A stretch of DNA of 64,000 nucleotides from Candidatus Latescibacterota bacterium (lineage in GTDB: Bacteria; Latescibacterota; UBA2968; UBA8231). How positions within the stretch are numbered: position 1 is the stretch's first letter; each line of letters begins with the position of its first letter. The notes under the pieces were generated by a model, which was not told the origin of the DNA, ran no database searches, and was given only the letters and a program-made list of their open reading frames with translations. Shown here piece after piece: positions 1 through 64,000 of this stretch. The stretch spans positions 2,144,001 to 2,208,000 of the forward strand of contig OZ242005.1 of NCBI GenBank assembly GCA_965204725.1, given 5' to 3'. The position numbers and the translations under genes are program-made.

Positions 1-2
1 TT

Positions 3-1940
3 TACCTGCTAGCGGACATCCCCGAATTCCATCCGTCCCCTGAACGGTCGGCTCCGGGGTATCACTATGTAGGCCCTTTACTGGACGACCCACAGGCAAA
101 AGGTACGGTTGCGATTCTCGACCAAGGGTGGGATTTGTCTTGGCCGCTGGTCTATGTCACCTGTGGCAGCAGCGGACACCCTCCCGAATACTTGGAGGGA
201 CTAATTGAGGCGGTGACCCACAAGCCCATCCGTTTGCTCATCACTACGGCTGGCCGCTGGGAGGGAACGAGCCTCCCTAGCAATGTCCGGGTGACCGACT
301 TTCTCCCCGGCGAATGGGTCTTGCAGCGGGCGCGGGCCTTAGTAGGCATTGTCGGCATTGGTGCTATTTATCAGGCACTGCGGTGTGGGGTGCCTATCAT
401 TGGTGCGCCCGAGCACTTAGATCAGGAGTACCACTTAAATCGCGTTGAGCAACTCGGATTGGGCATAAAGCTCGACCGAAAGGCATTTCGGGCAGACGAG
501 ATTTTGGCAGCCCTAGCGCAGGTGTTGGGGGATGAACCCAAGTTCTCGGAGTCGTGTCGTGCTTTTGTTAAAAAAGCAAAAGCCGCCCCATGGCACGGAG
601 GCCAAGTCGCGGCCGATCTGGTAGATGATTTCTTCCTCGCCCAAGAAAAACCGCATCAAATCGATTCCCTTTATGCTATGGAGAAACAGGAGTTTGTCCG
701 TCATCTAGTCGCCAGCACCCCGCTTTCAATGGAGGACGTAGAGACGATTCTACACGAAGACACGGGCCGGGGACTGCCACACCACAAAGTCCACGGGGCG
801 TTGTATTACGACCGTATTGATTCGTGGAATTGGCTCAACGACCACGAGCCTCGCTTTTTTGAGGCCGATTACCAAGCGTTGGAGCAGAAGCGCAACCGAT
901 TTTTTATTCGAGACGAAAAGGGCGTCCGGGGCCGCAAGAAATGGCAGCGCTACCGAGTGACCTATCAGTTGCATATTCATCCAGCACCCCTTCAGCCCGG
1001 TCAGCGTACCCGGATTTTCCTGCCTTATCCCATCGAAGGGCGTGGCCAATGGGATATCCGGCACATCTCCTGCAAGCCGGCTGATATGGAAGCCGTGTTG
1101 GTGCCAGCGATGGGCTTTTTCTACAACTACGAGCGGACTAAGGGTTCTTCTGAAAGCGAGCCTTGGGAGCTAAGCTATGTCTGTGAGTTGACCGTGGAAG
1201 AGTTCCCGTCGGCCAATGGATTGCAGCCAGTTCCTCTAAGCCCCATTGAGCGAAAACGGTATCTGCGCTTAGATCCTGCTCTAGCGGACTGTCCCGAAAT
1301 CGAGGCCTTCCGGCAGGAACTAGGCCCTAGGGGAAGGTGTAGCGACGAGTGGCGTGCCCGTGCTCTATACGAGGCCCTAATGCACACCAAACGATTCAAG
1401 AAAACCAAAGACCCGACCCAGAGTATCGGGTACAGTACCCAAGCCATCTTGAGCGATACCGGCGGGCACTGTATCACGCTTTCGCGAGCGTTTATGGCAC
1501 TGTGCCGTCTAGATGGAATCCCCGTGCGCGAAGTCGCCGGTGCCCTGATCGGGTATCCTACCGGGGACGATACCTTTGCGGCCCACTCGTATCGAGACCC
1601 CCTCTTCGGCCATACGTGGGCTGAGGTACATCTAGCGGAAAAGGGCTGGATACCCGTCGAGTTCCATAGCACTGTTATCGGACGGAACGCCCGGACGGAC
1701 CACAATGTCGCCGATCCAGTGCTGCGCGGCAGGATCGAGGCAAATACCGCCCCGTATTGGGCCTATTACTTTGGCCATCTAGATACCCAACGCATCCGGT
1801 GTTCCAATTCCGTTAAAAATATCCCGCAATGCCTAGTAGAGCAGCTAGACGCTCAGGCCGACGATCCCAATCGGTGGGACTTCCAGACCGAATTGTCATA
1901 CGAGTGCCACTTGCAGACCGAGATCCTCGACGAAGGCTGA
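3..1940 (+). CDS. GT-B (GT1/MGT-like) glycosyltransferase fused to a C-terminal transglutaminase-like domain; 5'-truncated by the window edge
   Basis: Frame is open from base 3 (YLLADIPEF..YHYVGPL). GT-B C-domain motifs LVYVTCGSSG, DFLPGEWVL, GVPIIGAP..DQ. Transglutaminase core GHCITLS..ALCRLDGIPVREVAG..HTWAEV..GWIPVE. Confidence 0.8.
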   Translation, partial: YLLADIPEFHPSPERSAPGYHYVGPLLDDPQAKGTVAILDQGWDLSWPLVYVTCGSSGHPPEYLEGLIEAVTHKPIRLLITTAGRWEGTSLPSNVRVTDFLPGEWVLQRARALVGIVGIGAIYQALRCGVPIIGAPEHLDQEYHLNRVEQLGLGIKLDRKAFRADEILAALAQVLGDEPKFSESCRAFVKKAKAAPWHGGQVAADLVDDFFLAQEKPHQIDSLYAMEKQEFVRHLVASTPLSMEDVETILHEDTGRGLPHHKVHGALYYDRIDSWNWLNDHEPRFFEADYQALEQKRNRFFIRDEKGVRGRKKWQRYRVTYQLHIHPAPLQPGQRTRIFLPYPIEGRGQWDIRHISCKPADMEAVLVPAMGFFYNYERTKGSSESEPWELSYVCELTVEEFPSANGLQPVPLSPIERKRYLRLDPALADCPEIEAFRQELGPRGRCSDEWRARALYEALMHTKRFKKTKDPTQSIGYSTQAILSDTGGHCITLSRAFMALCRLDGIPVREVAGALIGYPTGDDTFAAHSYRDPLFGHTWAEVHLAEKGWIPVEFHSTVIGRNARTDHNVADPVLRGRIEANTAPYWAYYFGHLDTQRIRCSNSVKNIPQCLVEQLDAQADDPNRWDFQTELSYECHLQTEILDEG

Positions 1941-1954
1941 ATGGAGCGGCACCC

Positions 1955-2983
1955 ATGGAAATCAGTGTTGTCATACCTACGTACAACCAACGGGAACGGC
2001 TCCGCCTAGTCTTGAGCGGCTTAGAGGGCCAGACTCTTCCGCCCGAGTGCTTTGAGGTCTTGGTGATTGACGATGGCTCGACCGATGGCACGGCAGAAAT
2101 GCTCAATGCGTTGCACATCGACAATATGAAGCCGATCAGACTCCATCCGAATGAAGGGCGCTGCTCGGCGCGGAACCGAGGAATAAACCAAGCCGAGGGC
2201 GACCTCGTCGTGTTGCTCGATGGAGACGCTCTACCGGCCCCCGACCTGCTACAAACGTATCTAGACGCCTTTGGGGAACACGGATCGGATAGCGTGTTGT
2301 GTGGTCGGCTGTACTCGCTGGCCGAGTTGGAGTTTTTCCAAGACCCCCAGTGCGGGTCACTCGCAAAGGTCGCCATCCCCAGTGTCCAGCAAGATTACCT
2401 AGAGAGCCATCGGGAGGCGTTGATCCTAACCGAAGCGATGGTTCGCCACGATTTCGCGGCCATCCGCGAGCGCGCCCTCCCAGGCGGCTACCCGTTCCCC
2501 GAACTAGAACAGATGCAGGACGAACAAATCGATCTCTTGCGCCGATGCCCAGACGCGGCGGTGGCTTGGCTAGGGCTGACGCCCCACAACAGTGCCCTGC
2601 CCCGCGAAGTGTTGCGAGCTATCGGAGGGTTCGACATCAATATTCCTTTTTGCGAGGGCTGGGAGATAGCGTACCGGTGCCAGCAATACGGGTGTCGGCT
2701 CTATGGCGTACCGGCAGACACGTACCATCTATACCATTTCCACGACTTCAACGCCGCAGAGACGGCCGTGCGCCATCAGGCTATCGAGTACATGGCCGAC
2801 AAATTTCAGGAGCCGCGCATCCGCTTGCTCTACTTTTGGTTCGCTCACCTGTGGCCCGACCCATTCTTGCCCGAAGAATCCCTAGTGGAGGACTTAGTCG
2901 AGTTCGACCGACGCTACCAGACCCTCACAGATGCGGAATGGCAGCAGTACCAGTTCCTGTTGGACCATCGGCCGAGGAAGTAG
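1955..2983 (+). CDS. GT2-family glycosyltransferase (342 aa)
   Basis: ISVVIPTYN, EVLVIDDGSTD, SARNRG, LLDGD (DxD), GGFD. Start moved to ATG 1955, after GGAG. Confidence 0.9.
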   Translation: MEISVVIPTYNQRERLRLVLSGLEGQTLPPECFEVLVIDDGSTDGTAEMLNALHIDNMKPIRLHPNEGRCSARNRGINQAEGDLVVLLDGDALPAPDLLQTYLDAFGEHGSDSVLCGRLYSLAELEFFQDPQCGSLAKVAIPSVQQDYLESHREALILTEAMVRHDFAAIRERALPGGYPFPELEQMQDEQIDLLRRCPDAAVAWLGLTPHNSALPREVLRAIGGFDINIPFCEGWEIAYRCQQYGCRLYGVPADTYHLYHFHDFNAAETAVRHQAIEYMADKFQEPRIRLLYFWFAHLWPDPFLPEESLVEDLVEFDRRYQTLTDAEWQQYQFLLDHRPRK

Positions 2984-2987
2984 CTAA

Positions 2988-3035
2988 AGAAATGGTAGGA
3001 ACCATTTGAAAAAAAGAACTGCTAGAGCAGCTAAC
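2988..3035 (+). repeat. Degenerate copy of the 5' end of the ABC permease gene (partner at 4498-4545)
   Basis: 41/48 nt identical to 4498-4545. Reads MVGTI*KKELLEQLT versus MIKTIWKKELLEQLT. Confidence 0.85.
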
Positions 3036-3147
3036 CTGCTCATTTTTCATTTTTTTTATTTTTTTTGTAACATTTTTCTCACGGCATACGTTATTACTTA
3101 TGAGAAGCGTTCTTAAACAATGCGAACATCATGCAAGGAGGCTTGCG

Positions 3148-4080
3148 ATGAAAACGCTAACGCTCTTGTGCAGTGCGCTTATTATCATACCCGCACTCAG
3201 TCAAGCCCGCGAAGAGGGCTATGGCGGCTTTAACAAAGAAAACATACAGAAGTTTTACGATTACATACACGGCCAAGACATGATTAAGGTACAAGAAGGC
3301 GACGAGTTGAACCAAGCCATTGACGCGATACCCATTAACTTGGGAACGGAGATCGATTTAGAGCAAGAGCGCGGCTTGCGCAACTGGTTGCACCAATATC
3401 TGATTGCGTTTTCCGAATCGGGTAGCGATAGCTTGGTCGCCATCTTCTATCTGAGGGCGGGATTTAATGAAGAAAGATATGAAGCTTACAGAGTAGAGAT
3501 GGCTGAATTCGCTATGCAAAGTATCCAAAACTCAAGCGTTGATATCGAAATCCGAAAAAAAGACGGTAGCATAATGAGCCAAGAAGAGGCCAAGAAAGCA
3601 GCAGAAAACATGGTTGAAAATGCTAGAGCGAAAGTCAAGGCCGCTTTGAAGGAAGGTCCGATGTCCATATTTCGTTCAGAGCATAAGCATGTTCTCAAGG
3701 CCAACAACCGAGATTACTTCATAGAAAATGTATCGTTCCACGACAGTGAATTTAGGGTGTTTGAGCTGGACAAAGAGACCCCGACGTTCTTGAGGCTTGT
3801 ATCTGATAGAGGTATGCTACCCAAGGGGAACACGAGCTATTCAACCACGTTGGCCAAACAACTCTTCGCTCTTTTAGAAGAAGGAGAGAGAATCATCTGT
3901 GCAGATATAATGTTCATTGCGGAAGAGCCTTTGGAGTTTACACCTAATCTAACGCCAGGACGTACGCCTTCATTTTTTCGCTTGATGTGGGACCAGGACA
4001 ATAAGCTCTGGCGTCATCTGGAAGTATTCTACAGTCCCGGCGTAAAGGAACTTTACTTATTTGGTAGAGGTGCGAACTGA
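3148..4080 (+). CDS. Secreted hypothetical protein (310 aa)
   Basis: AAGGAGG RBS before ATG 3148; signal peptide MKTLTLLCSALIIIPALSQA; visibly AT-richer than its flanks; no family recognised. Confidence 0.75.
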   Translation: MKTLTLLCSALIIIPALSQAREEGYGGFNKENIQKFYDYIHGQDMIKVQEGDELNQAIDAIPINLGTEIDLEQERGLRNWLHQYLIAFSESGSDSLVAIFYLRAGFNEERYEAYRVEMAEFAMQSIQNSSVDIEIRKKDGSIMSQEEAKKAAENMVENARAKVKAALKEGPMSIFRSEHKHVLKANNRDYFIENVSFHDSEFRVFELDKETPTFLRLVSDRGMLPKGNTSYSTTLAKQLFALLEEGERIICADIMFIAEEPLEFTPNLTPGRTPSFFRLMWDQDNKLWRHLEVFYSPGVKELYLFGRGAN

Positions 4081-4180
4081 ATATTTTATTGAGTCCATTT
4101 TGGGCTCATAGTATCCATTCTTTGTCTTGACAAGACAGGAATGGTTTTCACCACAAACCCCTTTTACAAGGAGGATTGTC

Positions 4181-4384
4181 ATGAAACGCGCATTTGCGAA
4201 AGCGGTTATCGCCCTCATCGGCGTAATCGCGCAGCTTTTGCCGAGCCACGTTGAGGCGATTTCCTGCAGCGCATCGGCCGGTGGTGTGTCGCTTAGCTGG
4301 GAGTGCGACGAGGGCAACTGCAAAGCTACGTTTAGCTACGACGACGAGGGCCGGGTTACTTCGATCACGGGCCTCTGTACTTAA
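4181..4384 (+). CDS. Small secreted Cys-containing peptide (67 aa; 41-aa mature part with 4 Cys)
   Basis: AAGGAGG RBS before ATG 4181; Sec-type signal ending V-E-A; followed by a terminator hairpin. Confidence 0.75.
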   Translation: MKRAFAKAVIALIGVIAQLLPSHVEAISCSASAGGVSLSWECDEGNCKATFSYDDEGRVTSITGLCT

Positions 4385-4421
4385 ACAGTGCCCTTAAGAC
4401 CCCGGCGGCCTTCTCCTAGCT

Positions 4422-4467
4422 GAAAAAGCGGCGGGTGGCTTGACACAACGTCGCCCGCCGCTTTTTC
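4422..4467. terminator. Intrinsic, probably bidirectional, terminator
   Basis: GAAAAAGCGGCGGGTGGC..GTCGCCCGCCGCTTTTTC stem with A and T tracts. Confidence 0.8.
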
Positions 4468-4501
4468 GCTCGGTAAATTAGTCTATAGAGGTGACTTAGA
4501 A

Positions 4502-6013
4502 ATGATAAAAACCATCTGGAAAAAAGAGTTGCTAGAGCAGCTAACTAGTCGGCGCTTTATCTACTGTACCCTGATTATCGTGTCGCTTATATGGATCGTC
4601 GGCCTGCTGCGAATAGCAAGTCACGAAAGAGCACAGGTAGAGAAAGATCGAATCGTCGCAGAAACGGCTGACGAGCTGCGCGAGGTATATAAATACTCCA
4701 AATTGCAGACCAAGGTCGTCCGCACACCCAATCCACTCGAAGTCTTTGACCGGGGCGTCACCGAGCAAAAGAGCTCGGTAGTGCCCATTGAGATATACGA
4801 CATACCCTACGTCACCGATCAACACACCCTATCGGACACCGGCAATCCTTTACTCGCCATAATCGGTTCATTTGATGTCGTTCACGTCATCCAGATCTTT
4901 CTATCGTTGCTAGCCATTCTCTTTGCGTGTGAGTCCATTTCAGGCGAAAAAGAAGAAGGCACCCTAGCGCTGGTGATGACGACGAATGTCTCCCGAGTGC
5001 AGATCGTGACCGGCAAACTCCTGAGCGGTATTACGCTCCTCAACATACCTATTTTCTTGGGCTTTCTCGGCCTCGCAATTTTTCTCATTGCTTCTGAGCA
5101 CGTCCGGCTTACAGAGGCCGATTGGCTAGGTCTCATTGGGATTTGGCTGGCCTCCCTGTTTTACATCGCCATCTTCTACCTGATTGGCATGGCTATTTCG
5201 TGCTACACCCACAATACTTCGACCAGCATGATGTACAGTCTGTTCGTCTGGACCTTTTTGGTGATTGTCTTGCCGATCAGCATTGCGTTTTTCGTCAATC
5301 AGCAGTTCCAGCGGCAAGCGGCCGCCGAGCAAGCCGCGGCGATGGAAGACGAATTGTGGAACGAGCACAAAAAACGGGCTGACGACTTGGTGCGGACGGC
5401 CGGGATGGGCGATACCTACCCGCCGCTACGCTTGATCAGTAATATGTGGGGTGGGACGGGAAGGGGAAGCACACCGCGTTTCCAGATCGGACCGATTAAG
5501 AAGGACGCCCCCATCGCCGAATTCCTAGACATTCTGAGGAGCGGTGAGAACCTACGCCTCCAGTATGCCCAAAAAGTTTGGCATGCTTGCAGTCCGCTTT
5601 GGGAAGGCCGACCCCGGTCGCTCATCCGCCTAAACGATCAGTTGCAGAGGATAACGCCGGCCGGGGCTTACCTAGAGGTCTCCGGCGGTTTGGCTGGTAC
5701 GGATGCGGGGGTTTTTTACGATTTTATCCAGCAGGCTCGTCAGTACCGAGAGCAAATTTTGGACTATTTAAGGGCGTATGACGCATTCGGGAGCATGGCA
5801 TTTATAGGTCAACCTAGTTTTACAAACGAGGATAGAGCGGCTAAAAGAACTCCACTCGACCTCAGCGGCCTTCCAGTCTTTATAGAGCACCGGGAGCCCC
5901 TCTCTCAACGGCTGGGCAGAATTGCGCCGGGCCTTCTCTCGCTATTTATCTATGCGAGCCTAACTTGGCTGGCCGTAACCGGGCTTTTTGCTCGCTACGA
6001 TGTCGTGAGGTGA
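4502..6013 (+). CDS. ABC-2 type transporter permease
   Basis: MIKTIWKKEL N-terminus, ISGEKEEGTLALV..GKL motif, multiple hydrophobic helices and large extracytoplasmic loops. Confidence 0.88.
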   Translation: MIKTIWKKELLEQLTSRRFIYCTLIIVSLIWIVGLLRIASHERAQVEKDRIVAETADELREVYKYSKLQTKVVRTPNPLEVFDRGVTEQKSSVVPIEIYDIPYVTDQHTLSDTGNPLLAIIGSFDVVHVIQIFLSLLAILFACESISGEKEEGTLALVMTTNVSRVQIVTGKLLSGITLLNIPIFLGFLGLAIFLIASEHVRLTEADWLGLIGIWLASLFYIAIFYLIGMAISCYTHNTSTSMMYSLFVWTFLVIVLPISIAFFVNQQFQRQAAAEQAAAMEDELWNEHKKRADDLVRTAGMGDTYPPLRLISNMWGGTGRGSTPRFQIGPIKKDAPIAEFLDILRSGENLRLQYAQKVWHACSPLWEGRPRSLIRLNDQLQRITPAGAYLEVSGGLAGTDAGVFYDFIQQARQYREQILDYLRAYDAFGSMAFIGQPSFTNEDRAAKRTPLDLSGLPVFIEHREPLSQRLGRIAPGLLSLFIYASLTWLAVTGLFARYDVVR

Positions 6014-6020
6014 ACGCACC

Positions 6021-7490
6021 ATGCTGACGACGATTATCAAACGGGAATTTATCGCCCATCTCCAAAGCCTGCGGTTCAGCTTGGTGCTGGTGCTGTGCGT
6101 TGGCTTGATGGTGCTCAACGCGCTCGTCCTCGTCCACAGCACCTATCAATTCGAGCAAGATGCCTACATAGAAAACACCTCCCAGCAACACCAAAGGCTG
6201 CGCGATAATGGCGCCGCCGGTCTGTGGAAGCTCCTGCTCGCAGGGCCTGGGGTGCTTTATAAGCAACCTAGCGAATTGGCGTTTTGCGCTGGTTTCGCCG
6301 ACAACAAATTGCCTGACAAAGTAGAGGCTAAAGCGGACCTGATCTACATGATGTCAACTGTTATCGGAGGTAAGAGCATTGATAAGAGTTTCTATTGGCC
6401 GTGGATTCTATCTTTTTCGGCCGAACTAAAGGACACTCCACTACTCTCCATCTTCATCACCGTTGACTGGGTCTTTATCATCGGCATCTTGCTGAGCTTG
6501 GCCGCCTTCCTGTTCACCCACGACGCCATTGTCGGCGAAAAGGAGAGCGGCACCCTCAAGCTGGTCATGGCCAACAGCCTGCCGCGCCACACGCTATTGT
6601 GGGGCAAGTTCTGGGGCGCGATGATGGTCTTGATCGGGGTGCTGCTCCTCAGCGTAACTCTCAATTTGTTGATCGTCTTGATCCTCGCCAACCTATCGCT
6701 GGATTCCTCACACGCCGGGCGCATCGCAGTCATGGTCTTGATCTCGGGGGTCTATCTGGCGGGCTGTACCGCGCTGGGGTTGCTCATATCGGCGCGTAGT
6801 GCTACTAGGCGAGGCAGCCTGACGGCGGTGCTCTTCGTCTGGGTGGGTATGGTTTTGCTCTGGCCGCAGATGGGCAAGACCATCGCCGAGCTATTCCACG
6901 AAGAGGTACATGAGTTAGAACACACCAAGTACGTATATGAGTACGGCGACGGCTCTTTCACTTGGCATCCGATTCGGGGACGCGCCTTCAGTTTGGCGCA
7001 AGAGGGCGACCGGCTCGATCCGACGTTTATCAAGGAGTTTTCGAACGCGTTGCGAGAAGAACGGGCGCACCATCAAGAATTAGCAAATGCCCTGATGCGG
7101 CGTCGGGTACAACAGGTCAATTTAGCCCAAAACATCGTCCGGGTCTCTCCCATGGGCACCTACCAATACGCAATGGAGGCAATGGCGGGAACGGGCCTAC
7201 CGCGCTATCGGCATTTCGTCGATCAAGCGAGGAATTACGCCCAGCGTTTTGAGAGAACCCTGCTCGCCATAGACCGAGCCGACTGGCGCAGTCCACACGT
7301 TCCGCTTGTAAAGAATGGGCTGTCCGCGCAAAAGGTAGAGTTGGAGCAAATACCCGTATTTGCCGAAGACCTCTCGGCCACGTCGTTGGCTGGCTCAGCC
7401 GTCGTCGATTTGGTTTTGCTCGGCTTCTTTGCCGTGTTCACCTATCTGGCCGCATACTTGGTCTGGCTGCGCTCGTCGATTGCCGACTAG
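6021..7490 (+). CDS. ABC-2 type transporter permease (second subunit)
   Basis: MLTTIIKREF, DAIVGEKESGTLKLVMAN..WGKF motif, TM helices. Confidence 0.88.
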   Translation: MLTTIIKREFIAHLQSLRFSLVLVLCVGLMVLNALVLVHSTYQFEQDAYIENTSQQHQRLRDNGAAGLWKLLLAGPGVLYKQPSELAFCAGFADNKLPDKVEAKADLIYMMSTVIGGKSIDKSFYWPWILSFSAELKDTPLLSIFITVDWVFIIGILLSLAAFLFTHDAIVGEKESGTLKLVMANSLPRHTLLWGKFWGAMMVLIGVLLLSVTLNLLIVLILANLSLDSSHAGRIAVMVLISGVYLAGCTALGLLISARSATRRGSLTAVLFVWVGMVLLWPQMGKTIAELFHEEVHELEHTKYVYEYGDGSFTWHPIRGRAFSLAQEGDRLDPTFIKEFSNALREERAHHQELANALMRRRVQQVNLAQNIVRVSPMGTYQYAMEAMAGTGLPRYRHFVDQARNYAQRFERTLLAIDRADWRSPHVPLVKNGLSAQKVELEQIPVFAEDLSATSLAGSAVVDLVLLGFFAVFTYLAAYLVWLRSSIAD

Positions 7491-7500
7491 GGGTACAGTC

Positions 7501-8328
7501 ATGCCAATCCTTCTCGCGTTGGTGCTTTCATCCGGCATCGCCCACGCGGCCAGCCCCCCGTCGTTGGCAGTATCCTTTTCCAACTACGGATGGCAACTCG
7601 TAGATCAGGACGAAGACCATGCGGTCGCCTTGGCTTGCTTTCAATGGCGGCTGGGGCATCAATGGCAGGGTCGCCGCGACACCCTGGCGGCGGCTCTGTC
7701 CTACAAGCGCATTCGCTTGCACCAAAAGGCATATAATGGCGGTAGAAATGAGCTATTCAAGTATTCGTCCTCTTTTGACAGGAACACCACCTTCTACTCG
7801 ATGCCATTTGAATTCCGTTGGACGCGCCGCTGGAGTCAATCGTGGGCAACCACCCTACGGTTGACGCCAGCCCTTACCGCAGAGGATTTTGCCGATGAGA
7901 ATCGGTCCCCGATCTGGGGCGAGCTATGGGTGCGGCACAAGGGACTTGGTTTGGGCGTAGGCCGCCTTGAGGTATCGGGTCGGTTGCGCTGGTGGCCGTT
8001 GGTGAGCGTCCGCCACCAATGGCGTGGCATCCGCGTCGAGGGTCTGTTCCCGCGCTATCTCGAGGTGCAAAAGGGTTGGCTGAAACTAAAAGCTCGCCTT
8101 GAGGGGGCTACTTATCTAATAGAAGATTGGGATACCTTCCAACCGCTGTATTTTTCGCACTTGGCGTTGGGAGCGGCTCTGCTTGTGTCGGAAGGATCAC
8201 TGGCGACTGCTTTTGAGATAGGACGATCCGTGCGACGGCGGTTTGAAGTGGCGGGATCCAAATACTATCAGTATCAGACCATTGATAATGGATGGTATAT
8301 TCGCACCAACCTGAGCTACGCGCCCTAA
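7501..8328 (+). CDS. Putative outer-membrane beta-barrel protein (275 aa)
   Basis: Signal MPILLALVLSSGIAHA; aromatic-rich amphipathic strands; C-terminal WYIRTNLSY strand. Confidence 0.55.
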   Translation: MPILLALVLSSGIAHAASPPSLAVSFSNYGWQLVDQDEDHAVALACFQWRLGHQWQGRRDTLAAALSYKRIRLHQKAYNGGRNELFKYSSSFDRNTTFYSMPFEFRWTRRWSQSWATTLRLTPALTAEDFADENRSPIWGELWVRHKGLGLGVGRLEVSGRLRWWPLVSVRHQWRGIRVEGLFPRYLEVQKGWLKLKARLEGATYLIEDWDTFQPLYFSHLALGAALLVSEGSLATAFEIGRSVRRRFEVAGSKYYQYQTIDNGWYIRTNLSYAP

Positions 8329-8345
8329 GAGCCTAGAAGTTGTAG

Positions 8346-9284
8346 TCAAATGCTACGGAAGCGTAGGGCGTCTTTTCGCATCGGCTCTAAGTACCCACCA
8401 TTGGGTTTCGTCGGATCGTACACGGGCTTGCCCATGGGGCGCGTCCGCAGCGTCCCATTCGCCAGGGCCTGCACTCGCTGCCACGCGATGTCCACATACG
8501 CTTGCTCAATGTCGCAGCCGTATCCGACGCGACCGTGAAGCAGCGCGGCAATAATCGAAGACCCAACGCCCATGTACGGGTCGAGCACACAATCCCCCTC
8601 GTCGGTCAGCGCGAGCACGAGCCGCTCGACCAACTCCACCGGGAATTGACAAGGGTGAATCGTCTTCTCGACGTGGTTGCTCTTTACATTCGGAAATATC
8701 CACACGTCGCCGGGGTTTTTCCCCTTTGGATTGCCAGACAGCTTGCCGGCCTTCGGCCCTTTGAAATGTCGCTTATTGGGGTACTTCGACGGGACGCGAA
8801 TCGCATCCAAATTGAACGAATAAGTATCGCTTTTCGTCCACCAGTTAATCGTTTCGTAGCGACCCGACAGCCGCTTGGTGCAGTGCAGGCCGTGCTCAAA
8901 GTGCCAGACGATGCGGTTCCGCAGCTTAAATCCATGCGATTTGAATACAGGATACAGAACCGCGTCAAGCGGTGTGATTTCGCCATTGGCTATGTAGTTG
9001 CCCGTCTGCCAGCAGATCGACCCCGCTGGGTGTAGTAAACGGGCACAAGCCTTGACTACGGCTTCTTGCTGGCGGATGTATGCCTCCAAGGAAGCCTTCT
9101 TCTCGTAGTCCTTGCCGATGTTGTAGGGCGGCGACGTGACGATCAGCTTCATGGATTCATCGGCCAAATCCTCCATAAAGCGCAGGTTGTCTCGACAAGC
9201 CATCTGCGGCACCGTTCCTTTGAGCCGCGCCTTCGCCTGCCGCTCGGGCATCTCACTGCTTGGCGGAAACAAGCCGATCGTCAT
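8346..9284 (-). CDS. Beta-class DNA methyltransferase, probably N4-cytosine (M.BglII-like), 312 aa
   Basis: TSPPYN catalytic motif precedes the SAM motif VLDPYMGVGS; HPCQFP; GGAGG RBS before ATG 9284. Confidence 0.88.
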   Translation of the reverse strand: MTIGLFPPSSEMPERQAKARLKGTVPQMACRDNLRFMEDLADESMKLIVTSPPYNIGKDYEKKASLEAYIRQQEAVVKACARLLHPAGSICWQTGNYIANGEITPLDAVLYPVFKSHGFKLRNRIVWHFEHGLHCTKRLSGRYETINWWTKSDTYSFNLDAIRVPSKYPNKRHFKGPKAGKLSGNPKGKNPGDVWIFPNVKSNHVEKTIHPCQFPVELVERLVLALTDEGDCVLDPYMGVGSSIIAALLHGRVGYGCDIEQAYVDIAWQRVQALANGTLRTRPMGKPVYDPTKPNGGYLEPMRKDALRFRSI

Positions 9285-9364
9285 TACGGCGTCCTCCTGG
9301 GTGGCTGTCCGTTGGCAAAAGTCTTCATCCTCCTCCCCTCTTCCCCAAACAAGGTCCCCATATA

Positions 9365-9479
9365 TATCAGTCCTAAATGATTTGCAAGCATTGAATGTTG
9401 ATCGGTCCGGTCTGTTTTGCATATAAGGCGTCATTCCCGCGAACGCGGGAATCCAGTCTTGAAGGATGTAGGACGGCTA
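9365..9479 (+). mobile_element. MITE-like element, family 1, copy a, carrying a GTCATTCCC palindrome
   Basis: Ends TATCAGTCCTAAATGATTTGCAAGCAT and GAAGGATGTAGGACGGCTA; TA on both flanks; same ends recur at 33714-33874 and 55788-55956. Confidence 0.75.
9430..9456. repeat. dRS3/REP-like palindrome GTCATTCCCGCGAACGCGGGAATCCAG
   Basis: Fits ATTCCC-N8-GGGAAT; one mismatch to the copy at 45166-45192. Confidence 0.85.
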
Positions 9480-9501
9480 TATTCAGGGTTTCTCAGTCAA
9501 A

Positions 9502-9833
9502 TCACCCCGTGTCGCCCAAGTCTGCATCTTCGTCTTCGTCCACGACATTTATAGAAGAACCTCGGACATTTTCAACATCGAATTCCACATTGCTCCAACG
9601 AATTATTTCGTCTAGCACCTCAACGATGCGGCCTTGACGAGCCAAGCTGTCCGAAATAGCGACCAACCGTGGGATGTTAAAAATGTCCTCGATAGCGGCC
9701 ATATACCGCCGCACAATGTTGCGGACTCCATATTGTTCTTTAGCACCGTTTTCCAGCCGCGAGCGATCTTCCCAAACTCGCCAAACTCGCGCCTTACTTC
9801 CTCAATGATCTTGAGAGTAAAAGAATAGCTCAT
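9502..9833 (-). pseudogene. Frame-broken remnant, probably of the cognate restriction endonuclease
   Basis: ATG 9833 overlaps the MTase stop (ATGA). Two short overlapping frames (MSYSFTLKIIEEV.. and ..RLVAISDSLARQGRIVEVLDEIIRWSNVEF). Identity inferred from position. Confidence 0.45.
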
Positions 9834-10693
9834 TGCTCAAATAGCGTGAGGTTTTTGGACTCGCTAGAACACCCGTCCTCGTAGGACTTCAGCGGCCGGT
9901 GTAAGTGTTCCCCTTTGTACTCGGCAGCCAGTTCGAGTCGCCTAAGTCCAATTTTCAGGTAGTCCTCGTCAATCTCAATACTCATGCTTCTACGGTTGAG
10001 ATTGGCGGCAGCGCGAGCGGCCGTAAAGGTTCCGGCAAATGGATCGAGGACGACGTCGCCAAGGTTTGAACTAGCGGCAATAATGCGCTCTAGTAACGAA
10101 ATCGGCTTCTGCGCCGGATGTTCCTCGTACTCAGCCATCCGATAGCGCACTCGGGGAAAGTACCAAGCATTGCCCGGCACTTTTCTAGTATTGTATTGGG
10201 TGGGAACCGGCTTGCGATAGTCAACCAGTTTGCGCTGCGCCCCGGTTTTGGCCTCGACGAGGATGTCGTCTGCATTGAAGGTATAGTGCTTGGGATCCAT
10301 CACGCAGTGAAATATCGGCTCCCACAGGGAGCCAAAATGCCGCTTGGCTTGTACGCCGGAACTGTCGTAGTGCCAGACAATCCGCGAAAGAACGGTCAGC
10401 CGTTGGCGCAAGAGCAAATCAATCGGCGCGAAACACTGCGTCGCACACATTACATATAGGCTTCCGGTCGGCTTGAGCTTGCGAACACATAGATCGAGCC
10501 AGTGGGATACCCACGTGCAATACGCCTCTTGACTGGGCCACTTGTCGGGCCGGCCGTTGAAGTCTTTGCCGATATTGTACGGTGGGTCGGCAAAAATCAG
10601 GTCGATGCTGGCATCTAAAATCCGGTCCGACGCGAGAACCCTGAGCGCGTCGCCGCAGTAGATGGCGTGCTGTCCGTTGGCAAACGCCTCCAT
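9830..10693 (-). CDS. yhdJ: Beta-class N6-adenine DNA methyltransferase, YhdJ-like
   Basis: DLIFADPPYNIGK, VPGNAWYFPRVRYRMAEYEEHPAQKP, VLDPFAGT closely resemble E. coli YhdJ motifs. Confidence 0.85.
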   Translation of the reverse strand: MEAFANGQHAIYCGDALRVLASDRILDASIDLIFADPPYNIGKDFNGRPDKWPSQEAYCTWVSHWLDLCVRKLKPTGSLYVMCATQCFAPIDLLLRQRLTVLSRIVWHYDSSGVQAKRHFGSLWEPIFHCVMDPKHYTFNADDILVEAKTGAQRKLVDYRKPVPTQYNTRKVPGNAWYFPRVRYRMAEYEEHPAQKPISLLERIIAASSNLGDVVLDPFAGTFTAARAAANLNRRSMSIEIDEDYLKIGLRRLELAAEYKGEHLHRPLKSYEDGCSSESKNLTLFEQ

Positions 10694-10701
10694 CGCACCC
10701 C

Positions 10702-12377
10702 CTACTCCCCAAACAACGCCGCCACGTCCCGCTCCACCTTTTGCCGCCGCTCCCCAGCGGGCAGGTCGTCCAAGCAGCCCATCGCGCTGTAGAATTGGGC
10801 GTCGTAGTCGCGGGTCTTGATGACGACCGGCATGGGCACGGCGTGGCCGAGGATCAGGGCCTGCTGCTTGGAGTCGAGGCTGGCCAGCACACTGCGTAGC
10901 CCTTCGGTGCCGCTGACGCCGGTGAGCACGGCCTGAATGTCCTTTTCGTCGTTGAGCAGGGCCGTGATGCGCGTGCCGATCTGGGAGAGCACCTCGTCGT
11001 CAATGCTCGACGGCCGCTGATCGACGACCAACAGCGAGACATAGTACTTGCGCATCTCGCGGGCAATGGTGCCGAAGATGGTCTGCTTGGCGGCCGTGGG
11101 GTTGAGGAATTTGTGCGCCTCCTCAATGGTGATCATTAGCTGCCGCGGCTGGTCTTCAGGGCGCTGGGTGGCGTAGAAACGCTCGCTTTTTTTGACGTAC
11201 ATCTCGTGGATGCGCCGCGCGATGATGTTGGCCACCAGCAAATAGCACAGCATACTCGTCTGCTGCCCGAACTCCAGCACCACATTGATCCCCTTGTCGA
11301 GGTACTCCATGATGCGATCCACCACGTCGCCGCCCTTGTCGCCACCCTGTAGCTTGGAGACCATAAAGGGAAAGTTTTCGAGCCGCTTGAGCTTGCGATG
11401 CAGCGCGACTAAAGACCCGGCGTGCGCGCCGATTTCGCGGGCAAACTCTTCCACGTCGGGGCCTTCCAACCGCAAGAGTTGGCTCAGCCAGCGCTCCTTG
11501 TAAATCGCGTACACCAAGTAGGCCGACTCCACGGCCGTCGGGTTGAGCTTGAGCTCGTCTTGCAGCGGGGCAATGTCTTCGACTGTGATTTGGTCGTAGG
11601 AGATATAGACCTCGTGATCGGGCTGGACGCCGCGGGCGCGGGTCGATTGCGGGTCGAGGGAAAAAATCGCCACCCGCTCGCCGAAAAGCTGCTTGAGGCC
11701 CTTGACGAAAGTCGTGGTGGAGCCGTTTTCCTTCATGGCCTTGAACCCATACTCGTTGTGCATGTCGAAAATTAGGTTGACGGCCTTGTCGTAGTGAATC
11801 AGCCCGCACAACACCAGCCGCGTCAGAAAGGACTTGCCCGTGCCCGTCTTACCGAATATGCCATTGGAACGCTCGGCAAAGCGGATCATGTCGAGGCAGA
11901 CCTGCGTGTCCATGTCGAGCGGGTGCCCAATGCTGAAGTAGCGGCCCTCGGCGTCGCCCTCGCTGCCGAAGATCTTGGCCACATCGGCGGCCATGGCCTC
12001 TTGCACCTCGGAGAAGTGACTCGGAATGGCCTTGACCGGGCGCGGGCCTTCTTCGGCCGCCGCGTCTTGGGGCATCATCAGCATGGGCCGCAGCGAGACG
12101 ATGTTGTACGTGCTGGTGCCGGCGAGCACTTGGCGCAGAAGCGCGTCTTCTGGGCTGGGGGGATGCAGGAGAACCTCTTGGTTGTTGGCGTCGAGGCGCA
12201 TGTCGGTGACCATGGAGAAGAAGTCGTTTTTATCGCCCTCAATGACCACGAACTTGCCGGCCTTCATGTCCTCGACGTTCTGCTCGGGGTCCAGCTTCAT
12301 CTCCAGCCCCTCAACCAGCGAGCCTTTGGTAATCACCCAATCGGCTGGCCGCGCCCGTTGCCCGCGTATTTTGCCAT
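10702..12377 (-). CDS. herA: HerA-family ATPase/helicase, with an apparent 1-nt frameshift near codon 14
   Basis: Walker A GKTGTGKS, Walker B ITIEEAH, REMRKY, DQRP; downstream of nurA. The continuous ORF is 10702-12336; ATG 12377 joins it if one G is added at 12336-12338. Confidence 0.88.
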
Positions 12378-12379
12378 GG

Positions 12380-13048
12380 TTAGTTGACCACCCGTCGGAT
12401 AATTGAGCTGAGCCGATCGTAGTCTTCGCTGAGCAGGCGCGACAGCTCTTTGCCCATCTGCACCAGATAGGACTGCTCGCGGTTGTGGGCTTCCACCGTG
12501 TGGCGCAACACGGCGATTACCAGCTCGTCCGTGGGGATTTTGGACGTGTTGAGGATGCTGCGCAGATAGTCGTCGGTGCGGGTGAAGGACCGGACTTGCT
12601 CGTCTGAACACAAGTACACAAAGCTGTGGATGCGCGCCGGCTGCGGCGGCAGGACCTGCACGGCCGCGTCGCCGTGCAAGTGGCCGATGACGAGCGCTTG
12701 GAACTCCGTGCGCAACAGCTCGAAAATTTGCGGCTGCTCTAGGCGCAGCTCCTCTTCGGTCTTGCCGTAGGCGGTGGGCCGGCGGTTCGGCTCGATGGAG
12801 TGCGTGAAGACGTTGAACACGATGCCGACCACCGGCCGCTCGGCCTCCACGCGGACGAACTGCCCAAAAGAAGGCGCGCCGTGCAGCTCGCACGCTTGGG
12901 CGATCAACTCGGTGGTGCTGCTCTCGACCACTTCGCCCACGTGGGTCCGCTCGGCCCCAGCGTCGCCGGGCAGCGGCAGGGATTCGGGCAAAAAACGGCT
13001 CAGCGGGCCTCGATCTTGCGCTCGATCTCGCTCTTTAATGGTTTCCAC
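12380..13048 (-). CDS. HAS-barrel domain protein
   Basis: VGEVVESST..APSFGQFVRV..VVGIV..LPPQPARIHSFV; lies between nurA and herA. Confidence 0.75.
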   Translation of the reverse strand: METIKERDRAQDRGPLSRFLPESLPLPGDAGAERTHVGEVVESSTTELIAQACELHGAPSFGQFVRVEAERPVVGIVFNVFTHSIEPNRRPTAYGKTEEELRLEQPQIFELLRTEFQALVIGHLHGDAAVQVLPPQPARIHSFVYLCSDEQVRSFTRTDDYLRSILNTSKIPTDELVIAVLRHTVEAHNREQSYLVQMGKELSRLLSEDYDRLSSIIRRVVN

Positions 13049-13060
13049 GGTTAGCCCCCC

Positions 13061-14296
13061 CTAAACGCCGGTGTAGCGCTTCTTAAAGCTCTTGGTTGAC
13101 AAGCGAGTTTGCAGGTCGTTTTTGACAAAGGTGTCGCGCAAAAAGCGATAGAATGCCTCGCGGTCCGCGCTGCGCACCACCGCGCGCTCGTGCGCCTCGG
13201 CCAAGGCGACCGGATAGCCTTGGCCCTTTTCGGCTTGGTCGCACAGGCAGGCGTGGACCAAATCGAGCAAGGCGCGGTCGGTCGCCACCCACTCCGGGAC
13301 TTCGACCCGCCCGATCTCGGCCCCTACGTGCAGGTAGAAGTAGTAGATGTGATGCGGCCCGTACTCCCCGAGGATTTTGGACGCGCTGCGGTAGAGCGGC
13401 GTGCGCTGCCCCGAGCGGAGCACCCGCCGCACCAAGACCGCGTCGCTCAGCCCCTCAAGGGGGCTACAAGGCAAGCCGCGGCCCTGCCACAAATCCCCTT
13501 GCAGGGCGGCGAGCTCTTCGCGGCTGAAGTGGAACTGGTTTTTTTCTTGATAGGGGCAGCGATCGCAGTTGGCCGTGGCGAGCGGGCACAGGCCCAGCTT
13601 GAGGGCGTTGATCAACTCTTGGCTCCCGGGCTGGCTGATGTACCCAGCCACCGGCACCCGCGCTGCGCGCAATTCGTCCAGGGCCGCCAAGGTGGCCTCT
13701 AGGTGCGCGGCGCGGAAGTCCTGCGGCTTGCCCTCCAAGTTCCACAAAATCAGGGTGCCGTCGGAAAGCGCGAGCGTCCGGTGCCCCTCGGCGTGGGCGG
13801 CCAACGCCAAATCGGCCAACTCGGTGAACTCCATGAGGCCGCGCTTGAAACCGACGAGCTCGCGGTTGACAAACACCCGCGCCCCGCCCCATTCCTCGTA
13901 GATTTCCTCCTCTCGGTAGTACAGCCGCGGCTTGCTGCTCATCAGGGGCTTCTCGCCGGTGCCGTAGTGGAGCAAGATGTAGCCGATGTTAATCAGAAAG
14001 CAGGCCGAGATCTCGTGGCGGTCGGGGAAAATTTGCGAGCCGTCCGTGGCGGCGATGCTGATGGGGCTCGGGCGGGCCGGCGGATCGATGCCGCCGCCTA
14101 GGCCCTCGCCCAAGCCGGGCAACAGCCAAGAGGTGCGGCTCTCGTCAATTTTGCGGGCCAAGCGCTCCCACTCGGGCAGCCAGCGCCGGTATTGGGCCAG
14201 CGCCAATTCGAGCTTGGCGCGAAAGTCCTCTTGAACGCGGCGCTCGTCGGCCACCATGCTGTCGATTTGGGTCTTTACTGAATACAGATCCAACAT
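13061..14296 (-). CDS. nurA: NurA DNA double-strand-break repair nuclease (411 aa)
   Basis: AATDGSQ, LSDGTL, GRVEVPEW, GYPVALAEAHERA. Start moved to ATG 14296. Confidence 0.9.
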   Translation of the reverse strand: MLDLYSVKTQIDSMVADERRVQEDFRAKLELALAQYRRWLPEWERLARKIDESRTSWLLPGLGEGLGGGIDPPARPSPISIAATDGSQIFPDRHEISACFLINIGYILLHYGTGEKPLMSSKPRLYYREEEIYEEWGGARVFVNRELVGFKRGLMEFTELADLALAAHAEGHRTLALSDGTLILWNLEGKPQDFRAAHLEATLAALDELRAARVPVAGYISQPGSQELINALKLGLCPLATANCDRCPYQEKNQFHFSREELAALQGDLWQGRGLPCSPLEGLSDAVLVRRVLRSGQRTPLYRSASKILGEYGPHHIYYFYLHVGAEIGRVEVPEWVATDRALLDLVHACLCDQAEKGQGYPVALAEAHERAVVRSADREAFYRFLRDTFVKNDLQTRLSTKSFKKRYTGV

Positions 14297-14347
14297 GGCA
14301 TTAGCCTTGCGAGACGCCCGGGACCGACCGCGACGCGACGCGCGCAT

Positions 14348-15022
14348 TTATTCGGCCTCTTCCCACGTTTCGCCCCCGTCAATCGAAAAGCGCGTGTGTG
14401 CGCGCCAAGCCGCCCAATCGCTGCCGGTGCGGGCCAAGTCGGCCGCGGCGGTCGCGGCGACGTATTGGCCGACCTCGCCGCTGCCGTCGGGCCGGTTGGT
14501 CTCGATGCGGATTTCCCGGAACTCGACGCGGCCCTGCAATAGCTCGGACGCGCCGCGCTGCACGGCAAAGGCGCGCCGCTCCCACGCCTCGCGCTCGAGA
14601 TCGCGGACGCGGAAGCGCAGCCACAACCGGCCCAAGTCTTCGTCCAACCCAACCCCGTAGAACATCCCATAGCGGTCGTTGACCAACTCCCGGATCCGGG
14701 GACGCTCGTCTTGCAGCGGCGGGATCGGCTCTTCCTCCGGCTCATCGCGCCCCTCCTCCTCGGCCACGTAGCCTTTCAAGGAAGGCCCCCAAACCCAGCC
14801 TTCGACGCGGAAGCGCACCCAGCGGCCCTCCTCGCCGATGGCTTCGACCTCCGTGCCAGCCAGCAGCGTGCCCAGCTTGGTGCCGTTGGGCGCGGCGCGA
14901 AAATTTTCCACGCTGGCTTCGACCGCGTAGGTGGAAGCATGGCGCAGCTTGGCCGCCACTCCGCCCAAGGCCAAGGCCGCGACTAAGGCCGCGCCTAGGG
15001 CGCATTTAGACAATCGAGACAT
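14348..15022 (-). CDS. Secreted or membrane-anchored protein with an SH3b-like domain (224 aa)
   Basis: Hydrophobic N-terminus; ENFRAAPNGTKLGTL..EGRWVRFRVEGWVW. Start at ATG 15022. Confidence 0.7.
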   Translation of the reverse strand: MSRLSKCALGAALVAALALGGVAAKLRHASTYAVEASVENFRAAPNGTKLGTLLAGTEVEAIGEEGRWVRFRVEGWVWGPSLKGYVAEEEGRDEPEEEPIPPLQDERPRIRELVNDRYGMFYGVGLDEDLGRLWLRFRVRDLEREAWERRAFAVQRGASELLQGRVEFREIRIETNRPDGSGEVGQYVAATAAADLARTGSDWAAWRAHTRFSIDGGETWEEAE

Positions 15023-15596
15023 AGTAGAATTGCCGCCCGCCGCCGGCGACCGACCCATCGCGCAGGCGGCACACCAGCCCGAGGCGTTGCAGGGCGTTGA
15101 GGCGGTTGCAGACGATGTTGATGTTTTTGCCGAGCGCGCCGGAGATGGCAGCCGAGGTCGCGCACTTGTGAGCGAGCAGCACATCGAGCACCTCGCGCAT
15201 CGGCGTCTTGAGCACTCCGAGCACCTCGACGTGCTCGCCGTCTTTGTACAGCGCGGCCAACTCGCGGAGCTGCAACACGGCCGCGATGGTCTCGCGCACC
15301 GAGATATTGGCGTCGGCAATATAGACGTAGCGCCGCCCGAGCTCGCCGCTGGCCAAGCGCAGGAGCAGCTTGTTGAGCATCTCGTCGGCGCACGAGACAT
15401 CTATGAAGGAAACGCGGGAAAAGCAAAGCGGCGTGGCCGCGTCGGCCGGGCCGCTGAGCAGGTGCTGCATCAATTCTGCGAGCAACTCGGCCCCCCGAGG
15501 CCGCCCGCTGAGAATGCCCTGTTCGCCCGCGAAAAGGTACGCGGGGGCTTGGTGTATGGCCTGTGGTTGTACGCGCTCTTCAACGGCTGAATCCAT
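15006..15596 (-). CDS. STAS-like (DUF4325-like) domain plus winged-HTH regulator
   Basis: LSGRPRG..FSRVSFIDVSCADE STAS-like signature; C-terminal ATSAAIS..NIVCNRLNALQRLGLVCR..GGRQFYY wHTH. Confidence 0.7.
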   Translation of the reverse strand: MDSAVEERVQPQAIHQAPAYLFAGEQGILSGRPRGAELLAELMQHLLSGPADAATPLCFSRVSFIDVSCADEMLNKLLLRLASGELGRRYVYIADANISVRETIAAVLQLRELAALYKDGEHVEVLGVLKTPMREVLDVLLAHKCATSAAISGALGKNINIVCNRLNALQRLGLVCRLRDGSVAGGGRQFYYVSIV

Positions 15597-15629
15597 GAGC
15601 CGCGCCTTTCCCGGAATTAAAAAAATAGC

Positions 15630-15647
15630 TTAACTGTATCCAATTAA
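15630..15647. promoter_or_regulatory. Candidate operator TTAACTG-TATC-CAATTAA
   Basis: Imperfect 7-bp inverted repeat just downstream of the -10 box of the minus-strand promoter. Confidence 0.5.
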
Positions 15648-15650
15648 AGA

Positions 15651-15679
15651 AACTTACGCGGATATTTCCCGGGTGTCAA
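15651..15679 (-). promoter_or_regulatory. Sigma-70-type promoter TTGACA-17-TAAGTT
   Basis: Perfect -35 box and 17-nt spacer in an AT-rich intergenic region upstream of 15596. Confidence 0.7.
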
Positions 15680-15736
15680 GCAATTTCTACCACAAAATAA
15701 GCGATGCGGAATCGGACGAATCCCAATATGATGGGG

Positions 15737-15871
15737 CTAGCGGCCGGCAAACAAAACGCTCACGGCCACATAAACGGCCACGGCGAGGCCGGCGATGAGC
15801 ACCGCGAGGGCCAGCAGCAGCCACGGCTCGTAGCGCGGCGGCTTGGGCGGGGTGTGCCGCTCGCCAAACAT
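15737..15871 (-). CDS. 44-aa single-pass membrane protein (not in the ORF track)
   Basis: MFGERHTPPKPPRYEPWLLLALAVLIAGLAVAVYVAVSVLFAGR*; ATG lies 3 nt after the upstream stop. Confidence 0.6.
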   Translation of the reverse strand: MFGERHTPPKPPRYEPWLLLALAVLIAGLAVAVYVAVSVLFAGR

Positions 15872-15874
15872 CGG

Positions 15875-16756
15875 CTAGGGCCGGCCTTCCCGCTGGTAGA
15901 GGGCAATGGAGATTTGGGTGCCCGGGAAGTGGACGGATGCGTGTTCCCAGTGCCGCTGACCGCGAATGTACACGCGCGTATCCCCGGAGCGGATGTGCAA
16001 CGAGCCGTTGTAGCGGCTGCAAATCTGGTTGACGATGTACAGCCCGAGGCCGCGCGTTGGGTCGCAGGAAAAGTGCTTCTTCAGGGAGTTGACTATGGCC
16101 GTGCCGTGCGACCAAGTCGCCGCGTCGTAGCGCACCGACAAGCTCTTTTTGATCCCGATCCCCAAGTCCCCCACCCCGATGACCACGTATTTTTTCCCGA
16201 CCCGCGAATTCAAGTAGCGCTGGGCCGTTAGGTAGCCCCAATTCTCGCTGTGGTCGAGAATGTTGTGGCACAGCTCGGCCACGACGTTCTTGAATTGGTT
16301 GATTTCCACTTCGGTGTAGCGCAATTCCTCGGCCAGAATCGCCTCTACGCGCTGGCCAATGTGGCCCAACACGGTCTCGATATCCGCCCGCTTCTCGATC
16401 CGCGTGATCTCCAACAGGGCCTCGCTTTCTTCCTTTTCCCGCTCCTGATCCACGATGAGCGTCGGGCCGATCAACTCAACTCCTTCCACGGCCGCGGCAA
16501 ACCGCACCCGGCCCAAATAGGTGCGCAGGGCAAAGGCGCGGGGCAGGTGAAAAACGACGCGTGACGACAGCGCGTCCCCGTAGCGCGCCATCAAGCACAA
16601 GGCCACCAAGCCGTAGGGGTCAATAAAGTGCAGGGCGCGCAAATCGACCTCTAGGGGCTGCCCGGGCACGGCCCCGTGCGCGTAGTCGAGAAACCCGACG
16701 AGGAGCTCGTCGGCCGTGCGCGGCGTCAGCTCGTCGGTGGGCAGGGCGAGGATCAC
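15875..16756 (-). CDS. STAS-like plus HATPase (RsbW/SpoIIAB-like kinase) protein
   Basis: VDLRALHFIDPYGL; GHKL motifs ELCHNILDHS, GDLGIGI, RGLGL. Confidence 0.8.
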   Translation of the reverse strand: MILALPTDELTPRTADELLVGFLDYAHGAVPGQPLEVDLRALHFIDPYGLVALCLMARYGDALSSRVVFHLPRAFALRTYLGRVRFAAAVEGVELIGPTLIVDQEREKEESEALLEITRIEKRADIETVLGHIGQRVEAILAEELRYTEVEINQFKNVVAELCHNILDHSENWGYLTAQRYLNSRVGKKYVVIGVGDLGIGIKKSLSVRYDAATWSHGTAIVNSLKKHFSCDPTRGLGLYIVNQICSRYNGSLHIRSGDTRVYIRGQRHWEHASVHFPGTQISIALYQREGRP

Positions 16757-17505
16757 GGCTGGCTGGCTGGCGGCACCGGGCCGATCTCGTGCGCGACCGC
16801 AAACGCAAACGCAGCGCTCGTCACCGCCTTGGGGCGGTCGAAGGCATCGACCCGCAAGACGATGCCCTCGATCGCCACGGTGATCGCGCGCACCTTTTCG
16901 TGCAGCGGCGCAAAGACCACCTTGCCGCTATAGGTATCCCCCTTAAACACAAACGTATGCCGCCGGAACAACGCCTGCCGCACCAAGCCCAAGCGTTCCT
17001 GATAGTAGTAATCTTCGTTGCCGCCCTTGCCGCGCCGCTCCATGTAGTAGTGCTCAAAGCTGTTGTCCGCGTCGCGCTTGAGCACATCCCAGTATTGGTA
17101 CTCGCCGCCCCGATCGGTGCGCAATACCATTTTCGCCGGATCGACCCGCACCTTGGGATAGGTCTGGTTGACCACCGTCATCTCAAAGACCGTAAAGCGC
17201 GGCGGCGCGTAGCCCCGGTCCAAGTCGCGGTCCGTGCCGTAGGTAAAGGGATTTAGGTTTGGCTCGCGGAAGGTAAAACGGGCGTACTCCCGATTTAGGG
17301 CCTGATCGTCGAGATAGCGCAGCTTGAGGCGAAAGCCCTCTTGGGCAAAAACCGTGGTGCTATCTTCCGGGTCGAAGTAGTACGCGGCGTCCTGCAAAAG
17401 GGCGTCCTGCGGAACGACGCCGATGGCGTAGCGCAGGTCGGGCGGAAAGCGAATGCAGCCGACCGCCACGAGCAGCGCGAGCACACCCCACTTCCAAGCC
17501 TTCAT
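16753..17505 (-). CDS. Lipoprotein of unknown function (250 aa)
   Basis: MKAWKWGVLALLVAVGC lipobox-like signal; ATGA coupling to the TPR gene. Confidence 0.75.
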   Translation of the reverse strand: MKAWKWGVLALLVAVGCIRFPPDLRYAIGVVPQDALLQDAAYYFDPEDSTTVFAQEGFRLKLRYLDDQALNREYARFTFREPNLNPFTYGTDRDLDRGYAPPRFTVFEMTVVNQTYPKVRVDPAKMVLRTDRGGEYQYWDVLKRDADNSFEHYYMERRGKGGNEDYYYQERLGLVRQALFRRHTFVFKGDTYSGKVVFAPLHEKVRAITVAIEGIVLRVDAFDRPKAVTSAAFAFAVAHEIGPVPPASQP

Positions 17506-20500
17506 TCCGCCGCCACCTCGCCCAAGTACGTGCGGCCGATTAGCTCCCGACTGCTGCGAGCAAACTCCAAAGCACGCCATTCTTCCTCTCTTCCCTCTAA
17601 GGCCGCTATGGCCTCCTCATAGGCTTGGGCGGCCCGGCGCCAGTCTTTTAGCTGGTAATAGGAAACCCCGATGTTGCACCGCGCCGCGGCCTCGCTGGGG
17701 GTGTTGGGGTATTGGACGATTACCTCCTCCAACACCGCGATGGCCCGCTCAAACTGGTCCTCGTCGTAGAGGGCCATGCCCTCGCTGTAGAGCGAGTCGG
17801 CCTCCGCGTCCGACAGATAGGCCAGCAACTGGCGCGCTTGCAACGCCTCGGCCGTCTCTGGAAAGCGCTCCACCACCTGCACGTAGAGCCGCGACGCTTT
17901 GAGGAACTGGTGGCCGTTGTAGTAGTAATCGCCGATGTGCATAAGCCCCTGATGGGCGCGTTCGTGCTGGGGATAATCGCGCGCCAAGCGCAAAAAGAGG
18001 TCGCGCATCGGCTCAACGCGCTCTAGCTCCAGTTGGCACCAAGCGGCGCCGTACAGGGCCTCGGGCGCATCCTTGCTGTCCGGGTAATCGTCGAACACGC
18101 GCTCATAGGCCGCCAGCGCCTGCTCGTATTCTTCGGCCTCGTAGTGTAGCTCCCCGATCAGCAGCTCGGCCTCGGCCGCCTGCGGCTGATCGGGATAGTC
18201 GGCGACCAACTCCTCAAAGGTCGCCCGCGCCGCGGCCGGATCGTCCCGCGCTTGCAGGCTGTGCCCCAAGTAGAACAGGGCGGCCGACTGCATCGACCGG
18301 CGCGGCGTCTCTTCCAAGACCGCGCCAAACGCCCGCGCCGCAGCCTCGTAATCGCGCTCGCCCAAGGCCACATTGCCCAGCTCAAAATGGAATTCGGCCG
18401 CCTCGGCCGACCCCTCGGCCCGCGCCAACCCCTCGGCCAAAGCCGCCCGCGCCGCGGCCAAGCTGTCTTGGGCCACCAACGCCCGGCCCAGCAGCAGCCA
18501 TGCGCGATCCTCCTGCTCCAGCAGGGGACGCACTTGGGCTGCGGCCTGCGCTGCCTCATCCTGCCCTAGATACCACTGAGCCAAGCCCAACGAGCCCTCG
18601 GTGCGCGTGGCTTCGTTGGTCATCATGGCGCGATAGACCGCTTCCATGCGCTGGCTATCCTCCAAGGTCTGGGCACACGCGCTCATCGCCTGCAACAAGG
18701 CGCGCCGCTGGTCGTCGGCCAGCCCCTCGGCCTGCAAAGCCGTCTCCCACGCCTCCCACGCCGCTTCGTACTGCTCGGTCTTGTACAAGCTCCAGCCCAA
18801 TCCCACCTGCGCTGCGGACGCGGCAACCCCCTCCAACTGCGGCAGGGCTTGGCGCAACAACGGCAGGGCTTGTTCGTGCTCGCCGCGCCCTTGGTGCAAC
18901 AGTCCCAACTGGGCGGTAAGCTGGGCATCGGGCGTCTTTTCCACCTGCCGCGCAATCAGGGCTATGGCCTCATCGGCCGCGCCCTCGGCCACGTAGAGCT
19001 GGGCCAGTTCCAACTGAGCGTGGGTGTACTGGGGCTGGGTTGGGCTGATGGACTCTAGCATCCGGCGCGCCGGTGCGCCGCGCCCGGCCTGCCGGTAGCG
19101 GCGGCCCAGCATCAAGGCGGCCAGCCCGCGCACGTCTTCGTCGGTGCATTGGGCCAAAATCTGTTCGTAGAGCGCGTCGCTTTGCTCGTGGCGCAGGCGG
19201 GCGATTTGCAACAGGGCGCGGCAGGCCAACTCCGGGGTGGCCTGCCCCCCTACCACCTGCTCAAACTGGGCCAAGGCTGCGGCCGAGTCGCTTAGGGCCT
19301 GATGGATCGTCCCCTGCCAAAACCGGGCCTCGGTCGCCAAGTACGACCCGACCTCGCCGTACAGGGCCAGCGCCTCGGCAAACCACACGTGGGCACTATC
19401 GGCGACCGCGCTCTCTTCCCCCATCAGCCGTAGGCACTCGGCTTGGCGGAACACGGCTTCGTCGAGCGACACCCCGGCCTCGTCTGTAAACGCTTGATAC
19501 GCCGTCAGGTAGAGCCGATGCGCCGCCAGCGACTCGGCATAGCGGCCCTCGTCAAAGAGCAGGCTCATCAGCCCGGCCTGCATCCGCGCCCGAAAAGCGG
19601 GCCGCTCGGCCTGCTCGGCCGCATAGCGATACACGTCCAAGCTGGCATCGACCCCGTGCGCCGCGTGGGCCAAAAGGGCCTGCCGCACCCAAGCCTGCTC
19701 GGCGAGCTGGGGCTCCTGCGGAAAGTCCCGGCTGACCTTCTTGTACGCGGCCAGCGACTCGGCATAGCGGCCCAACTCCTTGAGCATGTCCCCGCGCTTG
19801 ATCCACGCCTTGGCCGCCAGCGAGCGCCGCGACTGCCCTTCGCGCAACCCGGCCAAGGCCACGGCCCGCTTTTCCTCGTCGCCCATGCTCGCCGGGTCGT
19901 AGGCGTCGGCCAACGGCTCAAACACGGCCAACGCCTCGGCATAGCGGCCCAACTCCTCCAGCGCCAACCCCATCTGCAACTGCGCCCGGTCGGCCCGAAT
20001 TCCGGCGGGCGCGCGCTGCACGTACTCGCCAAAGGCCGCCACCGCCTCGGCGTACTCCTGCTGGTAAAACCACGCCCACCCTAGGGTATAGCGCGTGCGC
20101 TCGGCATAGCGGCCCTCGGGAAACAGGCGCAACAACACCTGACCGGCCGCAGCCGCCTGCGCGTATTCTGCGGCCTCAAAAAAGCACTCCACTACGAGAT
20201 AAGCCGCGGTCTCGCGCAGCTCAAACCCGACCTCGTCGCGCAACGCGGCAAAGCGCTCGGCCGCTTGCTGCAAGGACTCCGTAGCGCGCTCGGCCAGCGA
20301 ATCGGCCGTGGCGGAATCGGCCAACGCCGCCTCCTGCCGCCACAACTGCGCCTGCTTGCGGGCCATGTTGGCCAACTGGTAGCGCGCCGCCGCTTGGACG
20401 CCCACCGCGTATTCATCCACGACCACGCGCACGTGCGAGGCGCGCAGCAGCGCCCCATCCTGCACGTCCAACACGCCCTCGTACACCCGCTGCGCCCCGG

Positions 20501-20624
20501 CAAAGTCGCCGGTCGCCAAGAGCTTTTGCGCTCGCGTAAAGCGCTTGCCCAAATCCTCTGGATTGGTCACGAACTGGCTGCCGGTGACCAAGCCGGCCAG
20601 CATCAAGGGAAGCCAAATAGCCAT
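17502..20624 (-). CDS. Large exported TPR-repeat protein (1040 aa)
   Basis: Many TPR units (ALFYLGHS..A..FEELVADYP; ALYGAAWC); hydrophobic N-terminus. Confidence 0.9.
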   Translation of the reverse strand: MAIWLPLMLAGLVTGSQFVTNPEDLGKRFTRAQKLLATGDFAGAQRVYEGVLDVQDGALLRASHVRVVVDEYAVGVQAAARYQLANMARKQAQLWRQEAALADSATADSLAERATESLQQAAERFAALRDEVGFELRETAAYLVVECFFEAAEYAQAAAAGQVLLRLFPEGRYAERTRYTLGWAWFYQQEYAEAVAAFGEYVQRAPAGIRADRAQLQMGLALEELGRYAEALAVFEPLADAYDPASMGDEEKRAVALAGLREGQSRRSLAAKAWIKRGDMLKELGRYAESLAAYKKVSRDFPQEPQLAEQAWVRQALLAHAAHGVDASLDVYRYAAEQAERPAFRARMQAGLMSLLFDEGRYAESLAAHRLYLTAYQAFTDEAGVSLDEAVFRQAECLRLMGEESAVADSAHVWFAEALALYGEVGSYLATEARFWQGTIHQALSDSAAALAQFEQVVGGQATPELACRALLQIARLRHEQSDALYEQILAQCTDEDVRGLAALMLGRRYRQAGRGAPARRMLESISPTQPQYTHAQLELAQLYVAEGAADEAIALIARQVEKTPDAQLTAQLGLLHQGRGEHEQALPLLRQALPQLEGVAASAAQVGLGWSLYKTEQYEAAWEAWETALQAEGLADDQRRALLQAMSACAQTLEDSQRMEAVYRAMMTNEATRTEGSLGLAQWYLGQDEAAQAAAQVRPLLEQEDRAWLLLGRALVAQDSLAAARAALAEGLARAEGSAEAAEFHFELGNVALGERDYEAAARAFGAVLEETPRRSMQSAALFYLGHSLQARDDPAAARATFEELVADYPDQPQAAEAELLIGELHYEAEEYEQALAAYERVFDDYPDSKDAPEALYGAAWCQLELERVEPMRDLFLRLARDYPQHERAHQGLMHIGDYYYNGHQFLKASRLYVQVVERFPETAEALQARQLLAYLSDAEADSLYSEGMALYDEDQFERAIAVLEEVIVQYPNTPSEAAARCNIGVSYYQLKDWRRAAQAYEEAIAALEGREEEWRALEFARSSRELIGRTYLGEVAAE

Positions 20625-23245
20625 TAGCGTTCGTATCCGGCGATGACCGAGATGAAAAACCGCGACACCCCGCCGTCGCGGGTCCGCGCCACGGCCGGAT
20701 CGTCAAATTCTTCGTGGCGCAGCTCGATCCCGGTGTTGGCGACCATAGTGTAGCCGATGTACGTGCCTCGCACCGTGAACATCAGCACCGAACTCGCCGA
20801 GCGCAGCTCGCGCTCGCGATCCACTCGGTCGAAGAAGCGAAAGGCCAGCGCGGGCAACAGGGTGCGCGTGAACGGCACCCCTAGCCCCTGCTGACCAAAT
20901 TGCACCAAGGTATTTTCCGTTAGCCGCCAATCGGCCCGCAAGATGGGCGCGAGCTGGTTCCACGACTCGACCGCCCGCCGTCGGTCGCTGGCGGTGACGT
21001 GCTTGTACAGGTGCTTGAGCATGACTTGGACGCGCAGGCGGGACAACTCGTAGGTGTAGTCCGCCTTGTTGACCATGGTGAAGGTCTGCCGGCGGGCCGA
21101 AGCCGCCAACTGCCGGTTCACGATCCACTGCGCGTTGTTTTCAATGTGGAGCTGGTCCAACCGCGCAAAGCGGGTGCCGACAAACGAGGTATGCACCCAC
21201 GAGTCGGCCATGAGCAAGGCGTCGGGCGTGGGCGGCTGGTCTGGGTTGTTGTTCTCGCCGGCGCGAAAGACATAGACCGAGTCTGGCACCGTGTCCTCGA
21301 CCCGCTTGCTGTCGTGGTCGAGCTGGACTTGCCCCCACCGCGGCACGTCGAAGCGGTAGGACACCCGCCCGTAGCGCGACACCGCCCGCCCCGGCCCGGC
21401 GATCTCATCTTGGCGATAGTAGCCGATCCCGGCCGACAGGCCGCTCCACCGCGGCAAGGCGACAAAGCCGTGCAGGCCGCGCCGGTCGCGGTCGTAGGGG
21501 TAGTCGGGCTTGTTGTCGTTTTCGCGCTCGTCAATGACGCCGTTGTTGTTCAAGTCAATGCCATAGACAAACTCCTGCGGATCGGAGTAGTAGAGCAAAA
21601 ACGGCTCCTCAAAATCCGGGACGCCATTGGCGTTTTTGTCGTCGTCGGGGATGTTGTCGTTGTCCTCGTCTAGCCCGGGGAAGACGCCGGACTCGGTCTC
21701 CGAGCCGTTGGGATAATCGCGCAAGTTGTCGTCGGCGTAGCGGTCGTTGTCGTCGTTGTCATCGACCAAGGGGAACTCGGACAGCACCTGTTGATCTTGG
21801 CTTTCCCCGCCCAAGTCCGTGTAGAGCCGCACCCCGCCGCGCCGGCTGTCGTACCCGCCGCCGTAGCGCGGCCCCATCGCAAAGAGTTCGCCCCCCACCT
21901 CCAAGCGACCCACGTCCTTGAGCGCGTTGACGTACCACCCGGCCGCCTGCTGGGTGCCGTGCCGGCCGCGCAGCACCGGGAAGCTGCGGTAGAGCAGGTT
22001 GCGCTGGTATTCGCCGCGCACCTTCAGCCCCACAAACGTACCCTCCACGTCAAAGCCAAAAATCGTCTGCCCCGTAGAAAAGCCGTGATCGAATTCCACG
22101 GCCCGCCGGTTGGAAAAATCCCGCACCTCCCCGGTCGCTCGCACCCGCGTCTCAAAGGACGTGTTGCGCGGGGTGAACTGATTGCGCAGCGCGTCGAAAA
22201 AGGGGTGCTGTTGCGCCACCTCAATGCGGTAGTCGTTGGCCACGACGGCCCGCACCCGCGCCCGGCGCGACGCGAAATTCTCCGGCACGACAAACAGGTA
22301 TTCCACCGCCTCCTCGCCGCGCACCTCGCGAAAGCCATCGCCGCGCCGCCCGCCCAACACCTGCGGTTGCAGCACCGGGTCGAAGCGCTCGTCGCCCGGG
22401 TCGCTGCTAATCGTGGTCGCTCCCTCCGGCCCTTCCCCTTCCAATTCAATAATAATGTCGTACACAACGGCCCCGGCCTCATCGCTTTGCGGCGAGTCGT
22501 CGCGGACGCGCACGGTAATTTCGCTCGGGGCCTGCATGGCCGGATAGGGAATGCCGCCGCGCAAAAAGCCGCCGGCGCTACCTCGGGCCGTATTGGCTTG
22601 GTGTTGGTTGACAAAGGTCGCGCCAAAGCGCAGCACATCGCCTATCCGCGTCTGCCAGTGGCCGGCGAGATTGTACACCGGGTTTTCCTCGATCCGCTCC
22701 AAGTAGTCAATGAGCGACCCTCGCCCTTGGGCCACCGGGTCGGAGAAGCTGTTGAGCGTGGGGAACAGCGACGAGTCAAAGCCGCGCGTGGTCAGCAAGG
22801 TGATTTTGTTGCCCGGAAAGATGACGTCCCAGCGCAAGCCATTAAAGCCGGCTTGCCGAAACGTCAACGGCGTAAACTCGGTACGCACCTCGTCGCCCAC
22901 AGTCAGGGACCAATGCCACGGGCCGTAGCTGTCGTGGGCGATGATTAGGTTGTTGAGCGAGCGATAGAGCCGGTCCTTGAGGATGCGGCTGCCCCCAGGC
23001 CGCTGCTCGTCCAACTCATAGACGAGGAAGCCCTCGGCGAGGAAGCGGCCGAGGAAGTCGTAGCGCGGCGCCAAGCGAATCTCGCGGCGATAGGGCCGGT
23101 AGAGGTCCTCGCCGTAGTTGGTGTACGCGCTCAGGGGCGGGCGGCGCAAAAAGTGGCGCGGCGGCGTAGCGTCGGGCAAATCCGCCGCCAGCGGGCTTCC
23201 AGCAACCAGCAAGGCACTCACGAGAATCCATCGTCGGCCGCTCAT
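20624..23245 (-). CDS. Large secreted or outer-membrane protein with Asp/Asn-rich Ca-binding-like loops (873 aa)
   Basis: AAGGAG RBS before ATG 23245; signal peptide; DDNDDNDRYAD, DEDNDNIPDDDKNANG, DLNNNGVIDE; C-terminal FFISVIAGY strand. Confidence 0.75.
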   Translation of the reverse strand: MSGRRWILVSALLVAGSPLAADLPDATPPRHFLRRPPLSAYTNYGEDLYRPYRREIRLAPRYDFLGRFLAEGFLVYELDEQRPGGSRILKDRLYRSLNNLIIAHDSYGPWHWSLTVGDEVRTEFTPLTFRQAGFNGLRWDVIFPGNKITLLTTRGFDSSLFPTLNSFSDPVAQGRGSLIDYLERIEENPVYNLAGHWQTRIGDVLRFGATFVNQHQANTARGSAGGFLRGGIPYPAMQAPSEITVRVRDDSPQSDEAGAVVYDIIIELEGEGPEGATTISSDPGDERFDPVLQPQVLGGRRGDGFREVRGEEAVEYLFVVPENFASRRARVRAVVANDYRIEVAQQHPFFDALRNQFTPRNTSFETRVRATGEVRDFSNRRAVEFDHGFSTGQTIFGFDVEGTFVGLKVRGEYQRNLLYRSFPVLRGRHGTQQAAGWYVNALKDVGRLEVGGELFAMGPRYGGGYDSRRGGVRLYTDLGGESQDQQVLSEFPLVDDNDDNDRYADDNLRDYPNGSETESGVFPGLDEDNDNIPDDDKNANGVPDFEEPFLLYYSDPQEFVYGIDLNNNGVIDERENDNKPDYPYDRDRRGLHGFVALPRWSGLSAGIGYYRQDEIAGPGRAVSRYGRVSYRFDVPRWGQVQLDHDSKRVEDTVPDSVYVFRAGENNNPDQPPTPDALLMADSWVHTSFVGTRFARLDQLHIENNAQWIVNRQLAASARRQTFTMVNKADYTYELSRLRVQVMLKHLYKHVTASDRRRAVESWNQLAPILRADWRLTENTLVQFGQQGLGVPFTRTLLPALAFRFFDRVDRERELRSASSVLMFTVRGTYIGYTMVANTGIELRHEEFDDPAVARTRDGGVSRFFISVIAGYER

Positions 23246-23271
23246 ACAAATCTCCTTCTTCCCCTGTTTCA

Positions 23272-24939
23272 TTAGTACACCACCCCGACCAGACCCGTCC
23301 ACACATCGGCGCGGTCGGCGTCAATTTCAATGCGCAGCAGATAATGCCCGGGCGCGACCAGCCGCCCGCTCTCGTCGCGGCCATCCCACGCCAAGCGCTT
23401 GCGGCCGGCCGCAGCCAGCCGCTCGTCCCACAGCACTCGCCGCTTCCTTCCGGCCAAGTCGTATAGGGCCACCGTCAACGCCTGCGGGTGCTGCACCTTG
23501 GCCAAGTCGATCTGGATTCGGGCTGGCCCCGAGGCCGCGTTGAAGGGATTGGGCTGCACGGACACGCCGGTGCGCGGCAGGGCGCGGCCAACCACTCCTT
23601 CTCCGACCAAGGTCCAAGCATCTTCCACGGCCGGCCGCACGTTCTGCCTATTCGCGCTATCGCCCAAGGCAACAGCCGCCCGCACCGCCAGCGTCGGCCG
23701 CAACAGCACCGACGCAAACTCCACTTCGAGCCGCCCCGACCGCTGCACGCGGTGCTCGGCCCCCAACGCCAACCACAGCCCCTCGTCGTCCCACCCGGCC
23801 TCATACTCGTCCTCCGGCAGGGCGAACCCGTCGAACCGCACCTGCTGCACCGCGCCCGGCAGGCCGATATGCACTCGGTCAAACCCGAGATCTTCGGGGC
23901 CGATTTCCACGTCGAGCGCGTAGGTGAACACCGTCTCTGCGCCCAACACCGGCCGCTGCGGCGCAATCGCCCCGGCCACCGCACGGGCAAAAAGCTGTTC
24001 GCCAAAGGCGACCGCCACCTGCATCAGCCCGGGTGCCCGCAGCGGATCGCGCGTTTCCATGGCCGCCCGATACTGCAAAAACTGCGCCGGCTCCGGCTCA
24101 GTCAAAGCCACGCCCGCGCCGACTTCTGCCAAGTCCCACGCCGGCACCCGGTGCCACTCGGGCCACGTCTCCCCATCGGCCGAGGTGCGGAACTGCACCC
24201 GCAAGGCCGTGCCTGGGGGCGTCTCGCCAGCAAACCACACGCGCCCCAAGTTGACCGGCTGCCCGGCGTCAAACACGGCCGACTCAAACGTCCCCTCGGC
24301 CCCAAACCCCTCGCCGAACACTTCGACCTCGCCGATGGAGACCCAGTTGGGAGGGTCCTCCCGCGTCAGGCGCAGGCGCACAAAGCGGCCCAGCACCGGC
24401 AGGGGCACCCCATCCGCTCCGGTCTCGATCCACGTCGAATCGACCGACGTATCAACGGTCGGGCGGATATTTTCCGCCTGTTGCGCCACCAACACCCAAT
24501 CGTCGGGCGTGGCCTCCCGCGCCACTTCGAGGCGGTAGCCTTTGACGAAGAACAGGGGGCGTTGAGCCACGGTCTTGCCCGGCAGCAGGCGCACTTGGCT
24601 CACGCCGCGGTCGCCTCCTAAGTCGATCTGAATCCACTTGCCCAGCACTTCGACCTCGTTGTCAAAGCGCCACTCCGTGTCGGCATTGCCGTCGGTGACG
24701 CTGCGCCGGCCGCTCAAGGTGTTCGGCCCGGAGGCGGCTGACGCCTCCAAGGCGAGGTTGACCCCGCGGAAGGAGGCCAGCGACACCCGCCCCGCGCTGT
24801 CGATTTCCGTGCCGGCAAAGAGGCCGCCGGAAAAACTGTCGGCCCCGGCTTGCACCCATTCGCCGGCCAGCGCCGGAGCGCAGCCGAGCACGGCCAAGCC
24901 GAGCACATAACCCATCGCGTTAATTTTCATTTTCATCAT
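23272..24939 (-). CDS. Secreted discoidin/F5-8-like protein with a C-terminal FlgD-Ig domain; start uncertain (24915-24939)
   Basis: NLAL..VTDGNADTEW..WIQIDLG..RFVRL..IGEVEVFG; C-terminal PNPFN..YDLAGR..WDGRDESG..PGHY. Confidence 0.8.
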   Translation of the reverse strand: MMKMKINAMGYVLGLAVLGCAPALAGEWVQAGADSFSGGLFAGTEIDSAGRVSLASFRGVNLALEASAASGPNTLSGRRSVTDGNADTEWRFDNEVEVLGKWIQIDLGGDRGVSQVRLLPGKTVAQRPLFFVKGYRLEVAREATPDDWVLVAQQAENIRPTVDTSVDSTWIETGADGVPLPVLGRFVRLRLTREDPPNWVSIGEVEVFGEGFGAEGTFESAVFDAGQPVNLGRVWFAGETPPGTALRVQFRTSADGETWPEWHRVPAWDLAEVGAGVALTEPEPAQFLQYRAAMETRDPLRAPGLMQVAVAFGEQLFARAVAGAIAPQRPVLGAETVFTYALDVEIGPEDLGFDRVHIGLPGAVQQVRFDGFALPEDEYEAGWDDEGLWLALGAEHRVQRSGRLEVEFASVLLRPTLAVRAAVALGDSANRQNVRPAVEDAWTLVGEGVVGRALPRTGVSVQPNPFNAASGPARIQIDLAKVQHPQALTVALYDLAGRKRRVLWDERLAAAGRKRLAWDGRDESGRLVAPGHYLLRIEIDADRADVWTGLVGVVY

Positions 24940-25225
24940 CGATCCAAGCCTCCAAACCCCAAACTTTTAACGAGTGCCTCAAGGCAAAACGCGGTTGCTG
25001 AAAGCGCAAAGTCAGGCCCAGTTCCCCCAAAGCGATTACGTCTTTTCTCAGCCATGGGCTGAATTCCCGCACCTCATTCGACACGATGCAGACCTCGGTT
25101 ATCCCCTCCTCGGCATACTCTTCGAGGCAGTCGCGCAAGACTTTGAACTCCCTCTTCTTGATATACCCCACGAATTCGATGGTTATCGTCTTGTCGCCGC
25201 GCTCCAAGATGTCAATGCGTACCAT
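24920..25225 (-). CDS. Small STAS-like protein (101 aa)
   Basis: Strong GAGGAGGAGG RBS; alternating beta/alpha pattern ending LRHSLKVWGL, as in anti-anti-sigma factors. Confidence 0.6.
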   Translation of the reverse strand: MVRIDILERGDKTITIEFVGYIKKREFKVLRDCLEEYAEEGITEVCIVSNEVREFSPWLRKDVIALGELGLTLRFQQPRFALRHSLKVWGLEAWIDDENEN

Positions 25226-25238
25226 GGTCCTCCTCCTC

Positions 25239-26579
25239 TCAATCTACTTCAACGAGTTGTCGCGCTAGTGATCCCTCGCGCGTCAGGGCGTACACCACGA
25301 GATTCACCCCCAAATTATAGACCAACGGCTCCTCGGCACTGGCCATACCCGCGTGGTTGCTTACGCCATTGGTCAACGACCAATCAACCAACTCCCGACC
25401 GATGCCCGCCCAGAAGTCGGCGTAGTTGCGCATCGAATACACCCCCACCAACTGATCCCCGACTAGGATGCCCTCCAAATAGTCTGGGGTTCGGGGCGGA
25501 TATTCTCCGGCGATAAAGTGTATATCGCGCATTCCTCGCGGCAGGCTCTTTACATCGTAGAAGCAACGATAGAGCGGATGGTTGATCTCCAGCCGGGCAA
25601 ACTGCCAGTCCTTCCACTCTCGATAGCCCACCGCTTGGAAGCCAGCCCGAATGAGGGACCGCACCGCCGGAATGTCTAATTCGTCATCGCGGTAAGTGTC
25701 CCACAACAGGCTGACAATATCCACAAACAGGAAGCCGCCAGAGGTCAGATACGCCCCGAGGTTGGCCGCCTCGCTATTCGTAAACTCAAAGGGGGTATCG
25801 ACCGTCATCAGCACGAAGGGGACTTCCAAAAGCTGCGGATCCTCCAGCGAGACCGCGTCGCGCACTTCCACGTGTACCTGCGTATTCGCGACCATCTTAT
25901 CGGCCAACCCTTGCAGCATCCGCCGCTCGACCATTTGGCGCGGCATCTGGTGATACCAGCGCACCTTCATGGTTTCGGCCTGTTTGCTGTACTCAGCCCG
26001 ATCAATGGAAGGGCTATAGACGCCGGACATATAGAGGAATCCCTTGAGCTGCCGCCGGTCTTTTGGATCGACGACCACCATCGCCCGGTGCCGACCCGTG
26101 TCCATGGCCTGCACGTCCATCAGGTCTAAGGCCAAGTCGATCTCGGCGGCCCCTTGCCGCGTCCCTTTGAGCGCGCCAGCCTGCATTTGCGGACCAATGT
26201 GCCGAGCCGGGAAATCCGGCACGGGTAGCACCAGCCGATCCGGCAGGGCCGCTGTTGGCAGCCTCAGTGCCGCCGACTTGAACATGGGCAGGGCGCGCGT
26301 GGCCGTGGGGGCCGGGCGCACCGCAGCGACCGGGGCTGCTTGCAGGGCGGGGCGACGCACCAACGGGCGTTGCCGGGGCCGTTGCCGACGGTTCAGGGTG
26401 CGTTGCGGCGGCGGGCGTTTGGTAAACTCCACCATGATCGGCTGTAGGACGGGAAATTGGGCAGCCTGATCGCGATGCGTGATGCCGAAGATCACCAACA
26501 GATGCAAGGCCAGCGACGCCGCCAAGCAGCCTTGGAACTTTCTGTTTTTGCGAAGCGGAACTTTCCACGGGCGTCTCAT
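25239..26579 (-). CDS. Membrane-anchored DUF4159-like protein, paralog 1 (446 aa)
   Basis: SLALH TM anchor, Pro/Arg linker, EAANLGAYLTSGGFLF, HPLY..FY, LGVNLVVYALT. Confidence 0.8.
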   Translation of the reverse strand: MRRPWKVPLRKNRKFQGCLAASLALHLLVIFGITHRDQAAQFPVLQPIMVEFTKRPPPQRTLNRRQRPRQRPLVRRPALQAAPVAAVRPAPTATRALPMFKSAALRLPTAALPDRLVLPVPDFPARHIGPQMQAGALKGTRQGAAEIDLALDLMDVQAMDTGRHRAMVVVDPKDRRQLKGFLYMSGVYSPSIDRAEYSKQAETMKVRWYHQMPRQMVERRMLQGLADKMVANTQVHVEVRDAVSLEDPQLLEVPFVLMTVDTPFEFTNSEAANLGAYLTSGGFLFVDIVSLLWDTYRDDELDIPAVRSLIRAGFQAVGYREWKDWQFARLEINHPLYRCFYDVKSLPRGMRDIHFIAGEYPPRTPDYLEGILVGDQLVGVYSMRNYADFWAGIGRELVDWSLTNGVSNHAGMASAEEPLVYNLGVNLVVYALTREGSLARQLVEVD

Positions 26580-26695
26580 CGGTTCACGTCCTTTAATAGA
26601 TGCTTGGGCTGTTTCATGCCGTCTCATCCTCGTGCGCGTCATCTTCAAACCACCCCCGGAAGCGGGTGAATCGGCCTCGTCTCTACGAATTATCT

Positions 26696-26712
26696 ATGCA
26701 AATTTCGTGCCA
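26696..26712 (-). promoter_or_regulatory. Sigma-54 promoter P1 (TGGCACGAAATTTGCAT)
   Basis: Exact TGGCACG-N4-TTGCA -24/-12 consensus upstream of 26579. Confidence 0.88.
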
Positions 26713-26833
26713 AAAATCAGATTTAGACAAATTTTTTTTTGAGCATTTCCATAAAGGACTGAAAATATAGGAGTTATAAAAAAATAATTCTTCCTAACAT
26801 CCGTTTTGGGGTCAACGGAGGAACCTGTTTTTG

Positions 26834-26892
26834 TCGTATAAAATCGTATAAAATCGTATTAAATACGATTTTATACGATTTTATACGATTTT
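26834..26892. promoter_or_regulatory. 3+3 inverted array of 10-bp AAAATCGTAT repeats, copy 1 (candidate enhancer)
   Basis: TCGTATAAAATCGTATAAAATCGTAT-TAA-ATACGATTTTATACGATTTTATACGATTTT, about 120-180 bp upstream of P1. Confidence 0.8.
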
Positions 26893-26937
26893 TGGCTGCC
26901 TCTTCGGGCGCGTCAAACAGCTCAAAAGAAGGCCCTT

Positions 26938-29142
26938 CTAGGGCAGCTTGGTCGTCTTTTTCGCTTCCACCCGCCCGTCCATCTCGACCCGATAGATATA
27001 CACGCCCGCGGCCACCGCCTTGCCCGCCTCGTCGCGCCCATCCCATACAAACCGATGGCTGCCGGCCCGCAACGGCCCCTGCCACACCTGTCGCACCCGA
27101 CGACCTAACATGTCGTACACTCGCAACGATACTTCCGTCGCGTCCGTCGCTAAATCGAGGGGCAGCACCACCGCCGGATTGAACGGATTGGGATAGCTGT
27201 CGCCCAGCCGATACTGCGCCGGCTGTGCGACCGCTGGCGTCTGCACCGCGGTCATCTGATCGGCCAGCGAATTCTTGAGGATATGCACCCCACCCAAAAT
27301 CGGGTCTAACACCAACAGGTCGAGATCGCCGTCGCCATCCATATCCCCAGACAGCACGGTTCTCCCACTGCCCTCCAGCCGATGCCGCTCCCCGTCTTGG
27401 GTCGGATTGATACTTCCCCCCCATTCGATAAACACCCCAAACCCCGAAGCGCGGTCTCCGCCGATAAACACCCAGTCGTCAACCCCATCGGCATTGAGAT
27501 CGCGTATCAGCATCTGCGAGCGACGCAACAGCCGATCGTCATACAGCACCTCCGCGTCTAGGCGGTCGCCAACCCCCTTCCTCTGCAAGACGATACCCTT
27601 GCTCCCTTCAACTATATCGGCGGTGAACTCGGTGAGAAAATCCACCTGTCCGTCGCCGTCAAAATCGCCCACCCCTAACGGCTTCATATCTTCATCGACC
27701 TCAAAGACCTCGCCCCGCTGAAACTCCTCGGGATCGCTGCTCTCCAACGCCTTGTCTAAGGGAGACACAATCCACCCTCGCGCCAGATTGCGGATCGGCG
27801 ACCAGAACACATCGATGATCCCATTGCCGGTAAAGTCGCCGATGTAAATGGGCGTGTATTTGTCAAAATACGCCACCTCAGAGGACATCCACTCGCCCTG
27901 TTCAACCTCCCAGACTGCTAAAGTGCTAAAAAACTCCGCCGTTCCCGCGATTGCTTCCTCCAAAGTGCCTACATATCCAGCTCCCCCGACAAATAATTCG
28001 GCCCGGCCGTCGCCATCCCAATCGGCCGCACTCGTGATCGGAGCATCGATCTGCGCGAGTACCTCCACTTGGAGGTCCGGGCCGATAGACCACACTTCGG
28101 TCAAAGGCTCCCGGTTGCTTCTCGATATCGCGATTTCGTCTCGACCATCGCCGGTCAAATCGGCACCAAGCACATCTAAGGCCACCCCTATGGTGACTAT
28201 TTTCACCTCCCCTCCTATGGCGGCTTCTTCCCCTTCCTCTGCGGCAGCTACTTCCTCTATAACAGGTCCCCGTTCCAAGACCCCGTGCCCGTCATTGAGT
28301 GCCATCAGCCAACCCGCTTTCTCCCCATGAGCACCATGCTTATTAAGTATTTTCATTTCCCACAGGCCGAACAGGTCTAAGTCGCCATCGCCATCCAAGT
28401 CCGTCAACACATTGCCCCCTCCTCTCCCTAGATACATGTCTAGAACCCCTTCTACTTCCCCGATGCCCGGGGCAATCGGATAGAACACCGGCGGCGCAAA
28501 AAGCCCCGTCCCAGCAAAGCGAAAGTAATGCTCTACCAGCGGCGGAGGGAGTTCCCCCTCTAGCAACTCTTCCACGCCGGTCAACTCGATCCAGTCGATC
28601 TCAAATGCCTCCACCACCTCAATATCCAAATCAAACCCCAGTATAAAGCTGAACCGAAGATTTCTTAACAGGCCCTCCCAGCCGGCTTGACCCGCCAACG
28701 AGACCTCCACTTCCTGCCACTCGGTCGTATAGACGACTTGTTGAATGGGGACCAGTACGTCTATGAAGTTAAGAACAAAAACATGACCTAAATCGTTGTC
28801 CCATTGCATGGAAAAAGTACCCTCGGTAGGGCGGTCATGGACGGTGCGGAACCGGATGCGGAGTCGGTCGAACAGACTCGAATCGTACCCGATGGTTGAA
28901 GAAACCACTTCGACACTTGGCCGGGAGGGGTTGAAACTGTTGGTAATGGCGGGATCAACCCGGATCCGCCACACCCCCTCGTCAACCTCGCCGGGAAACG
29001 GGTGAAACTCCCGCGTACCTCCCCACTCAAGACCTTCTTTGGCGGACCACCCTTGCGTCGTCCCATCGTCGAAATCCCACCGAATCGCCCCAGCGAGGCT
29101 GCTCCACAGCATAACAGCAACAACGGCGAGTAGCAGCAACAT
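26938..29142 (-). CDS. Secreted beta-sandwich + FG-GAP/VCBS propeller + FlgD-Ig protein, paralog A (734 aa)
   Basis: AAAGGAG RBS before ATG 29142; signal peptide; WDFDDGTTQGW..IDWIELTG; repeated DxDGDG loops; YPNPFNP..WDGRDEAG C-terminal domain. Confidence 0.88.
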   Translation of the reverse strand: MLLLLAVVAVMLWSSLAGAIRWDFDDGTTQGWSAKEGLEWGGTREFHPFPGEVDEGVWRIRVDPAITNSFNPSRPSVEVVSSTIGYDSSLFDRLRIRFRTVHDRPTEGTFSMQWDNDLGHVFVLNFIDVLVPIQQVVYTTEWQEVEVSLAGQAGWEGLLRNLRFSFILGFDLDIEVVEAFEIDWIELTGVEELLEGELPPPLVEHYFRFAGTGLFAPPVFYPIAPGIGEVEGVLDMYLGRGGGNVLTDLDGDGDLDLFGLWEMKILNKHGAHGEKAGWLMALNDGHGVLERGPVIEEVAAAEEGEEAAIGGEVKIVTIGVALDVLGADLTGDGRDEIAISRSNREPLTEVWSIGPDLQVEVLAQIDAPITSAADWDGDGRAELFVGGAGYVGTLEEAIAGTAEFFSTLAVWEVEQGEWMSSEVAYFDKYTPIYIGDFTGNGIIDVFWSPIRNLARGWIVSPLDKALESSDPEEFQRGEVFEVDEDMKPLGVGDFDGDGQVDFLTEFTADIVEGSKGIVLQRKGVGDRLDAEVLYDDRLLRRSQMLIRDLNADGVDDWVFIGGDRASGFGVFIEWGGSINPTQDGERHRLEGSGRTVLSGDMDGDGDLDLLVLDPILGGVHILKNSLADQMTAVQTPAVAQPAQYRLGDSYPNPFNPAVVLPLDLATDATEVSLRVYDMLGRRVRQVWQGPLRAGSHRFVWDGRDEAGKAVAAGVYIYRVEMDGRVEAKKTTKLP

Positions 29143-29231
29143 AGCTCGTCTCCTTTGCAATAGTTTCGGCTCCAGTATAGATGATTTAGGCGGTCTTATG
29201 CCGTCTCGTCGGCTCACGTTTCTACCACTCC

Positions 29232-31385
29232 TTACGGCAGCTTCGTCGTCTTTTTCGCTTCCACCCGCCCTTCGACTTCTACCCGATAGACATACACGCC
29301 CGCGGCCACTGCCTTGCCCGCCTCGTCGCGGCCATCCCACACAAACCGATGGCTGCCCGCCCCCAACGGCCCGTCCCACACCTGACGCACCTGACGACCC
29401 AGCACGTCATGCACCCGCAACGATACTTCCGCCGCGTCCGTCGCTAAATCAAGGGGCAACACCACCGCCGGATTGAACGGGTTGGGATAGCTGTCGCCCA
29501 GCCGGTATTGCGTCGGCTGCACAGCCGCCGATGTCTGCACGGCCGTCGGCGTCGAAGCCAGCGAACTCTTGAGGACATGCACTCCACCCAAGATCGGGTC
29601 TAACACCACCAAATCCTCATCGCCATCGCCATCCATATCCCCGGACAGCACACGGGTCCCACTGCCCGCCAGCCGATGCCGCTCCCCGTCTTGGGTCGGG
29701 TTGATACTTCCCCCCCATTCGACGAACACGCCAAAGCCCGAAGCGCGGTCTCCGCCGATAAACACCCAATCGTCAACCCCATCGGCGTTGAGATCGTCCA
29801 CTAGCACCGGCGAGCGCACAAACAGCCGATCATCATACAGCACCGCCGACTCTACGCCGCCGCCGCTCTTGCTATGCAAGGCCAGCCCCTTGAGACCTTC
29901 GACATAATCACGGATGAACTCGGTGAGGAAATCCACCTGCCCGTCGCCATCAAAATCGCCCGCCGCTGACAGCCACTTCCATTCTGCGACTTCAAATACC
30001 TCGTTGCTCGGAAGCACCTCGCCCAAGGCCCCCACACCCCAAGTAGTTGCCCGCCCGAATATCGGCCTCCAAAACACGTCGAGGGCTCCATCGCCGGTAA
30101 AGTCGCCGATCTGATAGGGCACATGGCGTTCAGCTACCGCCACCTCCTCAACAGTCCACACGCCCTGTTCGACATCCCAGACCTCTAAAATGCTCCCCTC
30201 TTCCAACGAAGTCGTTCCGACAAATAACTCGGCCTTGCCGTCGCCATCCCAATCCGCTACGTCCCTGAGCCATCGACTCTCGATCTGTACGAGCACCTCG
30301 ACTTGGAGTTCCGCCCCGATAGACCACACTTCTACTGCCGATCCAGCATTGCTTATATACATCGCGACTTCGTCTCGACCATCGCCGGTCAGGTCCGCAG
30401 CCAGCACCTCTAACTCCACCAAGGAGACGGTCATCCCGCCCGTTTCCGAATCGGTGATAGACTGCCCTGTGACCGCTACTTCCTCTATGCGCTTGAGTTC
30501 CAAGACCCCGTGCCCATTATTGAGGGCCATCAGCCAGCCCGCTTGATCCCCTGGCTGATCCGCTCCCTCGTGCGGGGAACTCCAGACAGCAAACAGGTCT
30601 AAGGCCCCATCGCCATCCAAATCCGTCAAGACGCCCGGTCTCTCATCCGGAACTCCCCTTCCCCCGATGCCCGGCGCAATCGGATAGAATACCGGCGGCG
30701 CAAAAAGCCCAGCCTCATCCCAGCGAAGATACGCTACCAGCGGCGGCGGCAGTTCCCCCTGTAGCAGCTCTTCCACGCCGGTCAACTCGATCCAGTCGAT
30801 CTCAAACCACGCCACCACATCGGACGCCGACTGGGTTGGCTCTGTTAGCTCTGTATCAAAAAGAAAACTGAGCTGAATATCTTTTAACAGGCCCTCCCAG
30901 AGCGTCTCGTCTTGCTCGGCCAACGACAGCACCACTTCCTGCCACTCGGTCGTATAGACGACTCGTTGTACGTGGCTGTGAAATCGGCTTCCAGATCGCG
31001 GGGCTTCTGGATCCCAACCGGAAGACAGGGCGTTGTGCTCGTTGGTCCACTCCATTGAAACATTACCGACCGTCGGGCGGTCATGGACGGTGCGGAACCG
31101 GATGCGGACCCGGTCGAACAGGCTCGAATCGTGCCCGATGGTCGAAGAAATCAATTCGACATTCTGTCCTTTGTAATTGCCTTTGACGACCGCGGGATCG
31201 ACCGCGACCCGCCACACGCCCTCGTCAACCTCGCCCGGAAACAGATGCAATTCACGTATTCCTCCCCATACACCCGCTTCTTTGGCGGTCCACCCTTGCG
31301 TCGTCCCATCGTCGAACTCCCACCGAATTGCCCCGACGAGGTTACTCCACAGCACAAGCCCTATAACACCAGCAAACTTCAGCAT
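29232..31385 (-). CDS. FG-GAP + FlgD-Ig secreted protein, paralog B (717 aa)
   Basis: Same architecture as A; MLKFA-type signal peptide. Confidence 0.88.
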   Translation of the reverse strand: MLKFAGVIGLVLWSNLVGAIRWEFDDGTTQGWTAKEAGVWGGIRELHLFPGEVDEGVWRVAVDPAVVKGNYKGQNVELISSTIGHDSSLFDRVRIRFRTVHDRPTVGNVSMEWTNEHNALSSGWDPEAPRSGSRFHSHVQRVVYTTEWQEVVLSLAEQDETLWEGLLKDIQLSFLFDTELTEPTQSASDVVAWFEIDWIELTGVEELLQGELPPPLVAYLRWDEAGLFAPPVFYPIAPGIGGRGVPDERPGVLTDLDGDGALDLFAVWSSPHEGADQPGDQAGWLMALNNGHGVLELKRIEEVAVTGQSITDSETGGMTVSLVELEVLAADLTGDGRDEVAMYISNAGSAVEVWSIGAELQVEVLVQIESRWLRDVADWDGDGKAELFVGTTSLEEGSILEVWDVEQGVWTVEEVAVAERHVPYQIGDFTGDGALDVFWRPIFGRATTWGVGALGEVLPSNEVFEVAEWKWLSAAGDFDGDGQVDFLTEFIRDYVEGLKGLALHSKSGGGVESAVLYDDRLFVRSPVLVDDLNADGVDDWVFIGGDRASGFGVFVEWGGSINPTQDGERHRLAGSGTRVLSGDMDGDGDEDLVVLDPILGGVHVLKSSLASTPTAVQTSAAVQPTQYRLGDSYPNPFNPAVVLPLDLATDAAEVSLRVHDVLGRQVRQVWDGPLGAGSHRFVWDGRDEAGKAVAAGVYVYRVEVEGRVEAKKTTKLP

Positions 31386-31452
31386 GATAGCACAACTCCC
31401 TTTCTAACAGTAACATTCCCACAGACTGCGCCCTATCCGTGAACCTTACTCC

Positions 31453-33657
31453 TTACGGCAACTTCGTCGTCTTTTTCGCTTCCACCCGCCCGTCCATCTC
31501 GACCCGATAGATATACACCCCGGCCGCCACCGCCTTACCTGCCTCGTCGCGCCCATCCCATACAAACCGATGCTGACCTGCCCCCAGCGGCCCCTGCCAC
31601 ACCTGACGCACCCGGCGACCCAACACGTCATAAACCCGCAGCGATACTTCCGCCGCGTCCTTAGCCAAATCAAGGGGCAACACCACCGCCGGATTAAACG
31701 GGTTGGGATAGCTGTCGCCCAGCCGATACTGCGCCGGTCGCCCAGCCGCCGACGTCCGCACGGCTGTCGCGGTCGAAGCCAGCGAATTCTTGAGCAGATG
31801 CACCCCACCCAAAATCGGATCTAACACCAACAGATCGAGATCGCCGTCGCCATCCATATCCCCGGACAGCACATTGGTCCCACTGCCCTCCAGCCGATGC
31901 CGCTCCCCGTCTTGGGTCGGGCTGATACTTCCACCCCATTCGACGAACACCCCAAACCCCGAAGCGCGGTCTCCGCCGATAAACACCCAGTCGTCAACTC
32001 CATCGCCATTGAGATCGCGTATCAGCACTGGCGAGCGACGCAACAGCCGATCATCATACAGCACTTCGGCTTCTAGGCGGTCGCCGGCCCCCTTCCTCTG
32101 CAAGACGAGCCCCTTGCTTCCTTCGATTATATCGGAGGTGAACTCGGTGAGAAAATCCACCTGTCCGTCGCCATCAAAATCGCCCACCCCTAACGGCCGC
32201 CGCTCTTCATTGACCTCAAAGACCTCGCCCCGCTGAAACTCCTCGGGATCGTTGCTCTGCAACGCCTTGTCCAAGGGAGACACAATCCATCCTCGCGCCA
32301 GATTGCGGATCGGCGACCAGAACACATCGAGAATCCCGTTGCCGGTAAAGTCGCCGATGTAGGTGGGCGCGTATTTTTCAAAATACGCCACCTCAGAGGA
32401 CGTCCACCCGCCCTGTTCAACCTCCCAGACTGCTAAAGTGCTAAAAAACTTCGCCGTATCATTGATCACATCATCTAAAGTGCCTTCGTACGTAGCTCCC
32501 CCGACAAATAATTCGACCCGGCCGTCGCCATCCCAATCGGCCACACTATGAACCCGACTATCGATCTGCGCGAGCACCTCCACTTGGAGGTCCGAGCCGA
32601 TAGACCACACTTCGGTCGAAGGATCCCGGTTGCTTCTCGATATCGCGATTTCGGCTTGACCATCGCCGGTCAAATCGGCACCAAGCACCTTTAAGGCCAC
32701 CCCTCTGGGGACTATTGCCACCTCCCCGCCTACGGCGGCTCCTTCCCTCTCTTCTGCGGCAGCTACTTCTTCGATAACAGGCCCCCGTTCCAAGGCCCCG
32801 CGCCCGTCATTGAGTGCCATCAGCCAACCCTCTTTCTCCCCATGACCCCCATACTTATTAGGTATTTTCATTTCCCACAGGCTGAACAGGTCTAAGTCCC
32901 CATCGCCATCCAAGTCCGTCAACACATTGCCACCTCCCCCCCCTAGATACATGCTTTGACCATTAGGTGCTTCCCCGATGCCCGGGGCAATCGGATAGAA
33001 CACCGGCGGCGCAAAAAGCCCCGTCCCAGCAAAGCGAAAATACTCTGTATATGGCGGGGGGAGTTCCCCCTGTAGCAACTCTTCCACGCCGGTCAACTCG
33101 ATCCAGTCAATCTCAAACGCCTCCACCACCTCGGTATCTAAATCATAACCCAGCATAAAACTGAACCGAAGGTTCCTTAACAGGCCCTCCCAGCCATATT
33201 GACCCTCCAACGAGATCTCCACTTCCTGCCACTCAGTCGTATAGACGACTTGTTGAATGGGGACTTCTCCTTCAAGACTAAAAAAATCATGACCTGAAGC
33301 ACTGTCCCATTCCATTGAAAAACGACCTTCGGTAGGGCGATCATGGACGGTGCGGCAGCGGATGCGAACCCGGTCAAACAGACTCGAATCATATCCGATG
33401 GTCGAAGAAACCACTTCGACACTCGGTTGAGAGGGTTTGAAACTGTTGGCGACCACAGGGTCAACCCGAATCCGCCACACACCCTCGTCGATCATCCCCG
33501 GAAACTGGTGAAATTCACGCGTACCCCCCCGACCACTCCATACGTGTGCTTCTTTGGCGAACCACCCCTGCGTCGTCCCATCGTCGAACTCCCACCGAAT
33601 CGCCCCAGCGGGATCGTCCCACAGCACAACGGCAACAACGGCGAATAGCAGCAACAT
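31453..33657 (-). CDS. FG-GAP + FlgD-Ig secreted protein, paralog C (734 aa)
   Basis: Same architecture; AAAGGAG RBS before ATG 33657. Confidence 0.88.
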   Translation of the reverse strand: MLLLFAVVAVVLWDDPAGAIRWEFDDGTTQGWFAKEAHVWSGRGGTREFHQFPGMIDEGVWRIRVDPVVANSFKPSQPSVEVVSSTIGYDSSLFDRVRIRCRTVHDRPTEGRFSMEWDSASGHDFFSLEGEVPIQQVVYTTEWQEVEISLEGQYGWEGLLRNLRFSFMLGYDLDTEVVEAFEIDWIELTGVEELLQGELPPPYTEYFRFAGTGLFAPPVFYPIAPGIGEAPNGQSMYLGGGGGNVLTDLDGDGDLDLFSLWEMKIPNKYGGHGEKEGWLMALNDGRGALERGPVIEEVAAAEEREGAAVGGEVAIVPRGVALKVLGADLTGDGQAEIAISRSNRDPSTEVWSIGSDLQVEVLAQIDSRVHSVADWDGDGRVELFVGGATYEGTLDDVINDTAKFFSTLAVWEVEQGGWTSSEVAYFEKYAPTYIGDFTGNGILDVFWSPIRNLARGWIVSPLDKALQSNDPEEFQRGEVFEVNEERRPLGVGDFDGDGQVDFLTEFTSDIIEGSKGLVLQRKGAGDRLEAEVLYDDRLLRRSPVLIRDLNGDGVDDWVFIGGDRASGFGVFVEWGGSISPTQDGERHRLEGSGTNVLSGDMDGDGDLDLLVLDPILGGVHLLKNSLASTATAVRTSAAGRPAQYRLGDSYPNPFNPAVVLPLDLAKDAAEVSLRVYDVLGRRVRQVWQGPLGAGQHRFVWDGRDEAGKAVAAGVYIYRVEMDGRVEAKKTTKLP

Positions 33658-33713
33658 AGCTCGTCTCCTTTGCAATAGTTTCGGCTCCAGTATAGATGAT
33701 TTAGGCGGTCTCA

Positions 33714-33874
33714 TAGCCGTCCTACATCCTTCATGGCGTTTTGGGTCTGAGATACTTCGCTGCGCTCAGTATGACAAGGGCTGGGGCACGCACCCCCCGT
33801 CTGTGGGTCATGCTGAACGTAGCGCAGCGCAGTCGAAGCATCGCTACATGCTTGCAAATCATTTAGGACCGCTA
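33714..33874 (-). mobile_element. MITE-like element, family 1, copy b, carrying an inverted pair of GTCAT(A/G)CTGA palindromes
   Basis: Same termini as 9365-9479; absent from the homologous leaders of paralogs A and J. Confidence 0.8.
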
Positions 33875-33909
33875 TATGCCTTCTCATCATCTCACGTTTC
33901 AACCACTCC

Positions 33910-34701
33910 TCACGGCAGCTTCGTCGTCTTTTTCGCTTCCACCCGCCCGTCCATCTCGACCCGATAGATATACACTCCCGCCGCCACCGCCTTGCCCGCC
34001 TCGTCGCGCCCATCCCATACAAACCGATGGCTGCCGGCCCCCAGCGGCCCGTCCCACACCTGTCGCACCCGACGACCCAACACGTCGTAGAGTGCCAAGT
34101 GGACCTGCTTTTGGTCCAGCACCAAATCAAGCGGAATCACGATCAAGGGATTGAACGGATTGGGATAGGCATTGCCCAGCCCATGCTGCGCCGGCCGGCC
34201 CGCTGCCGGTGTCAACACGGAGGTCGGCGTCGGCTCGGGCCGCCAACAAGGCGTGGAGGAGCAGGCGCAAATTTTCTCAATGTCGTCGTCTGGGTGCGGG
34301 ACGCAGTACCGGTACGGCTTAGTCGAGTCAACCGCTGCACATTCATCATAATAGTCGCACTGGGTCCTTCGGTTGATCGCGCTCGCCGGCACGGCCTCCG
34401 AACAGGGCGTGGAGGAGTACCAGCAATCTCCCATCCAGAAGTTACAGGACGCATCCAAAGCCTTGGAGCAGTGAACATATTTCGCCTCTGGAGCCGCCGG
34501 GTCCGCCTCCGCCCGGGTGCATATTGGATGCTCGGGATTGGAGCTACAGTCGAAACAGTGGAGCCAAGTGACCGGGCACGGCGTGTCAGCTTCGGATCCC
34601 CTTGCTCCGAGGAGGATCGCAAGCACCGCGAGAGCACCCAGCCCCAGCCGCATTGGGGACAAGCCGCTGAACGAGTGAATAAATGAACTAGACCTTTTCA
34701 T
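33910..34701 (-). CDS. Secreted Cys-rich protein (14 Cys) with the shared FlgD-Ig C-terminal domain (D)
   Basis: Signal ending GSEA; about 115-aa Cys-rich region; YPNPFNP domain ending KKTTKLP. Confidence 0.85.
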   Translation of the reverse strand: MKRSSSFIHSFSGLSPMRLGLGALAVLAILLGARGSEADTPCPVTWLHCFDCSSNPEHPICTRAEADPAAPEAKYVHCSKALDASCNFWMGDCWYSSTPCSEAVPASAINRRTQCDYYDECAAVDSTKPYRYCVPHPDDDIEKICACSSTPCWRPEPTPTSVLTPAAGRPAQHGLGNAYPNPFNPLIVIPLDLVLDQKQVHLALYDVLGRRVRQVWDGPLGAGSHRFVWDGRDEAGKAVAAGVYIYRVEMDGRVEAKKTTKLP

Positions 34702-34713
34702 CGCTTTGTCTCC

Positions 34714-35751
34714 TTAGTTACCCGGTACGCCCGCAGCCCGGCCCTGCAAATGCCCCTTGAGCCGCCCCCACGAGGTCTCGGCCACGTCCGTCGGCTCCCG
34801 GCCGACATAAGACGCGAGGTCCCAGAAACGCGCCGAATAGGATCGACTCCCGGCACTGGCCAACGTGCGGCCATCCGGCGAATACGCCACAAAGTCCGCA
34901 GGTCCTGTGAGCGTGGTGAGAGGTTCACCCGTCGCCGCATCCCAAAGACGAATCTCGTTGCCATGTGCGCTGGCCAACGTGCTACCATCCGGCGAATAGG
35001 CCACACTACAGATATTACCCCGCCCGTCAAGCGTGATGAGGGGTTCACCTGTGGCCGCGTCCCAAAGACGAACCGTTCCATCCCGGCTCCCACTGGCCAC
35101 TGTACCGCCATCCGGCGAATACGCCACACTCCAGACAACATCCGCATGCCCTTCGAGCGTGGTGAGGAGGTCGCCCGTCGCTACGTCCCAAAGACGAACC
35201 GTTCGGTCGAAACTCCCACTGGCGATTGCGTCCCCAGCCGGCGAATACACCGCGCTGACGACCCCTTCCGCAGGTCCTTTGATCGTGATGAGGGGGTCAC
35301 CTGTGGCCGCATCCCAAAGACGAATCGTTCCATCCCGGCTCCCGCTGGCCACCGTACCGCCATCCGGCGAATACGAGACGCTAAAGACATCATCCCTATG
35401 CCCTCTAAGCGTCGCCCGGACTTCACCTGTGGCCGCATCCCAAAGACGAACTGTTTTGTCGAAGCTCGCACTGGCTATTGCGTCCCCAGCCGGCGAATAC
35501 GCCACACCCCAGACGAAATTCGTATGCCCTCTAAGCGTGGTGAGGAGTTTGCCCGTCGCTGTATCCCAAAGACGGACTACTTGGTTAGAACTCCCACTGG
35601 CCACCACGTCCCCAGCCGGCGAATACGCCACACTAGTAACCCAGTCCGGGTCCGACCATCCCCCTTGGGCATAGCTAATACCCGGCAGGGCACAAGTCAT
35701 CAAGCAGGCGATTAACACGGGAAGGGTTTGATGCACAACGCGCGTTTTCAT
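34714..35751 (-). CDS. Secreted 7-bladed WD40 protein with a TSWGRLK tail (E, 345 aa)
   Basis: AAAGGAG RBS before ATG 35751; signal ending ISYA; seven YSPxG..WD repeats. Confidence 0.92.
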   Translation of the reverse strand: MKTRVVHQTLPVLIACLMTCALPGISYAQGGWSDPDWVTSVAYSPAGDVVASGSSNQVVRLWDTATGKLLTTLRGHTNFVWGVAYSPAGDAIASASFDKTVRLWDAATGEVRATLRGHRDDVFSVSYSPDGGTVASGSRDGTIRLWDAATGDPLITIKGPAEGVVSAVYSPAGDAIASGSFDRTVRLWDVATGDLLTTLEGHADVVWSVAYSPDGGTVASGSRDGTVRLWDAATGEPLITLDGRGNICSVAYSPDGSTLASAHGNEIRLWDAATGEPLTTLTGPADFVAYSPDGRTLASAGSRSYSARFWDLASYVGREPTDVAETSWGRLKGHLQGRAAGVPGN

Positions 35752-35809
35752 AAGAAACTCCTTTCGGTGTGTTTTAAGGATTCCTTCACTTGCCACTTTC
35801 AACCACTCC

Positions 35810-37963
35810 TTACGGCAACTTCGTCGTCTTTTTCGCTTCCACCCGCCCTTCGACTTCCACCCGATAGACATACACGCCCGCCGCCACCGCCTTGCCCGCC
35901 TCGTCGCGACCATCCCAAGTAAAACGATGCTGACCTGCCCGCAGCGGCCCCTGCCATACCTGACGCACCCGACGCCCCAACACGTCATACACTCGCAACG
36001 ATACTTCCGTCGCGTCCGTCGCCAAATCAAGGGGCAGCACCACCGCCGGATTGAACGGGTTGGGATAGCTGTCACCCAGCCGGTATTGTGCCGGTCGCGC
36101 AGCCGCCGACGTCTGCACGGCCGTCGCGGTCGAGGCCAGCGAATTCTTGAGGACATGCACCCCACCCAAAATCGGGTCTAACACCAACAGATCGAGATCG
36201 CCATCGCCATCCATATCTCCGGACAGCACATATCGCCCACTGCCCGCCAGCCGATGCCGCTCCCCTTCCTGAGTCGGGTTGATACTTCCTCCCCATTCGA
36301 TAAACACCCCAAACCCCGAAGCGCGGTCGCCGCCGATAAACACCCAATCGTCAACTCCATCGGCATTAAGATCGCGTATCAGCACTGGCGAGCGACGCAA
36401 CAACCGATCATCATACAGCACCGCCGCTACGAGGCGGTCTCCGGCCCCCTTCCTCTGCAAGACGAGGCCCTTGCTCCCTTCGATTATATCGGAGGTGAAC
36501 TCGGTGAGGAAATCCACCTGCCCATCGCCATCCAAATCGCCCACCCCTAACGGCCGCAGCTCTTCATCGACCTCAAAGACCTCGCCCCGCTGCAACGCCT
36601 CGGGCTCGTTGCTCTCCAACGCCTTGTTCAAGGGAGCCACAATCCACCCTCGCGCCAGACTCTGAATCGGCGACCAGAACATGTCGATGATCCCATTGCC
36701 GGTGAAGTCGCCAATATGAATGGGCGCATATCCTTCGGAATACGCCACCTCAGCGGATGTCCACCCGTCCTGTTCGACCTCCCAGACTGCTAACGTGCTA
36801 AAAAACTTCGCCGTGCCCGCGATCGATTCCTCTAAAGTGCCTTCATACGTAGCTCCCCCGACAAATAATTCGACCCGGCCGTCGCCATCCCAATCGGCCA
36901 CACTCTGGATACTCCTATCGATCTGCGCGAGCACCTCCACTTGGAGATCCGAGCCGATAGACCACACTTCGGTCTTAGGCTCCCGGTTGCTTCTCGATAT
37001 CGCGATCTCGGCTTGACCATCGCCGGTCAAATCGGCACCCAGCACATCTAAGCCCCCCCCTAAGCTCACCCCTGCTTCCTCTGTAACAGGCCCCCGTTCC
37101 AAGACCCCGTGCCCGTCATTGAGCGCCATCAGCCAGCCCGCTTTCGCCTTAGGAGGCCCATGCTTGTTAGGTATTTTCATTCGCCACAGGCCGAACAGGT
37201 CTAAGTCCCCATCGCCATCCAAGTCCGTCAACACGTTGCGCCAGTTCCGCCCGAGATATCTGTTTGTTTCATGGGTTTCTCCGATGCCCGGGGCAATCGG
37301 ATAGAACACCGGCGGCGCAAAAAGCCCCGTCCCAGCAAAGCGAAAGTAATGCTCTACCAGCGGCGGAGGGAGTTCCCCCTCTAGCAGCTCTTCCACGCCG
37401 GTCAACTCGATCCAGTCGATCTCAAACGCCTCCACCACCTCGGTATCCAAATCAAAACCCAGTATAAAGCTGAGTTGAAGATTTCTTAACAGGCCCTCCC
37501 AGCCGACTTGACCCTCCAACGAGACCTCTACTTCCTGCCACTCGGTCGTATAGACTACTTGTTGGACGGGAGCTTCTCCTTCTGTGCCAAGACTAAAAAA
37601 ATCATGACCTGAAGCACTGTCCCATTCCATCGTAAAAGTACCCTCGGTAGGGCGATCATGGACGGTGCGGCAGCGGATGCGGAGCCGGTCGAACAGACTC
37701 GAATCATACCCGATGGTCGAAGAAACCACTTCGACACTCGGCTGGGAGGGGTCGAAACTGTTGGTAACGGCGGGATCAACCCGGACCCGCCACACACCCT
37801 CGTCAATCATCCCCGGAAACTGGTGAAATTCACGCGTACCTCCCCACTGAATATCTTCTTTGGCGGACCACCCTTGCGTCGTCCCATCGTCGAACTCCCA
37901 CCGAATCGCCCCGGCGAGGCTACTCCACAGCACAAGCCCTACAACAGCAGCAAACTTCAGCAT
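35810..37963 (-). CDS. FG-GAP + FlgD-Ig secreted protein, paralog F (717 aa)
   Basis: Same architecture as A. Confidence 0.88.
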   Translation of the reverse strand: MLKFAAVVGLVLWSSLAGAIRWEFDDGTTQGWSAKEDIQWGGTREFHQFPGMIDEGVWRVRVDPAVTNSFDPSQPSVEVVSSTIGYDSSLFDRLRIRCRTVHDRPTEGTFTMEWDSASGHDFFSLGTEGEAPVQQVVYTTEWQEVEVSLEGQVGWEGLLRNLQLSFILGFDLDTEVVEAFEIDWIELTGVEELLEGELPPPLVEHYFRFAGTGLFAPPVFYPIAPGIGETHETNRYLGRNWRNVLTDLDGDGDLDLFGLWRMKIPNKHGPPKAKAGWLMALNDGHGVLERGPVTEEAGVSLGGGLDVLGADLTGDGQAEIAISRSNREPKTEVWSIGSDLQVEVLAQIDRSIQSVADWDGDGRVELFVGGATYEGTLEESIAGTAKFFSTLAVWEVEQDGWTSAEVAYSEGYAPIHIGDFTGNGIIDMFWSPIQSLARGWIVAPLNKALESNEPEALQRGEVFEVDEELRPLGVGDLDGDGQVDFLTEFTSDIIEGSKGLVLQRKGAGDRLVAAVLYDDRLLRRSPVLIRDLNADGVDDWVFIGGDRASGFGVFIEWGGSINPTQEGERHRLAGSGRYVLSGDMDGDGDLDLLVLDPILGGVHVLKNSLASTATAVQTSAAARPAQYRLGDSYPNPFNPAVVLPLDLATDATEVSLRVYDVLGRRVRQVWQGPLRAGQHRFTWDGRDEAGKAVAAGVYVYRVEVEGRVEAKKTTKLP

Positions 37964-38008
37964 GATAGCACACCTCGTTCAAGTCAAATAGCGCAAAAGA
38001 ATATCCGC

Positions 38009-40174
38009 TCACGGCAGCTTCGTCGTCTTTTTGGCTTCCACCCGCCCGTCGATTTCCACCCGATAGATATACACTCCGGCAGCCACGGCCTTGCCCGCCT
38101 CGTCGCGGCCATCCCAAGTAAAACGATGCTGACCTGCCCGCAACGGCCCGTCCCACACCTGACGCACCCGACGACCCAACACGTCATGCACCCGCAGCGA
38201 CACCGCCGCCGCGTCCGTCGCTAAATCGAGAGGCAGCACCACCGCCGGATTGAACGGGTTGGGATAGCTGTCGCCCAGCCGGTATTGTGCCGGTCGCCCA
38301 GCCGCCGACGTCCGCACGGCTGTCGCGGTAGAGGCCAGCGAATTCTTGAGCAGATGCACCCCACCCAAGATCGGATCTAACACCACCAAATCCTCATCGC
38401 CGTCGCCATCCATATCCCCGGACAGCACGATTCTCCCATTGCCCACCAGCCGATGCCGCTCCCCGTCTTGGGTCGGATTGACAAGCCCCCCCCATTCGAT
38501 AAACACCCCAAAGCCCGAAGCGCGGTCTCCACCGACAAACACCCAGTCGTCAACCCCATCGGCATTGAGATCGCGTATCAGCACCGGCGAGCGACGCAAC
38601 AGCCGATCATCATACAGCACCTCCGCTACGAGGCGGTCGCCAGCCCCCTTCCTCTGCAAGACGATGCCTTTGCTCCCTTCGATGTAATCACGGATGAACT
38701 CGGTGAGGAAATCCACCTGCCCATCGCCATCAAAATCGCCTATCCCTAACAACCCCACCTGTTCATCGACTTCAAACGCCTCGCTACGCTGAAACGCCTC
38801 GGGCGCGCTGTTCTGCAACCCCTCGTCCAACGGAGACACAATCCACCCTCGCGCCAGATTGCGAATCGGCGACCAGAACACCTCGAAAACCCCATTGCCG
38901 GTAAAGTCGCCGATGTGCTGGGGCACATATTTTTCCGAAGACGCCACCTCAGCGGACATCCACCTGCCCTGTTCAACCTCCCAGACTGCTAAAGTACTAA
39001 AGTACTCCGCCGTATTATTGCGCACATCGTCTAGGGTGCCCTTATATGTAGTTCCCCCGACAAATAATTCGACCCGGCCATCGCCGTCCCAATCGGCCAC
39101 ACTATGAAGCGAGCGGTCAATCTGCACGAGCACCTCCGCTTGGAGGTCCGGGCCGATAGACCACACTTCAGTCGGCAGATCTGAAGTGTGGTCTATGGTT
39201 ATCGCGATTTCGTCTTGACCATCGCCCGTTAAATCAGCACCCATCACCTCTAAGGACAACATGGGGACGATTACACTTCCCGTTCCCGCCTCGGTATCAC
39301 TCCCCCTTATGGATACTACTTTATTAACAGACTCCCGTTCCAAGGCCCCCCGCCCGTCATTGAGTGCCATCAGCCAGCCACTCTCAGGCTCAAGCTCCTG
39401 TTGCACTTTCGTGGGCGTGCCCCACAGGCCAAACAGGTCTAAGTCGCCATCGCCATCCAAGTCCGTCAACACGCCGCCCTGCCGCTCCCCTATATACCCG
39501 CCTCGATGAAATTCTTGCCCTGTGCCCGGCGCAATCGGATAGAACACCGGCGGCGCAAAAAGCCCGGCCCCATCAAAGCGAAAGTACTCTACCAACGGCG
39601 GCGGCCGTTCCCCCTGTAGCAACTCTTCTGCGCCGGTCAACTCGATCCAGTCAATCTCAAACTTCTCGATCCTCGCGGTAGCGGTACCCGACAGTCTAAA
39701 GGCTAGTATGATATTTTTTAACGGCCCCTCCCATCCGTCTCGATCCGCCAACGACAGCACCACTTCCTGCCACTCGGTGGTATAGACGACTTCTTTGGAA
39801 ACGAGCGTCTCGAAATAAGCTCTAAACCCTGAAGCGTTTTCCCACCCGACCGCGAGAGAACCCTCCGTAGGGTCGTCGTGGATGGTGCGGCAGCGGATGC
39901 GGACGTAGTCGAACAGGTCCGAATCATACCCGATGATCGGAGAAAACAATTCGCCTTCCGGCAGGGGGGACACAGTCTTGGTCGCCGCGGGATCGACCGT
40001 GATCCGCCACACGCCCTCGTCGACCACCCAAGGGAAATGATTAAATTCACGCGCACCACGTATTTTTTCTTTAGCGGACCACCCTTGCGTCGTCCCATCG
40101 TCGAACTCCCACCGAATCGCCCCAGCGGGGATACTCCACAACACAATCCATGCAACGGCGGCAAATTTCAGCAT
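38009..40174 (-). CDS. FG-GAP + FlgD-Ig secreted protein, paralog G (721 aa)
   Basis: Same architecture; first gene after P2. Confidence 0.88.
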   Translation of the reverse strand: MLKFAAVAWIVLWSIPAGAIRWEFDDGTTQGWSAKEKIRGAREFNHFPWVVDEGVWRITVDPAATKTVSPLPEGELFSPIIGYDSDLFDYVRIRCRTIHDDPTEGSLAVGWENASGFRAYFETLVSKEVVYTTEWQEVVLSLADRDGWEGPLKNIILAFRLSGTATARIEKFEIDWIELTGAEELLQGERPPPLVEYFRFDGAGLFAPPVFYPIAPGTGQEFHRGGYIGERQGGVLTDLDGDGDLDLFGLWGTPTKVQQELEPESGWLMALNDGRGALERESVNKVVSIRGSDTEAGTGSVIVPMLSLEVMGADLTGDGQDEIAITIDHTSDLPTEVWSIGPDLQAEVLVQIDRSLHSVADWDGDGRVELFVGGTTYKGTLDDVRNNTAEYFSTLAVWEVEQGRWMSAEVASSEKYVPQHIGDFTGNGVFEVFWSPIRNLARGWIVSPLDEGLQNSAPEAFQRSEAFEVDEQVGLLGIGDFDGDGQVDFLTEFIRDYIEGSKGIVLQRKGAGDRLVAEVLYDDRLLRRSPVLIRDLNADGVDDWVFVGGDRASGFGVFIEWGGLVNPTQDGERHRLVGNGRIVLSGDMDGDGDEDLVVLDPILGGVHLLKNSLASTATAVRTSAAGRPAQYRLGDSYPNPFNPAVVLPLDLATDAAAVSLRVHDVLGRRVRQVWDGPLRAGQHRFTWDGRDEAGKAVAAGVYIYRVEIDGRVEAKKTTKLP

Positions 40175-40243
40175 GATAGCACAACTCCCTTTCCAACAGA
40201 CTGCGCTCTATCCGTGAGTCGGCCTTGTTTCTACGAATTATGT

Positions 40244-40260
40244 ATGCAAATTGCGTGCCA
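40244..40260 (-). promoter_or_regulatory. Sigma-54 promoter P2 (TGGCACGCAATTTGCAT)
   Basis: Exact -24/-12 consensus upstream of paralog G. Confidence 0.88.
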
Positions 40261-40282
40261 AAAATCAGGGTACGCACAAAAA

Positions 40283-40309
40283 AATCCTTTAGGATGATCC
40301 TAAAGGATT
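40283..40309. promoter_or_regulatory. Perfect 13-bp inverted repeat AATCCTTTAGGAT-G-ATCCTAAAGGATT
   Basis: Recurs with one mismatch at 49740-49766; absent from P1. Confidence 0.65.
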
Positions 40310-40376
40310 GAAAATATAGGAGTTATAAAATTTAATTTTCTTTTTTTCAGCCCATACACGCGCAATGAGGAACCAT

Positions 40377-40442
40377 AAAAAATCGTATAAAATCGTATAA
40401 AATCGTATTATATACGATTTTATACGATTTTATACGATTTTT
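40377..40442. promoter_or_regulatory. 3+3 inverted AAAATCGTAT array, copy 2
   Basis: Most complete copy; about the same distance from P2 as copy 1 is from P1. Confidence 0.8.
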
Positions 40443-40475
40443 CTACGGCGTCGCAGGCCGCGTTTTCTCGCCCCG

Positions 40476-43400
40476 TTAAGACGATTTCTTAGGTGGTTGC
40501 AACCCATGCACACGCATGCGAGAACGCAGCCGCTCTGGATTCATGCCCAATATGCGCGCCGCGCCCCGCTCGCCATAGATCCGCCCCCCAGCGGCTTGAA
40601 GCGCCTCAACGATTTGCTGCTTTTCGTCCATGATGACAGGCCGCTTTGCTTGCGTCTCACCCCCGGCGGGCGGCTCATCCAGCGGAAACTCCAAGTCCTC
40701 CACTCGCAGTACGCCGCCCTCACACAGCAAGATCCCCCGTTGGAGTACGTGTTGCAGTTCGCGGATGTTCCCCGGCCACGAGTGCGACTGCAAGTGCGCG
40801 ATCACCCCGTGGCCCATCGTCGGTGCCGGCAGCTTTTGCTCGGCGACGAACTGATCCACAAAATGCTTGACCAAATCCGGTATATCCCCGAGCCGCTGCC
40901 GCAACGGCGGAAGCTCTACCGTGAAGGTGTTCAGACGATAAAACAGGTCGCCGCGGAACGCCTCCGTCTGTATGGCCTGCCGCAGGTCGCGGTTGGTCGC
41001 CGCCACGATTCGCACATCCAAGGGTACAGGCTGCTCACCCCCGACGCGGGTCAGGAGCTTCTCCTCTAAGACATTCAAAAGCACCCGCTGGGCCTGTGGC
41101 GGCAACTCGCCGATTTCGTCTAAAAACAAGGTGCCGCCATTGGCCTGTTCAAAGCGCCCAACTTGGCGATTATTGGCCCCGGTAAAGGACCCTTTCTCGT
41201 GGCCGAACAACTCGCTCTCGACTAGGCTAGGCGGCAGCGCTCCGCAATTGACTTGGACGAAGGGACGGTCGCTGCGCTGGCTGAAGTCGTGGATGCTCTG
41301 CGCCAGCACGCCCTTGCCGGTGCCGGTCTCGCCCAGCACCAGCACGGCCACATCGGACCAAGCGACCTCCTCGACTTGGCGCATCACCTCGTGCATGACC
41401 GGAGTCTGACTCTCTACCATCAGGGGGGCAGACAGCCGATCCTCGGTGGGCACATCCGTGCGTTTGGCGCGATCGTCGAGGACGACGCGAATGGCCAAGC
41501 TGACCACCTCAGACCGCAGGCCATCGCGGTCTAGGGTCTGTACCTCAAAGCGGTAGTCGCCTACCGACAGGGCAGGATACTCGACCGCATCGGCGGCGGT
41601 GAACGCGCTCCACTGTTCGGCTGGGGCGTAGCCTACTAAGCGATGGCGATAGCACATCTGCCTCGCCCCGGTGCGGAAACTGATACCTTGGAAATGAATG
41701 CGGACTTCGGAGACGTCCTCTGAGAAGGATACGTCTTGGGGCATGGCAAAAAGGCTTCCGGCCAGCACCTCGCGGATGACCACACGCGGCGGCGTGTCGC
41801 CCGGCTGATAGGCAACCAACCCGGCCCGCGTCCCAAACCACAGCCGGCCGCGACGGTCGCACAAGACAGCCTCGACGATGTTGCCGAGCACAGAGTCCCC
41901 TAAGCGGATGTTTTGGAATGTCTCGCCATTGTAGCGGAGTGCGCCTCCGCCGCTGGTCCCAAGCCAAACATGGCCCTGCGGGTCAGCCGTCAGCGCCAAG
42001 ACGCCATTGGCCGGCAGCCCAGACACATCGACTGTAAAGTGGCGCACCTCCTTCGACGAGTGGTCAAACGTGAAAAGCCCTTTGGCCGTGCCCACCCACA
42101 AGACGTTTTGGTGTTCCCACAACACATTGACATAGACGATGGTCTCGGACTCGGCTATATCCGCCGGGCAAAAATGATCGTCCTTGTCCCAGTAGAGCGC
42201 CGGCACTTTACCGAAAAACCCAACCCAGAAGACGCCGTTTGGGTCTTGCAGCAGAGCGCGGCACTCCTCGCCTTCCCAGCCGTCAAAGGGGGTGAAGCGG
42301 TTGGCTTCGATCCAGCCGAAGTGGCCTTGGAACGTACCGACCCAGATACGCCCTTGCCTATCTTCGCACAGTCCGGTGATCTCTTCGGAGTTGGACGCGG
42401 CCCCCACGGCGATCGCGCGCGGCGTTTGGCCTTCCCACTGGTACACCCGGCCCCTTTCGCCCCCGCTCCAGATCTGCCCCTCGCCATCCGCCATCATCGC
42501 CAACACCGCGTCGTTCATATCGAGCGGCTGAATGTGGCCTTCTTCCATACAGGCCATGCCGCCCAGCGTGCCGATCCATATCCGCCCGTCGGCGTCTTCG
42601 GCCAAGTGGCGCACCTCGTGGTCGGGCAGGCCCTCGGCTTCGGTGTAGAACCGCACGCTGACCGGATCGCAAAAAATCAGCCCACCGCCCCAAAGCCCGA
42701 CCCAGATATTGCCCTCGCGGTCCTCGTATGTCAGGCGCGTATTGGAAAAGTCAATGCCCGGAAGGCCGGGCGCAAAGGGATGCCACGCTTGCCCATCGTA
42801 GCAGACTACGCCCCGACACGCCAGCCAGATCCGGCCTCGCTCGTCCGCCCGCACGTGCCGCACTCCCTGCTGCACCGCTCGCTCGGCCTGACCATCTACC
42901 CGGATGGAGGCGAACTGCTCGGCATACGGGTCGTACCGGCCGATCAAGGCTTCGCGACTCTCATGGTGGAAGACGACCCACAGATGGCCGGAGGGGTCTT
43001 GAGCAAATTTCCAAGGCCAGCGGACCGGCTGATCACCCAGATCCATGCGCCGTCCATCCAAGCTGAGGATGCCGCGGTCCCACGTCGCCAGCCAAGTGGT
43101 GCCCGCCACGTCGGTGGCCAAGTCGTACACCCGCCCCAACGGTTGGCCGTCAACATGGGTTATGCTCTTTTTGCAGCGGCCTTGGTCAAACCACGCCACG
43201 CCCGCGCCGGTCAGCACCTGAATCGAGCCGTCCGGCTCGGCTTGCAGGCCCACGATCTCATTGGACGGCAAGCCTTCCTTGGTCGTGTACACCTCAAAGC
43301 CGCGCCCGTCGTACGCGGCCAGCCCCCCGCCAAACGTGCCGAACAGCAGCCGCCCCTCGGGGTCTTCGGCAATGGCCATGACCGTCTGGGACGGCAGGCC

Positions 43401-43580
43401 ATCTGGGACGGTAAACGTATCAAACCGAGCGCTGTCGAACCGGCTGACGCCGCCGTCGGCCGTGGCAATCCAGAGGAACCCTTGGCTGTCTTGGTAGAGG
43501 TCTTCAACGTGCATCCCGCCCAGCCCATTGAACATGGTATAGTGATGCCCCTGCACGTGCTCAAAGGATAGGTCGCTCAT
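40476..43580 (-). CDS. Sigma-54 enhancer-binding protein with N-terminal Reg_prop beta-propellers and a Y_Y_Y-like domain (about 1034 aa; start uncertain)
   Basis: Repeated GLP..V..I.ED..G.IWIGT units; YRHRL..W..Y..L..GDYRFEV; GETGTGK, ESELFGHEKGSFTGA, LFLDEIGE, WPGNIREL; C-terminal HTH GAARILGM. Confidence 0.92.
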   Translation of the reverse strand: MSDLSFEHVQGHHYTMFNGLGGMHVEDLYQDSQGFLWIATADGGVSRFDSARFDTFTVPDGLPSQTVMAIAEDPEGRLLFGTFGGGLAAYDGRGFEVYTTKEGLPSNEIVGLQAEPDGSIQVLTGAGVAWFDQGRCKKSITHVDGQPLGRVYDLATDVAGTTWLATWDRGILSLDGRRMDLGDQPVRWPWKFAQDPSGHLWVVFHHESREALIGRYDPYAEQFASIRVDGQAERAVQQGVRHVRADERGRIWLACRGVVCYDGQAWHPFAPGLPGIDFSNTRLTYEDREGNIWVGLWGGGLIFCDPVSVRFYTEAEGLPDHEVRHLAEDADGRIWIGTLGGMACMEEGHIQPLDMNDAVLAMMADGEGQIWSGGERGRVYQWEGQTPRAIAVGAASNSEEITGLCEDRQGRIWVGTFQGHFGWIEANRFTPFDGWEGEECRALLQDPNGVFWVGFFGKVPALYWDKDDHFCPADIAESETIVYVNVLWEHQNVLWVGTAKGLFTFDHSSKEVRHFTVDVSGLPANGVLALTADPQGHVWLGTSGGGALRYNGETFQNIRLGDSVLGNIVEAVLCDRRGRLWFGTRAGLVAYQPGDTPPRVVIREVLAGSLFAMPQDVSFSEDVSEVRIHFQGISFRTGARQMCYRHRLVGYAPAEQWSAFTAADAVEYPALSVGDYRFEVQTLDRDGLRSEVVSLAIRVVLDDRAKRTDVPTEDRLSAPLMVESQTPVMHEVMRQVEEVAWSDVAVLVLGETGTGKGVLAQSIHDFSQRSDRPFVQVNCGALPPSLVESELFGHEKGSFTGANNRQVGRFEQANGGTLFLDEIGELPPQAQRVLLNVLEEKLLTRVGGEQPVPLDVRIVAATNRDLRQAIQTEAFRGDLFYRLNTFTVELPPLRQRLGDIPDLVKHFVDQFVAEQKLPAPTMGHGVIAHLQSHSWPGNIRELQHVLQRGILLCEGGVLRVEDLEFPLDEPPAGGETQAKRPVIMDEKQQIVEALQAAGGRIYGERGAARILGMNPERLRSRMRVHGLQPPKKSS

Positions 43581-43673
43581 TTTCGGCCTTTCGGCGGTTG
43601 GGAGGTCTTCCCCGAAGCGGGAAGGAGAAAATGAACGCCTAAGATACGACAATCGCCGCCCGAAAACTACCCG

Positions 43674-45011
43674 TCAGTCCGCCGCGACGAGTTGCCGTGC
43701 CAACGACCCCTCGCGCGTCAGGGCGTACACCACGACATTCACTCCCAAATTATAGGCCGACATCTCATCGATGCTCGAAAGGAAAAATGGCGTATTGCTG
43801 ATGTTATTCCGCACCCCCTCATCCCGTGCCCGCTCGGCGATGCCCGACCAGAAATCAGCGTACCCGCGCATCGAATACATCCCCACCAACTGCTCCCCGA
43901 CCAAGATGCCCTCCAAGTAGTCTGGGGTTAGCGGTGGGGATTCTCCGCCTTCTGTGAAGTGCATATCGCGCATCCCGCGGGGGAGGCTTTCTACATCGTA
44001 GAAGCTGTGGTAAATCGAATGGGTGGTCTCTAGGCGGGCAAACTGCCAGTCCTTCCATTCTTGATAGCCGACCGCTTGGAAGCTGGCCCGAATGAGGGAA
44101 CGCACGGCCGGAATGTCCAAATCGGCGTCGCTGTAGTTGGGCCGCAACAGGCGGACAATTTCTGCAAACAGGAATCCGCCCGAAGTCAAATAGGCCCCAA
44201 GATTGGCGGCCTCTGCCTCGGTAAACTCAAAGGGCGCGTTGGCAGTAAACAGCACGAAGGGCACCTGCAAGAGCTGCGGATCGTCGAGCCGGACCGCGTC
44301 GCGTACCTCGACGTGAACCTGCGTACTGGCGACCATTTTATCGGCCAACCCTTGCAGCATCTGTTTTTCTGCCATTTGGCGCGTCTGAAGGAATATGCGT
44401 GCCTCAGAGCTGGTCTTTTCCTGTTCAGCCCGTTCGATGGACGGGCTGTAAACACTGGACAAATAGAGAAAGCCTTTGAGCTGACGCCGGTCTTTTGGAT
44501 CCATTACGACCATCGCCCGGTGCTGGCCGGTGTCCATGGCCTGCACGTCCATCAGCTCTAAGGCCAAGTCGATCTCGTCGGTCCCTTGCCGCGTCCCTTC
44601 TAATGCTCCAGCCTGCATTTGCGGACCAATGTGCCGAGCGGGGAAGTCCGGCACGGGCAGCACCAGCCGATCCGGCAGGGCCGCTGTCGGCAGCCTAAGT
44701 GCCGCCGACTTGAACATCGGCAGGGCGCGCGTGGCCGTGGGGGCCGGCCGCACCGCGGCGACCGGGGCTGCTTGCAGGGCGGGGCGACGCACCAACGGTC
44801 GCTGCCGGGGCCGTTGCCGACGGGTCAGCGTGCGCTGCGGCGGCGGGCGTTTGGTAAACTCCACCATGATCGGCGACAGGACGGGAAATTGGGCGATCTG
44901 ATCGCGGTGCGTAATGCCGAAGATCACCAGCAGATGCAAGGCCAGCGACACCGCCAAGCAGCCTTGCAGCTTTCTGTTTTTGCGGAGTGGAACTTTCCAC
45001 GACCGTCTCAT
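43674..45011 (-). CDS. Membrane-anchored DUF4159-like protein, paralog 2 (445 aa)
   Basis: N-terminal ~180 aa nearly identical to the product of 25239-26579. Confidence 0.8.
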   Translation of the reverse strand: MRRSWKVPLRKNRKLQGCLAVSLALHLLVIFGITHRDQIAQFPVLSPIMVEFTKRPPPQRTLTRRQRPRQRPLVRRPALQAAPVAAVRPAPTATRALPMFKSAALRLPTAALPDRLVLPVPDFPARHIGPQMQAGALEGTRQGTDEIDLALELMDVQAMDTGQHRAMVVMDPKDRRQLKGFLYLSSVYSPSIERAEQEKTSSEARIFLQTRQMAEKQMLQGLADKMVASTQVHVEVRDAVRLDDPQLLQVPFVLFTANAPFEFTEAEAANLGAYLTSGGFLFAEIVRLLRPNYSDADLDIPAVRSLIRASFQAVGYQEWKDWQFARLETTHSIYHSFYDVESLPRGMRDMHFTEGGESPPLTPDYLEGILVGEQLVGMYSMRGYADFWSGIAERARDEGVRNNISNTPFFLSSIDEMSAYNLGVNVVVYALTREGSLARQLVAAD

Positions 45012-45068
45012 CGGATTATGTCCTTTCCCTACTTTGCGTATGCCTTTTCTACTGTTGCCGCTACGTCC

Positions 45069-45116
45069 GGGATCGAGGGCGTCCCGCCCTCGACGAGGGC
45101 AAGATGCCCTCGATCC
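45069..45116. repeat. REP-like inverted pair GGGATCGAGGGCGTCCCGCCCTCG / CGAGGGCAAGATGCCCTCGATCC
   Basis: Two short hairpins arranged head to head. Confidence 0.7.
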
Positions 45117-45119
45117 TTA

Positions 45120-45243
45120 GAGGCTGTCTGAAAACCCACTTTGGGTAGCCGTAGAGCCGGTCTCCGTCATTCCCGCGAAAGCGGGAATCCAGCCGGGGTC
45201 GTATAGACGCAAGGGGCGACCACCAGAGTTTGCAGACAGCTTC
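45120..45243. mobile_element. MITE-like element, family 2 (16-bp TIRs, TTA duplication), carrying a dRS3-like palindrome at 45166-45192
   Basis: GAGGCTGTCTGAAAAC..GTTTGCAGACAGCTTC (14/16 match); TTA at 45117-45119 and 45244-45246. Confidence 0.75.
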
Positions 45244-45293
45244 TTAGAAAGTTGGCGGCTCGTGTCGTGTAGCAAGGTCAAGTTCCTCTCGCG

Positions 45294-47444
45294 TTACGGC
45301 AGCTTGGTCGTCTTTTTCGCTTCCACCCGCCCTTCGACTTCCACCCGATAGACATACACCCCGGCCGCCACCGCTTTGCCCGCCTCGTCGCGGCCATCCC
45401 ACACAAACCGATGGCTACCCGCCCGCAACGGCCCGTCCCACACCTGACGCACCCGACGACCCAACACGTCATGTACCCGCAGTGATACTTCCGCCGCGTC
45501 CGTCGCCAAATCGAGGGGCAGCACCACCGCCGGATTGAACGGGTTGGGATAGCTGTCGCCCAGCCGATACTGCGCCGGTCGCGCAGCCGCCGATGTCCGC
45601 ACGGCCGTCGCGGTCGAGGCCAGCGAACTCTTGAGCAGATGCACCCCACCCCAGATCGGATCCAACACCACCAAATCCTCATCGCCATCGCCATCCATAT
45701 CCCCAGACAGCACGTGGGTCGCGCTGCCTTGCAGCCGATGCCGCTCTCCTTCTTGGGTCGGATTGACACGTCCCCCCCATTCGACGAACACCCCAAAGCC
45801 CGAAGCACGATCTCCGCCGATAAACACCCAATCGTCAACTCCATCGCCGTTGAGATCGCGCATCAGCACCGGCGAGCGTCGAAACAGCCGATCATCATAC
45901 AATACCGCCGATTCTGCGCCGCCCGTGCTCTTGCTCAGCCAGACGAGCCCCTTACTCCCTTCAAATTGATCCCGTGTGGACTCGGTGAGGAAATCCACCT
46001 GCCCGTCGCCATCAAAATCGCCCACCCCTAATAGCTGCCTATACCCCTCGCCGAATGCAAAGCTCTCGCCTTGCTGCAAGTCCCCGCCCAAAGCCTGCAC
46101 AAGCCACCTGTTTGACCGCCCGGCGATCGGCACCCACACCACGTCTAAGACCCCATCGCCAGTAACATCGCCGACCCGACTGGGCGCATAGTTTGGGTCG
46201 GCCGCTACCTCCTCGGCGGTCCACCCGCCCTCGGCTGCATCCCAGACCTCTAACGTGCTGCCCTCATACGTAACATTCTGCACAAATAATTCGACCCGAC
46301 CGTCGCTGTCCCAATCCGCTGTATCCGCGACCCACCGATCCGCGATCGGCACGAGCACCTCGACTTGCAGTTCCGGCCCGATAGACCACACTTCTGTTCT
46401 CTTTCCCTCGTTGCTTGTAGATAGCACGATTTCGTCGCGACCATCGCCGGTCAAGTCCGCACCCAGCACCCCTAAGACCACCCCGAAACTGCTCGTCACG
46501 CCTGTGTCCTCATCCGTACTCGTCTCCCCGGTGGCCGTTACTTCCTCTGTGCGCCTTAGTTTCAAGGCCCCGTGCCCGTCATTGAGCGCCATCAGCCAGC
46601 CATCTTTAGTCCTCACCCCTATCTGACCATCCTCCCAGACAGCGAACAGGTCTAAGTCGCCATCGCCATCCAAGTCCGTTAAGACGCCGACCTCCTCTCC
46701 ATAAGTACCGCCCCCTATGCCCGGGGCAATCGGATAGAACGCCGGCGCGGCAAAAAGGCCGATCCCGTCCAAGCGAAAATACTCTACGTAGGGCGGCGGC
46801 AGTTCCCCCTGTAAGAGCTCTTCCACGCCGGTCAACTCGATCCAGTCAACCTCGAACCACGCAACCTCAACCACGGCCGCCGCCGACCAAAGATCTACCT
46901 CTGTATCGAGAAGAAAACGGAGCCGAATATCTTTCAATAACCCCTCCCATATCTTCTCGTCTTGACCGGCCAACGACAGCACGATTTCCTGCCACTCAGT
47001 GGTATAGACTAGGTCTTGGACGGAGGTTTCAAACCGGCTGAGCGACAACAGCGGGTCTCCTGGATCCTGACCGGCAGCCAAGGCGTTGTGCTCGTTGGTC
47101 CAAGAGATTGAAAAATGACCGACCGTAGGACGATGATGGACGGTGCGGCAGCGGATGCGGACCCGGTCGAACAGGTCTGAATTGTACCCGATAGTCGGGG
47201 AAATCAATTTGAAATCCGCCCGGGAATCCCTCCCTCTGGTGCTGGAGGAATCGACCGCGATCCGCCACACGCCATCTTCGACCACACTTGGAAACAGGTT
47301 CGTTTCACGTGGCCCTCCCACCCCTATAAGTCCTTCTGTGGCAGACCACCCTTGCGTCGTCCCATCGTCGAACTCCCACTTGATCGCCGCGGCGGGATCG
47401 TTCCACAGCATCACGGCGGCAACAACGGCGAATAGCAGTAGCAT
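45294..47444 (-). CDS. FG-GAP + FlgD-Ig secreted protein, paralog J (716 aa)
   Basis: Same architecture; AAAGGAG RBS before ATG 47444. Confidence 0.88.
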   Translation of the reverse strand: MLLLFAVVAAVMLWNDPAAAIKWEFDDGTTQGWSATEGLIGVGGPRETNLFPSVVEDGVWRIAVDSSSTRGRDSRADFKLISPTIGYNSDLFDRVRIRCRTVHHRPTVGHFSISWTNEHNALAAGQDPGDPLLSLSRFETSVQDLVYTTEWQEIVLSLAGQDEKIWEGLLKDIRLRFLLDTEVDLWSAAAVVEVAWFEVDWIELTGVEELLQGELPPPYVEYFRLDGIGLFAAPAFYPIAPGIGGGTYGEEVGVLTDLDGDGDLDLFAVWEDGQIGVRTKDGWLMALNDGHGALKLRRTEEVTATGETSTDEDTGVTSSFGVVLGVLGADLTGDGRDEIVLSTSNEGKRTEVWSIGPELQVEVLVPIADRWVADTADWDSDGRVELFVQNVTYEGSTLEVWDAAEGGWTAEEVAADPNYAPSRVGDVTGDGVLDVVWVPIAGRSNRWLVQALGGDLQQGESFAFGEGYRQLLGVGDFDGDGQVDFLTESTRDQFEGSKGLVWLSKSTGGAESAVLYDDRLFRRSPVLMRDLNGDGVDDWVFIGGDRASGFGVFVEWGGRVNPTQEGERHRLQGSATHVLSGDMDGDGDEDLVVLDPIWGGVHLLKSSLASTATAVRTSAAARPAQYRLGDSYPNPFNPAVVLPLDLATDAAEVSLRVHDVLGRRVRQVWDGPLRAGSHRFVWDGRDEAGKAVAAGVYVYRVEVEGRVEAKKTTKLP

Positions 47445-47538
47445 AGCACATCTCCTTTGCAACAATTTCGGCTCCAGTCAGGTATAGATGATTTAGGCGG
47501 TCTTATGCCCTCTCACCGGCTCACGTTTCAACCACTCC

Positions 47539-49644
47539 TTACGGCAGCTTGGTCATTTTTTTCGCTTCCACCCGCCCGTCCATCTCGACCCGATAGATAT
47601 ACACGCCCGCCGCCACCGCCCTGCCTGCCTCGTCGCGGCCATCCCATACAAACCGATGGCTGCCTGCCCCCAGCGACCCCTGCCACACCTGACGCACCCG
47701 ACGACCCAACACGTCATGTACCCGCAGCGACACCGTCGCCGCGTCCTTAGCCAAATCAAGGGGCAACACCACCGCCGGATTGAACGGGTTGGGATAGCTG
47801 TCGCCCAGCCGGTACTGCGCCGGTCGCGCAGCCGCCGACGTCTGCACGGCCGTCGGCGTCGAAGCCAGCGAACTCTTGAGGACATGCACCCCACCCCAGA
47901 TCGGATCCAACACCACCAAATCCTCATCGCCATCGCCATCCATATCCCCGGACAGCACGCGGAGCCCAACGCTCTGCAGCCGATGCCGCTCCCCGTCTTG
48001 GGTCGGATTGACACGTCCCCCCCATTCGACGAACACCCCAAACCCCGAAGCGCGGTCTCCGCCGATAAACACCCAGTCGTCAACCCCATCGCCGTTGAGA
48101 TCGCGCATCAGCACCGGCGAGAGTCGAAACAGCCGATCATCATACAACACCGCCGATTCTGCGCCGCCGGCACTCTTGCTCAGCCAGACGAGCCCCTTGC
48201 TCCCTTCAAATTCATCCCGTGTGAACTCGGTGAGTACATCCACCTGCCCATCGCCATCAAAATCGCCCACCCCTAACAGCTTCTTCCAAGCCTCCAATTC
48301 AAAGACCTCGTTTTGCTGAAACTCAGCACCCAAGGCTCCCACCGCCCACGTGTTCGCCTGCCCGACCATCGGTATCCACACCACGTCGAGCACCCCATCG
48401 CCGGTAACGTCGCCAACCCGATAGGCCACATGGTGTTGAGCCGCGGCCACCTCAGCGGATGTCCACACACCCTGTTCCACATCCCAGACTTCTAAAGTGC
48501 TCCCCGCAACAAACAGTTCGGCCTGACCATCGCCATCCCAATCCGCTGCATCCACGATCCATCGATCCGCGATTTGCACCAGCACCTCAACTTGGAGCTC
48601 TGCCCCGATAGACCACACTTCTGTTACCGCTTCCTCCCCGGCGCTCTTATACAGCACGATTTCGTCTCGACCATCGCCGGTCAAGTCCGCCCCCAGCACC
48701 TCTAAGTCCACCCCGGTGACGGTTATACTTCCAGTTTCCGCATCGGTACTAAGCAGCCCTGCGCCCGCTACTTCCTCTATGCGCCTCAGTTCCAAGCCCC
48801 CGTGCCCGTCGTTGAGAGCCATCAGCCAGCCCACTTTAGACCCTGCCTTCCCCTTCTCTCTTTGAGGATACGTCCAGACAGCGAATAGATCTAGGTCGCC
48901 ATCGCCCTCTAAGTCCGTCAAGATACCCTTCTGTGCTCCGGCAAAGCTGTAGCTGTTCCCGATACCCGGCGCAATCGGATAGAACACCGGCGGCGCAAAA
49001 AGCCCCGCCGCATCCCAGCGAAGATACGCTACCGGCGGCGGCGGCAGTTCCCCCTGTAGCAACTCTTCCACGCCGGTCAACTCGATCCAGTCGACCTCAA
49101 ACCACTCCACCGTATCCGATGTCGATTCAACGTCCGAACGATCCAGTGAAAAACTGAGCCGAATATCTTTTAGTAGCCCCTCCCATCTCTTCTCGTCGCG
49201 ACCTACCAAGACAACCACCAATTCCTGCCACTCGGTGGTATAGACGATCTCTTGGAAGAAGGTTGCAAACGCAAGATCCAGACCTGACGGCAGGGCGTTG
49301 TGCTCGTTGGTCCAAGCGAATGAAAAATTACCCATTGTAGGGCGGTGATGGACGATGCGGCAGCGGATGCGGACGTGGTCGAACAGACCCGAATCATACC
49401 CAATGGTCGGCGAAATCAATTCGACCTGCGGCGTAGAGTAGATCCCCTTGGTGACGGCGGGATCGACCGCGATCCGCCACACGCCATCTTCAACCACCCC
49501 CGGAAATTGGTGCAGTTCATGTATCCCTCCCGTAGCTTCTTTGGCGGACCACCCTTGCGTCGTCCCATCGTCGAACTCCCACCGAATCGCCCCGGCAGGA
49601 CCGCTCCACAGCACCACGCTTGCAACAACGGCAAACTTCAACAT
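47539..49644 (-). CDS. FG-GAP + FlgD-Ig secreted protein, paralog K (701 aa)
   Basis: Same architecture; GGAGGTG RBS before ATG 49644; first gene after P3. Confidence 0.88.
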   Translation of the reverse strand: MLKFAVVASVVLWSGPAGAIRWEFDDGTTQGWSAKEATGGIHELHQFPGVVEDGVWRIAVDPAVTKGIYSTPQVELISPTIGYDSGLFDHVRIRCRIVHHRPTMGNFSFAWTNEHNALPSGLDLAFATFFQEIVYTTEWQELVVVLVGRDEKRWEGLLKDIRLSFSLDRSDVESTSDTVEWFEVDWIELTGVEELLQGELPPPPVAYLRWDAAGLFAPPVFYPIAPGIGNSYSFAGAQKGILTDLEGDGDLDLFAVWTYPQREKGKAGSKVGWLMALNDGHGGLELRRIEEVAGAGLLSTDAETGSITVTGVDLEVLGADLTGDGRDEIVLYKSAGEEAVTEVWSIGAELQVEVLVQIADRWIVDAADWDGDGQAELFVAGSTLEVWDVEQGVWTSAEVAAAQHHVAYRVGDVTGDGVLDVVWIPMVGQANTWAVGALGAEFQQNEVFELEAWKKLLGVGDFDGDGQVDVLTEFTRDEFEGSKGLVWLSKSAGGAESAVLYDDRLFRLSPVLMRDLNGDGVDDWVFIGGDRASGFGVFVEWGGRVNPTQDGERHRLQSVGLRVLSGDMDGDGDEDLVVLDPIWGGVHVLKSSLASTPTAVQTSAAARPAQYRLGDSYPNPFNPAVVLPLDLAKDAATVSLRVHDVLGRRVRQVWQGSLGAGSHRFVWDGRDEAGRAVAAGVYIYRVEMDGRVEAKKMTKLP

Positions 49645-49700
49645 GCTATCACCTCCGTAGAGACTTTCAGAAAATTGAGCACGGTTTCTACGGATTATAT

Positions 49701-49717
49701 ATGCAAATTGCGTACCA
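49701..49717 (-). promoter_or_regulatory. Sigma-54 promoter P3 (TGGTACGCAATTTGCAT)
   Basis: GG-N10-GC spacing; one mismatch to P2. Confidence 0.85.
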
Positions 49718-49839
49718 AAAAGCAGGGTACGCACAAAAAAATCCTTTAGGATGATCCTAAAAGATTGAAAATATAGGAGTTATAAAAATTAATTTCTCTT
49801 TTTTCAGCCCATGTACTCGCAATAGGGAACCATGTTTTG

Positions 49840-49899
49840 TCGTATAAAATCGTATAAAGTCGTATTAAATACGACTTTATACGATTTTATACGATTTTT
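49840..49899. promoter_or_regulatory. 3+3 inverted AAAATCGTAT array, copy 3
   Basis: Inner units changed symmetrically to AAAGTCGTAT and ATACGACTTT. Confidence 0.8.
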
Positions 49900-49954
49900 C
49901 TGCGGCATCGGCAGGCCGCGATTTCTCGCCCCGTTAAGACGATTTCTTCGCTTC

Positions 49955-49983
49955 TTGACAAGGATAGCCCGTTAAGCTAGCAT
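49955..49983 (+). promoter_or_regulatory. Sigma-70-type promoter TTGACA-17-TAGCAT
   Basis: Perfect -35 box and 17-nt spacer, upstream of ATG 50008. Confidence 0.65.
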
Positions 49984-50007
49984 CCTTATATAACATACCC
50001 CAACGCC

Positions 50008-50673
50008 ATGGTAGCTACCCGCATCCTCAAGACGGTGCTCGCACCCGCTCTCATTTTATTACCCACCCCCAACCCAAGCGTCGTGCGCGACATGGCCCGC
50101 GACATCGACGGCTTGCAACGCGCCGAGTGCGAATACCAAGGCATTGTGGCTCGCTTCGACGAACTGACCCGCGCCTACATCCTGCAAGTGTACGAAGGCG
50201 GCCAACTGCTCCGCTGGCAGGCCCGGCCCAGCCCCTACAACCCCGAGACCGAGACCTTGGTCTCCGCCATCTTTACCGCGGCCGGCCCCAAAGCCGCCGC
50301 CCCCGTGCCCGAACTAGCCCCCCTCCGCCCCCACAGCCCCGCAGAGGCTGAGATCACTTGGCGGTACAGCAAGCTAGCGGCGACGCAGGTCGCCCCCCAC
50401 AGCGACTTGGCCCGCGACGCCTTGGCCGTGTTTAGAGCCACAGTCGATGGCTTTATCGAGCGCATGGTGTACGCGCCCGCCGGCGGCGTGTTGCGCGCAG
50501 CCCCCGCGCCGAGTGCTCCCATGCTGGCCCGCATCGAGGCGGGTGTGGTCCTGCTCGTCGAGGAAGAGCGCGCCGGCTACGTGCGGGTACGCCAGCCGCC
50601 CGCAGCAGCGGCCGGGTGGCTCAAGCGCGAGCAAGTGCGAGCGGTTGGAGAAGCCGGTGGACGCAATCATTGA
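50008..50673 (+). CDS. Hypothetical exported protein with a C-terminal SH3b-like domain
   Basis: [24 protein letters not shown]; overlaps the start of the ABC ATPase. Confidence 0.6.
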
Positions 50674-51355
50674 AATACGCAACCTGACCAAGACCTACGA
50701 CATGGGAGCGACGGCCGTTCACGCCCTAAGCGAGGTCGATCTCTGCGTGGCTGCTGGCGAATACGTAGCCATCATGGGGCCTTCGGGGTCGGGCAAGAGC
50801 ACCTTGCTCAACATCCTCGGCTGCCTCGATGTACCCACCTCGGGCCGCTACGCGCTCGGCCAAGCCCTCGTCAGCGAAATGGACGACGACGACTTAGCGC
50901 GGATCCGCAATCGAGAAATCGGCTTTGTCTTCCAAACCTTTAACCTCCTGCCCCGCGCCAACGCCTTGGGCAATGTCGAGCTCCCCCTGATTTACAGCGG
51001 CCTGCCGGCGCGTCAACGCCGCGAGCAGGCCGCCCGCGCCCTCGACTCCGTGGGCTTGGCCGAGCGCAGCGACCACCGGCCCAACGAGCTATCCGGCGGC
51101 CAGCGGCAGCGCGTGGCCATCGCCCGCGCCCTCGTCAACGACCCCTCCATCATCCTCGCCGACGAGCCGACCGGCGCCCTCGATTCCCGTACCGGCGACG
51201 AGATCATGGATCTGTTCGACCAAGTACACGCTGCGGGCAACACCGTCCTCCTCGTGACGCACGAAGAGCACCTCGCCCGCCGCAGCCGCCGCATCGTCCG
51301 CTTCCGCGATGGCCGCATTGAAAGTGATCGCCCGACCGCGGAGGCCGCCCGGTGA
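50657..51355 (+). CDS. MacB/LolD-type ABC ATPase (232 aa)
   Basis: [38 protein letters not shown] start at 50657. Confidence 0.95.
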
Positions 51356-52536
51356 AAGCGGTCTTTTGCGCGCTCGTGCTGTGCGCCTGTCGGGACGCGC
51401 CGCCCGACCTGCCCACGGCCGAGGTCGTGCGCGGCGATTTTGCGGTGACGCATGTTGAAGGGGGCGAGGTGTGCGCGGCCAGCGGCGAGGTGGTCATGTC
51501 GCCGCGAATCGGCGGTCGGCTCAAGATCATCCACCTCTGGCCCGAAGGCGAGCAAGTAGATGTCGGCGATTTGCTCCTCCAGTTCGACCCGGCCGATTTT
51601 GAACGGGAGATGCTCGACCGCGAGGGCCAACTCGAACAGGCCCACTCGGACTTGGCCAAGGCCAAGGCTTGGCACGGGCAACGCCTCGCCGACATCAAGC
51701 GTCAGATCCAGCAGCAGCAAGCCGAGCTCCAACTCGCCGCGCTCAACCAAGAGCGCCAGCAGTTCGCCTCCACTATAGAACAAGAGCAAGGGCGCATCAA
51801 TTTGGCCAAGGCCCGGCGCGCCATAGCGGAAGCGCGGCAGGAGTCCGTGGCCCAAGAAGTGGTCAACCGCGTGGATTTTCGCAAACACGAGCTGAACATC
51901 GCCCGCAGGCAGGAGCGCTACGAAAGGGCGCGGCGCGACTACGAGCGCACCAGCGTCTATGCGGCCAAACCGGGTATTGTGGTCTATCGCAAAATCTGGA
52001 AACCGGGCACCGACGAAGAGGGCAAAGTCGCAATCGGCGACCAAGTTTGGGGCGGCCGCGCGCTGCTCGACATCCCGGACATGAGCAAGATGCAGGTGCT
52101 GTGCCTCATCGGCGAAATGGACATTGAGCGCGTGCGCGTCGGCCAGCGGGCCTTCGTCCGCCTCGAAGCCTTCCCCGGGCCGGTCTTCAACGGCGCCGTA
52201 GCCGACATCGCGCCCATGGCCTCCCCCCAGCCCGGCGCACCCGACATCCACGTCTTTGAGCTGGTCATCGCCATCGACGAACAGGACGCCCGGCTCAAAC
52301 CGGGCATGTCCGCAGAAGTCGAGATCGTCCTCCACGCCCTCCCCAACGTCCTCTCCGTGCCCCTAAACGCCGTGTTTGCCCGCGCCGACCGCTGGGTTGC
52401 CTATCGGCTCACAGGCGGCGAGTTCGCCGAAGTTGAGGTCGAATTGTCCGCGCAAAACGCCACCGCGGCCACGGTCACTTCCGGCCTAGCCGAAGGCGAC
52501 ATCGTCGCCCTCAAAGATCCCACGGTCCCCCAATGA
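51352..52536 (+). CDS. Periplasmic adaptor (MacA/HlyD-like), probable lipoprotein
   Basis: LCAC lipobox-like signal; [11 protein letters not shown] lipoyl half-motif; coiled coil; LKPGMSA. Confidence 0.9.
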
Positions 52537-53891
52537 AGAGCACCAACGGCCGCCGCAAGTGGTGGATCGCCGTGCTCTGTGCGGTCGCGGTGTTGGCCGT
52601 GTTTATCGCCTTGCGGCAGATGCCCGGCACCTCCGCGTCCTCCGTCCCTTCCTACCCCGTCCAGCAGGGCGAATTCGTCATCTCCTTGCAGCTCAAAGGC
52701 GGCGAACTCGAAGCCGTCAAGGCCGAAAACATCGTCGCGCCCCGCGTCCGCGGGCAGCTCAAGATCGTCGAGTTGTTTCCCGAGGGCGAGCAAGTCGCCG
52801 TGGGCGATCTGCTCGTCCAGTTTGAGCAGACCGACTTTCAGAAGCGGGTCATGGACGCCGAGCAGCAAGTCGAGTCTGCCCGGGCCGACTTGGAGAAAAC
52901 GCAGGCCACCCAGAAGGTTGAGATCGCCAAGCTCGAAGCCGACATCAAAAACCAAGAGGCCAACTTGCGCCTCGCCGAGCTCCAAGTTGAGCGCATGGCC
53001 TTTGAAGCCACCGTGCAAAAAGAAGAGGCCCAAATCGAGGCCCACAAAGCCGAGCTAAGCCACCAGCAAGCCTTTGAAAAACTAGCGTCGCAACAGGTGG
53101 TCAACAACGCCGAGGTCAGGAAGCGTCAGCTCGAAATCGAGCGCAACGAGCGCGAGCTAGAAAAGGCCCGCCAGGAATTGGCGAGCACGACCATCAAGGC
53201 CGAAAAGCCCGGCTTGGTGGTGTACGGCAAGGTGTGGAAGGGCGAGCGGCCAGAAAAAGTGCGCGTCGGCGACGAAATTTGGGGCGGGGTCAACGTCATC
53301 TCCCTGCCCGACCTCTCCCGGATGCAGGTCAAGACCTATGTCAACGAGGTCGAGGTCGATAAGCTAGACACCGGACAAGTGGCTCTCATCCAGCTCGACG
53401 CCCTGCCCGGCCCCACCTTCCACGGTCGCATCAAGAGCATTGCCTCGCTCGGCCGCGAAAAGGAGGGCGAAAAAAACGTCAAGGTCTTCGACGTGGTGCT
53501 CGCCATAGAGGAACAAGACGCTCGGCTCAAGCCCGGCATGACCGCGACTGCCGAAGTCATCGTCGAGACCATCCCGCCCCAGCCGGCCGCCGCGCCCGAC
53601 TCCGTGCAAACCGCGGCCACCGCCGAGGTCGCCACGGCCGCGCCGCGGCCCTTGTACATCCCCTTAGACGCGGTTTTTGAAAAGGACGGGCGCGCCCTCG
53701 TCTATTGCCTCGTCGGCGGCCAGCCCGAGGAGCGGGCCGTGACGCTGGGCCAGAAAAACGAGGACTTCGTCATCGTCGAGCACGGGCTGGCCCCGGGCGA
53801 TCGCGTCGCCCTGCGCGACCCGACCCAAGCGGTCGACCTCATCGGCGGCATGGACGCGGCCCCGGAGGCGAACGCGCCCGCCGTGCGCTAA
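52533..53891 (+). CDS. Second periplasmic adaptor (MacA/HlyD-like)
   Basis: N-terminal TM anchor; EGEQVAVGDLL; LKPGMTA. Confidence 0.9.
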   Translation: MKSTNGRRKWWIAVLCAVAVLAVFIALRQMPGTSASSVPSYPVQQGEFVISLQLKGGELEAVKAENIVAPRVRGQLKIVELFPEGEQVAVGDLLVQFEQTDFQKRVMDAEQQVESARADLEKTQATQKVEIAKLEADIKNQEANLRLAELQVERMAFEATVQKEEAQIEAHKAELSHQQAFEKLASQQVVNNAEVRKRQLEIERNERELEKARQELASTTIKAEKPGLVVYGKVWKGERPEKVRVGDEIWGGVNVISLPDLSRMQVKTYVNEVEVDKLDTGQVALIQLDALPGPTFHGRIKSIASLGREKEGEKNVKVFDVVLAIEEQDARLKPGMTATAEVIVETIPPQPAAAPDSVQTAATAEVATAAPRPLYIPLDAVFEKDGRALVYCLVGGQPEERAVTLGQKNEDFVIVEHGLAPGDRVALRDPTQAVDLIGGMDAAPEANAPAVR

Positions 53892-53894
53892 TCC

Positions 53895-55136
53895 ATGGAC
53901 CTGCGCGAAACCGCCGCCGTGAGCTGGGTCGGGCTGCTCTCGCACAAGCTGCGGACGATGCTCACCATGCTCGGCATCGTCTTTGGCGTGGCCGCGGTCA
54001 TCGCCATGCTGTCCATCGGTGAGGGCGCCAAACAAGAATCCCTCGAACAAATTCGCCAGATGGGCATTAGCAACATCATCGTCCAGCACTGGAAAAAGGA
54101 CGAAGCGGACGACGCGACCGACGCCGACCACAACCGCTCGGCCGGCCTGACGTGGGACGACGCCCGCTCCATCGCCGCGATATGCCTTTTGGCCGAGTAC
54201 GCCACCCCGCAACGCGAGGTCAAGGTCAAGGCCCAAGCCCAAGGCAACACCTTTCACACTATGGCGGTGGGCACGACGCCCGACTATCGCACCGTGCTCG
54301 ACGCCCGCATGAGCAGCGGCGCGTTCTTCTCGGCCGCAGACATGCTCGACGCCAAGCGCGTTTGCGTGTTGGGCGCGGACGCCAAGCGGGCGCTGTTCTT
54401 TTTGGACGATCCCCTCGGTGGCCGGGTCAAAATCCGCAACCAGTGGTTTACGGTCATCGGCGTCCTCCAAGACAAGGGCGCGGCCGGCGGCAAAATCGGC
54501 GGCGTGCTCGAAGTCCGCAACACCGACGAGGACATCTACGTCCCGCTGACGGCCCTGCTCAACCGCTTCCACCGCGAGCCGGGCGCGCCCGAGCTGACCC
54601 AAATCACCGTCAAAATCCCCAGCTCCGACCAACTGCCAGAGGCCGCGGCCATCGTGCGCACCATCCTCAACCGGCGGCATCGCGGCGTCGAGGACTTCAA
54701 GATCGCCATTCCCGAAGAGCTGTTGCGCCAGAGCCAGAAAACCCAGCAGATCTTCAACATCGTCATGGGCTGCATCGCCGGCATCTCCCTATTGGTCGGT
54801 GGCATCGGCATCATGAACATCATGTTGGCTTCGGTGCTAGAGCGCACGCGCGAGATCGGCATCCGCCGCGCCTTGGGCGCCCGGCGGCGCGACATCCTCG
54901 CGCAATTTTTGGTCGAGTCCCTGTTGGTCAGTCTAATCGGCGGCCTGATTGGGGTGGTGCTCGGCTACGCCATCCCGGAATTGATCACCCTGTACGCGGG
55001 CTGGCGCACCATCGTCCAGCCTTGGACCATTGCCCTCGCCTTTGGGGTCTCAGCCGCGGTCGGCATTGGCTTTGGCATCTACCCGGCCCGCCAAGCCGCC
55101 CTGCTCAACCCCATAGACGCCCTGCGCTACGAATAG
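53895..55136 (+). CDS. MacB/FtsX-type ABC permease
   Basis: LTMLGIVFGVAAVI; ISLLVGGIGIMNIMLASVLERTREIGIRRALGA; PIDALRYE. Confidence 0.95.
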   Translation: MDLRETAAVSWVGLLSHKLRTMLTMLGIVFGVAAVIAMLSIGEGAKQESLEQIRQMGISNIIVQHWKKDEADDATDADHNRSAGLTWDDARSIAAICLLAEYATPQREVKVKAQAQGNTFHTMAVGTTPDYRTVLDARMSSGAFFSAADMLDAKRVCVLGADAKRALFFLDDPLGGRVKIRNQWFTVIGVLQDKGAAGGKIGGVLEVRNTDEDIYVPLTALLNRFHREPGAPELTQITVKIPSSDQLPEAAAIVRTILNRRHRGVEDFKIAIPEELLRQSQKTQQIFNIVMGCIAGISLLVGGIGIMNIMLASVLERTREIGIRRALGARRRDILAQFLVESLLVSLIGGLIGVVLGYAIPELITLYAGWRTIVQPWTIALAFGVSAAVGIGFGIYPARQAALLNPIDALRYE

Positions 55137-55199
55137 CCTTTTGACGGCAGCCGCCGCGTTCCTTACTTATTTAGCCCACCCGCACGAGAGGAAGGCCGC

Positions 55200-55388
55200 A
55201 TGATCCGCTTTAAGAGGGAAGTGATTGAACAAATGCTCGAAGACCGCAAACCCGAAATCAACCTGACGACCTATCAGCACATCAAAAAGGCCATCGACCA
55301 AGGCACCGAGGACATGGACCCATACATCCTGTCCAATATCTGCCGCGACCTCAAGTGCCTGCCCACCGACATCGTCGAATATGTCTGA
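55200..55388 (+). CDS. Small Cro/C1 (HTH_26)-like protein (62 aa)
   Basis: GAGGAAGG RBS; C-terminus LSNICRDLKCLPTDIVEY resembles the LC..L.C.PGDILEY pattern. Confidence 0.6.
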   Translation: MIRFKREVIEQMLEDRKPEINLTTYQHIKKAIDQGTEDMDPYILSNICRDLKCLPTDIVEYV

Positions 55389-55409
55389 GGGCCTCGTCGG
55401 CGCGCCCCA

Positions 55410-55781
55410 ATGCAGGCCCTAGGCCGCCATCTACTCGTCGATCTCTACGGTTGCAACCGCACGCGGCTCGACGATCCCGACTACATCGCCGCCGAGCTAC
55501 AAGCCGCGGCCACCGCGGCCGGCACCCGCGTCTTGGGCACTGCATTCCATCGCTTTAGTCCGGGGGGCGTCACCGGCGTCCTCATCGTCCAAGAGAGCCA
55601 CTTGGCCGTCCACACGTGGCCCGAGCGCGGTTATGCCGCCCTCGACCTTTTTACCTGCGGGCACCAGACCGATCCATGGGCCGCCTATCAGCGGCTCAAG
55701 CGCGCCTTCGGGGCCGTGCGGGACAATGTAGTCGAGGTCAGCCGAGGGTTGGATGTCCTGCGAGTGGTTGGCGATCGCTAA
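55410..55781 (+). CDS. speD: S-adenosylmethionine decarboxylase proenzyme (class 1B)
   Basis: GRHLLVDLYGC; ESH self-cleavage site; HTWPERGYAALDLFTCG. Confidence 0.93.
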   Translation: MQALGRHLLVDLYGCNRTRLDDPDYIAAELQAAATAAGTRVLGTAFHRFSPGGVTGVLIVQESHLAVHTWPERGYAALDLFTCGHQTDPWAAYQRLKRAFGAVRDNVVEVSRGLDVLRVVGDR

Positions 55782-55787
55782 CCACTA

Positions 55788-55956
55788 TAGCTGTCCGACA
55801 TCCTTGCATAAGGGATGTTCTACATGGCGTTTTGGGTATGAGATACTTCGCTGCGCTCAGTATGACAAGGTGTCTGGGGCACGAAGTCCCCGCCTCTATG
55901 TCATGCTGAGCGCAGCGAAGCATCTCTACATGCGTACAAGTCATTTAGGACGGCTA
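55788..55956 (-). mobile_element. MITE-like element, family 1, copy c
   Basis: TA flanks at 55786-55787 and 55957-55958; inverted pair GTCAT(G/A)CTGAGCGCAGCGAAG(C/T)ATCT; homologous to 33714-33874. Confidence 0.8.
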
Positions 55957-56846
55957 TATTCTTCGCCTTCTAACATGCTGTGCAAGTAGCGCTCAAACGC
56001 TGCGGCGCGGCCTTCAACCACGGCCCGCAGCTCGAGAATTTCCTGTTGGCGGGCCTTTAACTGGTGAATTTTCAAAGCAACATCCGCGATCGACGAGCCG
56101 AGGTCAAACTCGGCCAAGGCCCCGTCTCGCCGGAAAAACCGCACTGGCTCCCGCGGCTGTTCCCCGCTCACCAAAACCCGCTCCTCGGGCCGCCGCGCTT
56201 TGGCTTGGGCCTGCTCGGCCTCGGCGCACAGCCGGTACTCGGCTTCCAAGCGGCTCATCAGGTCGGCGTTGGCCTTCCATTCGGCTTCGAGGCGGTCGGC
56301 AATATCTTCCAATAGCTCTTGCTTTTGCTGAATCTCGTCCGGCCCGTCATCCACCTCGATTTTCATCTGCCCGCTGTAGTGCAGGTTCGCGCTGTAAAGC
56401 CCGACCCCGAGCAGCTCCCGCGCCTCCTGATAGAGCGTGAGTTGGGCCGACAGGCCCCGGTCGGGTTGCTGGGCCAACTTTTGGATGAGTACGCCGATTT
56501 CCCAGTCGTAGGCGAGGCACAAGCGCTCGGCCAAACTATCCTGCCGAGCCTCTAACGCCACCAACTTCCAGTCGATTTCGACCATGCGCTGCACCAATCG
56601 GAGCGAGGAGCGCAGGGCTTTTCCCAGCTCGGCAGAATCCGCGGCACTCCGCTTTAGGCTGTCGATGCGGGCTGACAACACTTCGGCTTCGGCCGCAACC
56701 CCCAAGCGCTGGCCGGATAGGGAATCGAGCTGGCTTGCCAAGGCGCGATACTGGCTCTTTAGCAGACCCAGCCGGACCGAATCCCCACGCACAGCGCCGG
56801 GCAGCACCAACCCCAAGACCAACAACAGAATAAATGAGCTTTTCAT
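55941..56846 (-). CDS. Secreted coiled-coil protein (301 aa)
   Basis: Signal MKSSFILLLVLGLVLPGAVRG; heptad-rich; overlaps the response regulator stop. Confidence 0.75.
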   Translation of the reverse strand: MKSSFILLLVLGLVLPGAVRGDSVRLGLLKSQYRALASQLDSLSGQRLGVAAEAEVLSARIDSLKRSAADSAELGKALRSSLRLVQRMVEIDWKLVALEARQDSLAERLCLAYDWEIGVLIQKLAQQPDRGLSAQLTLYQEARELLGVGLYSANLHYSGQMKIEVDDGPDEIQQKQELLEDIADRLEAEWKANADLMSRLEAEYRLCAEAEQAQAKARRPEERVLVSGEQPREPVRFFRRDGALAEFDLGSSIADVALKIHQLKARQQEILELRAVVEGRAAAFERYLHSMLEGEEYSRPK

Positions 56847-58315
56847 CGCGAATCTAGGCCGTATTTGTCGAGCTTGTAGTACAGAGCGCTCGTCTTGATT
56901 CCCAAGAGCGAAGCCGCCTTTGTCTTGACGTGCCGCGCTTCCTCCATCGCCCGAGCGATTAGGTCCCGCTCCAACTCGTCGAGGTGCTCGTTGAGTAGCA
57001 AGCTCCCGTCGTCGGCCGCCTCTGCCGCCTCTGCCCCCTCCGCAACCCCCTCTTCCTTCGCAGCCGCGTCAAAGGTCAGCGGCAGATCGTGATAGCCGAT
57101 TTCCTCTCCATCGACCAACACCATGGTGCGCTCAATGACGTTTTCTAGCTCGCGCACATTGCCCGGCCACGGATAGCTTTTTAAGCCGGTCAGGGCCTCT
57201 TCGGTGAGCCGTTTGGGTGGAATGTTCATTTCTCCACATTTCTTTTTGGTAAAGTGCTTCACCAACAACTCAATGTCTTCGCGCCGCTCCCGCAGCGGCG
57301 GCAAGGTGAGCGGGATGACCTCCAGCCGATAGAAGAGATCCTCGCGGAAGGTGCCCTCTTCAACCATGCGCTTGAGCGGCCGGTTGGTCGCCACCACCAC
57401 CCGCACATCTACGTCGAGCGGCTGCTCACCCCCCACGCGGTCGAACTGCTTTTCCTGCAACACTCGCAACAGCCGAACTTGGGTCTCCAACGGGACATCG
57501 CCGATCTCGTCCAAAAAAATCGTCCCGCCCTCGGCCAACTCGAACTTGCCCTTCCGCCGTCGCACCGCGCTGGTAAAGGCCCCGCGCTCGTGGCCAAACA
57601 ACTCGCTTTCGACCAATCCGGTCGGCAGAGCACCGCAGTTGACCTTGACAAATGGGCCTTTGCTGCGGCTGCTCTGATAGTGGACAGCGCGGGCGACCAG
57701 CTCCTTGCCGGTGCCGCTTTCCCCGTAGATGAGCACGGACGACGACGACGACGCCACCTTGCGCACTCGCTCGCGCACGGCCTTGATCCGCGGGGATTGG
57801 CCGACGATCTCGCCGAAGTTGTAGCGGCTGTCGATCTCTTCGCGCAGGTAGCGGTTTTGCTCGAACAAGTGCTCCCAGTCCCGCAGCTTGGCCTCGGCTT
57901 CTCGGTGCAGGGTTTGGGCTTCCCGCAGCTTGGCTTGGGCCTCCTGTAGCTTGGCTCGATAGTCGAGCCGCTTGTTGACCTTCATCCACAATTCGTCCGG
58001 GAGGAAGGGTTTGACGATAAAGTCGATCGCCCCCCGTTCCATGGCCTCTACGGCCAACTGCCGGGTGTCGTAGGCCGTCATCATCATCACGTCGGTGTCG
58101 GGGGCTTGGCGCTGGACCGCCTCGATCACCGCCAAGCCGTCCATCTCCTCCATGCGGTAATCGGTAAGGACCAAATCAAAGGGCTCGTCCTTCATCCGCT
58201 CCAACCCTTCGCGACCGCTTCCTGCGGCGACGGCTCGATGCCCCATCTTGTTCAAGCTCAGCACCAGCCCGTCGCCGAGGCTTTGGTTGTCGTCAATAAT
58301 CAAAATCCTGCCCAT
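56843..58315 (-). CDS. NtrC-family sigma-54 response regulator (490 aa)
   Basis: REC domain ILIIDD..LVLTD..MTA..KP; GESGTGKE, GAFTSA, FLDEIGD, WPGNVRELEN; Fis-type HTH. Confidence 0.95.
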   Translation of the reverse strand: MGRILIIDDNQSLGDGLVLSLNKMGHRAVAAGSGREGLERMKDEPFDLVLTDYRMEEMDGLAVIEAVQRQAPDTDVMMMTAYDTRQLAVEAMERGAIDFIVKPFLPDELWMKVNKRLDYRAKLQEAQAKLREAQTLHREAEAKLRDWEHLFEQNRYLREEIDSRYNFGEIVGQSPRIKAVRERVRKVASSSSSVLIYGESGTGKELVARAVHYQSSRSKGPFVKVNCGALPTGLVESELFGHERGAFTSAVRRRKGKFELAEGGTIFLDEIGDVPLETQVRLLRVLQEKQFDRVGGEQPLDVDVRVVVATNRPLKRMVEEGTFREDLFYRLEVIPLTLPPLRERREDIELLVKHFTKKKCGEMNIPPKRLTEEALTGLKSYPWPGNVRELENVIERTMVLVDGEEIGYHDLPLTFDAAAKEEGVAEGAEAAEAADDGSLLLNEHLDELERDLIARAMEEARHVKTKAASLLGIKTSALYYKLDKYGLDSR

Positions 58316-59790
58316 GGTACTCCATCCTTGGACTGCGGCAGGCGCAGGCGGCACACAGTGCCTTCGCCCAGCCGACTGTCTATTTCGATCCAGCCGCGGT
58401 TTTCCTCAACCGCCTGCGCCACCAACGCCATGCCCAAGCCCGACCCTTTCTCCTTGGTCGTAAAGAACGGCTCGAAAAGGCGCGCCTGCACCTCCTCCGA
58501 CATACCCGGGCCATCGTCGGTCACCTCAACGATGACTTCCTCGCCCCTAGCCGTGGCCCGCACGGTCAAATGCCCGCCGTCGCGCATGGCTTGGACGGCG
58601 TTCTTCATCAGGTTGAGCAGCGCCCGCTCCATTTGCTCGGCGTCGATGTAGCACGTCAAGTCGGGCGCGATGCGCTCCTCGTAGCGGATGCCGGCCGCCT
58701 GCATTTCTGGGGCCAGCAAAAAGGCCGCGTCGGCCACGAGGGACGCCAGCACGGTCGGCTGCGGCTTGGCCGGCGCGGGCCGAGCGAATTCGATAAACTC
58801 GGAAATCACGCCATTGAGCCGGCGCACCTCCTCAATGACCTTCTCGATGTGTTGCTTGCGCTCGTCGCTGGCCGGCAAGTCGCCGGCGATTAGGCCGGCG
58901 TACAGCTCAATACTGCCGAGTGGATTGCGGATCTCGTGGGCGACGCCGCCCAGCATGAGGCGCAGTTGGGCGTCGCGGGCACTCAGCTTGCGCCGCATCT
59001 CCTCCATGGCCTCGCCCAAATAGCCGATTTCGTCGTCGGACGCGGTGACCACCTCTTGGGCCATATTGCCGCGGCCGATGGCGCGCGCCGCCTCAACCAG
59101 CTTTTGGATGGGCCGCGTCAGCGTCCGCGCCAACCCCCAAGCCACCCCGACCGTGAGCAACGCACCCAACCCGGCAAAGATCAGCACCGACCGCCCAAAG
59201 ACGCGGATAGAGTCCACAAACCGCGCCCCGATCTCAACGCCGACGATCGCGACGACCTCGCCGCGGTCAAAGATCGGGGCGTAGCCTGTCATATATGGGA
59301 CATCGCCGTCATAAAAAAATACCGAATGCGCGGTATTGCCCTTCCAAACCTTTTCCAACTCTCGACGGTGCAAGATCCGTTTGGGGTACTCGCGGCCAAT
59401 GGGCATCAACCCATCGGTGTCGAGCAACGAGCGGTATTGGCGGTCGAAAACGAAAATTTGCCGAGCACCCACCCCTTGTTCGGCGCGCTGCAATTTACTT
59501 ACTAGAGTCCGATAAAGATTGGAGTGCTCGCGGCCTGGGTGCAAGTAGCGCAGCACGTTGCCGGACAGGTTCATGCTCACCAGCGTGGCAACCGATACGA
59601 GGTGGTCGCGCATCTGCCGCTCCAAGCTGCGGTCTGTCAGCTCGAAGAGCACCCAGCCCGATAGACCGACGACGACCATGACCAGCAGTACGAAACTCAG
59701 GATCAGCTTGTGGCCAATCCGCCGCCGCGGATGCTCGCCGGCAGCGGACTTGCCCTTAGTTGCTTGGACAGACTCGACAAATTGGCTCAT
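58300..59790 (-). CDS. Membrane sensor histidine kinase with HAMP domain
   Basis: Two TM helices; HAMP DEIGYL; H box AHEIRNPL; NLMKNA, DDGPG, FFTTK, GSGLG. Confidence 0.95.
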   Translation of the reverse strand: MSQFVESVQATKGKSAAGEHPRRRIGHKLILSFVLLVMVVVGLSGWVLFELTDRSLERQMRDHLVSVATLVSMNLSGNVLRYLHPGREHSNLYRTLVSKLQRAEQGVGARQIFVFDRQYRSLLDTDGLMPIGREYPKRILHRRELEKVWKGNTAHSVFFYDGDVPYMTGYAPIFDRGEVVAIVGVEIGARFVDSIRVFGRSVLIFAGLGALLTVGVAWGLARTLTRPIQKLVEAARAIGRGNMAQEVVTASDDEIGYLGEAMEEMRRKLSARDAQLRLMLGGVAHEIRNPLGSIELYAGLIAGDLPASDERKQHIEKVIEEVRRLNGVISEFIEFARPAPAKPQPTVLASLVADAAFLLAPEMQAAGIRYEERIAPDLTCYIDAEQMERALLNLMKNAVQAMRDGGHLTVRATARGEEVIVEVTDDGPGMSEEVQARLFEPFFTTKEKGSGLGMALVAQAVEENRGWIEIDSRLGEGTVCRLRLPQSKDGVPWAGF

Positions 59791-59885
59791 CCTATATCCT
59801 ACGTTTGATAATGTACCGCCTTAAAAAAAGACGAACAAGCCGAGTAATAGTTCTCGCTGATTGCCCATAAAAAAGGAAATGCCCC

Positions 59886-60617
59886 ATGAAATATGTCCTA
59901 TTGGCCGCCTGTTTCTCTTTGGCCGCCTGCGGCGGCTCCGACGACGACCGCGGCGAGGTGACCGTTCACTTTGACCACACGGTCGTCGCGGACGAGCTAG
60001 AGCCTGATGACATCCTCTACACCAATGCCGCGGGCAACGAATACGGCGTTACCCGGCTGGAGTACATCGTCTCAGGCATCGCCTTAGAGACGGCCGGAGG
60101 CCAGCGCGTCGAACTGGCCGCATTCCACTATCGCAACGCCTTTTTGAGCGCGACCCGCAGCGTTTCGGCCAAGGTGCCCGGTGGGACCTATACGGCCCTG
60201 CACTTTACCTTCGGCTTAGACGGAACCCAAAACGAAACAGGTGCGTTGCCGAGCGTCGATCACTTCAACAACATGGCTTGGCCTGCTCCCATGGGCGGCG
60301 GCTACCACTACATGCGCCTAGAGGGCCTCTTCCGCACACCCGACAGCACCGGCGCCTTTCTCACGCACACCGGACCGACCGGCGGAGCAGACTTTTCGTT
60401 TGCCGTCTCTCTGCCGCTTTCTCTAACGGTTAGTGGCAGCGAGTGGGCAATCGCCGTGGTCATGGACCTCAACGAGTGGTACGCCGCGCCCTTTCTATAC
60501 GACCTGAACGGCCGCGGCGGGATTATGGGCAACGCCGACGCGCAATCGACCTTGCGGGAAAACGGCTCGACCGTCTTTTCTCTAGGGGCCATCGGACGCC
60601 TCGACCGAGGGGCGTAA
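59886..60617 (+). CDS. mbnP: MbnP-family lipoprotein (putative copper-binding)
   Basis: LAAC lipobox; LEYIVSGI..GTYTALHFTFG..MAWPAPMGGGYHYMRLEG..HTG; adjacent to a diheme peroxidase. Confidence 0.7.
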   Translation: MKYVLLAACFSLAACGGSDDDRGEVTVHFDHTVVADELEPDDILYTNAAGNEYGVTRLEYIVSGIALETAGGQRVELAAFHYRNAFLSATRSVSAKVPGGTYTALHFTFGLDGTQNETGALPSVDHFNNMAWPAPMGGGYHYMRLEGLFRTPDSTGAFLTHTGPTGGADFSFAVSLPLSLTVSGSEWAIAVVMDLNEWYAAPFLYDLNGRGGIMGNADAQSTLRENGSTVFSLGAIGRLDRGA

Positions 60618-60619
60618 CC

Positions 60620-61627
60620 ATGAGGCTTGGGGCCTTGATCCTGCTCGGGCTCGTCGCCTGCGGCCAAGACGCGGGCGTACCCCCAGTTCATCCGCCGGCA
60701 CCAACCCCCTACGAGCTCGCCGTGCCAGCGGGATTTCCCGCGCCGACCATCCTGCCGGACAATCCCCTGACCGTCGAGGGCATCGCCTTGGGCGAGCGGC
60801 TCTTTGCCGACCCCATCCTCTCCGTCGATAGCACCATAGCCTGCGCCTCGTGCCACCTGCCCGCCCACGCCTTCTCCGATCCACGGCCCTTGAGCCAAGG
60901 CGTCGGCGGCACCACCAGCCGCAACTCCATGCCGCTTTTTAACATGCTCTGGAGCCGGTCCTTTTTCTGGGACGGCCGCGCGGCCAGCCTCGAAGAGCAA
61001 GCACTCGAACCTGTGCAGCAGTCCGTAGAAATGGGCGAGGACTGGGATCGCGTGGTGGCCAAACTGGAGCGACACGCCGAATATCCCGCGCTCTTTGTCC
61101 GCGCCTTTGGGGACGCGCCGATCAGCCGGCACCGGGTCGTCCAAGCCATCGCCCAGTTTGAGCGCACCCTCATTTCGGCGGACAGCAAATACGACCGCTG
61201 GTTGGCCGGCCAAGCGGCACTTACCCCCGCTGAGGAACGCGGCTTCGTCCTCTTTCACACCGAGGCCGGCGACTGCTTTCACTGCCACGTCGCCCCGCTT
61301 TTCACCGACAACGAGTTCCACAACACCGGGCTGGAGCTCGATCCCCTCGATGAGGGGCTGGCCGCGCTCACCGGGAAACGCCTCGACCGCGGCAAATTCA
61401 AGACGCCCACCCTGCGCAACGTAGAGTACACCGCGCCGTACATGCACGACGGTCGCTTTCAGACCTTAGCAGAGGTCGTCTCGCACTACGACGCCGGCTT
61501 TCACCGCACGGTCCTAACCGATCCCCTGTTGCTCGTCCGGCCCAACCTCGACCTCGATCCGGCCGACATAGACGCGCTCGTGGCCTTTTTGAAAACCCTT
61601 TCCGACCCTCAATTACAGGCCCGGTGA
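60620..61627 (+). CDS. mbnH: Diheme cytochrome c peroxidase/MauG family, MbnH-like lipoprotein (335 aa)
   Basis: CASCH and CFHCH; FFWDGRA; FKTPTLRNV..TAPYMHDG. Confidence 0.85.
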   Translation: MRLGALILLGLVACGQDAGVPPVHPPAPTPYELAVPAGFPAPTILPDNPLTVEGIALGERLFADPILSVDSTIACASCHLPAHAFSDPRPLSQGVGGTTSRNSMPLFNMLWSRSFFWDGRAASLEEQALEPVQQSVEMGEDWDRVVAKLERHAEYPALFVRAFGDAPISRHRVVQAIAQFERTLISADSKYDRWLAGQAALTPAEERGFVLFHTEAGDCFHCHVAPLFTDNEFHNTGLELDPLDEGLAALTGKRLDRGKFKTPTLRNVEYTAPYMHDGRFQTLAEVVSHYDAGFHRTVLTDPLLLVRPNLDLDPADIDALVAFLKTLSDPQLQAR

Positions 61628-61667
61628 CGCGCTTATGTAGCTGTTTCTTTTATTAGTTACTTTTCTC

Positions 61668-61695
61668 TTGATTGAGTTTCAGAATTTCGTATAAT
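61668..61695 (+). promoter_or_regulatory. Sigma-70-type promoter TTGATT-16-TATAAT
   Basis: Perfect -10 box in an AT-rich intergenic region before the HU/IHF gene. Confidence 0.6.
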
Positions 61696-61752
61696 ACAAG
61701 CACTTATGCACAAAATCAGAGCCGGTTTAACTCCTCATCTAGAGAGGTTTTA

Positions 61753-62091
61753 GTGCCCACGATAACCAAGAAGGACCTAGCGCGGTCGGTTGCCGACACA
61801 ATCGGCTGCAAAAACAACCTGACTTTGCAAATGGTCAATAGCCTTTTCGAGGCCATGCGCGAAACGCTTATCGAAGGCAACCGCATTGAAATCCGGGGTT
61901 TCGGCGTACTCGAAGTCAAAGACACCAAGCCCAAGCCCGCGGCGCGCAACCCGCGCACCGGCGAGGTCGTGTACGTGCCCGCCCGGCGCAAGACGCACTT
62001 CAAGCCGGGCAAACAACTCAAAGAAGCCCTGCACGACACCGACTCTGCCGCCGACCACGCCGCACCCGACCCCGATGACTCTTGGTCCTAA
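61753..62091 (+). CDS. HU/IHF-family DNA-binding protein (112 aa)
   Basis: TKKDL..RIEIRGFG..ARNPRTGE..FKPGKQLK. GAGG RBS before GTG 61753. Confidence 0.93.
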   Translation: MPTITKKDLARSVADTIGCKNNLTLQMVNSLFEAMRETLIEGNRIEIRGFGVLEVKDTKPKPAARNPRTGEVVYVPARRKTHFKPGKQLKEALHDTDSAADHAAPDPDDSWS

Positions 62092-63173
62092 CATCGCCGA
62101 GAATTCGTCCCGAAAAGTTACGAACCGGCTCTTATCGCGCATGTATGGGTCTTGCCCTGCTGCTCGCTTCCGGGAGCCACGCCGAGCAACGCCTGCACAT
62201 CGGCGCGGACCCGCGCATTGAGCTGCTCACCGCAGTCCAGCTCCTCAGCCAATATCGCTATCTGACGCCCTATCGGGTGGATTACGCAGCCGACCTCGTC
62301 GCCCATTTCTCGCGCTATCCCCCCCAGCAGGCCGTCGCCCTCTTCCGCAGCCTGAGCGCGGACACCGGGTGGTCTGATGCCTACCCAACCGCCATGCTCT
62401 ACCTGTCGGACCCTCCCGCATTAGAACCAACCCAACCCATTCCCCCCCACATCTATCGCGCCTTCCGCAGCGAGGAAAACTTTACCCGCTTCGTCCGCGC
62501 CCTGCGCACCTTTGCACACCAGACCCAATTCAACCGCTTCTTCGCCCGCAGCCAAAAGCTCTATCAACGCCTTGCGACGAGCCTCCGCGAGGCCCTAGCC
62601 GGTGCCGATCCCACCGGCGAAGTCGAGGCCTATTTCGGCACTCGCCAAGTCAGCTACCACCTCGTCCTCAGCCCGCTCTTACACCACGGGGGCTTTGGGC
62701 CGCACATCGGCCCCTTTGGAGGGCCGTACGATGTCTATACGTTGCTCGGTCCTACCGGTGCCGCGCACGGCTTACCTGAATACGGCCCCCGCGACCAACT
62801 TTTGCAGATTATATGGCACGAGTTCAGCCACGCCTTCGTCAACCCCCTCAGCAAGGAGTACTACCCAATGCTGAGGCCCCATGCCGAGCTATTTGCCCCG
62901 CTGGCCGAACCAATGGCCCGCATCGGCTACACGCACTGGTTCGACTGCGCCAATGAACACCTCATCCGCGCCATAACCGCGCGCCTCGCCCACCATCACC
63001 TCGGCGCGGAAGCAGGTCGCCGCGCACTGCGCGAAGAATCCGGGCGCGGCTTCCGCTATATCCACGCCCTAGCCCGCCGCCTCGAAGAATACGAATCCCA
63101 GCGCGACCGCTACCCGACCTTCGCGGCCTTCTTCCCCCACTTCATTGCTGTCTTTGCCGATCTTACGCCCTAG
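62082..63173 (+). CDS. DUF4932-like secreted protein with an HExxH motif (start uncertain, possibly 62145)
   Basis: DPRIELL; HEFSHAFVN; downstream NEHLIRA; signal-like MGLALLLASGSHA. Confidence 0.7.
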   Translation: MVLTSPRIRPEKLRTGSYRACMGLALLLASGSHAEQRLHIGADPRIELLTAVQLLSQYRYLTPYRVDYAADLVAHFSRYPPQQAVALFRSLSADTGWSDAYPTAMLYLSDPPALEPTQPIPPHIYRAFRSEENFTRFVRALRTFAHQTQFNRFFARSQKLYQRLATSLREALAGADPTGEVEAYFGTRQVSYHLVLSPLLHHGGFGPHIGPFGGPYDVYTLLGPTGAAHGLPEYGPRDQLLQIIWHEFSHAFVNPLSKEYYPMLRPHAELFAPLAEPMARIGYTHWFDCANEHLIRAITARLAHHHLGAEAGRRALREESGRGFRYIHALARRLEEYESQRDRYPTFAAFFPHFIAVFADLTP

Positions 63174-63176
63174 GCT

Positions 63177-63998
63177 TTAGCGCACCAACCGCCGGAAAAG
63201 CTCTTGCTGGGGCGGTGCTGCGAGCAGTTCGTCCAAGGTCCCGCGCTCCAACCCCTCGGCAATAACGGCAAAACTCTCCCGTACCACGGCCGCGGTCTGT
63301 TCGACCTCGGGCTCGCCGTGGGCACAGTTGAACATGAACCCAGCCGCTAAGATCACGCCGCGGCGGGCGTTCTCTTGGATGAACAGGGTGTGGACCTTGG
63401 CGGCCGTCGCGGCATCCTCCGCGCCCAAGCGGATGCGGGGATGCGCCGCCACCCCCTCGCACCCCGCATCGAGCCCAACGGCCGCGGCCGCCGCGTTGAC
63501 CTGCTCCTTAAAAAACGCGCCGATGCGCTCGAAGTGGGCCACCGCGGCGCGGCGCTCCAACTCGCGCAAGGTCGCCAGCGAGGCCGCCACGCCGATGTTG
63601 TCGTCCCAATAGGCACTGGAGATAAACATCTGCTCGGCTGGTGCCATAAACGCCCGCTGGCCGACCACCGCTCCCATGGGATAGCCATTGGAGATGGCCT
63701 TGGCAAAAACAGAGAGGTCCGGCGTCACGCCCGCGTATTCTTGGGCACCGCCCAAGGCCACCCGGAACCCCGACGAAACCTCGTCGAAAATGAGCACCAC
63801 CCCGTAGTGCGACGCCAACTCCCGCACCTTTTCTAGATAGCCCGGCGGCGGCTCGTCCGAGCGCATCGGCTCCATGATGATACAGGCCAACTCGCCAGCG
63901 TGTCTTTCGAGCAGGGCACTTAGTTCATGGAGATCACCATAGGCAAAAGGCAGGGCCGTACCCTCCAGGCAGCGGGGCACCCCAATCGGCTCAATGCC
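63177..63998 (-). CDS. Class III PLP aminotransferase (GSA-aminomutase-like); 5'-truncated by the window edge
   Basis: IIMEP, LIFDEVSSGFR, PDLSVFAKAISNGYPMGAV; frame stays open to the window end. Confidence 0.9.
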   Translation of the reverse strand, partial: GIEPIGVPRCLEGTALPFAYGDLHELSALLERHAGELACIIMEPMRSDEPPPGYLEKVRELASHYGVVLIFDEVSSGFRVALGGAQEYAGVTPDLSVFAKAISNGYPMGAVVGQRAFMAPAEQMFISSAYWDDNIGVAASLATLRELERRAAVAHFERIGAFFKEQVNAAAAAVGLDAGCEGVAAHPRIRLGAEDAATAAKVHTLFIQENARRGVILAAGFMFNCAHGEPEVEQTAAVVRESFAVIAEGLERGTLDELLAAPPQQELFRRLVR

Positions 63999-64000
63999 AT

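Follow-up and report, generated by a model that had tools for sequence, protein, structure and literature searches.

Phased half-site arrays ahead of sigma-54 promoters in a Latescibacterota genome are most likely docking sites for a neighboring activator

What do three 60-base palindromes do when each stands ahead of a sigma-54 promoter? They lie in a 64,000-nucleotide stretch of DNA, here called the window, whose source organism is an uncultured MAG of the Latescibacterota. Sigma-54 enhancers are textbook elements, and a limited literature search found no paper joining "Latescibacter" and "sigma-54." Judged from sequence comparisons, the most likely role of the palindromes is to dock the neighboring sigma-54 activator, which would control a gene family encoding secreted surface proteins.

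Three phased arrays lie upstream of leftward-firing promoters

Read on the plus strand, each window array consists of (A/G)TCGTAT three times, a 3-nt center, and ATACGA(T/C) three times, with half-site centers spaced by 10, 10, 9, 10, and 10 bp (Table 1). The three arrays had been described in an earlier note on this DNA, and they were borne out by the sequence and by a pattern search of the window, in which a two-unit pattern with at most 2 mismatches matched 10 times, always within these arrays, and never in 100 shuffles. The mirrored A-to-G change that the note reported in both inner units of copy 3 is real, and minus-strand open reading frames ending at 26938 and 40476 place copies 1 and 2 after stop codons, as it had said.

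Sigma-54 boxes matching TGGYACGNNNTTTGCW were found at three positions, compared to 0.31 matches expected. All three have the form TGGCAC-N5-TTGCA and are on the minus strand, so the window arrays lie upstream of leftward-firing promoters. Counted from the first T of the box, the half-site centers are 124 to 174 nt away. Repeated sites on one helix face, about 80 to 200 bp upstream, are features of a sigma-54 enhancer, and the window arrays have them (centers at −124 to −174), together with a downstream −24/−12 promoter (GG-N10-GC) and an rpoN in the genome, represented by one Sigma54_DBD gene (E value, 6.6e-59). The activator gene begins 21 bp past the stop of the DUF4159 gene in the copy 3 operon.

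Table 1. Features of the array-containing loci, in window coordinates
Feature	Position	Strand	Remarks
Sigma-54 −24/−12 box TGGCACGAAATTTGCA	26697..26712	-	Ahead of DUF4159 gene (25239-26648) and genes beyond
AT-rich block, copy 1	26760..26781	-	Adjoining hairpin degenerate
Array copy 1	26834..26892	.	Six TCGTAT half-sites, 3 direct and 3 inverted; 46 bp past FG-GAP gene stop
Sigma-54 box TGGCACGCAATTTGCA	40245..40260	-	Ahead of FG-GAP/FlgD_ig paralog run (38009-40174, onward to 26938)
AT-rich block (40309-40330), hairpin AATCCTTTAGG/CCTAAAGGATT (40283-40309), and T-run, copy 2	40276..40330	-	
Array copy 2	40377..40442	.	Six half-sites, perfect palindrome; 33 bp past activator stop codon
Activator gene bEBP-A, 1058 aa	40476..43652	-	Directly upstream of copy 2 cassette, the founding one
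Sigma-54 box TGGTACGCAATTTGCA	49702..49717	-	Ahead of two FG-GAP genes and one DUF4159 gene
AT-rich block, hairpin (one G-U pair), and T-run, copy 3	49733..49787	-	
Array copy 3	49840..49899	.	Six half-sites; mirrored A-to-G change in inner pair
Activator-gene 3'-end remnant, including stop codon	49900..49950	-	Marks copy 3 as duplicate of copy 2 cassette

Beyond the window, a fourth array (G000:C1:2246863-2246901) has 2+2 units, giving four half-sites only, with the remaining parts of its cassette intact. Array copies 2, 3, and 4 are near-identical duplicates, and remnants of the 3' end of the activator gene persist at copy 3 (~50 bp) and copy 4 (~45 bp). Because these three copies are recent and not independent of one another, the sole older comparison within the genome is that of copy 1 with the rest.

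Arrays are linked to sigma-54 boxes within and beyond this genome

In the whole 5.43-Mb genome, the 8-mer unit clusters just 4 times, and the AT-rich block and a sigma-54 box follow in 4 of 4. In G019, the closest relative with the same half-sites, 7 of 7 array loci have a box. A dyad-unit search blind to promoters returned 69 matches in 16 of 31 genus genomes, compared to 0 in the reversed control, and among the 18 distinct loci examined from it, all 12 arrays with at least two units were followed by a box, at 120 to 128 nt from the array end in 11 arrays and 152 nt in 1. The expectation that a sigma-54 box should follow each array, raised when the window was first described, held in all three of these sets.

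Three further cassettes in the genome carry TTGTGC/TTGTTC half-sites (promoters at C1:4874267, 4887557, and 1005230) and have their architecture, hairpin, and box in common with the TCGTAT cassettes. By sequence, the array, the conserved hairpin with its T-run, and the −24/−12 box are one cassette. The cassettes examined are the loci returned by our searches, an incomplete census of the 31 genus genomes. Matches to the two-unit pattern in other families of the class were set aside: those in L011, L015, and L016 fall in coding sequence, those in L007, L008, L017, and L018 are IS605/TnpB-type ends with ATCGTAT-like repeats of different structure, and the rest of these matches are unrelated direct repeats.

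The cassette occurs 7 times in this genome and several times in relatives, as might a REP- or MITE-like sequence (a palindromic repeat or mobile element) that lacks a regulatory role of its own, and copies 3 and 4 do carry a hitch-hiking flank from copy 2. However, all copies examined share a single orientation, with a sigma-54 box next downstream, and the genes downstream of all 7 cassettes in this genome are a single family set, FG-GAP/FlgD_ig plus DUF4159. The hitch-hiking flank points instead to segmental duplication of the operon head, and the ATCGTAT repeats at IS605/TnpB-type ends elsewhere are unrelated and structurally different. We regard a repeat or mobile element of this kind as extremely unlikely.

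Half-site, phase, and distance are kept while orientation changes

Across 74 distinct cassettes, 269 of 280 half-site spacings were 9 to 12 bp, and half-sites repeated at this interval lie on the same face of the helix. Of the 51 arrays with at least 4 sites, 26 have the center of the proximal half-site between −122 and −126, and 18 have it between −133 and −137. The half-site caller found at least 4 sites in 51 of 74 real regions, compared to 3 of 370 shuffles; it undercounts mixed arrays, with L048 and L057 as examples of miscalled ones. The helical phasing and fixed promoter distance first described for the window extend to the related cassettes, where the promoter-proximal half-site keeps a fixed distance from the box. 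Half-site, ~10-bp phasing, and promoter distance are kept across these cassettes, whereas the orientation pattern changes by lineage (>>><<<, <><><>, ><><><, and >>><><). In box linkage, phasing, and fixed distance, the arrays behave as predicted for enhancer sites of a sigma-54 activator.

Six is the most common number of sites (27 of the 51 arrays with at least 4 called sites), and most of these six-site arrays are <><><> or ><><><, each amounting to three dyads. This preference agrees with the proposal that six sites template one hexamer, but the number ranges from 4 to 10, and copy 4 has four. Selection for symmetry, which the mirrored change in copy 3 had been taken to suggest, found no support: the long palindrome is not conserved, and in relatives the same half-sites form alternating dyads or stand in mixed order. 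In copies 1 and 3, the outer units are not symmetric at the "compensating" A/G position, which varies freely in G019. Because the long palindrome is lineage specific, none of three readings of the array is supported: selection for symmetry, a cruciform, or a terminator.

According to the alternative raised in the earlier note, the array is mainly an RNA hairpin terminating the upstream gene, or a DNA cruciform, and its position before a promoter is incidental. The stop codons ahead of copies 1 and 2 are what a terminator would have, copy 2 folds as a ~30-bp stem (−38 kcal/mol) followed by T6 and is terminator-like on both strands in a simple scan, and the mirrored change in copy 3 preserves pairing. 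Yet the sequence after copies 1 and 3, read in the sense direction, is CAAAA rather than a T-run, which is confined to copies 2 and 4, and copies 3 and 4 have no co-directional upstream gene, only its remnant. The stems are AT-rich, with 4 G-C pairs in 20, and do not combine the G+C-rich stem and U-run of an intrinsic terminator. In G019, which retains sites and phase, the long hairpin is broken (−14 versus −35 kcal/mol). The TTGTGC arrays of the present genome are imperfect palindromes, and tandem dyads are present in other species. In addition, a separate and much better conserved hairpin with a T-run already lies downstream of every array. RNA folding energies of the arrays do not separate the arrangement types. 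Alternating dyads fold as well, and only the conservation pattern speaks against a hairpin role. A terminator or cruciform as the main function is not favored, and we consider it very unlikely; the T6 that follows copies 2 and 4 in the sense direction, and the terminator-like form of copy 2 on both strands, make a second role of this kind possible.

A conserved hairpin lies between array and promoter

The conserved block TGAAAATATAGGAGTTATAAAA noted earlier is present at all three loci (26760-26781, 40309-40330, and 49766-49787), and at copy 2 the T-run next to it ends 17 nt before the sigma-54 box. A promoter-proximal hairpin with T6 to T9 was found in 73 of 74 cassettes, with an 11-bp stem and a variable loop of 3 to 6 nt. 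Of these 73 hairpins, 51 have the same stem sequence, and the spacing between hairpin and −24 box is constant at 17 ± 1 nt. The 18 distinct stems hold 18 both-sided Watson-Crick changes, 13 G-U pairs, 8 A-C, and 6 other mismatches, and the wobble asymmetry (13 G-U versus 8 A-C) is too weak to show action at the RNA level.

This proximal hairpin looks like a terminator: the features of a putative intrinsic terminator are present, and it was terminator-like in a scan. It shares with Rho-independent terminators the stem-loop, the T6 to T9, and the both-sided changes that preserve pairing. Unlike them, it has an unusually conserved stem sequence and a fixed distance to the −24 box, which suggests a further, architectural role.

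The IHF consensus is WATCARNNNNTTR, and the block had been called weakly IHF-like. This form of the consensus had no exact match in any of the 74 cassettes; with the second base free, it matched in 56 of 74, 45 of these at −53, compared to 17 of 740 shuffles. Three HU/IHF-family genes in the genome score best with IHF models, yet below the cut-offs. As an IHF site the block is a weak candidate, and what is conserved there is the hairpin with its T-run. No Rfam family matched window positions 20000 to 52000 at the gathering threshold, so that array, hairpin, and leaders are not accounted for by any known RNA family.

Half-site sequence covaries with the activator's third helix

The activator bEBP-A comprises Reg_prop propellers, a Y_Y_Y domain, an AAA+ sigma-54 interaction domain, a disordered linker, and a three-helix HTH. 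A domain search returned Sigma54_activat (E value, 8.4e-68) and AAA_lid_14 and detected no receiver domain; no membrane segment was found in the protein, and Pfam HTH_8 had no match at an E value of 0.001. A GSFTGA loop is visible in the translation, and bEBP-A has the makeup of an AAA+ activator with a GAFTGA-type loop and a C-terminal HTH. A phmmer search of PDB gave weak alignments of this HTH with the DNA-binding domains of NtrC4 and NifA (E values, 0.2 and 0.62), which were used for helix alignment only. AlphaFold2 modeled the last 110 residues as a three-helix DNA-binding domain on a structureless linker, at a low confidence (mean pLDDT, 62) that limits the model's use to helix count and the disordered linker. 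"Helix A" is absent from the modeled domain, and activator DNA-binding domains of that kind are monomeric in the absence of DNA according to one report (PMC10590331). Linker length varies among these activators. Only two full-length activators of the bEBP-A type are present in the genome; the second is 52.5% identical to bEBP-A, and in the cassette at 4874267 the array lies ~130 bp, and the box 317 nt, past the end of this second activator's gene.

Among 40 adjacent activator/array pairs with at least 3 sites, the variable residue of LR[S/Y]R in the third helix was Ser with CGTAT in 19 of 19 and Tyr with CGTG[GCT] or CGTTC in 21 of 21, and a later search added five Ser/CGTAT pairs. A tree of the AAA+ part, with the HTH left out, requires 10 changes of the S/Y label, and 7 or more of these fall on well-supported branches. 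Independent pairs agreed in direction in 5 of 5 cases, for a P value of 0.0625, which is above 0.05. Because the HTH is only 30 to 330 bp from the array, the two could have been inherited together, with recombination in the AAA+ part, and this may account for some of the association. By these counts, half-site sequence follows the HTH type of the activator.

Some protein other than the adjacent activator could bind the half-sites, either a repressor or a stand-alone HTH of ~60 aa. One such open reading frame (C1:4900557-4900740) is very similar to the second activator's DNA-binding domain, making HTH-only competitors for such sites conceivable. This protein is of the Tyr type, though, and would suit the TTGTGC arrays rather than those of the window; moreover, the Ser/Tyr residue of the adjacent activator matches the half-site in all 40 pairs, and the distance from the arrays to the sigma-54 boxes downstream is the classical one for enhancers. 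A different primary binder is thus improbable. We hold it highly probable that the arrays are UASs, or enhancers, of sigma-54 promoters that are read by the C-terminal HTH of bEBP-A.

A candidate mechanism and its relation to known systems

In the mechanism we propose, one TCGTAT half-site would dock one DNA-binding domain, which a disordered linker of 15 to 40 residues would connect to the AAA+ ring. Such a flexible tether would explain how orientation can change when sequence, phase, and distance do not. HTH dimers do not usually bind direct-repeat half-sites, and we infer one domain per half-site from the low-confidence model (mean pLDDT, 62) and by analogy. The array would raise the local concentration of activator and favor ring assembly, usually on six sites, and DNA bending or looping would carry the ring to the sigma-54 holoenzyme to switch on the secreted FG-GAP/FlgD_ig paralogs and the DUF4159 genes. 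The bEBP-A gene is probably at the end of the copy 3-driven operon, an arrangement that would give positive feedback. The hairpin and T-run most likely stop read-through from the activator gene, which would leave the operon dependent on sigma-54 alone.

A more specific version of this proposal is possible but somewhat doubtful: these activators may read the enhancer one half-site per subunit, each through a single tethered three-helix domain in either orientation, with selection acting on a "ruler" (usually six sites in one-turn steps, on one helix face, at a set promoter distance) and not on dyad symmetry. If so, the cassettes would form a natural series in which site number (4 to 10) and orientation vary around a fixed ruler, the fourth base of CGT-N-N would be read by a reprogrammable rule of Ser for A and Tyr for G, and how enhancer DNA shapes activator ring assembly would become directly testable. 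Even apart from this version, dozens of cassettes in an unstudied phylum provide a natural experiment, with half-site, phase, and distance held while orientation and number vary, and with several activator paralogs in which one residue of the helix varies together with one base of the half-site. A putative regulator, its motif, and a predicted regulon of secreted FG-GAP/FlgD_ig paralogs and DUF4159 genes can also be assigned in uncultured Latescibacterota.

Switches of this kind are already known, and the one here, unusually regular in form, does not represent a new type of element. At the NorR enhancer of E. coli norVW, three consecutive sites make the DNA a scaffold for oligomer assembly, as described in PMC2831303. 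The likeness to NorR lies in several consecutive activator sites upstream of a sigma-54 promoter and in the proposed logic of three dimers, or six DNA-binding domains, per ring; in most relatives, the arrays are three dyads. The window arrays differ in having 3 direct and 3 inverted half-sites (>>><<<), with one central dyad only in place of three, and arrays of relatives differ in that site number varies from 4 to 10. The sensor of bEBP-A is a Reg_prop/Y_Y_Y propeller, whereas that of NorR is a GAF domain.

For NtrC at glnAp2, and in the general bEBP model, paired HTHs sit on upstream dyads, and bending or looping brings the ring to the holoenzyme (PMC7175178, a review that reports no activator structures including UAS DNA). 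Two dimer sites are needed by NtrC, with further protomers recruited from solution (PMC2831303). The HTH of bEBP-A is, by weak alignment, of the Fis/NtrC type. In contrast to the NtrC enhancer, the arrays here are longer, strictly phased, and have A-tract spacers, and in contrast to NtrC itself, bEBP-A has no receiver domain detected and no "Helix A" modeled. For TyrR, three boxes are bound by dimers that give a hexamer (PMC2831303); the likeness is one of description, and TyrR differs from the arrays here in acting at sigma-70 promoters, there as a repressor.

Phased half-site arrays upstream of sigma-54 promoters

On the plus strand, all three arrays in the window consist of three (A/G)TCGTAT units, a 3-nt centre, and three ATACGA(T/C) units, with steps of 10, 10, 9, 10, and 10 bp between half-site centres, confirming the phased arrays that an earlier note had described. 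A search of the whole window for the two-unit pattern (up to 2 mismatches) gave 10 matches, all within these arrays, compared to none in 100 shuffles. Motif searching found three sigma-54 boxes where 0.31 were expected, and because all three lie on the minus strand, the arrays are upstream of leftward-firing promoters, with half-site centres lying 124 to 174 nt away, as measured to the first T in the box. Every TCGTAT array of this genome is also followed, within a few bases of its last unit, by a GGAACC motif (GGTTCC in the promoter direction); its counterpart in the related genome G019 is TTCC(T/C)CC.

Coordinates of cassette features and related loci (window positions unless prefixed with C1, the contig of the window's genome)
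Feature	Position	Strand	Remarks
Array copy 1	26834-26892		
Array copy 2	40377-40442		
Array copy 3	49840-49899		
Array copy 4	C1:2246863-2246901		2+2 units; 8-mer cluster outside the window
Sigma-54 box, copy 1	26697-26712	minus	TGGCACGAAATTTGCA; 3' ORF: DUF4159 protein
Sigma-54 box, copy 2	40245-40260	minus	TGGCACGCAATTTGCA; 3' ORFs: run of FG-GAP/FlgD_ig paralogs, ~720 aa
Sigma-54 box, copy 3	49702-49717	minus	TGGTACGCAATTTGCA; 3' ORFs: two FG-GAP paralogs, DUF4159 protein
GGAACC motif, copy 1	26820-26830	plus	
GGAACC motif, copy 2	40363-40373	plus	
GGAACC motif, copy 3	49826-49836	plus	
Activator gene	40476-43652	minus	1058 aa
Copy 3-driven genes up to activator start	43652-49734	minus	
Gap within 43652-49734	45011-45294		282 bp
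HU/IHF-family gene	61765-62031	plus	one of three in genome
Promoters of TTGTGC/TTGTTC cassettes	C1:4874267, C1:4887557, C1:1005230		
Sigma-54 promoters of other families	C1:2106894, 2123485, 2128331, 2137698		just before window
Further sigma-54 promoters of other families	C1:395131, 4782487		
Stand-alone HTH ORF (L132)	C1:4900557-4900740		~60 aa
Leader before MQ-LREF... ORF	C1:2247040-2247190		~150 nt

Across the 5.43-Mb assembly (60% G+C; the window spans C1:2144001-2208000), the 8-mer unit occurs 65 times and forms clusters at only four places, each with the AT-rich block and a sigma-54 box behind it. Between a remnant of the activator 3' end and the promoter, copies 2 and 4 hardly differ, and copy 3 is slightly more diverged; all three stem from one cassette that was duplicated recently. 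Copy 1 is older and has in common with them only the array, block, promoter, and start of the leader. A mobile-element origin of the cassette has little support. A survey of the 260-nt upstream regions at 36 sigma-54-like boxes revealed three more cassettes alike in 3+3 layout, A4 spacers, block, hairpin, and box, with TTGTGC or TTGTTC as the half-site. All seven cassettes lie upstream of FG-GAP/FlgD_ig, DUF4159, or neighbouring genes, and the genome has one rpoN; other nearby sigma-54 promoters have ordinary paired dyads of different sequence.

Conservation of phase and distance in relatives

Related loci came from a two-unit pattern search of 61 related genomes, a hairpin search of 31 genomes of the genus (matched in 15), a protein-based search (62 loci), and 12 extra regions, leaving 74 distinct cassettes after 5 duplicates and one truncated region were dropped. 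Half-sites were called as the best NYGTNN hexamer (up to 1 mismatch, both strands, largest cluster with steps of up to 13). Four or more were found in 51 of 74 regions compared to 3 of 370 shuffled regions, with a caller that undercounts mixed arrays and miscalled two loci (L048 and L057).

Spacing was 9 to 12 bp in 269 of 280 steps across the 74 cassettes, and the promoter-proximal half-site of the 51 arrays was centred at −122 to −126 in 26, at −133 to −137 in 18, and outside both ranges in 7; phase and promoter distance are thus conserved, as two classes one helical turn apart. Six sites, the number that the earlier note gave for each array, is the most common number (27 of the 51), but it is not a rule, as arrays had 4 (5 arrays), 5 (10), 7 (4), 8 (2), 9 (1), or 10 (2) sites. 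The order of orientations is not conserved: >>><<< occurs in both half-site types of this genome and in arrays of the TCGTGC/TGTGC type from G019 and a second relative (G027), <><><> as (ATACGG-A4-TCGTAT)n in many species, ><><>< as (TCGTAT-TWA-ATACGR)n in the clade L087 to L101, and >>><>< in the TCGTAT arrays of G019. Among the 61 related genomes searched, only G019 had the window's own unit pattern.

The earlier note had proposed that arrays elsewhere without sigma-54 boxes would refute the linkage. A dyad-unit search blind to hairpin and promoter hit 16 of 31 genomes, with 69 matches in all; its reversed control gave no match. Among 18 distinct loci examined of the 30 returned, all 12 arrays with at least two units had a box, 120 to 128 nt past the array end in 11 and 152 nt in one, and the linkage therefore stands; a box also followed 4 of 7 single-unit matches.

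The mirrored A-to-G change in copy 3, previously taken as a sign of selection for symmetry, does not support that view, since the position is A or G asymmetrically elsewhere. G is carried by three of the six copy 3 units, so a mirrored pair is hardly surprising, and one palindrome-templated event would account for the change as well.

A hairpin between array and promoter

The block seen earlier between array and promoter is continuous with a hairpin (AATCCTTTAGG-loop-CCTAAAGGATT), after which comes a run of T6 to T9. Hairpin and T-run were present in 73 of 74 cassettes, the exception being copy 1, and the T-run ends 16 to 18 nt before the box. Loops vary in sequence and length (3 to 6 nt), and 51 of the 73 share an identical stem. 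The 18 distinct stems contain 18 two-sided changes that keep Watson-Crick pairing, 13 G-U pairs, 8 A-C pairs, and 6 other mismatches. A simple terminator scan rated this proximal hairpin terminator-like, and it is read as a putative terminator of the activator gene that would insulate the sigma-54 promoter; its fixed position suggests that an architectural role is possible. None of the 74 cassettes contained an exact match to the IHF consensus; with one base free, 56 matched (45 at −53), compared to 17 of 740 shuffles. For all three HU/IHF-family genes in the genome, IHF models gave higher scores than HU models, below curated cut-offs.

The activator ORF stops 33 bp before array 2, and the array could itself be viewed as a terminator or cruciform. 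However, this is disfavoured: in the sense direction no T-run follows copies 1 and 3, copies 3 and 4 lack a co-directional upstream gene, array stems are AT-rich, the long hairpin is gone in G019, and TTGTGC arrays are imperfect palindromes.

An activator residue covaries with the half-site

The 1058-aa activator contains Reg_prop repeats, Y_Y_Y, Sigma54_activat (E value of 8e-68), and AAA lid domains, with a GSFTGA loop visible in the translation; a membrane segment was looked for in this protein and none was found. Its gene starts 21 bp past the stop of the DUF4159 gene that follows two FG-GAP genes on the copy 3 side, and therefore may be the last gene of the copy 3-driven operon, in which case the activator may be under its own control, i.e., positive feedback. 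The 282-bp gap at 45011-45294 could hold another promoter. By tblastn, only two full-length activators of this type are encoded in the genome; the second, 52.5% identical, lies upstream of the cassette at C1:4874267, its end being ~130 bp from the array and 317 nt from the box. In 32 of 39 full-length activator relatives, a box lies within 420 nt past the gene, and the remaining 7 relatives are either broken or have lost the cassette. At L079, L080, L082, and L102, the target gene directly follows the activator gene with the cassette absent or fragmentary; these natural deletions could serve as controls.

Activator C-termini from 44 distinct cassettes with the gene directly upstream were mapped onto the window protein, scoring the third-helix position in LR[S/Y]R. 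The pairs at L088, L077, L057, and L048, each with fewer than 3 called sites, were set aside; by eye, the miscalled L057 and L048 carry CGTGT and CGTGC/CGTTC dyads. In the 40 remaining pairs, Ser occurred with CGTAT in 19 of 19, and Tyr in 21 of 21 with CGTGG (12), CGTGT (4), CGTGC (2), or CGTTC (3), never CGTAT. The promoter-blind search added five Ser/CGTAT pairs (eight found, three already counted). Binding of the half-sites by a protein other than the adjacent activator has little support. The Ser position aligns with Tyr of NtrC4 and NifA (PDB alignments, weak E values), so that Tyr is the state observed in those two activators.

On an AAA+ tree (last 62 residues left out; 43 rows, L023_1 being too short; quick IQ-TREE), the Ser/Tyr label required 10 changes, of which no fewer than 7 fall on well-supported branches. 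Independent pairs all had the same direction, five on supported branches and nine on all branches, with a sign test p of 0.0625 for the five, a number of pairs that cannot reach 0.05. HTH and array are physical neighbours and may be passed on as a unit, with recombination among paralogs affecting the AAA+ part, so the number of truly independent switches is uncertain. On the tree, Ser-type and Tyr-type activators are interleaved (L063 to L102), a pattern that points to recombination or gene conversion between paralogs with the HTH-plus-enhancer block left intact. Even so, each HTH type has retained its half-site identity through changes in flanks, order, and number.

A proposed enhancer mechanism

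At the level of sequence, these comparisons demonstrate the structure of the cassette, its promoter linkage, phasing, and fixed distance, and its paralog-specific half-sites. We infer that the arrays dock the DNA-binding domains of the activator, and one tethered domain could occupy each half-site with either orientation tolerated. One domain per half-site would fit a linker of ~15 to 40 residues before the HTH that is variable, rich in Pro, Ala, Glu, and Gly, and unstructured in a low-confidence predicted structure, where the DNA-binding domain has three helices without an extra N-terminal helix. It would also fit passages of PMC10590331 in which activator DNA-binding domains without "Helix A" are monomeric in the absence of DNA.

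Array and activator most likely form a sigma-54 enhancer and activator pair, which is an element of a known kind. Its nearest precedent is the three-site enhancer of NorR, for which passages of PMC2831303 give scaffolding of the hexamer from three dimers by enhancer DNA as established. Unlike that system, the arrays here have a 3+3 arrangement, a range of site numbers, apparent orientation tolerance, and a conserved hairpin beside the promoter, and the activator has a propeller-type sensor and a Ser/Tyr residue paired with the half-site. A literature search of limited extent found no paper mentioning Latescibacteria together with sigma-54.

Additional elements

Runs of ATCGTAT/ATGCGAT-like repeats at L007, L008, L017, and L018 (genomes G044 and G053, from another family of the class) were rejected as ends of IS605/TnpB-type elements, and their likeness to array units seems coincidental. 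Other sigma-54 promoter families in the window's genome have their own upstream sites, such as paired TGCGA...-type dyads ~21 bp apart or a 21-bp direct repeat, GTGTATCACCAGCGGACA x2. Cassettes preceding a small MQ-LREF... ORF, in this genome and at L063, L064, L067, L068, L075, and L083, share a conserved leader of ~150 nt that contains an inverted repeat, GGCCGAT...ATCGG, along with a conserved stretch, CTTCCAGT; this leader may be a candidate cis-regulatory RNA, and the leaders in the window itself had no match in Rfam. The stand-alone ORF at L132 is nearly all HTH and very similar to the second activator's DNA-binding domain, which is of the Tyr type; as a putative anti-activator it could compete for TTGTGC arrays.
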